From a virus (lineage: Duplodnaviria; Caudoviricetes): a stretch of DNA of 53,296 nucleotides. A program made the position numbers and the translations under genes. Below, one piece after another: positions 1 through 53,296 of the stretch. The DNA is taken from the IMG/VR virus record IMGVR_UViG_3300009566_000068, positions 1 to 53,296 of that record. The stretch is one strand, 5' to 3'. Within the stretch, counting starts at the first letter, position 1, and every line of letters starts with the position of its first letter. Under the pieces are notes generated by a model. It had not been told where the DNA came from and did no database searches. It worked only from the letters and a program-made list of their open reading frames with translations.

Positions 1-435
1 ATGGAAAAGGCCGATAACCATAGCAAAGAGATCGAGTTCCGTGAATTAGGTGTGAGAGCAGATATTTATGGTCCTACTTTGCAGAGGGTCTATTATGTCC
101 GGGAAAACGGCAGATCCAAGGTATGGGAGAGCTTTCAGGCTCTTGAAAGAGATGAAAAAGCCCAGGTCGTCGATTTGATCTCTAGAATGGCAACCGTTCT
201 GAACTTTAATTCACTCAAGATTAATTACCATCTAAAAGGCTACGGCTACGGCGAGCTGAAACCAAAACCACACAGGTTCTTCTTCTTTCAAAAATTTGGA
301 GCCAACCTCGTTTTTTTCGGATACGAGAATAAGAAAGTCAATTCATTTAAAGATGCTATATACAAAGAATGGGAAAAGAAAAAGGTGATTTATGAGCGAG
401 AATTCGAAGAGTTCCTCCGTAGAAGAGATGGATGA
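1..435 (+). CDS. RelE/HigB-like toxin of a putative TAC operon (5' end may lie outside the window)
   Basis: Small basic ORF with RelE/Gp49-like 'GELKPKPHRFFFF...LVFFGYENK' segment; overlaps the downstream HTH gene. Confidence 0.65.
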   Translation: MEKADNHSKEIEFRELGVRADIYGPTLQRVYYVRENGRSKVWESFQALERDEKAQVVDLISRMATVLNFNSLKINYHLKGYGYGELKPKPHRFFFFQKFGANLVFFGYENKKVNSFKDAIYKEWEKKKVIYEREFEEFLRRRDG

Positions 436-874
436 TTTTCTCAGTGGTCCGCCTTCCGCAAAGCAAAAGGCATGGGGAATTATCCATGAGTTCTACCACT
501 TGCTTTTAACCCATATGGAAAAACAGAAAATTTCGAGAGCGGATCTAGCAAGAAAGCTCAACAGATCCCGCTCCGCAGTTTCGCAGCTCCTTAACAAGAC
601 TCCAAATTTTACCGTGGAGAAGATGGTCGAATTGGCCGATGCAGTCGGGTTGGATCTTTGTCTTGTAACACTTCAGGAAAAAGCTGAACTCAGAAGTCGT
701 CCCAAACATCATTATAATATCTATATGGCTGTGGATACCTATAAAAATAATGAATGGTGGTGGCAGGAGTTCTCGGCTAATCAGACAGTCCTTAAAATCG
801 AGAATAGAATGATGTTGAAGGGAATAGCCTGTAACGATCTTTCATATACAGCGGATATTAGCAACCTTCACTAG
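428..874 (+). CDS. HigA-like XRE HTH antitoxin with C-terminal extension (ChAD-like)
   Basis: HTH 'ISRADLARKLNRSRSAVSQLLNKTPNFTVEKMVELADAVG' plus ~60-aa aromatic-rich tail; ATG at 428 overlapping the toxin end is preferred to 392. Confidence 0.75.
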   Translation: MDDFLSGPPSAKQKAWGIIHEFYHLLLTHMEKQKISRADLARKLNRSRSAVSQLLNKTPNFTVEKMVELADAVGLDLCLVTLQEKAELRSRPKHHYNIYMAVDTYKNNEWWWQEFSANQTVLKIENRMMLKGIACNDLSYTADISNLH

Positions 875-884
875 AAAGAGACAG

Positions 885-1364
885 ATGGCAAAAAGCGTAG
901 AAAAGGAAAAACCCGAGAAGAAACCGATATTGTTCAATATTAATTCTATCAGAACTGATAGTTTCTATGAGAATAATGTACCGAATGAACAGATAAAAAA
1001 AGGGAAATGTAACATCGGATTCGGCCTGAATGTAGATTCCAAAAAGGGGAAACTGATTTTTCCCGTCAAAGTGGATTTCTTCACTGAGGACGATGTTTCT
1101 ATATTTGGTATAGAGACGATTCACGCCTTTAAGATCAAAGATTTTGAGAGTCATATTAAAAAAGATGAAGATGGGGAATACAATATTCCTAACGGTTTAA
1201 TTGAACGTCTATTAGGACTTGCGATAAGCGGGACAAGGGGCATGCTGGTTGTATCTGTTACTCTTCCCGAGTACAAAAAGATTTTCTTGCCTCTAGTCGA
1301 TATATCAAAACTCCTGATATTGATGAAAGATGATCCGGAGTTCGCAAAAGAAGCAAATGAGTAA
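885..1364 (+). CDS. SecB-like chaperone
   Basis: 159 aa, beta-strand pattern followed by helix 'LLGLAISGTRGML' and 'LPLVD', as in SecB-like proteins; third gene after a TA pair. Confidence 0.6.
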   Translation: MAKSVEKEKPEKKPILFNINSIRTDSFYENNVPNEQIKKGKCNIGFGLNVDSKKGKLIFPVKVDFFTEDDVSIFGIETIHAFKIKDFESHIKKDEDGEYNIPNGLIERLLGLAISGTRGMLVVSVTLPEYKKIFLPLVDISKLLILMKDDPEFAKEANE

Positions 1365-1438
1365 AAGAGAAAAATGGATTTGGGATCACTGGATTGCAGC
1401 GACAACTGACTGCAATTTATTAAATAATTTGCTCATCA

Positions 1439-1464
1439 CGGATTCCAATCCCGCGTTCGAATCG
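1439..1464 (+). repeat. Degenerate tRNA-Arg fragment, candidate left att site
   Basis: TCCCGCGTTCGAATCG at 1449-1464 is identical to 47015-47030; preceding CGGATTCCAATCC resembles the anticodon arm. Confidence 0.6.
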
Positions 1465-2309
1465 TGACTCCACAGTGGATTTTGAACTTAATCCTTTTCG
1501 TTGCAGCAAGCGCATTAAGCGTTGCATTGTTTAAATTCAGTCAAAAACAGTCAATTCAAGCCACTTGGTTCGTGTTCGCCTCTATTGTACTTGTTTCATT
1601 ATTTGTAACATTGAATGTACAAGATTGGATAAAACGACAAAATGATATTCGAAATCCCCCAAAACAAAACACAGAAGCTTTCGATTCTGCAAAGCAGCAG
1701 TCCGAGAGTGCATTAGAAACCAAATCACAGCAGGATCAAAACACCGCAAAAAATTTTCCCGATCTTAGTAAAGCGACACAAACTCTACTTAACTCTACGA
1801 ATCAATTTGAACCCATATCCAATACAGAAATAAAGGATGTAAGTACAATCGTAAAAGGATTTTTTGAAATTTTGGCTGGCCCTGCTCCCGATCAAGTTTA
1901 CTCTTATCCTCAAGTAAATACTAAAAATACCTTCAGTACACATGTATATGCTTCAATAAGGATGGCAGGCATGGAAAATATCCATACCATAGATTTCATG
2001 TGTAGGGATGCATGGGTTGTCATTATTCCAACATGGAATAAGTACATGATCTATGAAAGTGAACAATCACAGACGATTTGGAGAGATATTCCTGTAAAAA
2101 TAGACCCCATTCTTAATACTGTTGGTATTTACCAGAATGGTAGGAAGATTGATGTTTTTATAAACAATCAATATGTTGATAGTTTTACAAAAATTATCTC
2201 GCCCAAACCAGGTCCATTAACCATAGCTGCGAAAGCATCCAAAGATAAGGGAGGAAAAATGTTCTTTAGAGATCTCTCGGTGTGGGAATTTAAAAATGAA
2301 AAAAGATGA
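1464..2309 (+). CDS. Membrane-anchored hypothetical protein (moron)
   Basis: Two N-terminal hydrophobic helices, beta-rich C-terminal domain; AT-rich and opposite strand to phage late genes. Confidence 0.6.
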   Translation: MTPQWILNLILFVAASALSVALFKFSQKQSIQATWFVFASIVLVSLFVTLNVQDWIKRQNDIRNPPKQNTEAFDSAKQQSESALETKSQQDQNTAKNFPDLSKATQTLLNSTNQFEPISNTEIKDVSTIVKGFFEILAGPAPDQVYSYPQVNTKNTFSTHVYASIRMAGMENIHTIDFMCRDAWVVIIPTWNKYMIYESEQSQTIWRDIPVKIDPILNTVGIYQNGRKIDVFINNQYVDSFTKIISPKPGPLTIAAKASKDKGGKMFFRDLSVWEFKNEKR

Positions 2310-2334
2310 TTTCATTTCACAATGTACATCCAAC

Positions 2335-3054
2335 CTAATCTATAGCGGAAAAATCCATCTCAATCGAATACGTAACGGTTAATTGTGCGCCATTGGCGAC
2401 GGCGACCGCCGGCGAAAGAACCGACCTCTCAATTAAAAATTTACCGCCATTCCCATACAGGACACCTTCATACATAAGGCCGGTTTCGGCAACTGTGATT
2501 GACTCGCCGGAGTTATTATTGAATATCCTGGAAATCACACTCGCCCAGGTTTTTGTCCCTGCCGTATAAGCGATCGCTGAGGCCACCATCGCCTGGTAAG
2601 ACATCTTGCCGCTCGTAATTCCATGCAATATTTTTGTTGCCAATATATAATCGTTCGCGTTGAAAGCCGTCGACCCGGTTCCGATCTGGATACCGAAAGA
2701 ATCGTCTCCGGCAAGATTATTGATATAGTTATGACCTACAGCGTAACCACCGCCGAACACGGTCCGGCCAGCATAACTCGAAATCGTCGCGAGACTATCT
2801 CTTGAAGTAATATAGCCCGCACCGAAATTTATAGAGTCCTCGGTATTGGTATATGCTCCGGCCCCATACCCAAACATCATGTTGTAATAATTGCGGTTCC
2901 AGGAGTGACCTCTCTGGATATCGTCGAAAACCAAAACCCCGTCGCGATCGTGGACATGCAGACCGATAAAGATTTCGGGCGGGGATGGGACTCCTAACTC
3001 CCGACACTTATCCTTCAACTCTCGAATTTTCTTTTCCTCTGCTGAATTGAGCAT
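2335..3054 (-). CDS. Putative virion/tail-associated structural protein
   Basis: Last gene of tail operon; G/S/T-rich, with 'IQIGTGSTA' and 'VAETGL' motifs; RBS GGAG. Confidence 0.55.
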   Translation of the reverse strand: MLNSAEEKKIRELKDKCRELGVPSPPEIFIGLHVHDRDGVLVFDDIQRGHSWNRNYYNMMFGYGAGAYTNTEDSINFGAGYITSRDSLATISSYAGRTVFGGGYAVGHNYINNLAGDDSFGIQIGTGSTAFNANDYILATKILHGITSGKMSYQAMVASAIAYTAGTKTWASVISRIFNNNSGESITVAETGLMYEGVLYGNGGKFLIERSVLSPAVAVANGAQLTVTYSIEMDFSAID

Positions 3055-3067
3055 TTTAATCTCCTGT

Positions 3068-4240
3068 TTAAAAGGCGTATTTTGCCTTGTAATATGCCGT
3101 CAAGTCCGCAATGTTAAGCGCGGTTAAAACCGTACTGTAAACATCGATATTAGTTACATAACCAGCCCAAAATCTGCCTCCGTATCCTCGATCATTTCCA
3201 AGCTTAATTGCCACGTTTGTCCCAGCCGTCGACGTTATGATGAAGACGTGCCAGGCATTTGTAACCGCGGCGGACGTATAAGCTCCGTCTTTATAAATCT
3301 TTGCCCCGCCTACATCACTCGGATAAAAATCGGCCGTTCCCGCATTTCCAATTAGCCATATATTTGCCCCGGTTATTAATCCGTTATAATTTGCGAAAGT
3401 CGCCCCGGTATATTTTGCGACGACGCATATAGACTTAACTCCCGAAATCGAAACGGAATCCATAACGTCGTTACTTCCATCAAACAGTAAGGCCGGATAG
3501 CCGTTTAAAATACCCGTTTTATAAAGGGGCCGGGCCGTCCCCGCGCCGGTGAAGTCTTTTCCGTTCCCCGATATGTCCGTCCAGGTCGTTGCGGGATCCG
3601 CGTCGTTTAAGCCGGCAATGTCGGTAACCGAATATCGGGCAAGTAGACCGGGAACCATAGACGGCATAAAAAGAGGTTTCCCCGCCTCAAGCGAAACGCC
3701 GACGGTCCGCAATCGGTTTCGGCGCATTACTAAAAAGCTCGGGTTGTTGTCCGCTAAAACTCTTATTCCCTTTGATATTGATTTATTACAAAACCTATCC
3801 CGGCGCGGGGATGCAAGATAATTAGCCGGGGCGGGCGGTACGTTAAGGGTAAAGGTATCCGTCGAGGACGCCGAGGTCGTTTGGCCGCTGAATAGTTCGA
3901 TGTAGGTCGAATTATCCTGGGACCCGTAAACCTTAAAGGCTTTCATGTTCCTGTTGTATCCGTATAAGGGAATAGCGACCAAGGTCCTTATGTTAGAGCT
4001 GACGCCTAAATCGACTATCCAATTATTCGGACAGTCCGCGACCGAGAACTGCCAATAGCTACCGGGATTTGAGTCCGAACAGGCGCTTGCGTTGCCGTTT
4101 ACGGTATGGTCGGCCCAATGAGCCATGGCCGACGTATTAATCATATCGCCGGCATCATCTTTTAGCTGTAATTCACCCATGGCACACAAGGACGCATCCC
4201 AACCGGAAGTTATTTCGATTTTAAAATAGCGATAGCCCAT
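3068..4240 (-). CDS. Putative receptor-binding tail protein (discoidin/F5-8-like plus LamG-like domains)
   Basis: 'YRYFKIEIT', 'WIVDLG', 'FKVYGSQDN' discoidin-like motifs; 'TWTDISGNG..P.Y..GILNGYPALLFDG' LamG-like motifs. Confidence 0.6.
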   Translation of the reverse strand: MGYRYFKIEITSGWDASLCAMGELQLKDDAGDMINTSAMAHWADHTVNGNASACSDSNPGSYWQFSVADCPNNWIVDLGVSSNIRTLVAIPLYGYNRNMKAFKVYGSQDNSTYIELFSGQTTSASSTDTFTLNVPPAPANYLASPRRDRFCNKSISKGIRVLADNNPSFLVMRRNRLRTVGVSLEAGKPLFMPSMVPGLLARYSVTDIAGLNDADPATTWTDISGNGKDFTGAGTARPLYKTGILNGYPALLFDGSNDVMDSVSISGVKSICVVAKYTGATFANYNGLITGANIWLIGNAGTADFYPSDVGGAKIYKDGAYTSAAVTNAWHVFIITSTAGTNVAIKLGNDRGYGGRFWAGYVTNIDVYSTVLTALNIADLTAYYKAKYAF

Positions 4241-4241
4241 A

Positions 4242-4601
4242 TTAATCTGTTATCGAATTGACAAACCCGTTAAGCGTTATAACATTGGCAGTTGCAGCAA
4301 ATGCCTTAACAACTTTTTCGTTTTGCAGGATAAACCCAGGGACGATAGGGATTAAGCCCGATTTAGCTGGGAGAGTGACTACTATATTTTGATCCGGGAC
4401 AGCCGCACCCCCGAATTCAATCGTTAAAACAACGTCCGCGGTATGACCGTTATAACCCCATAACCATATTTCATCGAAGGTGCCTGGCGTCGTACCCGCG
4501 ACCGCGGTATGGATTGTATCGCCGGCCGTTTCCGTTCGCGTTATCTTGATCGGCAATCCGTCTGTACTTCCGCTTAATTTCCTTTTAACCGCCGTTGCCA
4601 T
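4242..4601 (-). CDS. Phage tail-associated protein
   Basis: Coupled within the tail operon; beta-rich 119 aa. Confidence 0.55.
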   Translation of the reverse strand: MATAVKRKLSGSTDGLPIKITRTETAGDTIHTAVAGTTPGTFDEIWLWGYNGHTADVVLTIEFGGAAVPDQNIVVTLPAKSGLIPIVPGFILQNEKVVKAFAATANVITLNGFVNSITD

Positions 4602-4612
4602 TATTGCCCCCT

Positions 4613-5335
4613 TTAGGAAAATACTTGCATGACTAAGAAATCGCCCCCGCCGCCTCCAGATCCGCCCGCAATCGTCACCTTGGTTGCTCCGTTTCCTTCA
4701 TCATCTGTCACCGTGACACCCGCACCCACGAAATTCAGGGCTGCCCGCGCCGTCAGGTTGGAGCCCTCGTCCTGGATGGTATGACCGCCGCTGGCCGACT
4801 CTTCCCATGTATAAGTACCCGCCGCCGCGCCCGCGGTGAGGACCTTTCCGCTGTTTGTCGTCCCGTTTGCCGGAACGTGCAAATTTCCGTCGCCGGTCGG
4901 GTGCGCATAATTATTGTAAAGGGTGTCAAAATAAGTTTTCAGGGCCGCCTTGATATTTGACCAGGTGACCTTTTTTAAAATGGTTCCGACGATCTTATAA
5001 AAAGGGATCTCGTCGGCATCGAGGGGCGTCTCAGCTCCGGTCCCTGTAATGATCGAAGCTATGACGCTTGCGGAAATACTCGCCCCCTGCAGCAACCATC
5101 GGCCAGGATCACCCACGGCGACGTCGTCGGGCTTGATAACATCGGGCGATGATTCAGCCGCGACCGACGCAGCATCGTACAGATAAGCGGAAAGGGCTCC
5201 GGCTACCATCGCCAGAGCGGCGTCTTTGTCCTGGAGAGGATCACCGTCGCCGCGATCGGCACCGCTGATGTTGTCCAGGGAGTCCGCACCGCCCCCGGTC
5301 AACGCTGTCACATGAGCAATCATTCTATCGGCCAT
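4613..5335 (-). CDS. Tail fibre-like protein
   Basis: G/A/T-rich, fibre-type segments 'YAHPTGDGNLHVPANG' and 'AALNFVGAGVTVTD'. Confidence 0.6.
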   Translation of the reverse strand: MADRMIAHVTALTGGGADSLDNISGADRGDGDPLQDKDAALAMVAGALSAYLYDAASVAAESSPDVIKPDDVAVGDPGRWLLQGASISASVIASIITGTGAETPLDADEIPFYKIVGTILKKVTWSNIKAALKTYFDTLYNNYAHPTGDGNLHVPANGTTNSGKVLTAGAAAGTYTWEESASGGHTIQDEGSNLTARAALNFVGAGVTVTDDEGNGATKVTIAGGSGGGGGDFLVMQVFS

Positions 5336-5337
5336 GG

Positions 5338-6741
5338 TTAAACCTTTCCTAAAACTTTGTGGATTCCAGATCCGCTCGTAGTCGTATCGATCGTCGAGCC
5401 TCCCGGAGTCAAGGAAGCATTAAACGAATCTCCGGCATTTTTAACGTAATAATGAGTGCCGGCAACAAATGGTAAAGGCAAAACGCCTGTGGTCTGAAAC
5501 AGGATCTCCTGGCCCTCGCTAAAACCATTGCCCGCGCAAGCGATCACAGCCGGGGCAGCGTTGGAGATGGTACAAATCCCGTCGGCCCCGCCCAATTCGA
5601 AAAGGGTCGTTGCTATTGCCGCGGTAGGGACCGCGAGGACTATCAGGGAGAGGCCTTTTGCTGCCGGTGTCTCCTCTATTTTCGACGCGGAGAGAGTAAA
5701 GCTCGGCAGAGCCAAAACATTTATATGGTGCAGACCGTCCCAGGGAGGAACCCATTCGTCGGGGATAGGGGTCGCGTGGACATAATCGGCCCCAAGTCCC
5801 TCAATTGAAACCGATCCTTCGGCATTAATGTTATTAGTAATGCCCATCTGCAAATTGTTGTAAAAGCCGTAAGCGATGGTCGTCGAATATGAGTCATCGA
5901 TGATCCAGACAAGCGGCGTTGCCCGGTATTTTTCCAGGACCCGCAGGACCGCTGCATGGGTCGCGGCAGGCATGGAAAAGGAAGTACTGATCCGTTTGCT
6001 GAAAGCCCGCTCCACAATGGTGAAATTTCCGAACTCGTCAGCCACCTTGATCGAATAATCGATAATCGAGACTTCAACGCCATACTTGGCCGTCCCGATT
6101 GTCTTGAGACTCCCGATGATGATCTCGCCGCAATAACACTCATTCGCATTACGGATGATTATCTGGATGCTTGCGTTCGGATAGTTCGGCAAATCCGAAT
6201 AAATAAGATTCTCGCCGATAGTTATAGCGGGCGTTTCTGTCTCATTGTAGACCTCGCCCGCCACAGGGTCCGTCATTATGACCGTGACCGAATCGGCGTC
6301 CACGTTCATCAGGGAAACCGTATCGATCTTTTTCCCGGGTTTGATAAGCGCCGTAATTGAACTATATCCCGTCGAGCGCCAGCCCTTGCCAGGCTGCCAA
6401 CTGCACCCATTCCCCCAGGTGATTCCAGGGGTGTTTTTCCCGGCATAGGCTCGCTCCGGAGAGACAATGAGATCAAAGAGCTTCCAGCGATTCGTCGCCG
6501 ACACTTTCATCCAATATATGACAGAGCCTTCCAGGTAATCGGGCGGGAACTTGTTAAGGCAGTCCGGAGTATGCCATGTGCATTGATAAATTACGTGATA
6601 GCCGCCGGAGTTGACCGAAACGCGCTGACCCGTAACATAATTGACCAGGGGATCCCATTCGGGCGCAGTCGCCTCGGATGCGGGCAAATCGCAGAACAGG
6701 AGCCTCGCGTCCGTTGTCAATATCGGGTCGATTATCTCCAT
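5338..6741 (-). CDS. Distal tail/tip protein (paralogue of 6741-7865)
   Basis: Follows tape measure; contains 'SIIDYSIK..DEFGN.T..ERA.SKR' block shared with the neighbouring gene. Confidence 0.65.
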   Translation of the reverse strand: MEIIDPILTTDARLLFCDLPASEATAPEWDPLVNYVTGQRVSVNSGGYHVIYQCTWHTPDCLNKFPPDYLEGSVIYWMKVSATNRWKLFDLIVSPERAYAGKNTPGITWGNGCSWQPGKGWRSTGYSSITALIKPGKKIDTVSLMNVDADSVTVIMTDPVAGEVYNETETPAITIGENLIYSDLPNYPNASIQIIIRNANECYCGEIIIGSLKTIGTAKYGVEVSIIDYSIKVADEFGNFTIVERAFSKRISTSFSMPAATHAAVLRVLEKYRATPLVWIIDDSYSTTIAYGFYNNLQMGITNNINAEGSVSIEGLGADYVHATPIPDEWVPPWDGLHHINVLALPSFTLSASKIEETPAAKGLSLIVLAVPTAAIATTLFELGGADGICTISNAAPAVIACAGNGFSEGQEILFQTTGVLPLPFVAGTHYYVKNAGDSFNASLTPGGSTIDTTTSGSGIHKVLGKV

Positions 6742-7865
6742 TAGACGAGCCCTTCGACCTCAAGCGTGCAGATGCTGTAAGTGGGGTAAGCGATAGTGAG
6801 GCTGAAATCCACATAAAACCCGTACACGATCATACTGGAATATTCTTCCGAGCCAATCCATACGGCAGGACGGGCACGGTAGCTTGCCGCCTTGTTAAAC
6901 GTCGCATCAAAGAGTGAGTTTGGAACGCGAGTTTCGCACTCCAGACGCTTGCTGTACGCCCTTTCCAGAACCGTGTAATTTCCAAATTCGTCAACCTGCT
7001 TAATGGAATAATCGATTATCGAAATTGTTGGATTAGATCTCGTTGTACCGATTGCCTCTTTGACGCCGACGACGATCTCGCCAATCTTTGCGGGGTCCTC
7101 GATGTTCGTGACCTCGATCAATATGTGAGGGTTCAAATAGGTCAAGGGAAAATCGGTTTTCACCACATCCGTCACATAAAGGTCGTCAGCGTATACAGTC
7201 GGGCTCCAGATTACCGGCGCCCCGATCCCGCCAACATCCGTCATCGTAACGGTAATGCTCGTCGCCTCGATATTCAACAACGCCATCGAATCAATGGGAC
7301 CAGGATCAAGCTCCCAGGAAATGGTCTGTCCGACCTGGAGGGCCTGGGCCTGGGAGCCGACGGTTGCGTCAAAAACCATCCAACGCTCCGTCGAACCCCA
7401 AGCCTTCCACCTGGTCTCATTGCCCGCTGCTCCCGGCGTATATCCGACGTTGCCGTTTAGCAGGGACTTATACATTTTATGATTCGGGAGATAGCTGACG
7501 ATCGCGTTTATAGAGTACGTCGTCCCGACTACCCATTCCCCGCGATAATTGCCGTCAACCCACGTCGCCGTAATGGAGCCGTCTCCGCTTTGCGTTGCGA
7601 CAGTCGGGGCAGACTGATAGTACTCCCCGCCATAAGTCAAATCGACCGCGGTGATTACGTTATCAGAAATCGTATAGGTCCCGGTCGCTTCGTGAGTCGC
7701 AGAGCCGCCGGCGAATACCAGAGGGTAAGTCCCATCGGACTCGACACAGGAACTGTCAGCAATAGTTAGGGCCGTGATTCCGTTCGCCTCGCGCGAGCTC
7801 GGTTCAGGGATGCTCGAATCATGAAACAGGGAATCCGTAATTGCAGTCGGGGGGATCATGTCCAT
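6741..7865 (-). CDS. Distal tail protein with carbohydrate-binding-like insert
   Basis: Directly after tape measure; 'WVVGTTYSINAIVSY..MYKSL..NVGYTPG' CBM-like segment. Confidence 0.65.
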   Translation of the reverse strand: MDMIPPTAITDSLFHDSSIPEPSSREANGITALTIADSSCVESDGTYPLVFAGGSATHEATGTYTISDNVITAVDLTYGGEYYQSAPTVATQSGDGSITATWVDGNYRGEWVVGTTYSINAIVSYLPNHKMYKSLLNGNVGYTPGAAGNETRWKAWGSTERWMVFDATVGSQAQALQVGQTISWELDPGPIDSMALLNIEATSITVTMTDVGGIGAPVIWSPTVYADDLYVTDVVKTDFPLTYLNPHILIEVTNIEDPAKIGEIVVGVKEAIGTTRSNPTISIIDYSIKQVDEFGNYTVLERAYSKRLECETRVPNSLFDATFNKAASYRARPAVWIGSEEYSSMIVYGFYVDFSLTIAYPTYSICTLEVEGLV

Positions 7866-10800
7866 CAGGTTAATGTCCTCTCAGCCGGCAAACCCTCCCC
7901 GTTCCAGCGATCGAGCAACTTCGCAGTTTTGGCCGCCGACTTCGCGATCGCATAATCGCCCGCTCTCAAGTCAACCCGTAGCGCCTTGATCTCTGCCAAC
8001 AATTCCGAATAGTCGAGCAGAGCCTTGCTGTCTTTATTGCTGTAAATTCGACTTGCCCCCGTATATTCGAGTTCGGGACCATTTTCTCCGACGAGCCGCC
8101 AACCACCGGCAAAGTCGCCGCCGGAAGCATAACCCAACAAATAAGACATGCCCGGATCATAACCAAGCTGCCCGGGTTTCGGGGCGTGATGGATACCGTT
8201 TTCGTCCACTAACTGAAACTCGGTATTGCCGGCGATCTGATTGAGGACCTTGAGCTGCTCTTTCTGGATAATCAACTGCTGCTCATCAATCGGGACCTGA
8301 CCTCCAATAAGTCTTTCCAGCTCGGACATGCGGTTGTATGTCTGGTAGTAATTCGCCTCGTATTCCTTGCGGGTCGCAAACAGGGCCGTCGAGCTGGCCT
8401 GGGATGCGATCTCGCCGAAATCGAGATCGTCAATCATCGCATAATTGCCGAGCTTCGCTTGCTCGAGGGCGGCATTGAGCGCGAGCTGGCCGGCGGTCGA
8501 CCGCTGCTGCTCGTATTCCATGCCTTCCATGCGCATCGATTCGCGGGCATCCTTGACCTTGCCGACCCACTCCTCGACCTGGTCGTAATACTTGTCGGTC
8601 GCCTCGGCCATTTGGATTAAAGCGACATATGTTTCCTTGCCGGCGACGGTTGTCAAATCAAGGCTCTCGACCAGGTCCCGGAATTGCTCCTTGTTCCTGG
8701 GCATCGCCAAATCCATCTCCTCGAAAGTGGAGACCATGCCCTCGCGGGCATACGCGAACCTTTCCGCATTGGAATAAAAATTATCATAGTAGTAGGAAAC
8801 GGCATCGGTGAACTTGTCCAGGCCACCGGCCATTTCGATGATCGTTTCGGAAAATGCGATTACCTCTTGAGTCGTTCCGGTGAAGGCCTGGCCGGTCATT
8901 TTCAGGGCTTCCATAACGGTCGCCTTATCGGTTATCAATCTTATCGCCGTTTCCATCATCCCCTCGCCGACCTGCTGGTAAGCCTGGAGCATATCGCCGA
9001 ACAGGGTCTTAACCGCCAGATCGCCGACGCGGGAGAAATAGGCCTTCAAGGTTTTTTCGATTTGCTCGCCAGACTGATCCTTGAGGCTTAGCTCGACGTA
9101 CCCAAACGCATAATTGAGGGTTTTCTCGATATCAGTCCCCAATTCATTAGTGAGCAGGATGAGGGTGTCCGAAATATTCTTATAAACCTTTGTCAACAAC
9201 ACCGTGACATCTTCGGGTACTGCTCCGTAAGTCGTCTCCGACCAGGATCTATTGCCGTGAAACCAGCCGCCCTCTTTTAGATACTGCTGGATAACGTACC
9301 AGTTCGCCGAAACATCCGAACCCTGCTGCAGCCCGCCAACGGTGGGCGCCCGATAAGCGATGCCTGCATCGGAGGTCCAGGAGCTTGTCCTCCCGCCAAA
9401 AACGCTGCTTAAAAAGGATCCGATATTTTTCCCGAGCTGCCCGCCGAACAGCCCCTCGAGCATGGTGTGAGTCATTGCCGTGAAAGGGTCACCCGAAAAC
9501 GCCCCGATCCCGAATGACCCCAGGCTCCCGGCAGACGATGTCCAGGAGGGCCGCGAGTTGGTCAGTATTGTTGCAAAAATCCCGGAATCGAACGAGCCAC
9601 CCCCCAGCACAAGGGCGCGGACCAGGCCGGTTATGTTATCGTTAAGACCTTTCACAGCATCGTGAATCCCGCGCAGCTCGTGGTATTGCAGATTGTATGT
9701 GTCGTCGAGGATCTTGAGCGTTCTATCGACGGACTGCGATTCGGTCCCGCGCTCTGCCCCCAAAACAGTCGATTCCGACTTCACAGGCTGAACGTCAGCA
9801 CCGCCACCCCCCAGGTGCATCGACATCCCGGCAGAGGCAAACACGGCCCCAAGAGCGGCTGCGACCGCCGCGATCCTGGCGACCGCGGTATAGGGATCTC
9901 CGGAAGCTGCGGCATTGGCACAGGCCTCGACAGCCTTGACGACGGCCAATGCGAAAGCCGCGATTTTCTCCGCAAGCAAAAACCCCATCGCGACATCATG
10001 CAGGCGCTTTCGCTCGGATGAGTCCTTATCGTACATCTGCGAGAGCCCCTCAAAAAGCTGCGCGTATCCCGACATCGTATTCTGAATAAGCGCGAGTTTC
10101 CGAGCTTGCTCATCGGCAATCGCCGCATTTGTTTCCTGGAGTGCCAGTTGGTTCGCCGCCTTTTGATCTCCTGTCAGCTTCCCCTCCGCCTTGCGACGCT
10201 CCTCGATCGCTCTGAGGCGTATCGCCAGCGACTTCTTTTCAAACCCACCGATCTGGCTGTAATAATCAGCCTGAGAATCGAGCCGCTTGGCGGTTTCCTC
10301 CTGGATCTTCGCCGTGATCCATTCCTCTTTATTGAACCGATCACCGAGCTGGATCTTCAAAAGATCGGCCTGAGATCGAATCGCATCCTCTGTCGCCTTT
10401 GAATATTCGCTCGAGTAGGGCCCCTTTGTCGCCCCGGTCACTTCCTGCATCGCCCGCGCTTTTGAGAGGGCAATATTTGCGGCGATTGTCGCGATCTCAT
10501 TCGCCTCTGCCTTGGCGATCATGATCCTCTCGGCGGAGGCTTCCTGTGCGTCGATGATCCCCAATCTTTCAGCCGCGGTTACTACCGACCGGATCGTATC
10601 GTATTTCTGGCGGGTCGCGTCCTCCTCGGCCTTCTGGTATTCCTTGGAATATTGATCAATCTGTTTAAAAAGGTTGATATTCGTATCGCGGATATAATTA
10701 GATACCTCGGCGGTTGTCTCGGCTCGCTTGTTTTCGTTCTTGTTCCACTCTTTGGAATATTCCTCCCAAGCCTTTTCGTATTGCGCATCTTTTAAACTGC

Positions 10801-12061
10801 TCCCGACCTTGCTCATGCCAATCATCGTCGTGTTCAGGGTATAGAGCTTGTTGAGCGCGAGTTGTTCTGCATTAATCTGCTCCAAGCGGGCAGCGAGCTG
10901 GTGATCCCCAGCGAGTTCGCGCATCCTGGCCGCGTGCTGGGCATCATTGACCTCGGCCTCATAAGCCTTTTTGTTCGCGTCCATGAGGACCTTGAGGACC
11001 TTGTCGGCGTTTTTGCTCGTCTCGACATAGGCCTTTAATTTATCCAGTAGGGCATCGCGAACTTTTTTTGCATTGTCGATCTGCTCTTTCGTCGCCTTCT
11101 TTTGAACATCGGCTGTCCCGTTAAAATTATCGAGGGCCTTTTTCTGCAAATCCACATATGCCTTGTAATCCGCTTCCGAATATGCCTTGAATCGTTCCGC
11201 ATCCTCTTTGAACTTTTGGCTGATGTCGCCGAAAGTAATCATGGATCGAAACGCAGCTATACCCTGGCAGAGTTTCCAGAAATTCGCCGTGAGCCACAAA
11301 GAGGTCGCGCCAATTCGCTGAAATATCGAATAGGCGACCTGACAGGCGCGAACCAGGAAGACACCTACATCTTCCCCTGTTTGCTTTACCTGGGTGTGAA
11401 ATCGCTGCATCGCAATTGTCGCATCGTCCTCGGTCCCCTGCAGCTGTAATTGCTTGACCTGTAAATTCGCGATCGCCAATTCAAACAAGACGGTTTGATC
11501 CGCACCGGCTTTTATAGCTCCCTCGACTATTTTCATCTGGTCCCTGGTAACGGCGCCGGCTTGGACCAGGGCCCGCGGCATACGGTTTGCCAGAGAGTCG
11601 GACATTCTCTCGAAGGCCTCGCCGGTCGTCGTACCCATGTATTTCGCGGAGGTGCCGACAACGGAAGCAAACTGCTGTACCTGTTTCGGATCATATTCGG
11701 ACAGCATCATCTTGTTAGCTTTTTGCATGAGATCGGAATCGTCAATTGTCTCCTTTGTCAATTTTTTTAGGTTCGCAATCATTTGCTCGGAACTTACGCC
11801 CGATTCCTCGGCGATGATCTTGAAAGACGATTCGATCCGCATTGCAGCAGCACCCTGATCCATATACTGTGCTGCCTTATTGATCAGCTGCCATGAGCCA
11901 TAGACAGCCGCCGATGTCTCAAGCCAGTTCTTCTTAACCTTTGCAGAAAACGATTCGGAATCGCTGGAGAGCTTTTTCAGGTTTGCGGAAAACGAGTTGA
12001 TGCCGGTAATTGCGCCGGTGGCATCAGTTGATATTTTTAGCTTTACTTCCTGCTCGGCCAT
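7865..12061 (-). CDS. Tail tape measure protein
   Basis: 1398 aa, Ala-rich helical, C-terminal 'YASGGDFAGGWRLVGENGPEL'; follows the tail chaperones. Confidence 0.9.
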   Translation of the reverse strand: MAEQEVKLKISTDATGAITGINSFSANLKKLSSDSESFSAKVKKNWLETSAAVYGSWQLINKAAQYMDQGAAAMRIESSFKIIAEESGVSSEQMIANLKKLTKETIDDSDLMQKANKMMLSEYDPKQVQQFASVVGTSAKYMGTTTGEAFERMSDSLANRMPRALVQAGAVTRDQMKIVEGAIKAGADQTVLFELAIANLQVKQLQLQGTEDDATIAMQRFHTQVKQTGEDVGVFLVRACQVAYSIFQRIGATSLWLTANFWKLCQGIAAFRSMITFGDISQKFKEDAERFKAYSEADYKAYVDLQKKALDNFNGTADVQKKATKEQIDNAKKVRDALLDKLKAYVETSKNADKVLKVLMDANKKAYEAEVNDAQHAARMRELAGDHQLAARLEQINAEQLALNKLYTLNTTMIGMSKVGSSLKDAQYEKAWEEYSKEWNKNENKRAETTAEVSNYIRDTNINLFKQIDQYSKEYQKAEEDATRQKYDTIRSVVTAAERLGIIDAQEASAERIMIAKAEANEIATIAANIALSKARAMQEVTGATKGPYSSEYSKATEDAIRSQADLLKIQLGDRFNKEEWITAKIQEETAKRLDSQADYYSQIGGFEKKSLAIRLRAIEERRKAEGKLTGDQKAANQLALQETNAAIADEQARKLALIQNTMSGYAQLFEGLSQMYDKDSSERKRLHDVAMGFLLAEKIAAFALAVVKAVEACANAAASGDPYTAVARIAAVAAALGAVFASAGMSMHLGGGGADVQPVKSESTVLGAERGTESQSVDRTLKILDDTYNLQYHELRGIHDAVKGLNDNITGLVRALVLGGGSFDSGIFATILTNSRPSWTSSAGSLGSFGIGAFSGDPFTAMTHTMLEGLFGGQLGKNIGSFLSSVFGGRTSSWTSDAGIAYRAPTVGGLQQGSDVSANWYVIQQYLKEGGWFHGNRSWSETTYGAVPEDVTVLLTKVYKNISDTLILLTNELGTDIEKTLNYAFGYVELSLKDQSGEQIEKTLKAYFSRVGDLAVKTLFGDMLQAYQQVGEGMMETAIRLITDKATVMEALKMTGQAFTGTTQEVIAFSETIIEMAGGLDKFTDAVSYYYDNFYSNAERFAYAREGMVSTFEEMDLAMPRNKEQFRDLVESLDLTTVAGKETYVALIQMAEATDKYYDQVEEWVGKVKDARESMRMEGMEYEQQRSTAGQLALNAALEQAKLGNYAMIDDLDFGEIASQASSTALFATRKEYEANYYQTYNRMSELERLIGGQVPIDEQQLIIQKEQLKVLNQIAGNTEFQLVDENGIHHAPKPGQLGYDPGMSYLLGYASGGDFAGGWRLVGENGPELEYTGASRIYSNKDSKALLDYSELLAEIKALRVDLRAGDYAIAKSAAKTAKLLDRWNGEGLPAERTLT

Positions 12062-12437
12062 CTTTCATCTCCTCGCAGTTCTTACAGGCCCATTCAAAAT
12101 AATCGCCGAATATGATCCGGCATTCATCTTTCTTATGGGAATTACAGACGCCGTCGTCTTTGTCTTTATCTAGTTTTTCCCCCAAGATGCGGAGGGCCTC
12201 GCGCTCATAACAGGCGACCTTGAGCAGAAAATCCCGGTCCACCGAAATGCCTATGCCCTGGGCAATCATAATCATCGTTTTCATGTCCAGGGCATAGATT
12301 CCGGCAGATCCGCACAGCCATTGGTTTCTCCCGATCAGAAGAACTTCCCAAACGTCGTTGTTGCCAGGGAGAAGTATCTCTTTCGCATCTCCCTCCTCAC
12401 CCGAAAATAAAGCTCGGGTGAGGCTTATGAGTTTTTT
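12024..12437 (-). CDS. gpT-like frameshifted extension of the tail assembly chaperone
   Basis: -1 frame is open from the slippery site at 12431-12437 into ORF 12024-12284. Confidence 0.8.
   Translation of the reverse strand, partial: KKLISLTRALFSGEEGDAKEILLPGNNDVWEVLLIGRNQWLCGSAGIYALDMKTMIMIAQGIGISVDRDFLLKVACYEREALRILGEKLDKDKDDGVCNSHKKDECRIIFGDYFEWACKNCEEMKDGRAGSKAKNIN
12395..12437 (-). other. Programmed -1 ribosomal frameshift signal
   Basis: A AAA AAC heptamer, 7-nt spacer, perfect 10-bp hairpin CCTCACCCGA/TCGGGTGAGG. Confidence 0.85.
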
Positions 12438-12838
12438 ACTTCTGACTCCTGAAGGTTTGCAGCGGCGATTTCAACAGATTGCGCCAAGCCCCAGATCCAG
12501 TCGCGCAATTGCGGGACATTGAAAATCATCCGGCGACTTTCCACGTTATCGGAAAGCAGGTTGCCGTCCTCATCGCCGACTCCCTCAAACGCTTCGATCA
12601 TGTATGAGGCCAAGGCATCATTGAACTTTTCCTCATCGGTCAGCTTCTCGGCCGGAACCATCCTTCTGGTCACCGGATCAAGTTCCATCTCCATCTTAAT
12701 GAAAGGTTTTCTGATGGCCTTTGCCGCCTCCGCGGTGAGCTTTCTTACTTTGAACCTGACACCCTCCGAAAATGTCGCCCAAACGCCCTCGGGCGGGTTC
12801 TTGATGTCAAATTTTCCCAGCTTTCCAAGTTTCAGCAT
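12425..12838 (-). CDS. Tail assembly chaperone (gpG-like)
   Basis: Between tail tube and tape measure; ends in slippery 'VKNS*'. Confidence 0.85.
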   Translation of the reverse strand: MLKLGKLGKFDIKNPPEGVWATFSEGVRFKVRKLTAEAAKAIRKPFIKMEMELDPVTRRMVPAEKLTDEEKFNDALASYMIEAFEGVGDEDGNLLSDNVESRRMIFNVPQLRDWIWGLAQSVEIAAANLQESEVKNS

Positions 12839-12914
12839 TTCCTCTCTCCTTTGCTATTTGATTTCGGGGCCGCGGCGTCTCAGTCCGGTACGCGGCCCCT
12901 ACTTGGTAATCATT

Positions 12915-14186
12915 TTATGCAGCGTATGTGGCGACCTTGTTTGCGACCTCTACACGGCACGATCCATAAGTTGCATCCTGGAGCACGACCAGATCGCCGG
13001 CCTCGACCAAAACCTTACCGCCAACGGAGATCGGGGCTTTCAACACGGCACATTTCGGGAACACGACATCTACATAATAATTCTTGCCGGTATCGAACTC
13101 CGCTCCCGTTGCCTTCATGTGGACACCGAAATACTCGTTGTCTTTCATGCGCTGCTGTAGGATGAAATCCCGGAGCTGGCGGTTGAGCGTGAGCGTCTGA
13201 GTCCTGCCCTGGCGAAGCGCATAATTCGCGTATGTGCCGGTCCCGCCGACGCGGTACTCGATTGCCAGGTTGTTGTTGATGGTATGCTCGATGCTCTCCA
13301 CTTCGGAAGAAATTGTCCGGCCTTCCAGGAAAGTCGTGCCGTTCCATTTCCCGCCCACAACAACGACTAGGTCTGTGACCCGGAGCGGCGGCTCAGTGAC
13401 TCTCGCCGGAAAAGAGGCCCAGGCGGGCTCGGTCGGCACATAGAGGACCTCGTATGTCGTCGATGTCGCCGCAACTCCGGGAGCGGTGATCGTAATCTCA
13501 GCCGGGGTCGCATCGGACACGGCTGAATAAGTGACCTCTTTCCATTCTCCGGTCGCCGGGACAAGCACCCGGACCTGGTGAACGTTATCGAGCCTGGTAC
13601 CCGCTGCCGCACCATGCACGGCGTTCGCGGCCAGGGTGAGCGAAGTCGCATTGAAAGCGGCGGTGATCGATTCGCGGGAAATATTGTCCGTATATTTGCC
13701 GGTTCCCTTGCAGTCCAGGGTCAGCTTCGCCCAGGAGTCCTTCGCAAAGGACGCCTTGAGGCTGTCGACGTGCATACTGGCGAACAGCCTTTTCAGGATG
13801 GTGCTGCCGAGGCGCTGCGCGAGCGAGAAGGACGGCAGGAACATATCGTCGGTCGGCACGACAAGGTGCTTATATCCGGTCCCGTATGCCGAAACGCTCC
13901 GGGAGCCAAGGGCAAAAGCGTAACCGAATCCGAAATGCTGCGCTTGGGCCTTCTCGAAATCGAGCGAGCCGTTCGAGAGGGCGCCAAGATCGTAAACGGT
14001 GTCGGCCTCCTCAAGACCGGTCAGTTCGTCCTTGTTATCCTCCCGGCGGGGATCAAGCTGGAAGACGGTACTTTTCGTGACCAGCATCGAGGTGTCCAGG
14101 GTCTGCTCGGTATTGATCGCCGATTCTTTCAAAAGGGCGCTCACCGCGATTAAGTCATAATCTGCCAAATAATTCCGCATTGTCAC
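12915..14186 (-). CDS. Major tail tube protein
   Basis: Position before the chaperones; beta-rich 423 aa; RBS GGAGG. Confidence 0.75.
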   Translation of the reverse strand: MTMRNYLADYDLIAVSALLKESAINTEQTLDTSMLVTKSTVFQLDPRREDNKDELTGLEEADTVYDLGALSNGSLDFEKAQAQHFGFGYAFALGSRSVSAYGTGYKHLVVPTDDMFLPSFSLAQRLGSTILKRLFASMHVDSLKASFAKDSWAKLTLDCKGTGKYTDNISRESITAAFNATSLTLAANAVHGAAAGTRLDNVHQVRVLVPATGEWKEVTYSAVSDATPAEITITAPGVAATSTTYEVLYVPTEPAWASFPARVTEPPLRVTDLVVVVGGKWNGTTFLEGRTISSEVESIEHTINNNLAIEYRVGGTGTYANYALRQGRTQTLTLNRQLRDFILQQRMKDNEYFGVHMKATGAEFDTGKNYYVDVVFPKCAVLKAPISVGGKVLVEAGDLVVLQDATYGSCRVEVANKVATYAA

Positions 14187-14368
14187 TCACCTCCTGTATT
14201 TTCTTCGTCCTGGCAGGCCGCGACCTCCCCGACTTTTCCAACTATTTCAAAACGGCCCTGCTCTCCGGGCGGAATCTCATCATATTTTTCGCCGGCCCGA
14301 AACTGTCTCCCCGCAAAAGGCCCATCAACGATGTCAATGTTCGGCTCACCTGGTTTCATTTTCCACAT
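14183..14368 (-). CDS. Small phage protein (MWKMKPGE...)
   Basis: RBS AAGGAGGG before ATG at 14368; stop overlaps the tail tube start. Confidence 0.55.
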   Translation of the reverse strand: MWKMKPGEPNIDIVDGPFAGRQFRAGEKYDEIPPGEQGRFEIVGKVGEVAACQDEENTGGE

Positions 14369-14381
14369 GGCACCCTCCTTT

Positions 14382-14825
14382 TCAGTATTTCCATTTCTCT
14401 GTTTGATATTCGATCTCAATGACGATCTTCGCTGTCCCGGTGATTTTGTCCTCATGTCTGACCTCCATCTCTTCCGAAATCGGCTGAGTATCCAGCGCCA
14501 AGCCTCCCCAGGTGTCATCTGTGCCGATCGCCGCGTAGACGTCCTCGATCATCTCCCGCAATTTTTCCGGCGTCGTATCGGCGCTGCGGGTCTTGATTAC
14601 GATCTCGAGTCGGAGCTTGTTCGTATATTCGCGGTTTGTGAACGAGGCAATCTCGTTTGTCCGGTCCCGGTAGACGAGGCTCTCGAGTTCGCTGTCTGCG
14701 AGTTCCCGGTCCAGCCAATCGAAAACATGAGCGCCCAAATTTGAGTTGAAGCCGCCGTCGGTGTCGATTGCGTTAAACCTGGTGTCAATCGCGTCAATTA
14801 ATTGCTGCCGGATCGAATCTGTCAT
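14382..14825 (-). CDS. Tail terminator (gpU-like)
   Basis: 'SIRQQLIDAI...DVYAAIGTDDTWGGLA' pattern; acidic 147 aa upstream of the tail tube. Confidence 0.7.
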   Translation of the reverse strand: MTDSIRQQLIDAIDTRFNAIDTDGGFNSNLGAHVFDWLDRELADSELESLVYRDRTNEIASFTNREYTNKLRLEIVIKTRSADTTPEKLREMIEDVYAAIGTDDTWGGLALDTQPISEEMEVRHEDKITGTAKIVIEIEYQTEKWKY

Positions 14826-14845
14826 CTTTTTTTCGCCTCAAATTT

Positions 14846-15170
14846 TCGATCAATACGCTCGATTTTACGTTTGCTTCAAAACCGCCCTATTTATTTCGTT
14901 TTCAATCCCCGCCAATATAGAGATGGTGAGGGGTTACTCATGCCCGCCAGCCTGGTATTTGTAAGGGTTTGCGCTGATTTTGCGAACCCAATGATAGTAA
15001 GGGTTTACGCAGATCGTGTTTTTCATCCCCGCAAACATAGGATGGGTAAGGGACAGACGGCGTGTCAGGAAGGTCGCCACGCAACGATCTCATGCCCCCC
15101 CTTAGGATTATAAAGGGGTGGGTTACCTCGCTTTTCGTCCATTTGCTCATATTTGGCATGGTTTTTGTCC
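14846..15170. repeat. ~325-bp non-coding cassette, copy A
   Basis: Homologous to 30930-31254 at constant offset 16,084; intergenic. Confidence 0.9.
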
Positions 15171-15176
15171 GACCTT

Positions 15177-15491
15177 TTAATCCTCACTCAAGGTCACAAA
15201 GCTCTCGGCAACAACATTTACATTATTCCTGGGCGGGTCTTTGATCTTGTAAGTCGTGCCATTCACAAGAATCGTTTCACCCGGGAGCGCGGCGCCGATG
15301 TCGCTCGTGAGCGCCCGAATGTAAACGTCATATGTGCCGGGGCCTTCTTCCAACTCCATATGCTCTTTTTTAAAAAACACCGTGATCGTCACGGCCGGAC
15401 CTGTCGTCGGGGTGTAGACGGCACTCTGTGCGACACCGTCACTTAAGGCCTGGAGATAAAGCGTGGCGAGTTCCTGCTCCCATATGCCCAT
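15177..15491 (-). CDS. Head-tail joining protein (gpFII-like)
   Basis: 104 aa, 'AVYTP...PGETILVNGTTYKI' pattern. Confidence 0.65.
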   Translation of the reverse strand: MGIWEQELATLYLQALSDGVAQSAVYTPTTGPAVTITVFFKKEHMELEEGPGTYDVYIRALTSDIGAALPGETILVNGTTYKIKDPPRNNVNVVAESFVTLSED

Positions 15492-15925
15492 TAGTTCCTA
15501 CCCCTTAGATAATTCGCCTCTGCATTTCTGCGTAAAACAAGCCCTGGAAGCTTTTTGCCTCCGGCAAAGACCCACTTGACGATCTCCCGGATCGCTTCAT
15601 CCCAATCCTGCTGATTGATTCGCCGGCGCAAGGTGGAATACTTCAACCGGCCGCTCCCGAGATTGAAAACAAAGTCGATAATGGCCGCTTGGCGCTTATC
15701 ATTTTCGGTCCTGAGCACCGGGCAGATATTGAAGGCTCCGCGTTGAGCCTTGCGGAGATCCCCGTCAAGAACCGTCTCAGCCTCTCCAGGGGGCAAGGGG
15801 CGGACCGGCTCGCTAGCCTGGAAGGCGTGGCCCCATCCCGCTGTCCAGATACCTGCAGGGCATTTGTACGGCGCTTCTGAGTAGCCCTCGAACTGTTTGG
15901 CGAGATTGACTGCTATGGGATTCAT
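15491..15925 (-). CDS. Endolysin, GH24 lysozyme
   Basis: 'FEGYSEAPYKCPAGIWTAGWGH', 'FVFNLGSG', 'LPGLVLRRNAE'; start reassigned to ATG 15925 overlapping the holin stop. Confidence 0.9.
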   Translation of the reverse strand: MNPIAVNLAKQFEGYSEAPYKCPAGIWTAGWGHAFQASEPVRPLPPGEAETVLDGDLRKAQRGAFNICPVLRTENDKRQAAIIDFVFNLGSGRLKYSTLRRRINQQDWDEAIREIVKWVFAGGKKLPGLVLRRNAEANYLRGRN

Positions 15926-16401
15926 TTTTTTCTCAGAACCCTGTCGAGGAACCAGAAGTTGATGATGCCGGCGACAACAGCCTGTTCTTCGGCTCCGAAG
16001 CAGGCCAGAATAGCTGCCGGCAGGGCCGTTAAATTTGCTCCGCCTGCCTGCCACGCGGACACCATTCGGCAAACAATGACGCCCGGGTAAAGAATTACAA
16101 CCCATTGAATCGTAATCAGGGGGCGCATGAGGGCAGACATCGCATCAACCCATCTCACTCCGGTAGGTTGAGCTTGAGCTGCGAGCGCGGCCATAAGGGC
16201 ATCGAGCCCCTTGATTTCGTAATCGACACCCTTCGCCTCAAGCACCTGTGTCCCTTGGAGTTGTGCCATTTCTTTAGCCTTGTCCTGCATATCGAGTTCG
16301 TGCTTGCGCTCGTTTTTTTTGTCGAGATAACTGAAAAGCTCCGGAAACAGGCGCAGGGCCCCACCTAAAAGACCGCCCAAAATAGTCGTAATCGGTTCCA
16401 T
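15922..16401 (-). CDS. Putative holin
   Basis: Hydrophobic segments, 'RPLIT' and 'IINFWFLDR' motifs of 3TM holin-like proteins; adjacent to lysozyme. Confidence 0.65.
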   Translation of the reverse strand: MEPITTILGGLLGGALRLFPELFSYLDKKNERKHELDMQDKAKEMAQLQGTQVLEAKGVDYEIKGLDALMAALAAQAQPTGVRWVDAMSALMRPLITIQWVVILYPGVIVCRMVSAWQAGGANLTALPAAILACFGAEEQAVVAGIINFWFLDRVLRKK

Positions 16402-16418
16402 AGCCTCCCCATTAAAAG

Positions 16419-16649
16419 TTATTTAAAAAGTCGTTGGGTAAAAAATGCGATCATCCCGCCAATGACTCCGGAAATTGCGGCAATAGACGTATCGAACTTT
16501 TTTCTGAGATCAAATTTCCGCTCCAATGTTTTCACATTGGTTTCAAGGGTAGTCATTTTTAGATTGGATGATATTGCGCAATCATACAGGACATTGAGCT
16601 TGGAGCTGACGTCCATGCCCTCAAACGTTTCGCGGGATATTCCGTTCAT
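16419..16649 (-). CDS. Small coiled-coil plus TM protein (lysis accessory-like)
   Basis: C-terminal hydrophobic helix; first gene of the lysis cluster. Confidence 0.5.
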   Translation of the reverse strand: MNGISRETFEGMDVSSKLNVLYDCAISSNLKMTTLETNVKTLERKFDLRKKFDTSIAAISGVIGGMIAFFTQRLFK

Positions 16650-16681
16650 GCCCCTTCCCTTTCAAATTCAGCTTCAGCTTT

Positions 16682-16712
16682 AAAAAAAGCCCCTCCCCTT
16701 TCAGGGAGGGGC
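16682..16712 (-). terminator. Intrinsic terminator after major capsid
   Basis: GCCCCTCCC/GGGAGGGGC stem plus U7 on the - strand. Confidence 0.85.
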
Positions 16713-16719
16713 GCCAGGA

Positions 16720-17718
16720 TCAGGTATGAATGTTGCTGAAAAGGTAAGTGCAGGCCGCGGCTATGTCGCTAACGACGGCTCCCGCATCGTTTTGCGAGGC
16801 GATATACGCTTCGTCCACATGGTGGCGAACACGTATAACATCGCTCCTGCGGGAATCGTCGCGGTAGGACTCGACAAGGGCGTTCTCAGGGCTGTCCTCG
16901 GTCCACAGGAAGGTGCGACCAACACCGGGCTGAGTGATATCGTCGCCTCTGCTGATCTTTACCAGTGATGCGTATTCGTAATTCCAGACGTCGGTTATCG
17001 TCGCCGCCTTGTTGCGTTTAGCGGAATCGTAAACCGATCCACCGATAATGACCTCCGGTACATCAAACACGGCCGCAAGTTGGGCACTCGTCATCTTATT
17101 GATGTCCAGGCCGGGAAAGGTGTATTTTAGACGGTCGACGATCTGATCGCAGTTTTTGAGATCCTCGAAAGTCGTCCAAGATATGACCAGAGCATCAGGC
17201 AGCATGCCGCACTGGAGACGGAAAGCGGCCTTTCCATTCTTTACATCCGTAATCGGTTTCGCGGTGGCCGGGACATTCCATTCGACGGAGACCGCGTGTG
17301 GCGTGAATCGATTCGGATTGAAAATCCTGTCGGCGATTCGCTTTTCCTGAGAGCGCAGGATGATATTGAGCGCCCGCTGAGTCGCAATCCTGTCGGCCAG
17401 ACCGGGAGAGCGACGGTCGAGGTTCTTGCGCTCGCTGTCGTCGATCGGTTCTTCCCATCCTTTTTCTGAGGTCGAGTATTTGCCGGCCTCATATTCCCAA
17501 TCGCCCCTGTTGTATTTACCTCTCGGCGCCCTGTTGACATCCTGGATCTTCAACAGCACTTCTTTCGGGATGACGGAATAGGTCGATGACATATCCGCTA
17601 CAGTAAAAATCGGCATCAATTGGAGGCCAATATATCCCATGGAGGGTCCCTCGAAAAACTCGAGGACCGTCACCCCAAGATCCGGCCTGTAAATAGTTGT
17701 TCCAGTTGCAGGTCTCAT
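16720..17718 (-). CDS. Major capsid protein
   Basis: 332 aa after the decoration gene; strong RBS; followed by a terminator; gpE-like pattern. Confidence 0.8.
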   Translation of the reverse strand: MRPATGTTIYRPDLGVTVLEFFEGPSMGYIGLQLMPIFTVADMSSTYSVIPKEVLLKIQDVNRAPRGKYNRGDWEYEAGKYSTSEKGWEEPIDDSERKNLDRRSPGLADRIATQRALNIILRSQEKRIADRIFNPNRFTPHAVSVEWNVPATAKPITDVKNGKAAFRLQCGMLPDALVISWTTFEDLKNCDQIVDRLKYTFPGLDINKMTSAQLAAVFDVPEVIIGGSVYDSAKRNKAATITDVWNYEYASLVKISRGDDITQPGVGRTFLWTEDSPENALVESYRDDSRRSDVIRVRHHVDEAYIASQNDAGAVVSDIAAACTYLFSNIHT

Positions 17719-17766
17719 ATTTTTTACTCCTCCGTTTCGTTATTTAAGGGCCGGTCTGGTCCCATG

Positions 17767-18726
17767 TTACGAGGTCAAAATTTTCCTCTTGTATTCAACC
17801 CATGCGCCGTAGATGTAAACGGTATCTCCATCATTGGTCCCGCCCAGGGTAAGAACGGCCGTTATCGCTCCCGGAGAGGCGAGGAGACCATCAAGGCCGC
17901 AGGTAAAGACAAGCTCGGTACCAGCGGCAACGATCGCCTGTGCAGCGGTGTCCTGAATATCGGCATTTGCAACATCACCGGCCGCGACCGGGAAGACCTC
18001 GCAATCGAGCGTAAGAGTATCGGCATCTGCATCCTTGCCAGACAGGACGTGAACGGTGAGATCCGCGGTCACGTCGATGTCCTGGGGAAGGGGCACGGAG
18101 AACGCCAGGGCCTCGCCGGAAGTGCAATTGACCGGAATTTCGATGACCATCTCTTTATTGGCGAGCTGCGCGTATCCGGCAACCGTCGTCGCCTGTTTGG
18201 TCAGAGCTGTACCGTCCTCCATGGTGATCGCACCCAGCGGGACCGGCACGCTCGCCTGGATGGATTTAATGTGCTGATAGATTTCAGCAATCGCTGCTTC
18301 CACGGTTGTCTGCGCGGTAAAGCCTCCGGAATCGAGAAGGCTGACGGTTACGGCGGTCGTCGACTTCACGTTCCAGAGAGCTGCTTCGATTATCGCCCCA
18401 TCGACTGCCGCTTCGAGCGAGATGCCCTGGGCGGTTCCGCTCGAAGCATCGCTTACCTTGCCATCGGCTGCACCGTAAAGAACTGTACCCCTGGCAATCG
18501 AGGCACTGACCGCGCACTCGATGTCGAAAGTCCCTGGGAAATTAATGAGACGGATCGCAATCAGCTCGCCGGAAGCAACACCGTATTCGGTCACGCCAAT
18601 ATAATCTTCACCGGCATCCGCATACTCTACCTCAGGGGGATCAAGCACTGTTCCCGCTTTGATCTTGACGCGCCTTCTTTTTTCCAGCGCCTCACCCGCA
18701 TAAAAGGTTTTGATTCCTTCGTTCAT
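17767..18726 (-). CDS. Capsid decoration/cement protein (DUF2190-like) with C-terminal extension
   Basis: N-terminal 'AGEALEKRRRVK...IGVTE...LYGAADGKV...GISLEAA.DG.IIE'. Confidence 0.7.
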   Translation of the reverse strand: MNEGIKTFYAGEALEKRRRVKIKAGTVLDPPEVEYADAGEDYIGVTEYGVASGELIAIRLINFPGTFDIECAVSASIARGTVLYGAADGKVSDASSGTAQGISLEAAVDGAIIEAALWNVKSTTAVTVSLLDSGGFTAQTTVEAAIAEIYQHIKSIQASVPVPLGAITMEDGTALTKQATTVAGYAQLANKEMVIEIPVNCTSGEALAFSVPLPQDIDVTADLTVHVLSGKDADADTLTLDCEVFPVAAGDVANADIQDTAAQAIVAAGTELVFTCGLDGLLASPGAITAVLTLGGTNDGDTVYIYGAWVEYKRKILTS

Positions 18727-18779
18727 ATTTTTTCCTCCTGTGGAGATCTATGATCGTTTTTGTCCACCAGCAATCCAGG

Positions 18780-19262
18780 TTATTTCTTCTGAACGCTTAC
18801 CAGCCACTTCTCATGAGCTTCCGGATAGAGCGCCTGAACGGCCTCGATCGCAGCGCCCTTTGTTACCTTGTGCAAAAGCTGGTATTCGCTCACCATTGTC
18901 GTGAAATCCTTTTCGCCCGCGGTACCCGCTCCGGCACCCGATCCCGGATTATCCGGACCAGCGGCTTTGATCGCGGCAAGCGCGACCTCTCGTGCCTTCT
19001 TCTCAGCATCATCCTCTTTCGCGGCAACGGGGTTGAGCTCGCGGTAGGCCTGGAACTGCTCTACGGTGGTTCCCGTCTCGACGAGCTTTTTGAATTTGTC
19101 CCCGGCTTCGGCGCCGAACTGTATGGAAACAAGGCCGGTAATCCTCAGCCTCTCTCCGTTTACTGCTTCCACCTTCACGCCGTTGATAGCAGCCTCTTTG
19201 ATCTGGTTAACCAACTCCGGATACGCTGCCGTCAGTTGTTCTGTGTTGATAATCTTATCCAT
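18780..19262 (-). CDS. Nested scaffolding protein (Nu3-like internal start)
   Basis: In-frame ATG at 19262 with AAGGAG RBS (19269-19274) after the protease domain. Confidence 0.65.
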   Translation of the reverse strand: MDKIINTEQLTAAYPELVNQIKEAAINGVKVEAVNGERLRITGLVSIQFGAEAGDKFKKLVETGTTVEQFQAYRELNPVAAKEDDAEKKAREVALAAIKAAGPDNPGSGAGAGTAGEKDFTTMVSEYQLLHKVTKGAAIEAVQALYPEAHEKWLVSVQKK

Positions 19263-20147
19263 AGACTTCTCCTTTCTCGGGGTCCCCCCCTGATTATATG
19301 ATCTCTGCGGCAGACTGCCGGAAACCATTGCTAACGCCATATTGATTGTAGTTGAGAGCGTCCCGACCTGGTCAACAAGGCCAGCCTCAACCGCTTGCTT
19401 GCCGATGAAGATGCGACCGTCCGCCATCTTCTCGAGGACCTCTTGCGCCTCGACGCCCCGGTTCTCAGCGATGGTATCCACGAACAGCGTGTAATACTGA
19501 TTGAGCTGCTCCTCAAATATCGCTCGCGTCTCCGGTGAGAGGGGCTCGGAGCTGTTGCCCATCGCCTTGTATTTGCCGGCGGAGATATAAGTCCGCTTAA
19601 TCCCCATCTGGCGGTCCATCTCGGAAAAGTCGTAATGGACCATCACAACGCCGATGCTGCCGACCTCTGCCGTATTCTCGGCAACGATCTTGCTGGCTGA
19701 ACTCCCGATCCAATATGCGGCACTTGCCATCATGCCATTCGCAAAAGACACTATGGGTTTCTGCTCTCCGGCCATCCGGACCGCTTCGGTTAGAGATTCA
19801 ACAACACTCACGACGCCGCCGGGGGAGTCGATCGAGAGGATAATCGCTTTCACCTGGGAGTCATTAACGGCTGCCGTGAGCGCCCTTGAAATGGAGACAA
19901 CTGAACTGCCCCCAAACAGATAGCTGAAAAAGGTGTCGCGCTTGGAAAGAGGACCGGAAATCGGGATCACAGCCACACCGTCAACAATATCGTAAGGCGG
20001 GGGGTCGCTGTTCGGATCGGCACGGTAAGAGGCCGCCTCAATCGCCAGGCTCTCGCTCGTAAAGTCCTTAAACTTTTTTGTCAGGACTTCGAGCTTGTCG
20101 GGGTAAATCCCCCAAATCTGCCCCTGTGAGAAATCTGTAATTTCCAT
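18780..20147 (-). CDS. Head maturation protease, S49 family (gpC-like)
   Basis: 'IDSPGG', 'ASAAYWIGS', 'GSIGV' motifs. Confidence 0.92.
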   Translation of the reverse strand: MEITDFSQGQIWGIYPDKLEVLTKKFKDFTSESLAIEAASYRADPNSDPPPYDIVDGVAVIPISGPLSKRDTFFSYLFGGSSVVSISRALTAAVNDSQVKAIILSIDSPGGVVSVVESLTEAVRMAGEQKPIVSFANGMMASAAYWIGSSASKIVAENTAEVGSIGVVMVHYDFSEMDRQMGIKRTYISAGKYKAMGNSSEPLSPETRAIFEEQLNQYYTLFVDTIAENRGVEAQEVLEKMADGRIFIGKQAVEAGLVDQVGTLSTTINMALAMVSGSLPQRSYNQGGTPRKEKSMDKIINTEQLTAAYPELVNQIKEAAINGVKVEAVNGERLRITGLVSIQFGAEAGDKFKKLVETGTTVEQFQAYRELNPVAAKEDDAEKKAREVALAAIKAAGPDNPGSGAGAGTAGEKDFTTMVSEYQLLHKVTKGAAIEAVQALYPEAHEKWLVSVQKK

Positions 20148-20156
20148 CGCGCTCTC

Positions 20157-21815
20157 CTAAGATTGATCCAAGCCCTCACCGGAACCGGGCTCCTCATCAG
20201 GTTCGTTGTCGCCGCCTTCTTTTTTAGGTCCGCTTTCCTCTTTCGGCTCTCCCCCAGGCGAAGTCACGACGGCTTTATCTAAACCGCGCTCGTCAAGCAT
20301 TTCTTCTTCTTCCTCGAGCTGATCGAAAGTCGTAAGGATATCGCCACCACGCTCCGCGATGGACTCGGCCCGGGTCTTGAGCTTGTTCCCGATAAGCAGA
20401 ACGTCGGCCTGGGCTGCTTTGATCGGCTCGATATCGCCCTTCGGAGATCCGCGCCACTCGGCTTGCGTGATGAAAAATCGCTTCGAATAAAATTGAGCGA
20501 CCTTGAGATCGCCGCGCAAATAGGCCTCCTCATGAAGCATCGCCCATACCTTCTGACAAAGCCCCTGACCCATCCAAATACGCCGGTGCATGAACACCCG
20601 CCAGGCATCAAGCATAGCGGCTCGGAATCCGGCGAAGTTCACCGCCTCGACATCCTTGAACAGCACGGGGTACGGGACATTGAAGCCCATCGCGATCGCC
20701 TTCTTGACGATCTTCGTAAACGGGTCAAAGGTCACGCCGGGGCGGTCGCCCTTGATTGGCTTAGGTTCCTCACCGGGATTGCCGTACATAATCATGCCGG
20801 GGATCCACTCCTGGTATCGGGTCTCGACGGTTTTTTCTCGGGTAAGGTTTGTCTCGGTGAAGGCCGAGAGGTTATTCGCCGCGAAATAGGGGTTTGATCC
20901 TTTCTCCTGCTGGATGAAAAGCGCAAATGCTGCGGTCACGATATTCGACACAAGCTCCGCGTCCAGGTAGTCATTAAGATCACGCAAGAACTTCATTGCG
21001 CTGGCAAACGGACTTACGCCACGGAACTGCTCCGGCTCGGTCGCGATAAAATCATGGATCACATTCCAGCGATGGCCCCGTTTTGCAGGAATCCGCTCAA
21101 AGTTCGTCGAGATGTCCGCGCTCAAATCCATGAGGCCGCGCGGGTCCGACTTTTTTATCCAGTAAGCGATCGGCTCGCCATAACTGCCGTACTCAATCCC
21201 GTCACGCAGATAGGGATTCAAAACCAGGTCTACCGGAGTCTTAAGACGCAGCGGGTTAATGAGCTGGCAAGCCAGAGAATAGGGTCGTTCGGCATCGTCG
21301 AGCATCGGCAGTAGGATCAGGTACTCGCCATAGGTGAGCAGAGACGTAAAGGCGAGAAACTGGATGGAACTGAAAGACATCCGACCGCCCGCGTCCGCGT
21401 ATGGCGACCAGATGGAATAAATTATTTTCTGCTGGTTCTGGATGCCCCTGACCTGGTCCTTGCTCATTTCCAGGGCTTGGATGTTCAGGATCGGGTGCGG
21501 GACCAGGCCGGCCCCGATTACTGTCGTCGCGAATGAATCGATAATGCCGGCAGCGTGCGGATCGTTATTCTTGAGATCCACCGCCCGCTCCGCGATTCGC
21601 TCTCGCTCCATACTTTCGGACTGACGGCTTACGAGGCGTTTCGGAACCCAATTTTTCATGGAGCCTTCACGCTTCGCGGCCATGCGGCTTATGCCATATG
21701 AGGACGACGGCATAAGGGGTTTGTTGTCGGGACCGAATAGCACCGGACGACCCATGGCTGTCGCCATCGCGTTAACGGCTCGCCCGAATATCTGAGTTTG
21801 CCTTGCGTCCATCAT
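20157..21815 (-). CDS. Portal protein, lambda family
   Basis: 'RAVDLKNND', 'EQFRGVS', 'VNFAGFRAAMLD', 'IEPIK' motifs. Confidence 0.93.
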   Translation of the reverse strand: MMDARQTQIFGRAVNAMATAMGRPVLFGPDNKPLMPSSSYGISRMAAKREGSMKNWVPKRLVSRQSESMERERIAERAVDLKNNDPHAAGIIDSFATTVIGAGLVPHPILNIQALEMSKDQVRGIQNQQKIIYSIWSPYADAGGRMSFSSIQFLAFTSLLTYGEYLILLPMLDDAERPYSLACQLINPLRLKTPVDLVLNPYLRDGIEYGSYGEPIAYWIKKSDPRGLMDLSADISTNFERIPAKRGHRWNVIHDFIATEPEQFRGVSPFASAMKFLRDLNDYLDAELVSNIVTAAFALFIQQEKGSNPYFAANNLSAFTETNLTREKTVETRYQEWIPGMIMYGNPGEEPKPIKGDRPGVTFDPFTKIVKKAIAMGFNVPYPVLFKDVEAVNFAGFRAAMLDAWRVFMHRRIWMGQGLCQKVWAMLHEEAYLRGDLKVAQFYSKRFFITQAEWRGSPKGDIEPIKAAQADVLLIGNKLKTRAESIAERGGDILTTFDQLEEEEEMLDERGLDKAVVTSPGGEPKEESGPKKEGGDNEPDEEPGSGEGLDQS

Positions 21816-22033
21816 CAGTAATCTCTCCGCGGTATGCCGATGTTGATCGCCGGTCCTCCCGTTCCCTGCTCTCGCTTGTATCGGGCAAGGAGCGTTTCCT
21901 CTCGGTCAGTCAATTCGGCGAGATTGGCTTTCGTAACACTTGCTCCATTCATCTGATAGGATTGGTTATTCATGACCGCAGAGATCGCCGCCTGGACTTC
22001 TTCGAGCTGCTCGAGCGTGGTCTTTAATGCCAT
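21815..22033 (-). CDS. Head completion protein (gpW-like)
   Basis: 'AISAVMNNQSYQMNG.SVTKANLAEL'; overlaps the portal start. Confidence 0.8.
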   Translation of the reverse strand: MALKTTLEQLEEVQAAISAVMNNQSYQMNGASVTKANLAELTDREETLLARYKREQGTGGPAINIGIPRRDY

Positions 22034-22215
22034 ATGCGAACCTCGGCTTTATTTGGCACGGACGTTATCATGGGATTTCATGAGAAAATGCCGATTACGG
22101 CGCTTTTAGGTCTCTTTGGGGGGGCTTTTATACCGCGTTTGGGTCTTATTTTTCTTGACAGGGGTTTTTTGAGATGTTCCGGAGCGGGATAAACCGCCCC
22201 GGAACAGAGGTAGGA

Positions 22216-22554
22216 TTACAGCTCGGGGACTTTGATCCCCAGGTGAGATTCGATCCATTCGGCTACGAGCCGACGATGACAGTCCTCGCCGGGACGCTCG
22301 TAGCAGCAGAGGATGGAATCTTTCAGGTCCTCGTAAACCTTCGCCGGATCAAGCTTAGCAAGAACCTTTTCCCGGTACTCCTGGACATATGCGGACCAGG
22401 GAAGTCCGGCTTTTGACCGATTCAAAAGATCGGCAGAAGGAGCCAAAGCATAATAGCGACGGCCCGCGCCCCACCATCTCGGTGTATAGAGCGCAATGCT
22501 GACCGCCTTCGGGTCCGCAGCTGCGACTCTATTTGCAAAATATGATGTTTTCAA
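22216..22554 (-). CDS. DUF488-like protein
   Basis: 'TSYFA', 'LAPS', 'LCCYE...DCHRRLVAEW' motifs. Confidence 0.7.
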   Translation of the reverse strand: MKTSYFANRVAAADPKAVSIALYTPRWWGAGRRYYALAPSADLLNRSKAGLPWSAYVQEYREKVLAKLDPAKVYEDLKDSILCCYERPGEDCHRRLVAEWIESHLGIKVPEL

Positions 22555-22568
22555 ATCATGACCTCCTT

Positions 22569-22811
22569 TCAGTTTATCGGTTCACAATAAAAGCCCGATA
22601 CCCGGACTCGCTCGCCGTTATCCAACGCCTTCAAGTTGACCGTATGTATCCCCCTGGAGTATCGCTGATCCGGGGAGTCGCTTAACGGGAAAGACTCGAC
22701 AATGAATTTTCTGTACCTGTATCCCGGCGCGATCTCGCTGATTTTGACCACAACAATCTCGCCCAGGTTAGGGAGCTTCGAGTGATGCGTATTCGCAATC
22801 GGCGTCAGCAT
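22569..22811 (-). CDS. Hypothetical protein
   Basis: Probable start ATG 22811 overlapping the upstream stop. Confidence 0.45.
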   Translation of the reverse strand: MLTPIANTHHSKLPNLGEIVVVKISEIAPGYRYRKFIVESFPLSDSPDQRYSRGIHTVNLKALDNGERVRVSGFYCEPIN

Positions 22812-23059
22812 CGTATAGACTCTCTTCGGATTCCGTTCTTTCCCCAGGTATAAGTTTCTGTCAAGTCCGGTCCACCGGGCCACACTACGATCATGACCTT
22901 ACCTGTATATCCAGGACAGTCCGTGATGTAATTGTCAAAAACCGCGATACATGCGTCGATCACGACGAGGCCCGCATCGGCATTTCCACCCGCTTCCCGG
23001 ATTATAAATTCATATAATTCTCGTTTTTCCTCATGATTTGGTTCTCTTGGCTTTTTCAT
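22805..23059 (-). CDS. Hypothetical protein
   Basis: Strong RBS AAAGGAG; within operon. Confidence 0.6.
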   Translation of the reverse strand: MKKPREPNHEEKRELYEFIIREAGGNADAGLVVIDACIAVFDNYITDCPGYTGKVMIVVWPGGPDLTETYTWGKNGIRRESIRC

Positions 23060-23075
23060 AGTCTCCTTTCTCCTC

Positions 23076-24776
23076 CTAAGCCAAGATTTCCTGGGGAACC
23101 TTGCCAGCCAGGTCCGCGCCCGATTTTAGGATAATTTCAACAAGCTCCTTCTTCGAGCATTTTTCAAAGGCCTTGCGCCCGATCTTCTCAAGGTGCTTTT
23201 TTGCATTCTCGTCCTCGAAAATGCCGAGCTTCTTTCCAAAGGAGAGGATCTCCTTGATGGTCTTTTTATCCAGATACTCCGCATGGATCAGCCACTCTTT
23301 TTGCAGGTCAATTTCCAGGTGGGTAGCGACCAAACGACGACCTTTCGAACCGTAACCACCGCCGTGAACCTGACCTTCGAGCATTACCGACGTCGCGGCT
23401 TCTTTCAAGGCTTCCTGGAGTTCCGCAGTCCCCATCTTCTCGATTTTCGGCCACAATTTCTCATTATTGAAAAGGCAGTATCGCTCCGCCTTAACGCCAT
23501 GCTTTTCGGCAAACTCTTCTTTCAGAAAATGGAACCCATGGAACATCGAGGCCAGGATCAGCTTCAAGACTTTGTCATCACTTGCGGGGATTTCTTGGAG
23601 GACCTCGGGGATCCGCTTGTGGAAGAAAACCTCGCGGAAATAGTCGCCGTGCCATTCAACCCGCGGCACATCGGCTTCGGGCTCCTTGCCGCCTTTCGCT
23701 TTCGACTTGGTTTTTTCTATTGCCTCTGCCGTACGGCGCACCATGTCATAACAGGCCTTCGAACCTACACAGGATTGCTTCTTGTGGAGCTTACCCTCAA
23801 TATTGACAATGGAAACAAAGCTTTCGCAGGAAAAGCACTTCTCAACCGGATGGGCACCCCATTCTTCAAAATCATGGTGATCGCTCCAGTTAAGGGTATG
23901 CTCGAAGCGGACCCCGTTTGTTTTATGGGCTTTCCCGTAATTATTCCAGTTTGCAACCAGCCAGGACATCTGTTTTCCGGTGAAGCACTCGGGATCAAAA
24001 CAACACGCCTTGTCGAGCCCGGCGACTTCTTCAAATATCCCTTTCTGTACATCTGAGTTTTTCGGGCAATTCGCGCATTCGCCTTTGTCGAATTTTGCGC
24101 ATGACATTTTGAGAGTCCTGCTATTGATTTTAAATCTCAACCGGCTCACTGGAATCGCTTCGGGACCCGAATCGTAATAACTTGTAAATATGGAATCGAA
24201 AAACTCGAGGACTAACTTTTCATTGGGCAACCTGGAGAGCTGCTCACAATGTCCGAATTTGATCTTGCCTTTCTCCCAAGATTTCAGCACTTTCGCGGGA
24301 AGCTTGAGGACCTGCAGACGGCGCTTGATGTATCCAGGGTGAATCCCACACCTTTGCGCGAGATCGGGAATCGCCTCGTCACCATGTCGCTGAATGTAAA
24401 GCTCATAACTGCGGGCCTCTTCCATCTCTGAGAGATCCTCGCGCTGCAGGTTTTCAATTGTCATGGCGTCAAAAGCCTCGTCGTCCGACATCTCCCGGAT
24501 TATTGCTGGGATCGTATGCGCCGACAGGCCTCCGTTGGCATTTGCAACCTCGCAGGATGCGCGGAAACGGCGCTCGCCGGCAATGATCTCATAGGGAATT
24601 TTCTCTTTTTTCTTTTTCTGCGGTCTGACCAAGATCGGCTCAAGGACGCCCTTCGTGCGGATCGATTCGACCAGATCATCAAATTTCTTACCAGAAAAAT
24701 TCTTCCTTGGGTTCAAGGGGTTTGCCTTTAACTGGTCCAGCTGTATCATCTGAAATGTGCCTTCGTTCATTTTCAA
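23076..24776 (-). CDS. ParB/Spo0J-family protein with long Cys-rich C-terminal region
   Basis: 'NPRK', 'IIAGERRFRA', 'ENLQREDL', HTH; CxxC clusters. Confidence 0.9.
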   Translation of the reverse strand: MKMNEGTFQMIQLDQLKANPLNPRKNFSGKKFDDLVESIRTKGVLEPILVRPQKKKKEKIPYEIIAGERRFRASCEVANANGGLSAHTIPAIIREMSDDEAFDAMTIENLQREDLSEMEEARSYELYIQRHGDEAIPDLAQRCGIHPGYIKRRLQVLKLPAKVLKSWEKGKIKFGHCEQLSRLPNEKLVLEFFDSIFTSYYDSGPEAIPVSRLRFKINSRTLKMSCAKFDKGECANCPKNSDVQKGIFEEVAGLDKACCFDPECFTGKQMSWLVANWNNYGKAHKTNGVRFEHTLNWSDHHDFEEWGAHPVEKCFSCESFVSIVNIEGKLHKKQSCVGSKACYDMVRRTAEAIEKTKSKAKGGKEPEADVPRVEWHGDYFREVFFHKRIPEVLQEIPASDDKVLKLILASMFHGFHFLKEEFAEKHGVKAERYCLFNNEKLWPKIEKMGTAELQEALKEAATSVMLEGQVHGGGYGSKGRRLVATHLEIDLQKEWLIHAEYLDKKTIKEILSFGKKLGIFEDENAKKHLEKIGRKAFEKCSKKELVEIILKSGADLAGKVPQEILA

Positions 24777-24792
24777 TTCTCCTTTTCAATTT

Positions 24793-25668
24793 TTAGTGCG
24801 TTAATAGGGATGTCTGTTCAATCACTTCGCGGTTGCTCTCCGACTGCGTGAGGGCCCGCTTGATCTTGTTCAGGGAAATCATAATTTCATCAATTCGTCT
24901 GATGTTATCCTGAGTCGCTCCTTGCATGACATACGGCAGGACGGAAAGATCGTCCTGGTGAAACGATTTGCTGATTAGGTCGATTATCGAATCGAGCATC
25001 CGAGAGTATTTACCGTAAACCTCTTTATCCGCCTTGCTCGGCTCCGGCAAAAAGCTATGTTGCTCCTGGATATTGATCATTGCGTTTACCAGGGAGCGCA
25101 GCTTGTTATATGTTGGAACCTTGCCCGCGGAAATCTTGTCAAACAAGGCCCCCTGCAGCTCCCTCGGCAAACGGCTCATTTCCTGCGCTTGCGATGGATT
25201 GAGAAGACCGCGGAGCGTGTACTCCTGAAATGTCGGGGTGAGTTTGAGGATGTTCAGACGTTCCTGGATGCGCCAGCTCTGCTTGATTCCCATCTTGCGG
25301 GCAATTTCCTCTTGGCTCATCCCCATATCAATCAGGCCCTCGTAGGCTTTGGCCTCTTCCACGATGCTGAGGTCCTCGCGCTGCAGGTTCTCCAGGAGCG
25401 CGAGTTCCGCAACCTTCTTGTCGTCGGCTTCCAATATCCTGACCGGGACCTCTTTCACGCCGGCCAGGTTGCAAGCCCGCCAGCGACGCTCACCGGCAAT
25501 AATCATAAATCCGTTTTCCCTCTTAACCACGATCAGGGGCTCGAGGAGCCCGCTCTCCTTGATTGATTGCGCGAGTTCTTCGAGTTTGCCCTGGTCAAAA
25601 TGTTTGCGCGGCTGGTTCGGATTCGGATATACGCGGTCAATTTTCAAAGTTTTCATTTCACCCTCCAT
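24793..25668 (-). CDS. ParB/Spo0J-family protein
   Basis: 'PNPNQPRKHF', 'IIAGERRWRA', 'ENLQREDL', HTH 'SQEEIARKMG'. Confidence 0.92.
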   Translation of the reverse strand: MEGEMKTLKIDRVYPNPNQPRKHFDQGKLEELAQSIKESGLLEPLIVVKRENGFMIIAGERRWRACNLAGVKEVPVRILEADDKKVAELALLENLQREDLSIVEEAKAYEGLIDMGMSQEEIARKMGIKQSWRIQERLNILKLTPTFQEYTLRGLLNPSQAQEMSRLPRELQGALFDKISAGKVPTYNKLRSLVNAMINIQEQHSFLPEPSKADKEVYGKYSRMLDSIIDLISKSFHQDDLSVLPYVMQGATQDNIRRIDEIMISLNKIKRALTQSESNREVIEQTSLLTH

Positions 25669-25853
25669 TAAAACGAAAAGAAATTGAAGGTGTGCAAGGC
25701 TGTCTTGAACTTTCCATAGTTCCAGACTCCTGTGCCTCCGCGTGCCGCGATCTGAAAATATCTTTTCTCTCTATTTTTTCTTTTTCCTGGTTCAATAACG
25801 CGCCTGAGTTCAAAACAACTTGTAGACCGTAACACTTTTATTTTTTTCTGCAT
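25668..25853 (-). CDS. Small basic hypothetical protein (MQKKIKVL...)
   Basis: RBS AAGGAG before ATG 25853; TAATG overlap with the parB-like gene. Confidence 0.55.
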   Translation of the reverse strand: MQKKIKVLRSTSCFELRRVIEPGKRKNREKRYFQIAARGGTGVWNYGKFKTALHTFNFFSF

Positions 25854-25900
25854 ATTTAGCTCCTTATTTTTGCGTGTACCATGCGCAGCCCGGCGATTTT

Positions 25901-25987
25901 TTATTCGAATAAAACAGGTCCCATAACCATCATCCAAAATCCAAAGCCGACCAGGAAGGCAATCGCAAATTCGCCGACTGTTCTCAT
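25901..25987 (-). CDS. 28-aa hydrophobic micropeptide MRTVGEFAIAFLVGFGFWMMVMGPVLFE
   Basis: AAGGAGG RBS; ATGA overlap with the upstream peptide. Confidence 0.55.
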   Translation of the reverse strand: MRTVGEFAIAFLVGFGFWMMVMGPVLFE

Positions 25988-26061
25988 TTTCTGCCCTCCT
26001 TAACCACGTGATACAAAAAGACCACAATATAAACGACCGTGCTGAGCAGGATGACTTTCAT
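25984..26061 (-). CDS. 25-aa hydrophobic micropeptide MKVILLSTVVYIVVFLYHVVKEGRK
   Basis: ATGA overlaps at both ends. Confidence 0.5.
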   Translation of the reverse strand: MKVILLSTVVYIVVFLYHVVKEGRK

Positions 26062-26486
26062 GCTGCCCTCCGCTTGCCGAATCTGTCTTTAATGATACCG
26101 ATTGTCTCCGGCGCATAGTAAAGGTCCAGCTCAACTCCGCAGTCTATAAGGTCCGCGATGCTGATGTAGCCAAGCTCTGCGTTTTCGTGATCTCCGTTGA
26201 GACAAGCAAAGCCGAAGGCCTGGTGCTGTTCTGCCTCTTTGTCGCACTCAACGATGTACCAATCGGAAGCGCCCAAAAAGTAGTGGAGCGTGACCGGCGC
26301 CGCGTCGCCCATGCCGTCCGTATCGTAGGTAACAGGCATTTCCGCGATTTTCTTGTCGAGATCTCTTAAGAGGTCTTGGAAGAACCTTCCCTCCTGACCT
26401 CTACAATTCCACCGGAGCGCTGTCATTTGACTCGATCCAATAAACTGCCTCAAATCTGTTGACTTTTTTCCATCCTCTGTTACCAT
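26058..26486 (-). CDS. DUF2958-like protein
   Basis: 'HYFLGASDWYIVE...AFGFACL...ELGYISIADL...ELDLY' motif. Confidence 0.7.
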   Translation of the reverse strand: MVTEDGKKSTDLRQFIGSSQMTALRWNCRGQEGRFFQDLLRDLDKKIAEMPVTYDTDGMGDAAPVTLHYFLGASDWYIVECDKEAEQHQAFGFACLNGDHENAELGYISIADLIDCGVELDLYYAPETIGIIKDRFGKRRAA

Positions 26487-26558
26487 CTCCTTGCTCCTTT
26501 CTTTCGTAGGGGGTTAGTGTTCGGCCCTTCAAAGTTCACGGCTTTGAAGGGCCAGTTT

Positions 26559-26870
26559 TTAGATCAACCCAAGGGCCAGCATCCAGGAGGGACATCCGTC
26601 TGGTCCGCGGCCATCCAGATCAACCGGCTCGCCCCTCAGCGTCTCGCAAATACCGTCCGCTATCCAACTCCACAGCGTGTCCTCGTCGGGCGGGCGCTCA
26701 AAGCCGGTCAGGTATTTGTGGGCTTTAGTCACCGGAATGTAGAACTTTTTCTCACCGCACCAAACGGCTATCAAATGAGGATATTCTTGGGGATAGCTGA
26801 TCTGGTCAACCTTCGTTCCTTTTTTAAACTCCGCTCCGCTTTTCAACTTGACATCGTTTTCAAGGTTCAT
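26559..26870 (-). CDS. Hypothetical protein
   Basis: C-terminal 'DGICET..GE.V..DG..PDG.PSW.LALGLI'; ATGA coupling. Confidence 0.6.
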   Translation of the reverse strand: MNLENDVKLKSGAEFKKGTKVDQISYPQEYPHLIAVWCGEKKFYIPVTKAHKYLTGFERPPDEDTLWSWIADGICETLRGEPVDLDGRGPDGCPSWMLALGLI

Positions 26871-27076
26871 CGCTCCCTCCGTAAGACCTGCTGGATTTCA
26901 GCTTCCATCTTGAACAGGTAGGCGACCATCGAAACGCCAAAGTGCCAGGCCCGGTCCTCATGGTAGCTCTTGTCAGTTTTGACTCTCGACTTCTTTGCCA
27001 ACGCCTGATGAAAATCGGATTTCGCGGTCATCTCCGTCCGCTTTTTCGTGAAGTACTTAGCGACCGCTTCGCTCAT
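26867..27076 (-). CDS. Hypothetical protein
   Basis: RBS GGAGG; coupled to neighbours. Confidence 0.55.
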   Translation of the reverse strand: MSEAVAKYFTKKRTEMTAKSDFHQALAKKSRVKTDKSYHEDRAWHFGVSMVAYLFKMEAEIQQVLRRER

Positions 27077-27189
27077 TATTCTGTCTCCTCCTTTCCGTCC
27101 TCGCTTTCGATCATCGCGGCCAAGGCTTCATTCATTCCGAATTTCACCCAATCTCCTTCGTCCATGACATCAAACTTTTCCGCTTCCAT
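27076..27189 (-). CDS. 37-aa acidic peptide MEAEKFDVMDEGDWVKFGMNEALAAMIESEDGKEETE
   Basis: Double RBS AAGGAGAAAGGAG; TAATG overlap with the next gene. Confidence 0.55.
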   Translation of the reverse strand: MEAEKFDVMDEGDWVKFGMNEALAAMIESEDGKEETE

Positions 27190-27256
27190 CTTGATCTCCT
27201 TTCTCCTTGAATTTGTAATCTGTCCAGCTCACTGAGCTGGTCACATTCACAAACTC

Positions 27257-27304
27257 AAAAAAGAGAGGCTCTCCTCTGCCCTGGAGAGCCTCCGATTTTT
27301 TTTT
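27257..27304. terminator. Bidirectional intrinsic terminator
   Basis: GAGGCTCTCC/GGAGAGCCTC stem with A6 on the left and T9 on the right. Confidence 0.8.
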
Positions 27305-27714
27305 GAAGTTTTAGGTTCACGGGTGCCTAAATCCCGACAGGGTTCCTGGGTTGTCCTGAATCCCAACTCAACCCCTACACTCACGGTAAGGGCCAAGATT
27401 AACCGATTATCAAAACCATCGGTTTAAAGGTCTCAGCCTTTTTTCTGACCCGTCGGCCCCCCGAATTTCGCTTGAGGATGTTTTGAAGGTTGGCCCTGCT
27501 AAACTGTGAGAAGTATCCCACGGCGTAAATCTTGACGATTTTTATTGAGCTGACCAGGTGCAACCACAGCCCCATTAAAAAACCGGGTTTGGAAGGTATC
27601 AGATAAAAAGGTATGAGAAGGAACTGGGAGCTGGGTTGCTAACCCGCCGTCCGGCCTAACACCGGACTCAAAAAGCACGCGGCCTCCCTCTGAAATGAGC
27701 TAAGTTATTGATAT
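27257..27714 (-). ncRNA. Candidate ~450-nt structured RNA or leader
   Basis: Promoter upstream, terminator at end, many local and long-range helices. Confidence 0.5.
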
Positions 27715-27749
27715 GATTAGAACTTATAGGATTTTGAGGTATATAGCAA
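27701..27749 (-). promoter_or_regulatory. Sigma70-type promoter with adjacent IHF consensus site
   Basis: TTGCTA (27744-27749), 17 bp, TAAGTT (27721-27726); TATCAATAACTTA (27701-27713) matches WATCAANNNNTTR. Confidence 0.6.
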
Positions 27750-27866
27750 GGGAAAAATGCAATAATTTCGCATACTTAGCATTTTTTACTGCGGAAAAAA
27801 GAGGTCAATCGCAAGTTTGAGAGCCCCGCTGTATATGCTCCCGCTGTACGACGACCTCTGAATTTA

Positions 27867-28928
27867 CTATTTCTCGGATATTTCGATGAGTGCCTGGTCG
27901 AGATCGAGGCCGGCATCTGCCTTGTCTTTGAGGGCTTTGCGGAGGACCTTCGCCGTGTCCTTCTTGATCCGCTTACGCGTCGACCCCAGGTTGAATATGA
28001 TCGTATCCTCGACACCTTCCTCTATACCCTCCTGGATAGACGCGAGCTTGCCATCAAGGTATTCGCGGGCAACCTTCGCCAGCGCGAAAAACGCGATCGT
28101 CGAATTGATGATCTTCTGGTTCTGCTTAACGGCGATGATTCCGTCCAGGAGGTCGCTGTACTCGGAGATCCGGCCAGCCATCACGTTCTTGCTCTTGACC
28201 GATTCCAGGATGCCCTCGCAGATCGACTTCATCTGCTCGATCTCGTCCGGAAGAAACAGGAGCGCGATCTCCTTGAACAGCGGCCTCTGCTCCGCGATTG
28301 TCTTGAAATCGACATTCGTGAGCTTCTCGATCAGCTCGTTCGACAGGCCGGAATAGATGGAGGCCTCCAGGTCGTCAATTTCCATCCATAATTCTTTGAG
28401 GACCTGCTCGTCGTCCTGGCCGGCTATGGCGTTATGCGAGAGCTGGATCGCGATCTGACGCTGTTTCGAGAGCGGCTTGTCGATCAGAAGGACCAGGTTC
28501 TCCTGGATACCCGCGGCGATCGCGGCCTTGAGCCGGTGATTGCCGGAAAGGACCAGCAGGCGACCGTTCTCCTGGAGATAGCACAGCGGGAGCGATGTCA
28601 GCCCACCGTCGTTTTTGATGTTTCGGGTGAGCGCCTCGAACTGCTCTTTTTTCATGAACCGCGCGTTCTTCTCGAGGAAGTCAATCTCCCGCGCTTTTGC
28701 AAGATAGAGCTTATAAGGTATTTTCCCGGCCAGCCGCGAATTAAACTCGTCAAGCACCACCTGGGTGTCCCGTGCCGGCATGGGTGCGCTGCCATCGATT
28801 AACAGCTGACCCGCGTCCGGCAGCGGCATCACTGTCAATACTCCCTCCTGTCCGACTGGAACCTCCGTCCCGGTCATAGTCTCGCCTGTCCCTTCACTCG
28901 TTCTCATTTTTTGTATTTTTTTACCCAT
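27867..28928 (-). CDS. ParB/Srx N-terminal domain protein partnered with the DNA-modification gene
   Basis: 'NARFM', 'VLSGNHRLKAA', 'QLSHNAIAGQDD'. Confidence 0.75.
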   Translation of the reverse strand: MGKKIQKMRTSEGTGETMTGTEVPVGQEGVLTVMPLPDAGQLLIDGSAPMPARDTQVVLDEFNSRLAGKIPYKLYLAKAREIDFLEKNARFMKKEQFEALTRNIKNDGGLTSLPLCYLQENGRLLVLSGNHRLKAAIAAGIQENLVLLIDKPLSKQRQIAIQLSHNAIAGQDDEQVLKELWMEIDDLEASIYSGLSNELIEKLTNVDFKTIAEQRPLFKEIALLFLPDEIEQMKSICEGILESVKSKNVMAGRISEYSDLLDGIIAVKQNQKIINSTIAFFALAKVAREYLDGKLASIQEGIEEGVEDTIIFNLGSTRKRIKKDTAKVLRKALKDKADAGLDLDQALIEISEK

Positions 28929-30205
28929 GTCTGCACAGCCTCCTTACAGCTTAATTCCCCGCACTCGGTCATATATTGCAGAAAGCCCTCGCCCCGCTTC
29001 TGGAGCTTGTACACGCCTCGGTATTTCATCGAAACAGGTTTGTCCGTGAACGCCGTCGTCAGGATGAAATCGACGGCCTGGATAAACTTCGCCTTGAGGA
29101 TCTCCTGCAGCTCCGTCGTTTTCGTCGCGAGCAGGACGAGCTTCGAGAGCTTCTCTATAGGGTGCGCGATAATGAAATCCGAAAGCAGGTAAACGCCCCG
29201 CGTGGACTTGTCCTGGTCCATTCCATAGCGGATCACGTCGAACAGCAGAAAGCCGAACAGGTAGCCATCGAGCAACACCATGAGCGGCGAGAGCCCGGTC
29301 GTATGGTCGATTCCTTTTTTCAGGAACACGTTCTTATAATAATTCAGCCGGGAGTTATCGGTCTTTTTGAAAGTCAAGATGCTCTCCCTCGTGATCTCGT
29401 AATCGTCGGGGAGATAGGCGATGTCGCCCTTGACGCTTTTCGAGGAAGGCATGACATACGATTTCCTAAACGGCAAATTGCTGTATAAATAGACGTTCTT
29501 GAGCCGCCCCGTTTTAACGACGGCAAACAGGCCGTCCTCCTCGCGGTCATAGTCAGCCAAGTAAAGGAAATCGCCCTGGCGCATGAAGCTCACAGTCTCC
29601 TCGTATCGCTCCTTGGTCAGAATCTCGTATTCCGGTGCATCCCAGGAGAGTATCTGGTCCAGCCTCGCGTATAATTTCTCATACCCGCCGACATAGGTCG
29701 GCAGAAACGCGATTCGGATAAATTCCGAACCCAAGCCGCGGTACAGGTCGTGAACGTCCATCATCGTATAATTCTCAATCTTGATCGCGTCGAGCGACGC
29801 CTTGATCCGGACGCATGACTGTTCCCAGAATCGGGAGAACTCCTTACGGTAATGGTCAAATAAACGGATCTGCGCCAGGTTGTTCCGCTTCTCGTTTTTC
29901 AGCATCTCGAAAAGCAGAAAGACCGCGCTGATTCGCGAGATCCCATCCACGGCGATATATGGCTCAAGCCAATTATATCCCGGCTCCTTGATCTCGAGAC
30001 GCATCTCCTTGCCGGCAAGGTAATTGCCCATAAGCGACGAATAAAGCGCGATGTCGTTTGACCAGATTTGGCAACCCATTCCCTGGAGGATCTGCTCGAC
30101 GGTGAAATTACCGGAGCACCCGACACATATTTTTCGATCTTTGAACAGGTGCTTCTCGGTGAACAGCACGCTCCGAATTTTCGAGTTTATTGATCCAACA
30201 AACAT
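28904..30205 (-). CDS. Putative DNA-modification enzyme: Dam-like MTase fold plus GNAT (Mom-like) domain
   Basis: 'CVGCSGNFTVE..SNDIALYS', 'FLPTYVGGYE'; C-terminal 'YLLSDF..KLSKLVL..TTAFTDKPVSMKYRG'. Confidence 0.65.
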   Translation of the reverse strand: MFVGSINSKIRSVLFTEKHLFKDRKICVGCSGNFTVEQILQGMGCQIWSNDIALYSSLMGNYLAGKEMRLEIKEPGYNWLEPYIAVDGISRISAVFLLFEMLKNEKRNNLAQIRLFDHYRKEFSRFWEQSCVRIKASLDAIKIENYTMMDVHDLYRGLGSEFIRIAFLPTYVGGYEKLYARLDQILSWDAPEYEILTKERYEETVSFMRQGDFLYLADYDREEDGLFAVVKTGRLKNVYLYSNLPFRKSYVMPSSKSVKGDIAYLPDDYEITRESILTFKKTDNSRLNYYKNVFLKKGIDHTTGLSPLMVLLDGYLFGFLLFDVIRYGMDQDKSTRGVYLLSDFIIAHPIEKLSKLVLLATKTTELQEILKAKFIQAVDFILTTAFTDKPVSMKYRGVYKLQKRGEGFLQYMTECGELSCKEAVQTWVKKYKK

Positions 30206-30495
30206 TTGCTTTCTCCCTTTGCAAACAAGTCATTTCGCAAATCAACAAAGCTCTCGGGTGTCCAGAATACTTTCCATCCCGACTTGAATTTTCCGGTCCG
30301 CTCGCATGACGATTGACCAGGACGCTCGATCTTTGCAACAACCGCCTTTGCAATCGCGAGCTTGTTGCGACGGAAAACAATCTCATCACCTTCCTTGCAC
30401 TTCGGCGGAAACCGGAATGACCAGAATTCCCATGATCCCGGAGGCGGCTCTTTCCAAAAATGAGACATCGCATGATCAGGCACATTGATATTCAT
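30187..30495 (-). CDS. Hypothetical protein (possibly PUA/ASCH-like)
   Basis: 'EFWSFR.PP..K.GD.I.F' pattern; coupled in operon. Confidence 0.45.
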   Translation of the reverse strand: MNINVPDHAMSHFWKEPPPGSWEFWSFRFPPKCKEGDEIVFRRNKLAIAKAVVAKIERPGQSSCERTGKFKSGWKVFWTPESFVDLRNDLFAKGESKCLLDQ

Positions 30496-30854
30496 TTCCT
30501 CAGCCTCTGCAATCTGTCAATTTCGGCAGCGATGAGCGCCCCAGCCTTCGCAAGATCGCGCATCCGTTTTTCCCTGCTTAGATTTTCTCCCGGGATCAAT
30601 TTGCCGCGGCTGGTACGATGACGTTTATCACAATCTGCATCCCAATCCTCCGGCCATGGATCAACAAAATAAATTGTCGCATAATCGTCCCTCTGGAAAA
30701 AAATCGGCTCCGGAGCCGCATAGCAGATTGCCGCGCAAACCAGCTCGCACGCGGTATGGTCGTCATCATGCGAATTGTCAAAACCCTCATCCTCGATTTG
30801 TCTCAATCGCTCATCAGTAATCATCTCGATTCCCGTTTTCATTTTTCCCTCCAC
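30492..30854 (-). CDS. Conserved phage protein
   Basis: 'ERLRQIEDEG...HDD...EL..AA.CYA...RDL.KAGALIAAEIDRL' signature. Confidence 0.7.
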   Translation of the reverse strand: MEGKMKTGIEMITDERLRQIEDEGFDNSHDDDHTACELVCAAICYAAPEPIFFQRDDYATIYFVDPWPEDWDADCDKRHRTSRGKLIPGENLSREKRMRDLAKAGALIAAEIDRLQRLRK

Positions 30855-30929
30855 CTATCTTTTTCTCTCTATGCTCCCATTCCTTGGCATGGTTTTTGTC
30901 CAGGGTCATTTGAGCGAAATCGCTTTTTT

Positions 30930-31254
30930 TCGTTCATTACGCTCGATTTTACGCATTTTTGAAAATCTCATTTTGCTATTCGTTTTCAATTCCCGCCAAT
31001 GTAGAGATGGTAAGGGTTTACGCGCGCCCGCTATCCCAGGAATAGTAAGGGGTTGCGGAGATGTCTAAAGCCCAATGATATTAATGATTTACTCTCGTTT
31101 CGTTTTTCGTCCCCGCAAGCGTAGAGTGGGTAAGGGATAGACGGCGCACGAGGATGGTCGCTACGCAACGATCTCGACCGCCCCCTTATGATTATAAAGG
31201 GGTGGCACACAGCGGTTTTCGTGCTTTTTGCCATATTTGGCATGATATTTGTCC
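30930..31254. repeat. ~325-bp non-coding cassette, copy B
   Basis: Homologous to 14846-15170; an extra exact copy of the 18-bp end motif lies at 30884-30901. Confidence 0.9.
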
Positions 31255-31259
31255 ACGTC

Positions 31260-31535
31260 TCATTTTTTGCTCCCTCCATTTTGGGTGTTATTTTGAGGGT
31301 CGCCCTCCACTGTCTTTTCTTCTCCTGTTATCTTCCCTTCCGGAGAATTTTTTGCCGATGTCGCCGTGATCGATTTGAAAAAAAGATCGATATTGTCGCG
31401 GTGTGCGTAGCACCTTCCGTCCAGGTATAGCACTGGCATCCCGAGGCGAATAAATTTCACATAGATGTATTCGGAGATTCCGAGGTACTCCATTATCTCC
31501 TCGCGCCTGGTAAATACTTTTTTCGTTTCGGTCAT
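31260..31535 (-). CDS. Small HTH DNA-binding protein (Xis/Nu1-like)
   Basis: 'REEIMEYLGIS...IRLGMPV..DGR.YAH..NID.F'; ATGA overlap with terL. Confidence 0.6.
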   Translation of the reverse strand: MTETKKVFTRREEIMEYLGISEYIYVKFIRLGMPVLYLDGRCYAHRDNIDLFFKSITATSAKNSPEGKITGEEKTVEGDPQNNTQNGGSKK

Positions 31536-33487
31536 CTATTGTTCAACCAGGCGGGCCGCTCGTAATTGCCTGGACGCCCCCCGATATGCTCGACTTCCTT
31601 TTTCTGAACATCCCTTGGCACCTGATTTTTAGCCGCTTGCTGTTTCATGAAATTCGCTAACATCTGCAATGACGGAATCCATTGCGAATCGGCGCAGCTC
31701 GCCGCGATCACTTCGCAGTCGAGGAGATGGTTCGCTCCACGCTTCTTCCAGTATCTTTTGCCCTTGCGATCGCGGGCGAGTTCTTCACCCAGGAGCTGCC
31801 GGGCGTAATCTTCGCCGGTGTCGGCATGAAGAAAAAAATTCTGCTTTTCTTCGGGCTTGCGCTCCAGACGCCAATGGATCAAAGCCTTGTATGCGTATGT
31901 GTCCAAGAGGCGCAGCTCCAACCCGCCCAGGATCGGCTTCGAGGACCTGGGGTAAGTGTCTATCCTGCTGACCTTGATCCGCTTCGCATGCAGCGAGTCC
32001 ACATGGGAGGCTCCCTTCGTTCCGTAAACGCGGTAAAGGGGCTCTCCGTTAGCGGTGAAGCCAACGGGAGGCTGGCTCCTGATCCATTGGTAAACTTCTT
32101 CCGTCCGTGAAATCTCGTCATCGTCTGTCTCACCTCCCCCGGTATCGATACCGGACCTCCAAATCGCCATGGTGCGCTCGGAGTTTTCGACCTTGAACTC
32201 AGTCCGCCAGATCAGCGCCTCGACATCCGCCCAACTGTGCAGCTGGCCGTACTGGACGAGCGAGCTCGTCAGGTCCTCCGCCCACGCGCGAACCACAAAC
32301 CAGAAGCTGTATTTCTGCGTGTCTACGCCGGCGGTCAGCGCGATCGCCCAAGATGGGATGATTAGTGGCGGGGTCTGTGTCCTATGGGCAAGGATGGTAC
32401 TCTCCCTTTTCGGGATATACGTTTCTTTCCATTCCTCGGAGCAATGCTGAGTAACCCACGCGCGGAGTTTCTCCCGATCACCTTGTCCCTCGACAAAGGC
32501 GGCGGCCGCCTCCGACATCGATTGCACGTACCAGGATTGCAGCATGAAGGCGACCACGCGGGGCCGCTCGATCGGGATCTCCGCACGCCAACCGTTGTTC
32601 ATTGTCGCAAGGACCGCCTTATCGCGCATGGAGTCGTCCCAAGCCATGCCGCACCCGCGGCAGAGATAACGGGCGAGCTTCTTGCGGAGGATCTCCCGGG
32701 GATCGCGCGAGCTTCCCCAGGTGATCCTCTCCCAAAGCATCCGCTGTTCCTCTCCGCACAGCGGACATTTCACAAAGTAATAGCGTATCTCGTCTGCCCT
32801 GGCCTTGATAACCTTCGTCAACAGACCGGTCTCGTCGGTCGCTGTAGAACCACCGTAAATTTTATAAGTGTGCGGGAACGAATTAGTACGGGCGCGGGCC
32901 AGGACAAAGGCATCTGGCTCCGCTGTGGTGGGAGCCTCGTACTTGTTCATCTCGTCCAGGATCATTAATTCCATCGCATCGGACGACAAGGCCGAGGCCG
33001 AACCCGCCCACGCTCCTGTTATATCCATGCCGTTGATAAACGAAACATTCAGGTTTGTCGTATCGTCCATCTTGGAACTCATGACGGCAAGGGTACGCGG
33101 TGAGGATTTTATGGACGGAATAATCCTGCGCCGCATAATTCTCTTGGTCAGTTTCTCGTTGGGCATGACCAGCATCGCGGAAGTCGGCGCCAGGTCGATT
33201 CGCTTCATCAGATAATTGATAACGGATTGAGTCTTTACCGTCTGCGGGGGAGCCTGGACGTAGACCTCCCGGACATAAGGAAGGTCAAGCGCGTCCATAA
33301 TGCCGACAGCACAAGGCGACAGCTCGTTGCGCCAGGGGCTTTTGCGACCGCCGTCAACAACGACTCGGTGACGGGCAGCCCATTCAGCCGTCGAAATCTT
33401 CTCGGGGATGCGGAAAACCAGAGCCTCGCCCGCGGTGAAACGAAATGTCTCGCCCGGCTTCGGCACATAACTTAATTCAGTCGTCAT
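31532..33487 (-). CDS. Terminase large subunit (lambda gpA family)
   Basis: Walker A-like 'PPQTVKT', Walker B 'MILDE', CPLC/CRGC, nuclease 'AGVDTQ', 'GIDTGG', 'NHLLDCEV'. Confidence 0.93.
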   Translation of the reverse strand: MTTELSYVPKPGETFRFTAGEALVFRIPEKISTAEWAARHRVVVDGGRKSPWRNELSPCAVGIMDALDLPYVREVYVQAPPQTVKTQSVINYLMKRIDLAPTSAMLVMPNEKLTKRIMRRRIIPSIKSSPRTLAVMSSKMDDTTNLNVSFINGMDITGAWAGSASALSSDAMELMILDEMNKYEAPTTAEPDAFVLARARTNSFPHTYKIYGGSTATDETGLLTKVIKARADEIRYYFVKCPLCGEEQRMLWERITWGSSRDPREILRKKLARYLCRGCGMAWDDSMRDKAVLATMNNGWRAEIPIERPRVVAFMLQSWYVQSMSEAAAAFVEGQGDREKLRAWVTQHCSEEWKETYIPKRESTILAHRTQTPPLIIPSWAIALTAGVDTQKYSFWFVVRAWAEDLTSSLVQYGQLHSWADVEALIWRTEFKVENSERTMAIWRSGIDTGGGETDDDEISRTEEVYQWIRSQPPVGFTANGEPLYRVYGTKGASHVDSLHAKRIKVSRIDTYPRSSKPILGGLELRLLDTYAYKALIHWRLERKPEEKQNFFLHADTGEDYARQLLGEELARDRKGKRYWKKRGANHLLDCEVIAASCADSQWIPSLQMLANFMKQQAAKNQVPRDVQKKEVEHIGGRPGNYERPAWLNNR

Positions 33488-34235
33488 CCTCTTCGTGCTC
33501 GTCCTCGATAATCAGCCCGACATCAGGAACAGAAAACTCAATATTCGCCGCATATCTGCCCAACACCTGCTCGAACTCGGCCAGCATGAACTCGATTAAA
33601 TCAGGAGCCTTGTCGTGATCGCCGGCCACCCTATCAATCATGTCGTCCGCCCTGCCTCGCGCGAGGGCCTCCAAATCATTCTTAAAGAGAGATGCCCGCT
33701 GTGCCAACGCCCGTTCAAAGGCCTCGCGCTCAATATACTTTCCTTCTAGGACCTCGACCTGGATTCGTTTGATCCGGGTAATGATCTCGGCTGTGTCCGC
33801 GTCCGCTTTGCGCTTGCGCTCCATGTCGGAATCAGAACCCGTGCTCTCGCTGCCGTCAAGCCGCGATAACATGGAGCTGGCATAAGCATCGACATCGGCC
33901 TTGTAATATTTGCCGTCACTCCGGGGCCTGAGCAAACCTTCGTCCTTGTGATTGTAGCCGGTCCGGTTCGAAATCTTATAACCCTGCTCCTGGAGATAGG
34001 TGACGACCGACGAAACATTCGAAAACGACAGCTCGTTAGGCTTTGGATCAATCGAACCCAGGAAGGAATCAAGCTCATTTTCCGCTGCCCGCCAGTTGCG
34101 GAGATTGGAGGCAGTCGGCTCGTCGCGATACGATGTCGCGCATTGAACCATCCCGTTATATAAGAGAACAGCCTTGCTCCGTACCTCCGCGGGCTTGTCT
34201 GATATTGCTGCTTCCAGAGTTTCTTTGCTTATCAC
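33477..34235 (-). CDS. Terminase small subunit-like protein
   Basis: wHTH plus coiled coil ending 'LEGKYIER'; overlaps terL. Confidence 0.7.
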   Translation of the reverse strand: MISKETLEAAISDKPAEVRSKAVLLYNGMVQCATSYRDEPTASNLRNWRAAENELDSFLGSIDPKPNELSFSNVSSVVTYLQEQGYKISNRTGYNHKDEGLLRPRSDGKYYKADVDAYASSMLSRLDGSESTGSDSDMERKRKADADTAEIITRIKRIQVEVLEGKYIEREAFERALAQRASLFKNDLEALARGRADDMIDRVAGDHDKAPDLIEFMLAEFEQVLGRYAANIEFSVPDVGLIIEDEHEEDDD

Positions 34236-34403
34236 AAATCAACTCACCCTCATTCTGTCTTATTTTTTTCTTCGGTTTTCCCAGGGAAAAACCCATCATC
34301 GGTATCTTTCACGGAGTACGATATAATTTTAAATATAGTGATCCCCAGGATTTTATACTTTTTAAGTTCTTTGAATTTTATAGATTCCATATTTGCATCC
34401 CCC

Positions 34404-34748
34404 TCATTTCACTTTGAGAATTTCACCATTAACCAGGCAAACCAGATCACCCGCATTGAGAGCTTCGCCCGCTTTCCAGGCCGTATGTGATCGCCACAGG
34501 TGTAAACTCAGTTCCTCCAAGTGGATTTCTGTCTCGCAATTCAGAATTTTGCCAGCGAGTTTAAACAACTGACAGGCACACCAGATACGAAAATAAAACT
34601 GCTTTTTTAATTTGATGTTGATCGTCAACAGCGTACCCATGCAACCCTTTATAGAAATAACTTTCATTTTCACTCTCCCTCCTCTTGACAATAATGCCGG
34701 CGAGATAAAGACAAACAACAATACCAAGTACAACAAGGCCACCTTCAT
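34404..34748 (-). CDS. Hypothetical protein
   Basis: ORF only; start uncertain. Confidence 0.3.
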   Translation of the reverse strand: MKVALLYLVLLFVFISPALLSRGGRVKMKVISIKGCMGTLLTINIKLKKQFYFRIWCACQLFKLAGKILNCETEIHLEELSLHLWRSHTAWKAGEALNAGDLVCLVNGEILKVK

Positions 34749-34780
34749 TCCGGCACCCGCGCCCCTTCGCTCGCCCTCCC

Positions 34781-35230
34781 CTATATGTACCTACCAGGAA
34801 ACAAGGCCACCGCCTTGATCTCCACGAAGGCATTGAACTTCAAACGCCACATCTTGATCGTCTGTGGATGGACCGCCAACACTTCCGCGATCTGCCGGTC
34901 CCAGCTCGTCAACGACAGCATGAGCGCCAGGATCACAATTTCCGCAAACGAGAACTGCGATCCGCTCAAAAAACTCCCGGTGAGCGCCGTGGAAAATCCT
35001 CCGCAACTCTGACACTTGAACCGCTTGCCCGACCAGAACTGCCGCTCGGTTTTCGCGGAAAGTCCCGATCCACATTTCGGGCATACTGCGCCGGTCGGAT
35101 ACAGCTTTTGCAATATCCATTTTCGGCAGAAACTCTCGTCGAAAAACGCCGAACTCAGCTCGCGGAGGATCTGCTCGTGCGGGAAAAATGAGGCTCTCGA
35201 CGGCCTTGCTCGGTTTTCATCATCTTGCAT
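34781..35230 (-). CDS. Zn-ribbon plus HTH protein resembling the N-terminal half of IS1595-family transposases
   Basis: 'CPKCG..RFKCQSCG...LTGSFLSGS' then 'RQIAEVLAVHPQTI'; no DDE domain; likely start ATG 35230. Confidence 0.6.
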   Translation of the reverse strand: MQDDENRARPSRASFFPHEQILRELSSAFFDESFCRKWILQKLYPTGAVCPKCGSGLSAKTERQFWSGKRFKCQSCGGFSTALTGSFLSGSQFSFAEIVILALMLSLTSWDRQIAEVLAVHPQTIKMWRLKFNAFVEIKAVALFPGRYI

Positions 35231-35270
35231 TTTTGCACCTTCAAAAATTACTCCGGGCGCGAAAGACTTG

Positions 35271-35313
35271 AGGTTCGAATTACCCGTATCGCGCACACTC
35301 TGTCGAAGGACCC
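35271..35313 (-). other. cos site (cosQ plus cosN-like)
   Basis: GGGTCCT (lambda cosQ sequence), 22 nt ending TACG, then GGTAATTCGAACCT; upstream of terS. Confidence 0.7.
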
Positions 35314-35315
35314 GC

Positions 35316-36080
35316 TCAACGGAACGCCGTCCTCAGAGCATCGGCAAGCGCCTGGTTGAAATTGCTCAACAACTTTGCGTCGATGATCTTCTGACCCACT
35401 TCGAAAAACCTGAATCGCTTAGTATAGATTGGCTTCTTAACAAACATATAGATCGGCTTGATCGCCGATCCGAAGGCGAATCCGATTCTCTTATAAATGC
35501 CAGGGGCCAGCCTTGAGCCTGAAAGCGGAACGAAATACTCAAAGCCTCTGCCAGTTTTCTTGCCGCCCTTCTTTAGTCGCGCCCGCCCTTTGTCGGTCAT
35601 GTTCGCTTTATACCCCTGCTCTCCGAGAGCCTGGAAATACGAGAGCACCTGAACGATCTGACCCCGGCTCAGGTTTCCGTACTGGTCCAGATCCGCGCCC
35701 TGTCCAGGGGTGATGAACATATCGCGAGGCAAAACCCCTATCCTTTGCAGGGCTGACTCGAAACGCTTAACCCTTCTGCTGCCACCCATGACCTGGGCCC
35801 AAAGGTATTTGACTGCGGGCGTCCCCTTTCCCGCGAAATCCTTGAGCCATACATAAGCCGTGAGGGTTTGCTTCGTGGCGGGCCTGAGCATGAGGCTGTT
35901 TAATGTATAGGGCGTCGGCCGATCGAACACCTTCTCCATTTCAGAGATCAGGCCGTCTTTGACTTCCTGCCCTGTTTTGGTAAGCGCCTTCGCTGTGGCA
36001 AAGGGGAGCTGTTGTTTTTCGAAATCGCTTAGAGATTTAATGACTTCATCAACTCCCTTTAATTCGACCTTGATTTCCAT
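35316..36080 (-). CDS. Tail completion-like protein (gpZ-like), displaced next to cos
   Basis: 'QLPFATAKALTKT...FDRPTPYTLNS'; basic protein. Confidence 0.6.
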   Translation of the reverse strand: MEIKVELKGVDEVIKSLSDFEKQQLPFATAKALTKTGQEVKDGLISEMEKVFDRPTPYTLNSLMLRPATKQTLTAYVWLKDFAGKGTPAVKYLWAQVMGGSRRVKRFESALQRIGVLPRDMFITPGQGADLDQYGNLSRGQIVQVLSYFQALGEQGYKANMTDKGRARLKKGGKKTGRGFEYFVPLSGSRLAPGIYKRIGFAFGSAIKPIYMFVKKPIYTKRFRFFEVGQKIIDAKLLSNFNQALADALRTAFR

Positions 36081-36092
36081 CTTTCGGCCCTT

Positions 36093-36398
36093 TCATCTTT
36101 TATGTTTCAATCTCATGCCGCCGCTTCTCATTAATTCCCGCAGATCAGAAGCTGCGTTCATGAGTAAAGCCTCTGCTTTGCAGGCCACGATAAACCGCTC
36201 ATGCTCGTCTTTTTTCAACCCGGGTTTAAATGAAATAGCCGGATCACCCTCGATTTCGACAAGCGATACGCCGTGTTCCTCGTTCTTCCCCAAGTATTCG
36301 AGCAGGTCAGTTATTGCCTGGCTATCAGCCGCGCATCTCAAGGGGCGTTTCGAACTCTTGAATGGGTTGTATTTATCTTTCATCTGAGCAATTGTCAT
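36093..36398 (-). CDS. Hypothetical protein
   Basis: RBS GGAGGG; directly after the origin. Confidence 0.55.
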   Translation of the reverse strand: MTIAQMKDKYNPFKSSKRPLRCAADSQAITDLLEYLGKNEEHGVSLVEIEGDPAISFKPGLKKDEHERFIVACKAEALLMNAASDLRELMRSGGMRLKHKR

Positions 36399-36408
36399 AA
36401 TCCCCTCC

Positions 36409-36668
36409 GGTCAGGGTGGTCATTGCTGGTCAGGGCGGCGGTCAGGGTGAAACCCCTTGAAATCGCGGCCTGGTCAGGGTGGTCAGGGTATTTTCTTTTA
36501 AAAACAAATTTCATAGTCAGAAATCTATTACGCGCGTGCGCGTGTACGTACATTGTTATTGATTTTCACCCTGACCACCCTGACCACTTCCGCAAACTCA
36601 AAACAGATAAGGACTTGCGCGGTCAGGGTGAAAGCCTTTGACCCTGACCACCCCTGACCACCCTGACC
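36409..36668. repeat. Iteron array, putative replication origin
   Basis: 11 copies of GGTCAGGG/CCCTGACC (6 forward, 5 reverse) around an AT-rich core, just downstream of the primase. Confidence 0.85.
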
Positions 36669-36748
36669 GGCCCCCCGCCGCCATTTCCAGGAGCCTGGTT
36701 CGCCGAAGCAAACAAGGGGCGCGGGGGCAAGGTGCGGAAATCTGATGA

Positions 36749-39115
36749 TTATTCAGCATTGGCGATCCCGAGTCCTTTAATCTTATTCTCTCTTGCGCCT
36801 TGAAAACGGGGGCGGTACTGCTTTAGGTTTGAGATTGCGAGGTAAAGCTCACGGAAGAAATTCTCACGGCTGAAAGGCGAGTAACCGTTAGTTACACAAT
36901 ATTGGCGGTAATGGTTGTAAAGCTCTTTTTTCGATACTTCCTGGCTCTCCTCGACGGTACATTCATCCTCGACATAACAGAGCACAGGGTTATTGCTCCG
37001 GCGGTACTCCATAATGATCTGCCTCGTTTCGGGGCTGTTGGTAAAGCCGTTCTGATCCCACAAGCGGTGCAGTCCCGTGATTGCCCAATGGAAAATCTCG
37101 GATATTTCGGACTTTAGCTTCTCGAATAGCCCGGGGTCCGCGTCATCGAGAAATTGCCGCTTGAATTTAATGGGAAGGAGGCGCCGGAAATAGCCGTCAG
37201 AATTGTCCTGGACGCGCGGGAGCCGGTTCGCGGCAAACGCAAGCTTACAGGTCGGGGAAAACGTAAAGGTATTTTTATGTTTGAAAGCGGCGTTAAGCGG
37301 ATCTCCGGATGTGATCGCCTTAAAATAAGGTGACTCTATAGCCTTGCTGCCTACCTCTGTCGAAATGTTAAGCAGCTTCCCGTATAAGGACGATCGCTGG
37401 AACTGGTCGTCGAGATCATTGAATGAGACTGACGCGCAATTCTCCGGCCCAACCAGCTCGCGCAAGATTTTCAGGAATGTGCTCTTGCCGTCAGCTCCGG
37501 GGCCCAGGAGCAGGAGGCACTTCTCGTATTGCGTCGAGTGCGTCAGACAATAGCCAGCGTACTCCTGCAGTTGGGCCCCGACTTCCTCCTCCTGGATCGT
37601 TTCCTCGAGGTATTTCAGGAAACGATCACAGACCTTGCTTGATTCCGGATCGAATTCGACCGGAAGGAAAAAGGTACAGAAAAACTCCGGGTCATGAGGC
37701 TTAATCTCCAGGGTCCGCAAATTCAACAGCCCATTGGCGATGCAAACCCAATCCGTCCTGTCGTTCACCTTGCGGCCATCGGGGATCGCGTTGAGCTTCT
37801 TGACCTGGTAGACCACATTTTCCGCTCTTGCCTTATCGGCTTCGTTCTCCAGATAGCGCAGAGCTTGTCCAGCGATAAGGCTCTCCTCATAGACGACCCA
37901 CACCCTGCCATTCCAGCGGTATAAAAGACCGGTTGCTTCCTCGAACAACAGGCGGTTGTCGCGCATGATTCTCTCAGCGAGAATCCTCGGCTTGAACGAG
38001 AGCCGATCATTGACTCCCCGGTCGAAAAACTGCATTACCCCCAGGGGCGAATCTTCATCCTGAACGGATTTCGCGCTGGCCATCAATTCGGCGAGATCAG
38101 AGGGCTTCTTTCCATACTTGACAAAGAAATCGGTCAGGTCCTCGCCGTGATCCTTCGGCCAGGTTCCATCGGGAAGCCTCCCCATATAGTCAGGCCACAT
38201 CAGGCAACGAATCGACTTGGCAACGCCTTCGAGGGCCTTAGCCGCGTAGCCCATATATTTTTGTCCCGGCTGATCCGCATCGTAAGCGATAATCACGTCG
38301 CGCCCGCGAAAGACCTCTATCTGCCGCGCCTTCCATGTCTTGGGCTTCGTCGTTTGCGTAATAGCGTTGAAGCCGTGACTCAGAGCGCAAATACAATCGC
38401 TCTCCCCTTCGCATAGCAACACAGGCTGGCCGTCCAGGAGAGGGGCGGGGGGGAGCAGGCGGGCCTCGCCGGTACCGGATGCCCACGAAACTATCTTGAA
38501 CTTTTTCTCCCCAGGTTTGTAAATGCGGATATTCGCAAGGCGACCTTTCGAATCGCGAATCGGGATGGCGATGCCTCCCCCTGTGGTGAGCTTTCTGAGC
38601 TTGCCGGATTTTTTCTCGACGAAATGGGTCTGCAATCGCAAGTCGAGCATCGCGATCTGCCGGCGGTTCCAGCCCCTCGTTTTTTCAAGCTGGTCGATCC
38701 TGTCATACGGAAGGGGAGGGAAAAGCTCCCAAACCCGCTCTAAATCCTCTGGCGGGTCCTTCTCCTCTTCCTTCCCCGGAGATCGGCCCTCGACATTGCC
38801 CTGAGAGCGACGATCTCCCAACGGTGCCAGGGTTATATCGAACTCTTTGCAAAAGCTCTTGAAGCCCTCCCTCTCGTCGGTAATTCCCCGGACAATCGAC
38901 CAGAGCCGAACCAGGTCTCCGGAGGCTTCACAGGAAAAGCAATTATAAACATCAGTCCGGATATTGTATGAGAAGGATGGATTTTTCTCGCCGTGAATCG
39001 GGCAAAGGCCATGCAACTCGCCCTTGCTGTCGACCTGGGAAGATGTCACTGTGAAAAGCGACCTAGCGATGCGTTCGCGTTCGGCCTCCGAAAGATGCTC
39101 AAGGGCGATTCCCAT
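36749..39115 (-). CDS. P4-family primase/helicase (CHC2 zinc finger, TOPRIM, D5/SF3 helicase)
   Basis: 'CPIHGEKNPSF..CFSC', 'LCEGESD', 'YDAD', 'GPGADGKST', 'FRRLLPIKF'. Confidence 0.93.
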   Translation of the reverse strand: MGIALEHLSEAERERIARSLFTVTSSQVDSKGELHGLCPIHGEKNPSFSYNIRTDVYNCFSCEASGDLVRLWSIVRGITDEREGFKSFCKEFDITLAPLGDRRSQGNVEGRSPGKEEEKDPPEDLERVWELFPPLPYDRIDQLEKTRGWNRRQIAMLDLRLQTHFVEKKSGKLRKLTTGGGIAIPIRDSKGRLANIRIYKPGEKKFKIVSWASGTGEARLLPPAPLLDGQPVLLCEGESDCICALSHGFNAITQTTKPKTWKARQIEVFRGRDVIIAYDADQPGQKYMGYAAKALEGVAKSIRCLMWPDYMGRLPDGTWPKDHGEDLTDFFVKYGKKPSDLAELMASAKSVQDEDSPLGVMQFFDRGVNDRLSFKPRILAERIMRDNRLLFEEATGLLYRWNGRVWVVYEESLIAGQALRYLENEADKARAENVVYQVKKLNAIPDGRKVNDRTDWVCIANGLLNLRTLEIKPHDPEFFCTFFLPVEFDPESSKVCDRFLKYLEETIQEEEVGAQLQEYAGYCLTHSTQYEKCLLLLGPGADGKSTFLKILRELVGPENCASVSFNDLDDQFQRSSLYGKLLNISTEVGSKAIESPYFKAITSGDPLNAAFKHKNTFTFSPTCKLAFAANRLPRVQDNSDGYFRRLLPIKFKRQFLDDADPGLFEKLKSEISEIFHWAITGLHRLWDQNGFTNSPETRQIIMEYRRSNNPVLCYVEDECTVEESQEVSKKELYNHYRQYCVTNGYSPFSRENFFRELYLAISNLKQYRPRFQGARENKIKGLGIANAE

Positions 39116-39572
39116 CAGCCCCTCATTTTGGAATAAACTGAACGCTCAGCGGAAAGGATCAGGTCCTTGTCTGCCGGATTTTCCTTGATGAGCCGCACTA
39201 TATATCTTGAATGAGATCGACCGGCTCTCATGTTTTGACGGATCATGTCTTGAAGCTCCTGGAGCCGCTTATTTCTTTTTGTGCTCATTCCGTTCCGCCT
39301 CCAGGAGTTTCAAAGCATTTCCGATAGGACTCTCACCCCGGATCATATGGACATTCCTGTTTGCTTCGGCCCACATCCAGGACAAGATTATCCGTGTTGT
39401 TAGCAAACTCTCCGAATTGAGTAGCTTGTTTTCTCTTTTCACCTATATCCCCGGACAAATGATTACTTTAAGTAAGGCTTTTTCAACCTCCTCGATCCAA
39501 ACATCCAAAGCCCTCTTGAAAGATGCGAGACCTTCACAGTAAATAGTACATGAGATTTCGATAACGCATGAA

Positions 39573-39758
39573 CTATCCATTGACGATCCCCTTATATTGC
39601 CTATGCTCTTGACGATTGTCCTTGCCGTTAGCGAGCCGGATCATTTCGTCGCAAAAGGCGCATATCGGGCATTTCTTGTCTTTGAGTTCAACCGGGAAAT
39701 GACGCGGGGAAAAGCAAAAGAGTAATTCTGACTGATTTTTGTTAAGCTTCTTCTTCAT
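39573..39758 (-). CDS. Small Cys-rich hypothetical protein
   Basis: 'CPICAFC'; early operon. Confidence 0.4.
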   Translation of the reverse strand: MKKKLNKNQSELLFCFSPRHFPVELKDKKCPICAFCDEMIRLANGKDNRQEHRQYKGIVNG

Positions 39759-40011
39759 GTTTACCTATCGCCTCCGATGCCGCCAGGAGCTGTTTGGCTG
39801 ACGCCTCTTTCGCTCCCATAGAAATTGCCCTTTTCCTGAAAAACGACGAGATCATGAAACGGGGCAAACCTCCTTCGGTTTTCAGCCACTCGCGCTTCAA
39901 GCCGATCTTTCTCGAAAAAATAATCAGCTCGTCAATGCTCTTGTCGCTGGTCATGAAGAACCAGGACCTGCCTTTATCGAAGAGAGGTGAACAGTCGACC
40001 AGGATCGCCAT
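39742..40011 (-). CDS. DUF4031-like protein
   Basis: 'ILVD...SDKSIDEL..F...IGLKREW...R.RAI.MGA'. Confidence 0.7.
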   Translation of the reverse strand: MAILVDCSPLFDKGRSWFFMTSDKSIDELIIFSRKIGLKREWLKTEGGLPRFMISSFFRKRAISMGAKEASAKQLLAASEAIGKHEEEA

Positions 40012-40252
40012 CGCTCGCCTCCTGAAAGGCCGGGAGTTTGGCTGACTGCACGTTCAAGTTCGCCGTCTTGCCAGCACCTTCTCCCGGCCAGTTGCATCAT
40101 TTTCCAAATACCGGCTCGACAAACAACAGAGCAGAAATTACCCATCCCAAGCCCGCCGAAAATTCCCAGGCGGCAAAATAGGAGGCGGCAGTGCATACGG
40201 AAATAAACATTGCGGTAAAGAGTAGTCCCTTTCTCATAAGGTCTCCTTTTCG

Positions 40253-40450
40253 TTATTTACTCAAAATTGAAATCAGGAAGCTTGTCCCGAAATAGAAAAA
40301 TGAAAAATCGATCACGCACAAACAGATATTGTCCAGGGTATCCTCGCTGCCCAGGAGGATCTCGTCCCAGCTTGATTCCTCGATATATGCCCTGAAATTT
40401 TGGTACTTCCAGTATTCGCGGATTAAAGCCTGGTCCAATGTCATTTTCAT
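40253..40450 (-). CDS. Small membrane hypothetical protein
   Basis: C-terminal hydrophobic helix; coupled start. Confidence 0.4.
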   Translation of the reverse strand: MKMTLDQALIREYWKYQNFRAYIEESSWDEILLGSEDTLDNICLCVIDFSFFYFGTSFLISILSK

Positions 40451-40794
40451 TTCACCAACCTCACTTTCCTGGGAATCATGCCGCCCCGCTTTTTGTATCC
40501 TTCAAGGGGCCGGCGGTCACCGTGCAGAAAGGCCGAGAGCGCCTGTCGGTATTGCGCCTCATCTATAAACGGCGGGTTGCCTTCCAGCTTGCGAGCCTGG
40601 TTTTCAAGTTTCAGGATTTCAAATAACTGGATGAGCATTTGCTGGCAGCTCACGATCAGCTCGCGATCGGCCTCGGTAAAAACGCTGGCAGGGGGAGAAG
40701 GAGGGTCAAAACCCTCTGCCAGCGGTCCACCGGCCTCGTTCCGCCCAACGGGGCCGTGGGGGTTACCGGAATTTTGCTTGTCCTCTTTAAACAT
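40447..40794 (-). CDS. Hypothetical early protein
   Basis: ORF in early operon. Confidence 0.5.
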   Translation of the reverse strand: MFKEDKQNSGNPHGPVGRNEAGGPLAEGFDPPSPPASVFTEADRELIVSCQQMLIQLFEILKLENQARKLEGNPPFIDEAQYRQALSAFLHGDRRPLEGYKKRGGMIPRKVRLVK

Positions 40795-40843
40795 TTAAAC
40801 CCCTGAAATCATTAAGGTTAATATAAAATAATTTTTATAATAT

Positions 40844-41062
40844 TTATAATTTCCCTTTTTCGCCGTACTTGTCATAGATTTCATCCCAAAAGACGGGATC
40901 TTCGGCCATTTCAGCGGCAAGAAACCTCTTGACGGCCCTCGATATGACCTGGGATCGATTCAAATCCTTCACGGAACAATAAGTGTCCAATCGTTTGAGA
41001 AGGGATTCTCGAAGGGCTGTCGAAACATTTTCAGTAGGGGAATTACCATTACGTTTTTTCAT
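40844..41062 (-). CDS. Ribbon-helix-helix (CopG-like) regulator
   Basis: 'VSTALRESLLKRLDTYC..KDLNRSQVISRAVKRFL'. Confidence 0.75.
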   Translation of the reverse strand: MKKRNGNSPTENVSTALRESLLKRLDTYCSVKDLNRSQVISRAVKRFLAAEMAEDPVFWDEIYDKYGEKGKL

Positions 41063-41141
41063 GTACGCTCCTTTTCAATCCCCTGTGATTAAATACGCCG
41101 GCGGGCGTTGAGAAAATTGACAAGAAATTATCAACAGAAAC

Positions 41142-41178
41142 AAAAAAGCCCGGCATCCCCTTTCGGAGATCCAGGCTT
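41142..41178 (-). terminator. Intrinsic terminator downstream of the cro-like gene
   Basis: AAGCCTGGATCTCC-GAAA-GGGGATGCCGGGC plus U6. Confidence 0.65.
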
Positions 41179-41278
41179 GAAGGTCGGATATGAACTGCCG
41201 CATGAGGTCGAGGTCCGCTTATGCCAGAATTATCATGTTGAGTATCAAAATGAACCGTGATACAGACGCTAAAAGGTT

Positions 41279-41476
41279 TTAGTCTTTGGGCTTAAGCGGC
41301 CACAAATCTTCGACTGCTTTACCAAGCTTTTTCGCCACATATTCTTGAATCCGCTTGGAGGGCTGATGTCCGTTCAAAACAACCGACACGGTTACATGAG
41401 AAACGTTCAGATCATGGGCAACTTGCACATTTGTGACCTTTTTCTCTCTCATGAGGTCTCTGATTTCCTGATTCAT
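41279..41476 (-). CDS. Cro/Ner-like HTH regulator
   Basis: 65 aa HTH ending 'VEDLWP'; divergent from the repressor. Confidence 0.8.
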   Translation of the reverse strand: MNQEIRDLMREKKVTNVQVAHDLNVSHVTVSVVLNGHQPSKRIQEYVAKKLGKAVEDLWPLKPKD

Positions 41477-41493
41477 GGCAATCCTCGTGTTTG

Positions 41494-41528
41494 CTAAAAG
41501 CTTTTAGGCGTAATAAACAAATTGTTTA
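41494..41528. promoter_or_regulatory. Immunity switch region with palindromic operator candidates
   Basis: CTAAAAGCTTTTAG and TAAACAAATTGTTTA between divergent HTH genes. Confidence 0.5.
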
Positions 41529-41552
41529 GTCTTGTCAACAAAAAATTTAATT

Positions 41553-42065
41553 ATGGAAGAAAACCTCTACAAAATAATCAACCGGATCAAGCAGCTCGAA
41601 GGTCTCCATACGGAGACGCAGGTTGCAAAAGTACTCGGAATGAGTAGGGAAAATCTCAATAACTATAAGAGGCGCCACTCCATCCCCAGGAAGGCAATCG
41701 AAAGATTTTGTTTACAGCAAGGAATTTCGTTAAATTATGTGCTTTACGGAATAGAACCGCCTCGGATCGAGGAAGCCGCCCGACCTGCCAGCGCGGAGGA
41801 CGATCTCTCGAACGACAAGATAAGACACTTAATGAAAGCAGCTGTCCGGATACTCACGAGCGGCAATAAACACGCCGTGGAAGCCCTTGGGAACTGCATC
41901 GAGTACCTCAACATGGCCCTCGATAATGAAAAGAAATACAGCACACTCGAGGAGAAGGTCCGCAAATTAGAGCAAAGCCTTAGCGGGGGCCCTCACGAGT
42001 CCGGGCCCGAAGATGGCAGCGACGCGCCCGGACCTTCGCATACCCCGAAGAAATTTACTATGTGA
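41553..42065 (+). CDS. CI-like repressor
   Basis: HTH 'TETQVAKVLGMSRENLNNYKRRHSIP...ISLNYVLYG'; no S24 peptidase domain evident. Confidence 0.8.
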   Translation: MEENLYKIINRIKQLEGLHTETQVAKVLGMSRENLNNYKRRHSIPRKAIERFCLQQGISLNYVLYGIEPPRIEEAARPASAEDDLSNDKIRHLMKAAVRILTSGNKHAVEALGNCIEYLNMALDNEKKYSTLEEKVRKLEQSLSGGPHESGPEDGSDAPGPSHTPKKFTM

Positions 42066-42081
42066 GCCGGGCGGTCCATTA

Positions 42082-43203
42082 ATGACGGTTTTCAGGCGCG
42101 GCAAAAAGCTCGTAATTGATTACTGGCCGGAAGGCCGGCACGGTAAGCGTGTCCGCAAGACCCTCCCGGAGTCCTTCCAGGACGAGGAAGAAGCAAAACT
42201 TATTGAAGAGGACCTCAAGCGGGCTTCCCGCGCGCCTGAGGATATCGCGCTCCCCTCCGGGACGACAGTTCTCGAAGCCTTCCCCTCTTACATAGCCTGG
42301 TACGAGCTGCATCGGGCCAAGAGCACCGCCCAGGACCTCAAATGGACCTGGGAGGCCCACATCAAGCGCATCCTGGGAGAGTATCGCGTCGCGGAGATCA
42401 ACTCGAACCACATCAATCTCTACAAGCGCATCCGCAAAGCTGAGGGCGTCAAGCCCAAAAAGAAAAAAGACCTCGACAAGAATGAGCCGAAACTACCCCT
42501 GCGCATGGTGTCGAATCGCACAATCAACAAGGAGCTGAGCCTGTTCTCGGCCTTCCTGACCTGGTGCCAGCGCGAGCACAAGATCAAGCGCGAGCTGGCC
42601 GCCGTGGAAATGCTTCCCTATAAGCGCCCCCTGCCGATGCCGATGTCTTTCGACGAATGCATGAAGGTGATCGACGCGGCCGAACCGATCTACCAGGCAT
42701 ACATCCTGTGCCTGTTCTTCCTGGGACTTAGGAAGGCCGAGGCCAGAAATATCCGCAAATCCGACATCGACCGCACAAACCACACCATCAAGGTAGTGCA
42801 GAAAGGCGGGAGCGAGAAGGTGCTGCCCGCCGGCAAGTGGCTTGTCTCGGTTCTCGACTTGATCGAGATCGACGACAAGCGCAACCCCGACGGCTACATC
42901 TTTTTCAACTACCGAAAAGGTAAGCCGATCCAGAACTATCGTAAGGCGCTGATCCGGGCCGCAGCCAAGGCCCAGGTGTTCAAGCGTGTCACACCCCACG
43001 TCTTTCGCCACTCCATCGGCAAGTTCCTGGTGGACCGCAACATCAATTTGCGAATAATCCAAAAGTATCTCGGCCACCAGCGGGTTTCGACGACGGAGAT
43101 TTACACCCAGGTCGAGCTCGCGAGCTTGCGCGAGGCCGAAAAGATAATTTTGAAGGGGATCGAGAGCTTTTACCGCAAGAAACAGCAGGCCCCGCGAACG
43201 TAG
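42082..43203 (+). CDS. int: Prophage tyrosine integrase
   Basis: Catalytic R..K..HxxR..H..Y: 'GLRKAE', 'QKGG', 'HVFRH', 'LGHQRVSTTEIY'. Confidence 0.92.
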   Translation: MTVFRRGKKLVIDYWPEGRHGKRVRKTLPESFQDEEEAKLIEEDLKRASRAPEDIALPSGTTVLEAFPSYIAWYELHRAKSTAQDLKWTWEAHIKRILGEYRVAEINSNHINLYKRIRKAEGVKPKKKKDLDKNEPKLPLRMVSNRTINKELSLFSAFLTWCQREHKIKRELAAVEMLPYKRPLPMPMSFDECMKVIDAAEPIYQAYILCLFFLGLRKAEARNIRKSDIDRTNHTIKVVQKGGSEKVLPAGKWLVSVLDLIEIDDKRNPDGYIFFNYRKGKPIQNYRKALIRAAAKAQVFKRVTPHVFRHSIGKFLVDRNINLRIIQKYLGHQRVSTTEIYTQVELASLREAEKIILKGIESFYRKKQQAPRT

Positions 43204-43229
43204 GATAGATATTCATACCAAGGATTACT

Positions 43230-44441
43230 ATGCACTACAAAATACCTGTGCCTACTCTTGATACAATCTGTAATTTATTAAGCCATGCTCGAGATATTTG
43301 TAGAATAAGTTTAGGCAAACGCTCCAGATATGGAAATAATAAAGCAATTAGAGCTGCTAAAGGATATCTGCACAATTCGATTTTGATTCTAATCGATTTA
43401 TTTCTAAACATGGAGTTAAATTATGAATATACTCTAAATACAAATACGATCATGCTTCTGAGTGATGCCCATAGGCAATCCGAAAAAATTTTGGCTATAA
43501 TAAAAGCCTCATGGGACATTGATTATAATGATTATTTAATTTCCAAAAAGATCAGCATTCCACAATCGCTTGTATTAATGAGGGCAAAAAATTACCTTGG
43601 TGAATTTCTGACGACAACATTTGATAAAGAATTAATCTCTTCAAAACCTGAGCTTAATGTCGAGTTCATGTTCATTACAAAAATGCTTTTATGTCGAGAA
43701 ATCATAAAAAAAGTCGCTAAAATTTTAGATCTTGATTTAGAAGAAAAGAAAGATAAAATCATTCGTTCGATCCAGTTTCCTCCAGAACTGAAACAGTCTG
43801 GAATATCTATACTTAATTATTTCAGCCACATTTTAAATCACAAATATCCATTAATTAATGTTGGCGTCACAATAGAGCAAAATGAAAATAGAGTTACATT
43901 AATCATCGATACGCCTGATGGTAAGAAAGAGATCATCGAAAAAGAATTGGCTGATTACGGCCTTGTAGTTGTTGGACAAATCCCTCCTGAACAATTCATT
44001 TCTGATGAAAATGAAATCCTTTTATTAAAATATAAATTGGAAATGACCCAAATGGAGACCAGGCATACGAAAGAGATTTTAAATCAAGAGAGGCTATCTA
44101 ATAGAGAACGGATAAAAAGGCTCGAAAATGATGTTACTTATTTTAAAAACTTTTTTGATAAGGATAGAAATCTAATCTATGAATTGAGCCAGCAGGTCCT
44201 AGAACTTGCAAAGAGTTCATCACAAACAGTCCTAGTATCTTTGAATAATATTTCTGATATTTTGAAAAAAGGTGAAATAGAAAATGAGCGCGAGCTTATT
44301 GAACATTTTATGAATATCAGAAAAGAAGACAATTCTACATTTAATAATTTAAATGAGATACTTATTAAAGGTTCGCTTCAAGGTACTGCAGGAAATTATT
44401 TATACTCGTTTTTAACGAATACCCTGCCAAAGTTTTTTTAA
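43230..44441 (+). CDS. AT-rich hypothetical cargo protein
   Basis: 403-aa ORF, coiled-coil C-terminus; no family recognised. Confidence 0.7.
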   Translation: MHYKIPVPTLDTICNLLSHARDICRISLGKRSRYGNNKAIRAAKGYLHNSILILIDLFLNMELNYEYTLNTNTIMLLSDAHRQSEKILAIIKASWDIDYNDYLISKKISIPQSLVLMRAKNYLGEFLTTTFDKELISSKPELNVEFMFITKMLLCREIIKKVAKILDLDLEEKKDKIIRSIQFPPELKQSGISILNYFSHILNHKYPLINVGVTIEQNENRVTLIIDTPDGKKEIIEKELADYGLVVVGQIPPEQFISDENEILLLKYKLEMTQMETRHTKEILNQERLSNRERIKRLENDVTYFKNFFDKDRNLIYELSQQVLELAKSSSQTVLVSLNNISDILKKGEIENERELIEHFMNIRKEDNSTFNNLNEILIKGSLQGTAGNYLYSFLTNTLPKFF

Positions 44442-44587
44442 GGGTAGATACTATATGCCACGTGGTTTATCTGATGACTTGAAGCTCGCATTAGATGAGT
44501 TCCATTTATATCATTGAGCCTCAATTTGATAGAGAGCGTTGGAAGAAACATATATCCGGTGAGAACTAGACCCTAAGCGGAGAAACT

Positions 44588-45841
44588 ATGGAAAAGAAAA
44601 CGAAGGGTGCGTGGCTGATCCACCATGGTCGAAAAATTCAGGCAACAACAAATCAAGACTTCGATGCTATCGCCTTTGCCGGCAAGTGCGGAACATTATT
44701 ATCTGCCATTTCTGGGCAACGCCAGTCTAAAATTACTAAAAATACACTTGATGCACTTGCTAAAGCAAATGGTATCAGTCCAAAAACTGAAGCACCTGCA
44801 ATATTATCTGAACTGGAAAGACAGAAACTTATTATTCGCGGTTCTGGGAAAATCGAGGTTCTGGGTCTAACTGGTCTATCAGTTTTAGAGCATACATCCA
44901 CGATCTTCGACGAATCAGATCATGAATCATACGAAGATGCAGTCATAGAAGTGTCAGAAATGGCTTCAGAATCTCCTGTAACGGACAGAATCGCTGCCGA
45001 GTTCTTATCAGATACTTATGAACTTCCGGCTCGCGACGTGCAGAACACCTTGCAAATTGGAGAAACGATTGGTTTCTTCGATTGGGAGGAAATATCCGAT
45101 ACCGAGAAATTGATATTTAATGGTAACCTTTTTAGACGAGACGATGCCAAGAAAATAAACGCCGTCTTAAGTTCACTTAAGTCAAACGAGTCTCGCCTCC
45201 TCGTAGAGTTGAATGACAAACTTAGAGCATCAGGTTGCTTAACACTCTCAACTGCCACAAAGGTCCTAGGACATGAATTGTTTCGCAGGCTGCACTCGAT
45301 TGGTATGTTCGATGTCAACGTAGTAGGGAATGAGGATGGTAAGAATTATTTTGTGACACGCCCAGCTGCTTTCTCGAAGTTCACAAACTCAATAGCTGAC
45401 GATGCGCTAGATCTGGCTAAAGCTTTGGTTGCATCCTTAACTTATGGGATGACCGTTAGTAGCTACTACCGAGGTCGAATTCAGATGGTATCTGCTTTGA
45501 TGAATGCTCTGATCGCGGGGCGATCAGTTGGCCCTGCCACTGCCATTGGCAACGACTACCAAGCGCTAGAATATAAAGGGGTCGTAAAGGTTACTCCCGT
45601 GTCCGGTGGAATGTTTACGATGACACTATTGAAGCCAGAGGTCGGCAGACTGGCGCTGTCTGTTATTCAAGATGGGGATATAACGGCCGAAAGCATTCCT
45701 CAGCTTCCGGGAGCAAAGGTAACTGCGTACATAAATCCAGAGGTAACACGTGAAGTGCAGCGAAAGGATTCTACACAAGCTGTAAAGCTGAATGCACGAA
45801 ACCTCTTGAATGAAATCAGAAAAGGTGGGCTGTCAAAATGA
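44588..45841 (+). CDS. Hypothetical protein (possible tandem wHTH), first gene of a coupled pair
   Basis: 417-aa ORF; ATGA overlap with the next gene. Confidence 0.7.
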   Translation: MEKKTKGAWLIHHGRKIQATTNQDFDAIAFAGKCGTLLSAISGQRQSKITKNTLDALAKANGISPKTEAPAILSELERQKLIIRGSGKIEVLGLTGLSVLEHTSTIFDESDHESYEDAVIEVSEMASESPVTDRIAAEFLSDTYELPARDVQNTLQIGETIGFFDWEEISDTEKLIFNGNLFRRDDAKKINAVLSSLKSNESRLLVELNDKLRASGCLTLSTATKVLGHELFRRLHSIGMFDVNVVGNEDGKNYFVTRPAAFSKFTNSIADDALDLAKALVASLTYGMTVSSYYRGRIQMVSALMNALIAGRSVGPATAIGNDYQALEYKGVVKVTPVSGGMFTMTLLKPEVGRLALSVIQDGDITAESIPQLPGAKVTAYINPEVTREVQRKDSTQAVKLNARNLLNEIRKGGLSK

Positions 45842-46872
45842 GTGAACAACTTTTAAAGGGACCTGCCGCTGAAGAGGCTCTTAGAAACTATTTTCTGAGT
45901 ATTGGCTACTTCGTAATTCGAGGCTGTAAGTTCAAATTCAATCGATTTGATGTGACTGATATTGACTTATGGCTCTATGGAAGGAGCTCACCCCTTAGCC
46001 GTGAGAGAATAAACGTTGACATCAAGAACAAGAAAACCCCTCAAGCTTTGGAACGAATATTTTGGGCTAAAGGTCTTCAATCCGTATTAAATCTGGATGG
46101 GTGCATCGTTTCTACAAACGACATTAGATCAGATGTAAGGGAATTTGGTCTACAGCACCAAGTCAAGGTACTTGACGGCCGATTCATGGGCCGACTTACG
46201 AAAAACGTCAGAAGTCAAATGCAACGAATTACGGAAGAGCAATTCTTTGCGCAGATTGACCAAGCATCGTTAGGAAAACTAGGCGGCGACTGGAAGGGAC
46301 GCTATGAGTCTAGTAAATCTCGCATTCTTAGCTCTCTTACATTTGATGAGTGCAACGCTTGGCTGGACGATATAGAATATTTCCTAGGGCAATTACAATC
46401 ATCATCTATGTCGAATACTTCTCCTGCCTGGCGAATGGTATATGTATCGTGCGCTCACTTCATTGTTTCCATTGACTTCATATTGAGAGAACATGTGGCA
46501 GTTGACCAGGAACAGCGACGGGTACTCCTTGATAGCGGATTTAGATACGGAATTGCAGGGAAATCATTCACTGAAAAAGTAGGAGGAATGGTTGCCACAT
46601 TGGTGGGCAGCATTGTCTCGCAACCTGGCTTCGCAGAAACAGTAGAGCGTGAACTTAGTGAGCAAGCTGCCGTGGTTAAAGCAGAAGTTTTGGCGGAGTT
46701 CTTCTCGAAGGGAGCAACGCTGAGTGGGCTCTTTGAAGTAGCTCGTGAACTAGAGGCAGCGGCGTTCGGGATTCAGGTTCCAATGCCGTCATCCTTGACA
46801 GTAGCAGTCCAATCAATAATTGGCATTCTCGCTGACTTTTGTGGGATGGATCGAAAGAGAATACTTGTTTAA
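45838..46872 (+). CDS. PD-(D/E)xK restriction-endonuclease-fold protein
   Basis: 'KG..AEE..RNYF...GY.V.R...TDIDLW...NVDIKNK'. Confidence 0.65.
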   Translation: MSEQLLKGPAAEEALRNYFLSIGYFVIRGCKFKFNRFDVTDIDLWLYGRSSPLSRERINVDIKNKKTPQALERIFWAKGLQSVLNLDGCIVSTNDIRSDVREFGLQHQVKVLDGRFMGRLTKNVRSQMQRITEEQFFAQIDQASLGKLGGDWKGRYESSKSRILSSLTFDECNAWLDDIEYFLGQLQSSSMSNTSPAWRMVYVSCAHFIVSIDFILREHVAVDQEQRRVLLDSGFRYGIAGKSFTEKVGGMVATLVGSIVSQPGFAETVERELSEQAAVVKAEVLAEFFSKGATLSGLFEVARELEAAAFGIQVPMPSSLTVAVQSIIGILADFCGMDRKRILV

Positions 46873-46999
46873 CATGGCGATTCAGCGCCACTGTGTCTAC
46901 AAAAAAACGACTAGATTCATGAACTTAGAAATATTGTGTCTACACCTAACATTTGCAAGTGGATGATTTTCTTAGTAATTATACCTACTACGGTCAGTA

Positions 47000-47044
47000 T
47001 TCCTAATCCGGGTGTCCCGCGTTCGAATCGCGGCGGGGGTACCA
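47000..47044 (+). pseudogene. 3' half of tRNA-Arg(CCT), att junction
   Basis: TT-CCT-AA loop, TCCGG, T-arm CCGCG-TTCGAAT-CGCGG, acceptor CGGGGGT-A-CCA; no 5' half upstream. Confidence 0.85.
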
Positions 47045-47050
47045 TAATAA

Positions 47051-47129
47051 TATCAAGGAGTTAACCAATTGAGGCTGACTCCTTTTCTGTTTCTAATTCC
47101 GATAATGTGTGTGGATTTGTGTGTGGATT
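47051..47129. promoter_or_regulatory. IHF site and tandem arm-type integrase sites
   Basis: TATCAAGGAGTTA (47051-47063) matches WATCAANNNNTTR; TGTGTGTGGATT twice (47106-47129). Confidence 0.65.
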
Positions 47130-48170
47130 TTTTGTCACCTGCTCGAAAATTTTCATAGCCTCGCGTTCCGCATCACCTATGGAATGTAAATATATTTCCG
47201 TAGTGCTTCTACTTTCGTGACCAAGGATGCGCTGGATTGCTCCAATATTGACGTTTGCGTTATCCAAAGTAGAAGCTCCAAAGTGCCTAAATGCATGGTA
47301 TCTAAAATACTTAACACCAGCGCTCGTACATAAAGTCTTCATTATTTTGCTCCTACTTTGATAAGGACCTATTACGTTTTTCTTTTTCTTTTTGTCCCAG
47401 TATTTATGCCAAAATACCCAGGGAATATTTCTCCTTCTGTTCCTGTTGAGATCAGATAACACTTCAAAGAGTTTTTCTGTCATAGGTACTTTTCGAGGAG
47501 TAAGACCCCTATCCTTCTTTTTCCGAGTGTATAATACAACATATTTCTCTGGTAAATTCACGTCATCCCAAGTCATCCTATTAATTTCGCTCATCCGGCC
47601 CATTGTCTCTTTAAATGTCCACAAATAAGCTTGATCCTTAGGATTGGCAGTTGATATCACCTTCAGGACGTGTTCTTTAGGTGGAACATACTTGAACTTC
47701 TTTTCCACTGGGAAAAAGGGTATCCCATCTGTCGGGTTATTCGAGCACCACTTTTTTTGAACACCATAATTAAATAATGTTCTGAGGGCCACCAGGTCCT
47801 TATTTGATGCGTTCGGTGACATTTTTGATCTTTTGATTAAAAAATCCTGAACCATATCTGTTGAAATTTCACCACACTTTAGTTTATCCCATTCGCGTAT
47901 CCACCTCTTTGCCATTCCTCTGTTATCTCTGTAGTGACTAAGTGTACAGTATGCTTGTAAATAATCTAGTCTCTTATTAACCAGTTCCGAAAATTCCATG
48001 TCGATTGGGATCTCCAATACTGGTTTTGGATTGTTTACCTCCTCCTTTCTCTTGTATTCCGCGTCTTTCGCCTCTGTTTTCGTTTTGCACCAAGTTCCCG
48101 TGTACCTTATTCCTTTCACGATGAACTCGTACCTCCATCCTTTTCTCTTTCGAGAATAATACACGCTCAT
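47061..48170 (-). CDS. int: Tyrosine integrase
   Basis: 'MGRMSEI', 'YHAFRH', 'LGHESRSTTEIY'. Confidence 0.92.
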   Translation of the reverse strand: MSVYYSRKRKGWRYEFIVKGIRYTGTWCKTKTEAKDAEYKRKEEVNNPKPVLEIPIDMEFSELVNKRLDYLQAYCTLSHYRDNRGMAKRWIREWDKLKCGEISTDMVQDFLIKRSKMSPNASNKDLVALRTLFNYGVQKKWCSNNPTDGIPFFPVEKKFKYVPPKEHVLKVISTANPKDQAYLWTFKETMGRMSEINRMTWDDVNLPEKYVVLYTRKKKDRGLTPRKVPMTEKLFEVLSDLNRNRRRNIPWVFWHKYWDKKKKKNVIGPYQSRSKIMKTLCTSAGVKYFRYHAFRHFGASTLDNANVNIGAIQRILGHESRSTTEIYLHSIGDAEREAMKIFEQVTKNPHTNPHTLSELETEKESASIG

Positions 48171-48336
48171 AGAGATCCTCCTTTGAAGGGAAAATCAGAG
48201 AACCCCCGAGCTTCCTACCACCAATTATCTTCCAATTTTTGTAAACCCAACTTTGACTTTTGCGAAGATAATTAGCAACTTCCTCGACATTCATCATATC
48301 AGGATGCGAGGGCTTTTCAACAAATAATCCAGACAC
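47977..48336 (-). CDS. Excisionase-like HTH protein
   Basis: 'MMNVEEVANYLRKSQSWVYK...RKLGGSLIF'; overlaps the integrase start. Confidence 0.7.
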   Translation of the reverse strand: MSGLFVEKPSHPDMMNVEEVANYLRKSQSWVYKNWKIIGGRKLGGSLIFPSKEDLYERVLFSKEKRMEVRVHRERNKVHGNLVQNENRGERRGIQEKGGGKQSKTSIGDPNRHGIFGTG

Positions 48337-48472
48337 GGTTGCTCCCTAAAATTGTAAATGGCTTCACAGTTATTTACTGGAAGCCATTATGAAAAATTTT
48401 AAGAAACAATCAAATTTGATAAGTGATTTTCGGAAGTTAGCTCAACTGAGATATTTTTTAGTTGAGAGTGCT

Positions 48473-49162
48473 TTATTCAGTTGTCAAATCAATTCCTTGC
48501 TCCTGAATATAATATTGCTCTGCTTCTTCTTTAGTGCAATTACGGGTGATCATAATTTTTTCGATTCGCTCCCTCTTCCTCCTGAGGTCATTATTCTTTT
48601 TATGTATTGCTCTTATGTCTTTATCGTACTTGCTCCTGTCTTCCGGGGACATTTTGTTTTTCGTTCTACAATATCCAGGACAATACTTAATATTATCATC
48701 ATCATACTTGATAGAATAAAAATATTTTTTACATAATTTGCACTTGTATATGTGTTCTCGAACATTCGTTTTCAGTAATTGAACCAAACAAAGCGAAAGA
48801 ATAGCATCTGGAGGAAATTCCTCGTAAAAAAGGTGGATAGGATCAGGTTGCAATACCTCACCATTTATTTCGACATAGGAGTTGAAAAATGCGTAATAAC
48901 AAAACATAAAATCAGAAAGCTCAGACATTTCATCTAGACTCTCTCCGTCATAGAGATCCTTGAAAATCTTCTTTAAGTTTGCCTGATATTTCCGAATAAG
49001 ATTCAGAGGGCTTTTTTCTATTTTGATCGACATAGGTAATTCGTCAAGCTCTCTTAAATGTTCATACATCGCATTTGTCGCTTCCTTTGTCTCAGAATAA
49101 GCAAATTCGCGCAGGATATTAAAATACACGGAATTCTTTTTATTAAGATTTTTTTTAGGCAT
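48473..49162 (-). CDS. Hypothetical protein with CGNR-like zinc finger
   Basis: 'IYKCKLCKKYF...KYCPGYCR'. Confidence 0.55.
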   Translation of the reverse strand: MPKKNLNKKNSVYFNILREFAYSETKEATNAMYEHLRELDELPMSIKIEKSPLNLIRKYQANLKKIFKDLYDGESLDEMSELSDFMFCYYAFFNSYVEINGEVLQPDPIHLFYEEFPPDAILSLCLVQLLKTNVREHIYKCKLCKKYFYSIKYDDDNIKYCPGYCRTKNKMSPEDRSKYDKDIRAIHKKNNDLRRKRERIEKIMITRNCTKEEAEQYYIQEQGIDLTTE

Positions 49163-49459
49163 AAAATTTCCACCACTTCATTGGAATGGATAGTTCAATA
49201 TTGATAAATAGATATTTTGTCTAGAGAAAATATCTAGCTTTTAGCTTGCTCCTCCGTTTTGCCAATCAAATTCTCCAATAAATATTCCAAGAACCCATCC
49301 AGCAAAAAAAGTCAACTGACATTATCACATATAACTGCCGTCTTCGTCAGTTGATTCAACTATAGAATTTCACAGCATAATTTTTACACAGAAGCGGTTT
49401 TCAAATAAGTAATCTCCAGTCCTTCGAGATTCATTCTTTGGGGGACCGCATAGGACGTA

Positions 49460-49545
49460 GCTCTTTGAAAACTGATTTTGGGTGGATAACAACCAGCCCG
49501 AAGTAGGTTGTAATCCTGTCACGCATTATAGCCGTGGAGACAGGT
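49460..49545 (+). promoter_or_regulatory. boxA-like element plus hairpins (structured leader)
   Basis: GCTCTTTGAAAA followed by GGATAACAACC/GGTTGTAATCC and CCTGTC/GACAGG stems. Confidence 0.4.
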
Positions 49546-49595
49546 CGATTTGAATGGAAGACCCTAGATCAAAACAATTTAATGGAGGTTTCAAA

Positions 49596-50330
49596 ATGAA
49601 AGGTAAGAACAAGATTTCAAAACAGGCTTTAAAGAATCTCAAGCAAGCTATGAAAGAAAGGGAGAAACGGGAACAAAGAGATGCTCTCAAAGGGGGTGTG
49701 AAATTCAATAATCGTATAACAGAGATAAAAAATGAAATTCTTGCAAGTACTAAACGCGATAAAATGGAAGTATATCGAAAAGGTGAGCTCCTTGTGGAGG
49801 CAAAAATATTGGTTGGACATGGTAATTTTAAGCCTTTTGTAGAAGAGAATTTCGAATTCAGTTATCAAACAGCAAACAATATGATGAATGTATATAAATG
49901 TTGCATGGGAAATCCGGATATAGTGAAAACCATAGAAACATCTCTCCTCTATATGATCGCATCTCCAGATTTCCCAGAGGATTTGAGAAAATATATTTTT
50001 CAGAACAAAGAGGACCTCAAGAAAGTAGAGAACAAAAAATTGCGCGACATTTATAAACGTTTCAAAAAAAGGAAACTCGATCTTGGTGATGATGAGATAA
50101 AAAACCTCTTTAAACAAAAATACACAGAAGAGATTGATGCAAAAATAGATGAAATAGATAATTTCAAAGCATCCGTGATTTCCAGAGTTAATAAATTCAC
50201 CTGGCCTGTCACAGATACACGTACGATTTCAATTAAAGATTCACAGATGAAAAGAGTCAAGATGCTTGTGAAAGAAATCGTTAGTACCGTGGAAAAACTT
50301 AAACCACATCAAGACGGACAAAAGAAATAA
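49596..50330 (+). CDS. DUF3102-like protein
   Basis: 'GELLVEAKILVGHGNFKPFVEENFEFSYQTANNMM'; RBS GGAGG before ATG 49596. Confidence 0.7.
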   Translation: MKGKNKISKQALKNLKQAMKEREKREQRDALKGGVKFNNRITEIKNEILASTKRDKMEVYRKGELLVEAKILVGHGNFKPFVEENFEFSYQTANNMMNVYKCCMGNPDIVKTIETSLLYMIASPDFPEDLRKYIFQNKEDLKKVENKKLRDIYKRFKKRKLDLGDDEIKNLFKQKYTEEIDAKIDEIDNFKASVISRVNKFTWPVTDTRTISIKDSQMKRVKMLVKEIVSTVEKLKPHQDGQKK

Positions 50331-50359
50331 GCCGAATAACCAGTTTCAAATGACAATTT

Positions 50360-50401
50360 GATCCCCTTGTCTCATCAGAGAAGGCAAGGGGATCTTTTTT
50401 T
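50360..50401 (+). terminator. Intrinsic terminator
   Basis: GATCCCCTTGTCT/AGGCAAGGGGATC plus T7. Confidence 0.8.
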
Positions 50402-50511
50402 GAGAACGCAAATATCCAAATTTTGGATTTTTCAATTAACCCTGGCAACCCCAACCTTAAATTAATCTCGTTTATATAATAAGCAGCATATTTCAAAGGA
50501 GATCTATACTT

Positions 50512-52260
50512 ATGAAACAGAAATATCGAAAAAGAAAAATGCGTGGCAGTTACATCGGCAAGGGTCGAATCATAGATCATTACCTAGCACCCCGAGAACT
50601 CTATAATTACATCTGGTCGCAGACAGAATATTTAAATTTTCCCGACGCACCAGAAGAATACATTGAGCTAAGGGAAAAATGTCACCGCTTATTAGCGCAT
50701 TTGTACGCAAGCATGAGGCTGCAGATCATAAAAAGGGATTTATCTGATGAACAGCGTGATTACGTGCCCTTATACTGTCGTTTACGTGAGCGTGAATTCG
50801 GAAGAGACTTTAAACGCGAAGATCTTAAATTAATGGAGATAATAGATATTAAACCGCATAATACTGCAGGCCATAAAGCTGAAGAATATAAATTGAAAGA
50901 TGAAATATTTAATGAGGCACTGCGCATTGAGAAGGCGGACATATTTGGCAAATGGGAGCAGATGCTAAAGGGAAAGGAAATTAAAGGATCGACCATGGTC
51001 GATTTGCTAACAGGAAAACGCAAATCATCAGTGGTCAAATCGAAATATACGAAAAGGCAAGGGGCTGAAAGAGATGCTAATACACCAAAATTAATAGGAA
51101 GAAGTATTAGTTCACTTGAGCCATGCCCGTTTAATCCGAAATACATTTACAATTGGGTAATTCGCCTTCAGAGAAAATATAATCGAGAAAGGGATAGGTT
51201 AAATGAGATCAGAGAGAAATATGGCAATGAAGGAAAAGAATTTGAATTTGCAGAACGAGAGTTTCTGAGAGCACAAGGAAAATTTCACAATGAACTTACA
51301 AGTATGAGGGCCATTCTCAATCAAAAGCCAAAAAGATTACCCCATAACAGTGACGCTGGCGAACCTCTGTATGAGTACAAGGCAGCTTATTCAGTGCAGA
51401 CCAGTGGTCGAATTTCAGAAGTGCATGGCGGTTTTCAGAGCGCCAGTAGATACTTCAAGCGCGCATTTTTTCGGGAGATGAGGGGCTGGTGGATAAATCA
51501 TGATCTACAAAATTCGCAAGTTAATATCCTACTACAAGAAATGAAGGCCTGTAGTATTGAATGTCCCTGGCTTGAAGCATATTTAAGTGACCCAGAAGCC
51601 AAAAAGAAATACGCAAGGAAAGTCGGCGTTCCTGTTGACGTCTGGAAAAAATGTTTTTACTCCATATTTATGGGTGCCAGTGTGGAGAATGAATTTGGTG
51701 CTGTATTTAAACAATTACGAAAGCATTTTGTTAACGATATAGAAAAGACGAGAAATGCTCACATACGCTTTCTTGAAATTACTGCCGAATTGAACACAGC
51801 TACTGAAGAATGGAGGAATTACGTCTACAGCACAAAAAACCGCCGCTACCACTATCAGTATCGTGGCATTAAGTATTGGAAAAACGCTTGCAAAAGACAT
51901 TTCCATAAATATGGGATAAAAACCAGTGATAATGGTGAACGTATCCTAATAGACCGAGAAAAGAAAGATACTGAGATAAAATACACTCAGGGGATTAATA
52001 AATGTAAGAGGAAATTGGCCGCTTTCATATTGCAGGGACGAGAAGCGTTTTTCATTCACAATCTGACCTTATTATGCTCTGAATATAAAATCCCGGTTTA
52101 CAAAAACGAACACGACGGCTTGATAACAGGCAAAGAAATCCCCGAAACAATAATCCAAATGGCAGGTGAAATGTCGGGTTTAGTTAATCCGGTCTTAAAG
52201 AGAAAACCTATATGTTCGAAGGTCACAAGACGGCGAATGAAACAGTACGTTAAGAGCTGA
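50512..52260 (+). CDS. Divergent family-A (PolA/T7-like) polymerase-domain protein
   Basis: 'QTSGRIS..GGFQS', motif A 'HDLQNSQ', motif B 'KKCFYSIFMG', 'ILQGRE', motif C 'EHDGL'. Confidence 0.6.
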   Translation: MKQKYRKRKMRGSYIGKGRIIDHYLAPRELYNYIWSQTEYLNFPDAPEEYIELREKCHRLLAHLYASMRLQIIKRDLSDEQRDYVPLYCRLREREFGRDFKREDLKLMEIIDIKPHNTAGHKAEEYKLKDEIFNEALRIEKADIFGKWEQMLKGKEIKGSTMVDLLTGKRKSSVVKSKYTKRQGAERDANTPKLIGRSISSLEPCPFNPKYIYNWVIRLQRKYNRERDRLNEIREKYGNEGKEFEFAEREFLRAQGKFHNELTSMRAILNQKPKRLPHNSDAGEPLYEYKAAYSVQTSGRISEVHGGFQSASRYFKRAFFREMRGWWINHDLQNSQVNILLQEMKACSIECPWLEAYLSDPEAKKKYARKVGVPVDVWKKCFYSIFMGASVENEFGAVFKQLRKHFVNDIEKTRNAHIRFLEITAELNTATEEWRNYVYSTKNRRYHYQYRGIKYWKNACKRHFHKYGIKTSDNGERILIDREKKDTEIKYTQGINKCKRKLAAFILQGREAFFIHNLTLLCSEYKIPVYKNEHDGLITGKEIPETIIQMAGEMSGLVNPVLKRKPICSKVTRRRMKQYVKS

Positions 52261-52612
52261 AAAAAAAACAGGGAGGAGCTAAAAAAAAAGGGAAGGAAGG
52301 AAGGAAAGAACAACTAAAGAAGGAGAACACCGAATACAACACCAGACAAGATACCCACCCGTAGGTGTGTTGAAAGTAGGTCAAAAAGCATGCACAAAAC
52401 ACGTTTTTTGTGATTTCCTACTTAGAATATCTGAATTTTGACATTTTTCTCTCCTGCATAAAATGTATAAATTTTACATTTTATTGGCGCAGTTGCATTA
52501 ACAGTTTTCGATGCCATATGCATCTTGAATTACTCTTTTTACCTAAAATTTAGCCATTCGAATATCGTTTATATATCAGCAGTAAATAATCACTTAATGG
52601 AGGTATTAGATT

Positions 52613-53296
52613 ATGTGTAGAAGTTCAGAATGTAAAAGTGTGTCTGGAACAAAGGAGTGGGCGTTTAAAAATGAGAATTGCATAAGCGGTTGTATTCATA
52701 ATTGCAAATACTGCTATGCGAGATCTATTGCAAGACGTTTCAGTCGAATGAAATCGGCTGATTGGCATCATGAAGTAGTTAGACACCGGGATCTAAACAA
52801 ATCAATCGGAAAGTGTAATGGAGTGGTCATGTTCCCATCATCACACGACATCACGCCCGAGCATTTGAATGAGTGCATGTTCATGCTGGATAAGATTCTC
52901 GCGGCTGGAAATGATGATGTTCTGGTCATCTCCAAACCGCATTTGGAGTGCATGACGCCAGTCTGTGACGAATTTACAGCGTATAGAGATAAGATCGTGT
53001 TCCGTTTCACTATCGGATCAACCGACTCAGCGGTACTGAAATTTTGGGAGCCAAATGCGCCTAATTTCGATGAGAGACTGCAATGTCTCAAATATGCTTA
53101 CGAATCAGGGTTCAAGACCAGTATATCCTGTGAACCGATGCTCGATGATAAAGTCGAGAACGTTATCAGGGCTGCCCTCCCCTACGTTACCGACTCAATC
53201 TGGGTAGGAAAACCGAATAGGCTTATGAGTATTTTGTCACTAAACGGATATAAAGGTGATCAAGAGACAATGACTAGGGCCAGGCAATTGCAGACC
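52613..53296 (+). CDS. Radical SAM protein (Gp37/Gp68-DUF5131-like), truncated; absent from the ORF track
   Basis: RBS GGAGG; 'GTKEWA...GCIHNCKYCYA' CxxxCxxC; later 'SCEPML', 'IWVG'. Confidence 0.75.
   Translation, partial: MCRSSECKSVSGTKEWAFKNENCISGCIHNCKYCYARSIARRFSRMKSADWHHEVVRHRDLNKSIGKCNGVVMFPSSHDITPEHLNECMFMLDKILAAGNDDVLVISKPHLECMTPVCDEFTAYRDKIVFRFTIGSTDSAVLKFWEPNAPNFDERLQCLKYAYESGFKTSISCEPMLDDKVENVIRAALPYVTDSIWVGKPNRLMSILSLNGYKGDQETMTRARQLQT

Follow-up and report, generated by a model that had tools for sequence, protein, structure and literature searches.

A rigid non-coding cassette in a Caudoviricetes genome as a candidate promoter-operator region

The stretch of DNA analysed here (the window, 53,296 nucleotides of a Caudoviricetes virus) carries two copies of a cassette of about 325 bp that most likely works as a protein-bound transcription switch and not as a recombination, partition or RNA element. 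Tentatively, we read it as a portable, activator-dependent promoter-operator that arrived with a cargo module and was duplicated ahead of the tail genes.

Two copies and their family

Copies A (14846-15170) and B (30930-31254) are in direct orientation, 16,084 bp apart, and align without a gap, with 246 of 325 positions identical. This agrees with the preliminary description of paired direct homologues with the same offset, whose hand count of 97/128 identities over the first 128 bp was reproduced exactly. BLAST within the record returned the second copy with E = 1.3e-63. Conserved blocks with variable spacers had also been described, and the copies share eight exact runs of 10-16 nt each with variable stretches between them. 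The blocks named at the time, GTCGCYACGCAACGATCTC, CCCCTT..ATTATAAAGGGG and TTGGCATG..TTTGTCC, were all found in copies A and B and, with up to 3 mismatches allowed, are absent from the rest of the window except for the 18-mer among them, which has a third exact copy at 30884-30901. Both copies occupy gaps between minus-strand genes. Copy A is flanked by a head-tail attachment gene (15177-15491) and the tail-terminator gene, and copy B follows terL (31532-33487) and a 91-aa HTH gene. The closest relative of copy A is copy B, and vice versa, so the cassette appears to have been duplicated in the window's phage.

On the gene strand, the layout runs from a 17-bp site GGACAAAAACCATGCCA through TATAnT, a GGCGACC box and four repeats of about 36 bp to a terminal GCGTA box. 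The elements are:

14846..15170, minus strand: cassette copy A, Infernal model R1 E = 8.8e-82, reading 15170 to 14846 with the flanking genes
30930..31254, minus strand: cassette copy B, R1 E = 7.7e-80, between the 91-aa HTH gene, which follows terL, and the accessory block
15154..15170, minus strand: upstream 17-bp site of copy A, GGACAAAAACCATGCCA, 0 mismatches, conserved in homologues
31238..31254, minus strand: upstream 17-bp site of copy B, differing from the consensus at 2 positions
30885..30901, minus strand: second 17-bp site, downstream of copy B, identical to the copy A site
15107..15112, minus strand: TATAAT box of copy A, 41 bp downstream of the 17-mer, a putative -10
31191..31196, minus strand: TATAAT box of copy B, with the same alignment evidence
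15072..15091, minus strand: conserved box of copy A, GGTCGCCACGCAACGATCTC on the plus strand, GGYGAC core kept in the family (copy B equivalent, 31156-31175)
14898..15052, minus strand: four repeats of about 35-36 bp in copy A (14898-14932, 14933-14967, 14968-15003 and 15018-15052), core AAACCCTTAC on the gene strand
30982..31136, minus strand: four repeats in copy B, matching those of copy A
14854..14869, minus strand: terminal box of copy A, TACGCTCGATTTTACG on the plus strand, 28 nt ahead of the tail-terminator gene start (copy B equivalent, 30938-30953)
22054..22069, minus strand: possible degenerate fourth 17-mer, 20 nt ahead of a head-tail adaptor gene

Each internal repeat is an imperfect palindrome. 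The three IHF-like boxes noted earlier belong to these four repeats, but none matches the IHF consensus exactly: all five exact matches in the window fall outside copies A and B. The near-palindrome noted earlier is present in both copies but is not family-wide; the homologues keep one arm and the central TATAnT only, and the arm adjoining TATAnT is not conserved among the 12 aligned sequences. The GGYGAC-core box contains GATC in 5 of 7 sequences.

The cassette belongs to a family. At least 11 more loci were found, some in viral contigs and others in prophage-like stretches of genomes of the Smithella/Syntrophaceae type, which are syntrophic bacteria. Full-length nhmmer/Infernal matches with E values of 1e-14 to 1e-85 were obtained for L133, L132, L134, L143, L151, L167/L170, L168/L176, L173, L178 and L224, and a partial match only for L148. 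No cassette match was found in 72,556 plasmid records. The homologues are only 47-70% identical, yet their length is kept. From the 17-mer to the terminal box, four of seven sequences measure 317, 317, 319 and 318 bp and the rest 300, 332 and about 320 bp, and copy A aligns to L134 (62% identity) with 1 gap column in 319. The 17-mer stands 41-42 bp from the TATA box in all six sequences measured, and the repeat cores lie at about +58, +107, +143 and +178 from that box. TATA is invariant in the 12 aligned sequences, with T at the sixth position in 11 of them and A, C or T at the fifth. The layout is thus rigid and conserved. The earlier view that copies differing by substitution but not in length point to a nucleoprotein site under spacing constraint is supported, because the homologues keep their span and the 41-42-bp spacing despite their divergence.

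With up to 2 mismatches, the 17-mer had 12 matches in five genomes, 6 of them at cassettes. Four of the others were examined and fall in apparently coding sequence without a cassette, so the 17-mer does not appear to be a host regulon site.

The cassette is non-coding, as first described. Mismatches between copies A and B are spread over the codon positions as 29/25/25, and dN/dS is 0.72-1.14 across all six frames. Since the overlapping ORFs show no purifying selection in their own frame (omega 1.04), the objection that they are ordinary paralogous genes does not apply.

Neighbouring genes, recombination and partition

The cassette is usually found with terL and a small HTH_17 gene on its upstream side and a cargo of DAM-like/GNAT, ParB and DUF488 genes downstream. 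An HTH_17-type (excisionase-fold) gene lies directly upstream in 7 of 13 loci; the HTH neighbour of the second subfamily also gave a Pfam HTH_17 match. The neighbours in the window are:

31260..31535, minus strand: 91-aa winged-helix (excisionase/MerR-like) gene, stop codon 5 nt before copy B
22216..30854, minus strand: accessory cargo downstream of copy B
within 22216..30854, minus strand: cargo genes of 120 aa and 102 aa
28904-30205, minus strand: DAM-like/GNAT, accessory cargo
27867-28928, minus strand: ParB-fold protein of 353 aa, accessory cargo
24793-25668, minus strand: ParB of 291 aa, accessory cargo
23076-24776, minus strand: ParB of 566 aa, accessory cargo
22216-22554, minus strand: DUF488, accessory cargo
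14382..14825, minus strand: tail-terminator gene, first gene downstream of copy A

The DAM-like/GNAT gene comes directly next in L133, L151, L167 and L168 and two small genes later at copy B, and ParB and DUF488 lie downstream of copy B, L133, L143 and L178. Elsewhere the cassette is followed by tail genes (copy A), primase and SNF2 helicase genes (L134) or a 123-aa gene and an integrase gene (L148). The direction from 17-mer to repeats is the gene direction in all loci with identifiable neighbours, which amounts to about four independent contexts only (the module, copy A, L134 and L148) and would arise by chance in about 1 in 8 cases.

Across the module-bearing phages terL is 34-40% identical, whereas DAM-like/GNAT is 65-69% and the cassette 59-63% identical. 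The more closely related L145, whose terL and tail terminator are 59% and 51% identical to those of the window, has the cassette at neither position. These comparisons indicate that the cassette is portable. No trans-acting factor common to every cassette was found; HTH_17 is also present without a cassette in L145 and L121, and neither HTH subfamily was found in G089 with the queries used.

A recombination or insertion site would have the 17-mers as att-like cores or cargo-exchange boundaries and the repeats as integrase arm-type or accessory sites, with the excisionase-like HTH protein possibly helping. We regard this as fairly unlikely. Direct 17-mers do flank the cassette in four loci, with a downstream one at copy B and likewise in L133, L132 and L143, and L173 has an extra copy upstream. 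The 17-mer downstream of copy B matches the copy A site at 17 of 17 positions, against 76% identity for the cassettes overall. The cassette also stands at the edge of cargo that differs between phages, often next to the excisionase-fold gene, and adjoins an integrase in L148. However, copy A, L134, L151, L167 and L178 have a single 17-mer, which by eye lacks inverted core-type symmetry, and no integrase gene of the window is within 10 kb. Nor is there a significant copy at the far end of the cargo; the degenerate match at 22054..22069 is not significant alone, and by our own estimate a match of this kind is expected by chance. To our knowledge, a fixed distance to an invariant TATAnT is not a feature of att sites. 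Paired recombination sites excising a 16-kb circle had been suggested in particular. This circle is not a function of the family, because the cassette is single-copy in the three other genomes searched whole and absent at both L145 positions; the same single-copy homologues leave every reading that requires a pair unsupported.

ParB loading is another reading, with the cassette as a loading or centromere-like array through which orphan ParB-fold proteins would exert KorB-like long-range control or partition. Placing repeat arrays ahead of par operons is a familiar arrangement. Downstream of copy B there are three ParB-fold genes, two of which encode Spo0J-like proteins (E = 5e-39 and 5e-29) with the ParB HTH domain, and a ParB of 59-68% identity follows the cassette in L133, L143 and L178. 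A further point in its favour is that orphan ParBs are frequent in prophages, where their role is unknown (PMC12704722). Against these points, the window has no parS-like site at up to 3 mismatches, there is no ParA, tail genes follow copy A, and no ParB was found in the examined stretches of L132, L134, L148 and L167. G083 and G089 carry the cassette with only weak chromosomal-type ParB matches. With no canonical parS, and cassettes in these two where no close phage-type ParB was found, the loading sites proposed earlier were not confirmed and an array for ParB is decidedly unlikely.

The four direct repeats and the A/T-rich stretch would also suit an iteron-type replication origin or another purely architectural site (packaging, gyrase), and L134 and L178 lie near primase/helicase genes. 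This we hold to be highly improbable: a separate cluster of iterons and inverted repeats (36407-36673) adjoins the window's primase-helicase gene, a terS homologue lies upstream of terL as usual, and two origins or cos sites 16 kb apart in a late region would be odd.

Predicted transcription from the cassette

As a promoter-operator, each cassette would be the control region of a leftward (minus-strand) transcription unit and travel in an accessory 'moron-like' module. The invariant TATAnT would be the -10 element for the host RNA polymerase. A sigma-70 promoter scan of both cassette regions found none. Among seven sequences, no -35 hexamer scored above 2/6 at 17-19 bp spacing (two score 4/6 at 16 bp), and the extended -10 TG is absent. 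Because there is no -35 element, initiation is predicted to depend on a factor bound at the 17-bp site, fixed 41-42 bp upstream of TATAnT; with a start about 7 nt past the box, this site would be centred near -62.

About 250 bp would separate the predicted start from the first gene, with the GGCGACC box, the four phased repeats and, in some loci, the second 17-mer, which at copy B (30885..30901) lies about 42 nt ahead of the ATG of the 120-aa gene. At the corresponding distance from the second 17-mers there is no TATA box. Some 250 bp of conserved repeats downstream of a start are not explained by a promoter. The box, the repeats and any second 17-mer may be an operator array for a DNA-binding protein, probably phage-encoded, whose higher-order complex on this DNA would hold the downstream genes silent until the proper moment. 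The duplication would then have put the tail operon under the same control as the cargo.

An enhancer-type promoter had been among the first suggestions, and in the sense of activator dependence it comes near to the promoter-operator reading. In its sigma-54 form it would be an antisense promoter on the plus strand, firing away from the cassette, with the 17-mer as the -24/-12 element and the four repeats as upstream activator sites. Sigma-54 is widely used in bacteria of the cassette-bearing group. On the plus strand, the 17-mer has the -24 GG and, at the -12 distance, the TG end of a T-rich stretch, with the repeats 100-260 bp farther upstream. None of ten family 17-mers, however, has the C of the -12 GC (T in 9, G in 1), and the consensus misses all three sites at up to 2 mismatches. 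Such a promoter would point away from the genes and read antisense into the upstream gene in every context, the second 17-mers have coding sequence at the enhancer position, and the window encodes no PF00158 activator domain. We consider the sigma-54 form very unlikely.

No terminator was found between the upstream gene and the cassette, which therefore does not strictly require a promoter of its own. This would also fit a cis-acting leader RNA without secondary structure, whose transcription would begin upstream or at the TATA box and whose four repeats would bind an RNA-binding regulator of antitermination, stability or translation. Its orientation is locked to the downstream genes, and the repeats are located past the putative start and before the first gene. 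A leader of this kind is nevertheless unlikely. There is no Rfam match, no intrinsic terminator lies within the cassette on the gene strand, and imperfect palindromic DNA repeats are more typical of sites for dimeric DNA-binding proteins. Nor was any conserved secondary structure found, and the two strands behaved alike in the folding tests. Single-sequence z-scores were +0.22, -1.93, +0.28 and -1.42, none of them significant. Two-sequence folds had 8 and 2 compensatory pairs, no more than column shuffles give (means 6.9 and 4.3). Six sequences gave consensus folds of -8.4 and -12.9 kcal/mol on the two strands, and twelve gave -7.13 kcal/mol with 19 pairs, 1 compensatory pair and a covariation term of +0.84. 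The structured RNA suggested earlier thus found no covariation support with 2, 6 or 12 sequences.

Comparison with known systems

Like the P2/186 Ogr-type and Mu C-dependent late promoters, which are activator-dependent promoters of temperate phages, the cassette is present as several homologous non-coding regions of a single genome that precede different late operons, with a good putative -10, no -35 and a conserved candidate factor site at a fixed upstream distance. Those regions, however, measure about 60-80 bp, whereas the cassette has about 320 bp with a conserved 250-bp array past the putative start, and no Ogr-, C- or Mor-like activator was identified for it.

AlpA/Q-type antitermination promoters likewise have a small excisionase/AlpA-fold HTH protein encoded beside the site. 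For AlpA, the element bound is placed between -35 and -10, with an intrinsic terminator after it (PMC9371919). The cassette differs in its conserved site 41-42 bp upstream of the TATA box and in having no terminator on the gene strand.

Frpo/ssi-type repeats, which precede anti-restriction genes in plasmid leading regions, are similar in being non-coding, about 300 nt long, orientation-locked, ahead of anti-defence-type genes and present in several copies per replicon. They fold as long single-strand hairpins, whereas the cassette has no significant fold (z of +0.3 to -1.9), its repeats are direct and not inverted, and the plasmid records gave no match.

The control region of Mu mom is a multi-site region ahead of a potentially harmful GNAT-fold DNA-modification gene, and GATC in the conserved box of 5 of 7 cassettes may be a further likeness. 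The two have no sequence similarity, and the cassette is found ahead of tail, replication and integrase genes as well. Morons, accessory transcription units complete in themselves and inserted among the core genes of a phage, share with the module the combination of cargo and its own upstream non-coding region, inserted here at the same backbone position in phages with terL genes only 34-40% identical. Promoters of morons tend to be short and do not form a conserved family, whereas the cassette is long, rigid and the most recognisable part of its module.

The twin copies

The window, a complete provirus record from IMG/VR with a length of 53,296 bp, has the following features.

Features of the provirus window
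14846-15170, minus strand: copy A of the cassette, between the head-tail attachment gene (PF05354) and the tail-terminator gene (phrog_4204)
30930-31254, minus strand: copy B of the cassette, downstream of terS, terL (GpA type) and a 91-aa gene, ahead of the accessory block
15072-15091 and 31156-31175, minus strand: GATC-bearing box of each copy, a site shared with homologues
22216-30854, minus strand: accessory block after copy B, with 120-aa and 102-aa genes, a DAM-like/GNAT gene, a 353-aa ParB-fold protein, two HTH-bearing Spo0J-like ParBs and DUF488

The two copies aligned without gaps at an offset of 16,084 bp, with 246 of 325 bases identical, and the hand count of 97/128 over the first 128 bp in the preliminary description was reproduced. 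Eight exact runs of 10-16 nt are separated by variable stretches. An 18-nt end motif occurs three times, at plus-strand positions 15153, 30884 and 31237. Since the minus strand carries all genes between about 2.3 and 41.5 kb, each cassette, read in gene direction, opens with the 18-nt end motif and finishes close to the gene that follows. The identity between copies A and B is 75%, compared with 59-63% to any other cassette member, which makes the twin state a duplication within the lineage of this phage.

Ordinary genes in this place would have been betrayed by purifying selection on the overlapping 73-aa and 82-aa ORFs, as the preliminary description had pointed out; this selection was absent. 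The mismatches between the copies were distributed 29/25/25 over the codon positions, and dN/dS was 1.04 in the frame of the two ORFs and 0.72-1.14 across the six frames. With no codon periodicity and no purifying selection between the copies, a protein-coding gene was rejected. Just downstream of copy A, the minus-strand ORFs 14183-14518 and 14382-14825 overlap by 137 nt in different frames, and the start of one or the other may be miscalled.

The structured RNA considered in the preliminary description was not borne out. An Rfam scan of the cassettes gave no match at the gathering score (best E-values 1.5 and 5.4), and a tRNA search of them found none. With RNAalifold, the two copies had 8 compensatory pairs on the plus strand and 2 on the minus strand, within the range of column shuffles (means 6.9 and 4.3). 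The consensus energy of six members was -8.4 kcal/mol on one strand and -12.9 kcal/mol on the other, and that of twelve members was -7.13 kcal/mol with an unfavourable covariation term and one compensatory pair among 19. The cassettes fold alike on both strands, as expected for DNA palindromes and not for RNA. Single-sequence folding with RNA parameters gave z-scores of +0.22, -1.93, +0.28 and -1.42; with these values, and with a long stable hairpin absent, a Frpo-like single-strand promoter was rejected.

Layout and distribution of the cassette family

On the gene strand the cassette opens with the 17-mer GGACAAAAACCATGCCA, present at ≤3 mismatches in 10 of 12 aligned members; locus L168 is without it and locus L224 is cut off. 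An A-rich variable stretch of 41-42 bp follows in all six sequences measured, and then the block CATATAnTCAYAAGGGG, where TATA is invariant (12/12), the sixth base is T in 11/12 and the fifth base varies. The GGYGAC box after it is preceded by GATC in five of seven sequences. This GATC is found in all three of the seven that have DAM-like/GNAT next, and is absent from L132 and L134. Then come four repeats, each about 36 bp long and an imperfect palindrome, whose core AAACCCTTAC is located at about +58, +107, +143 and +178 from the TATA box. The last parts are an A-rich stretch and a terminal GCGTA box. A second 17-mer lies downstream of the cassette in copy B, L133, L132 and L143, an extra one upstream in L173, and none in copy A, L134, L151, L167 and L178.

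Four members have spans of 317, 317, 319 and 318 bp from the 17-mer to the terminal box, and two others have spans of 300 and 332 bp. Pairwise identity between loci is 47-70%, with very few gap columns (1 in 319 between copy A and L134). With the length kept at such identity, the earlier notion of a spacing-constrained nucleoprotein site was right in kind. One of its details did not hold: the near-palindrome is not kept as a palindrome among family members. For the IHF-like boxes, a scan for exact matches to the IHF consensus found five in the window and none in a cassette, where degenerate sites may still be present.

Several known element classes were rejected. A template/variable repeat pair of a DGR does not agree with substitutions that, by eye, involve all bases; a CRISPR-like array does not agree with a 36-bp period that has no spacers; for a MITE, no terminal inverted repeats are visible by eye. 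A cos site is at odds with two direct copies at a distance of 16 kb, and terS is in its usual place.

When copy A was used as DNA query against 339 genomes from the class of a Smithella-type terL relative, seven gave a match at E ≤ 0.01, and three of these were verified by nhmmer as full-length cassettes (E = 4e-26 to 4e-35). The sequence-only Infernal model of the cassette, R1, matched 2/151 genomes in a class sample and 4/151 in an order sample, one of the latter already known; among 151 genomes sampled from the phylum, it returned only the known genome and one weak partial. Two family-derived patterns run over viral and genome collections added L151, L167/L170, L168/L176, L173, L178 and L224. 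A two-core pattern scan of genome contigs gave 104 stretches, mostly chance, and the cassette was present in 7 of 121 screened pattern-scan loci. Loci that may be the same DNA were merged (L149/L150 with L132, L170 with L167, L176 with L168, and L152/L153 with known loci), and the weak partial matches L144 (genome G264) and L158 (genome G415) were excluded from every count. The cassette-bearing contigs are labelled as Smithella, Syntrophaceae and 'delta proteobacterium'-type MAGs; two odd labels, Methanobacterium and Marinimicrobia, were taken to be binning noise.

By blastn, the cassette had no match among annotated phages (50,697 records) and plasmids (72,556 records). A description of it was not found in the literature on related topics, in searches that were not aimed at this sequence, so that it may be published. 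Two further motif patterns scanned before homologues were known gave nothing. An exact scan with the 20-nt box led to 18 viral loci, all of one unrelated coding family with a common stretch of only 23-25 nt. The 16-nt palindrome arm led to 8 loci in which the similarity ends there, and the 21-nt palindrome to one match within an ORF of 373 aa in an Ignavibacteria record, taken as chance. The search with the tail-terminator gene found one distant relative. For the 120-aa gene there are at least 476 relatives, and blastn and nhmmer detected the cassette in none of 80 fetched. It was also absent from terL relatives at 63-66% identity in the viral, metagenome and genome collections.

Gene neighbourhood and accessory block

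The direction of the cassette is that of the genes in every locus with identifiable neighbours. Directly upstream, a small winged-helix gene was found in 7 of 13 loci (copy B, L133, L132, L143, L167, L168 and L224), and in L151 the place is taken by a 99-aa ORF. The winged-helix genes fall into two subfamilies, of which one matches Pfam HTH_17. In the fold search of the 91-aa protein there was no match at E ≤ 0.001, and the best by probability were a 6hn7 chain (0.93), RacA, TraN, TorI and mycobacteriophage Xis. We therefore call the predicted protein only a winged-helix of the excisionase/MerR kind, nothing narrower. Farther upstream, terL is present in six loci.

Downstream, DAM-like/GNAT follows directly in L133, L151, L167 and L168 and after two small genes in copy B. 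The cassette is followed by DUF488 and SAM synthetase in L132, by a 1182-aa protein, ParB and DUF488 in L143, and by ParB and DUF488 in L178. Primase and SNF2 helicase are downstream in L134, a 123-aa gene and integrase in L148, and the tail genes in copy A. The terL proteins of the cassette phages are 34-40% identical to that of the window, whereas identity reaches 57-74% for the cargo proteins of the accessory block; it is therefore the cargo, rather than the backbone, that the cassette accompanies. L145, more closely related to this phage (terL 59%, tail terminator 51% and HTH 51% identical), is without the cassette, with only 57 nt between its head-tail attachment and tail-terminator genes and none after the HTH gene. 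The HTH gene without a cassette is also seen in L121.

The accessory block of the window encodes three ParB-fold proteins and no ParA. Two of them are Spo0J-like with an HTH, and the 353-aa one matches phrog_7405. Together with an 'active DUF488-N3' protein and the DAM-like/GNAT (amidoligase-like) protein, the block looks like a DNA-modification or anti-defence module. The genes for the head-tail adaptor, portal, protease and capsid come after it. At its far edge, 20 nt before the head-tail adaptor gene, a degenerate 17-mer-like motif TGGCACGGACGTTATC is found on the plus strand at 22054-22069; alone, it is not significant. Within the block, a gap of about 790 bp (27077-27866) has no convincing ORF and divides the cargo into two units; a G+C-rich hairpin near 27255-27300 with A- and T-runs at its sides resembles a two-way terminator. 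In the right arm, two tyrosine-integrase genes on opposite strands (42013-43203 and 47061-48170) suggest a second integrated element or a composite provirus end. A CI-like repressor is encoded at 41532-42065.

Other phages have elements of their own in this region. L111, a terL relative with 66% identity, has a look-alike pair after terL on the gene strand (6222-6310 and 6600-6690), each consisting of a TGGCACG-containing motif, a multi-stem hairpin of about 85 nt and a T-run, with a small gene after each; these may be promoter-terminator or small-RNA units. In L121, another terL relative, the orthologous HTH gene is followed by a non-coding slot with four tandem 11-bp repeats AAATATACCCC (8477-8531, equal to 6477-6531 of L117). 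Repeat-bearing control DNA seems to reside quite generally in the slot after terL/HTH.

Possible functions of the cassette

These data show that non-coding, orientation-locked and spacing-constrained protein-recognition blocks head transcription units. The best reading of the sequence is a portable promoter-operator cassette, which we hold tentatively, at somewhat short of an even chance. With positions 1, 2 and 6 conserved and the fifth free to vary, the invariant TATAnT box has the signature expected of a sigma-70-type -10 hexamer on the gene strand. For the -35 hexamer, the best match was 0-2 of 6 in 5/7 sequences, and in the other two it was 4 of 6 at a spacing of 16 bp; the TG of an extended -10 was seen in none of the 7, and a simple sigma-70 consensus scan of both cassettes gave no sites. 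Since the -35 and the extended -10 are absent, the promoter, if it is one, must be factor-dependent. The obvious candidate for the factor site would be the 17-mer at its fixed distance of 41-42 bp upstream of the TATA box, and the four repeats with the second 17-mer would serve as an array of operators past the start. At ≤2 mismatches, the 17-mer had 12 matches in five genomes, six of them at cassettes, and four others that were examined lie in apparently coding sequence. On sequence grounds, the 17-mer is not a site of a host regulon.

The preliminary description had also proposed an enhancer-type promoter. In the sense of a sigma-54 (-24/-12) promoter on the opposite strand, the geometry fits and the GG of the -24 is present, but this reading fails. 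The C of the -12 GC is found in 0/10 family sites, the sigma-54 consensus at ≤2 mismatches misses all three window sites, the promoter would in each context face in the direction opposite to the downstream genes, and no PF00158 activator domain was found in the window.

A rival to the promoter-operator reading takes the repeats as a site for ParB (parS or centromere), akin to the ParB loading site suggested earlier. Phage-type ParB (59-68% identity) was found in three of five cassette genomes searched (G155, G323 and G264), which may be incomplete, and only weak matches in the possibly incomplete genomes G083 and G089. Strict co-occurrence with ParB was not seen in this set, and the parS consensus had no match in the window at ≤3 mismatches.

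The 17-mers that flank the cassette could serve as recombination sites. This possibility is kept alive, although the pairs are missing in half of the loci. Functions of paired cassettes, including the excision envisaged in the preliminary description, find no support in G083, G089 and G155, each of which has a single full copy when searched whole.

The four direct repeats would also suit a replication origin of the iteron type. There are two copies, both in the late region, and an origin at the cassette is unlikely because a separate iteron cluster (36407-36673) adjoins the primase-helicase gene. This cluster, a likely replication origin, lies just downstream of that gene (36749-39115) and has inverted GGTCAGGG-type repeats with arms of 29 nt, 90% complementary and 206 nt apart.

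An improbable but more far-reaching proposal is an assembly platform, a new nucleoprotein switch of phages. Orphan ParB-fold clamps or another cargo-encoded protein would load at the four phased repeats, be held between the 17-mers on either side, and from there spread or form loops. In that case a mobile DNA-modification/anti-defence module would come with a long-range silencer of its own, and the head, lysis and tail genes of this phage would be under the joint control of two platforms at a distance of 16 kb.

The twin copies are thus real, and they belong to a new family. The family consists of previously unannotated, length-locked non-coding phage elements of about 320 bp that are recognisable by sequence, and its members stand at the head of a mobile accessory module with DAM-like/GNAT, ParB-fold proteins, DUF488 and SAM synthetase. 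Its hosts are prophages of syntrophic Deltaproteobacteria-type bacteria, in which the control of phage genes is almost uncharted. If the promoter-operator reading is true, the cassette would be a compact, portable and tightly regulated expression unit, and a handle on the timing of expression of orphan ParB and DUF488 genes in phages. If it fails, the rigid layout of four repeats and two sites points to a nucleoprotein machine of another type. Among known systems, AlpA-type antitermination (PMC9371919) differs from the cassette in the placement of its binding element and has a layout that, unlike the cassette, needs a terminator.
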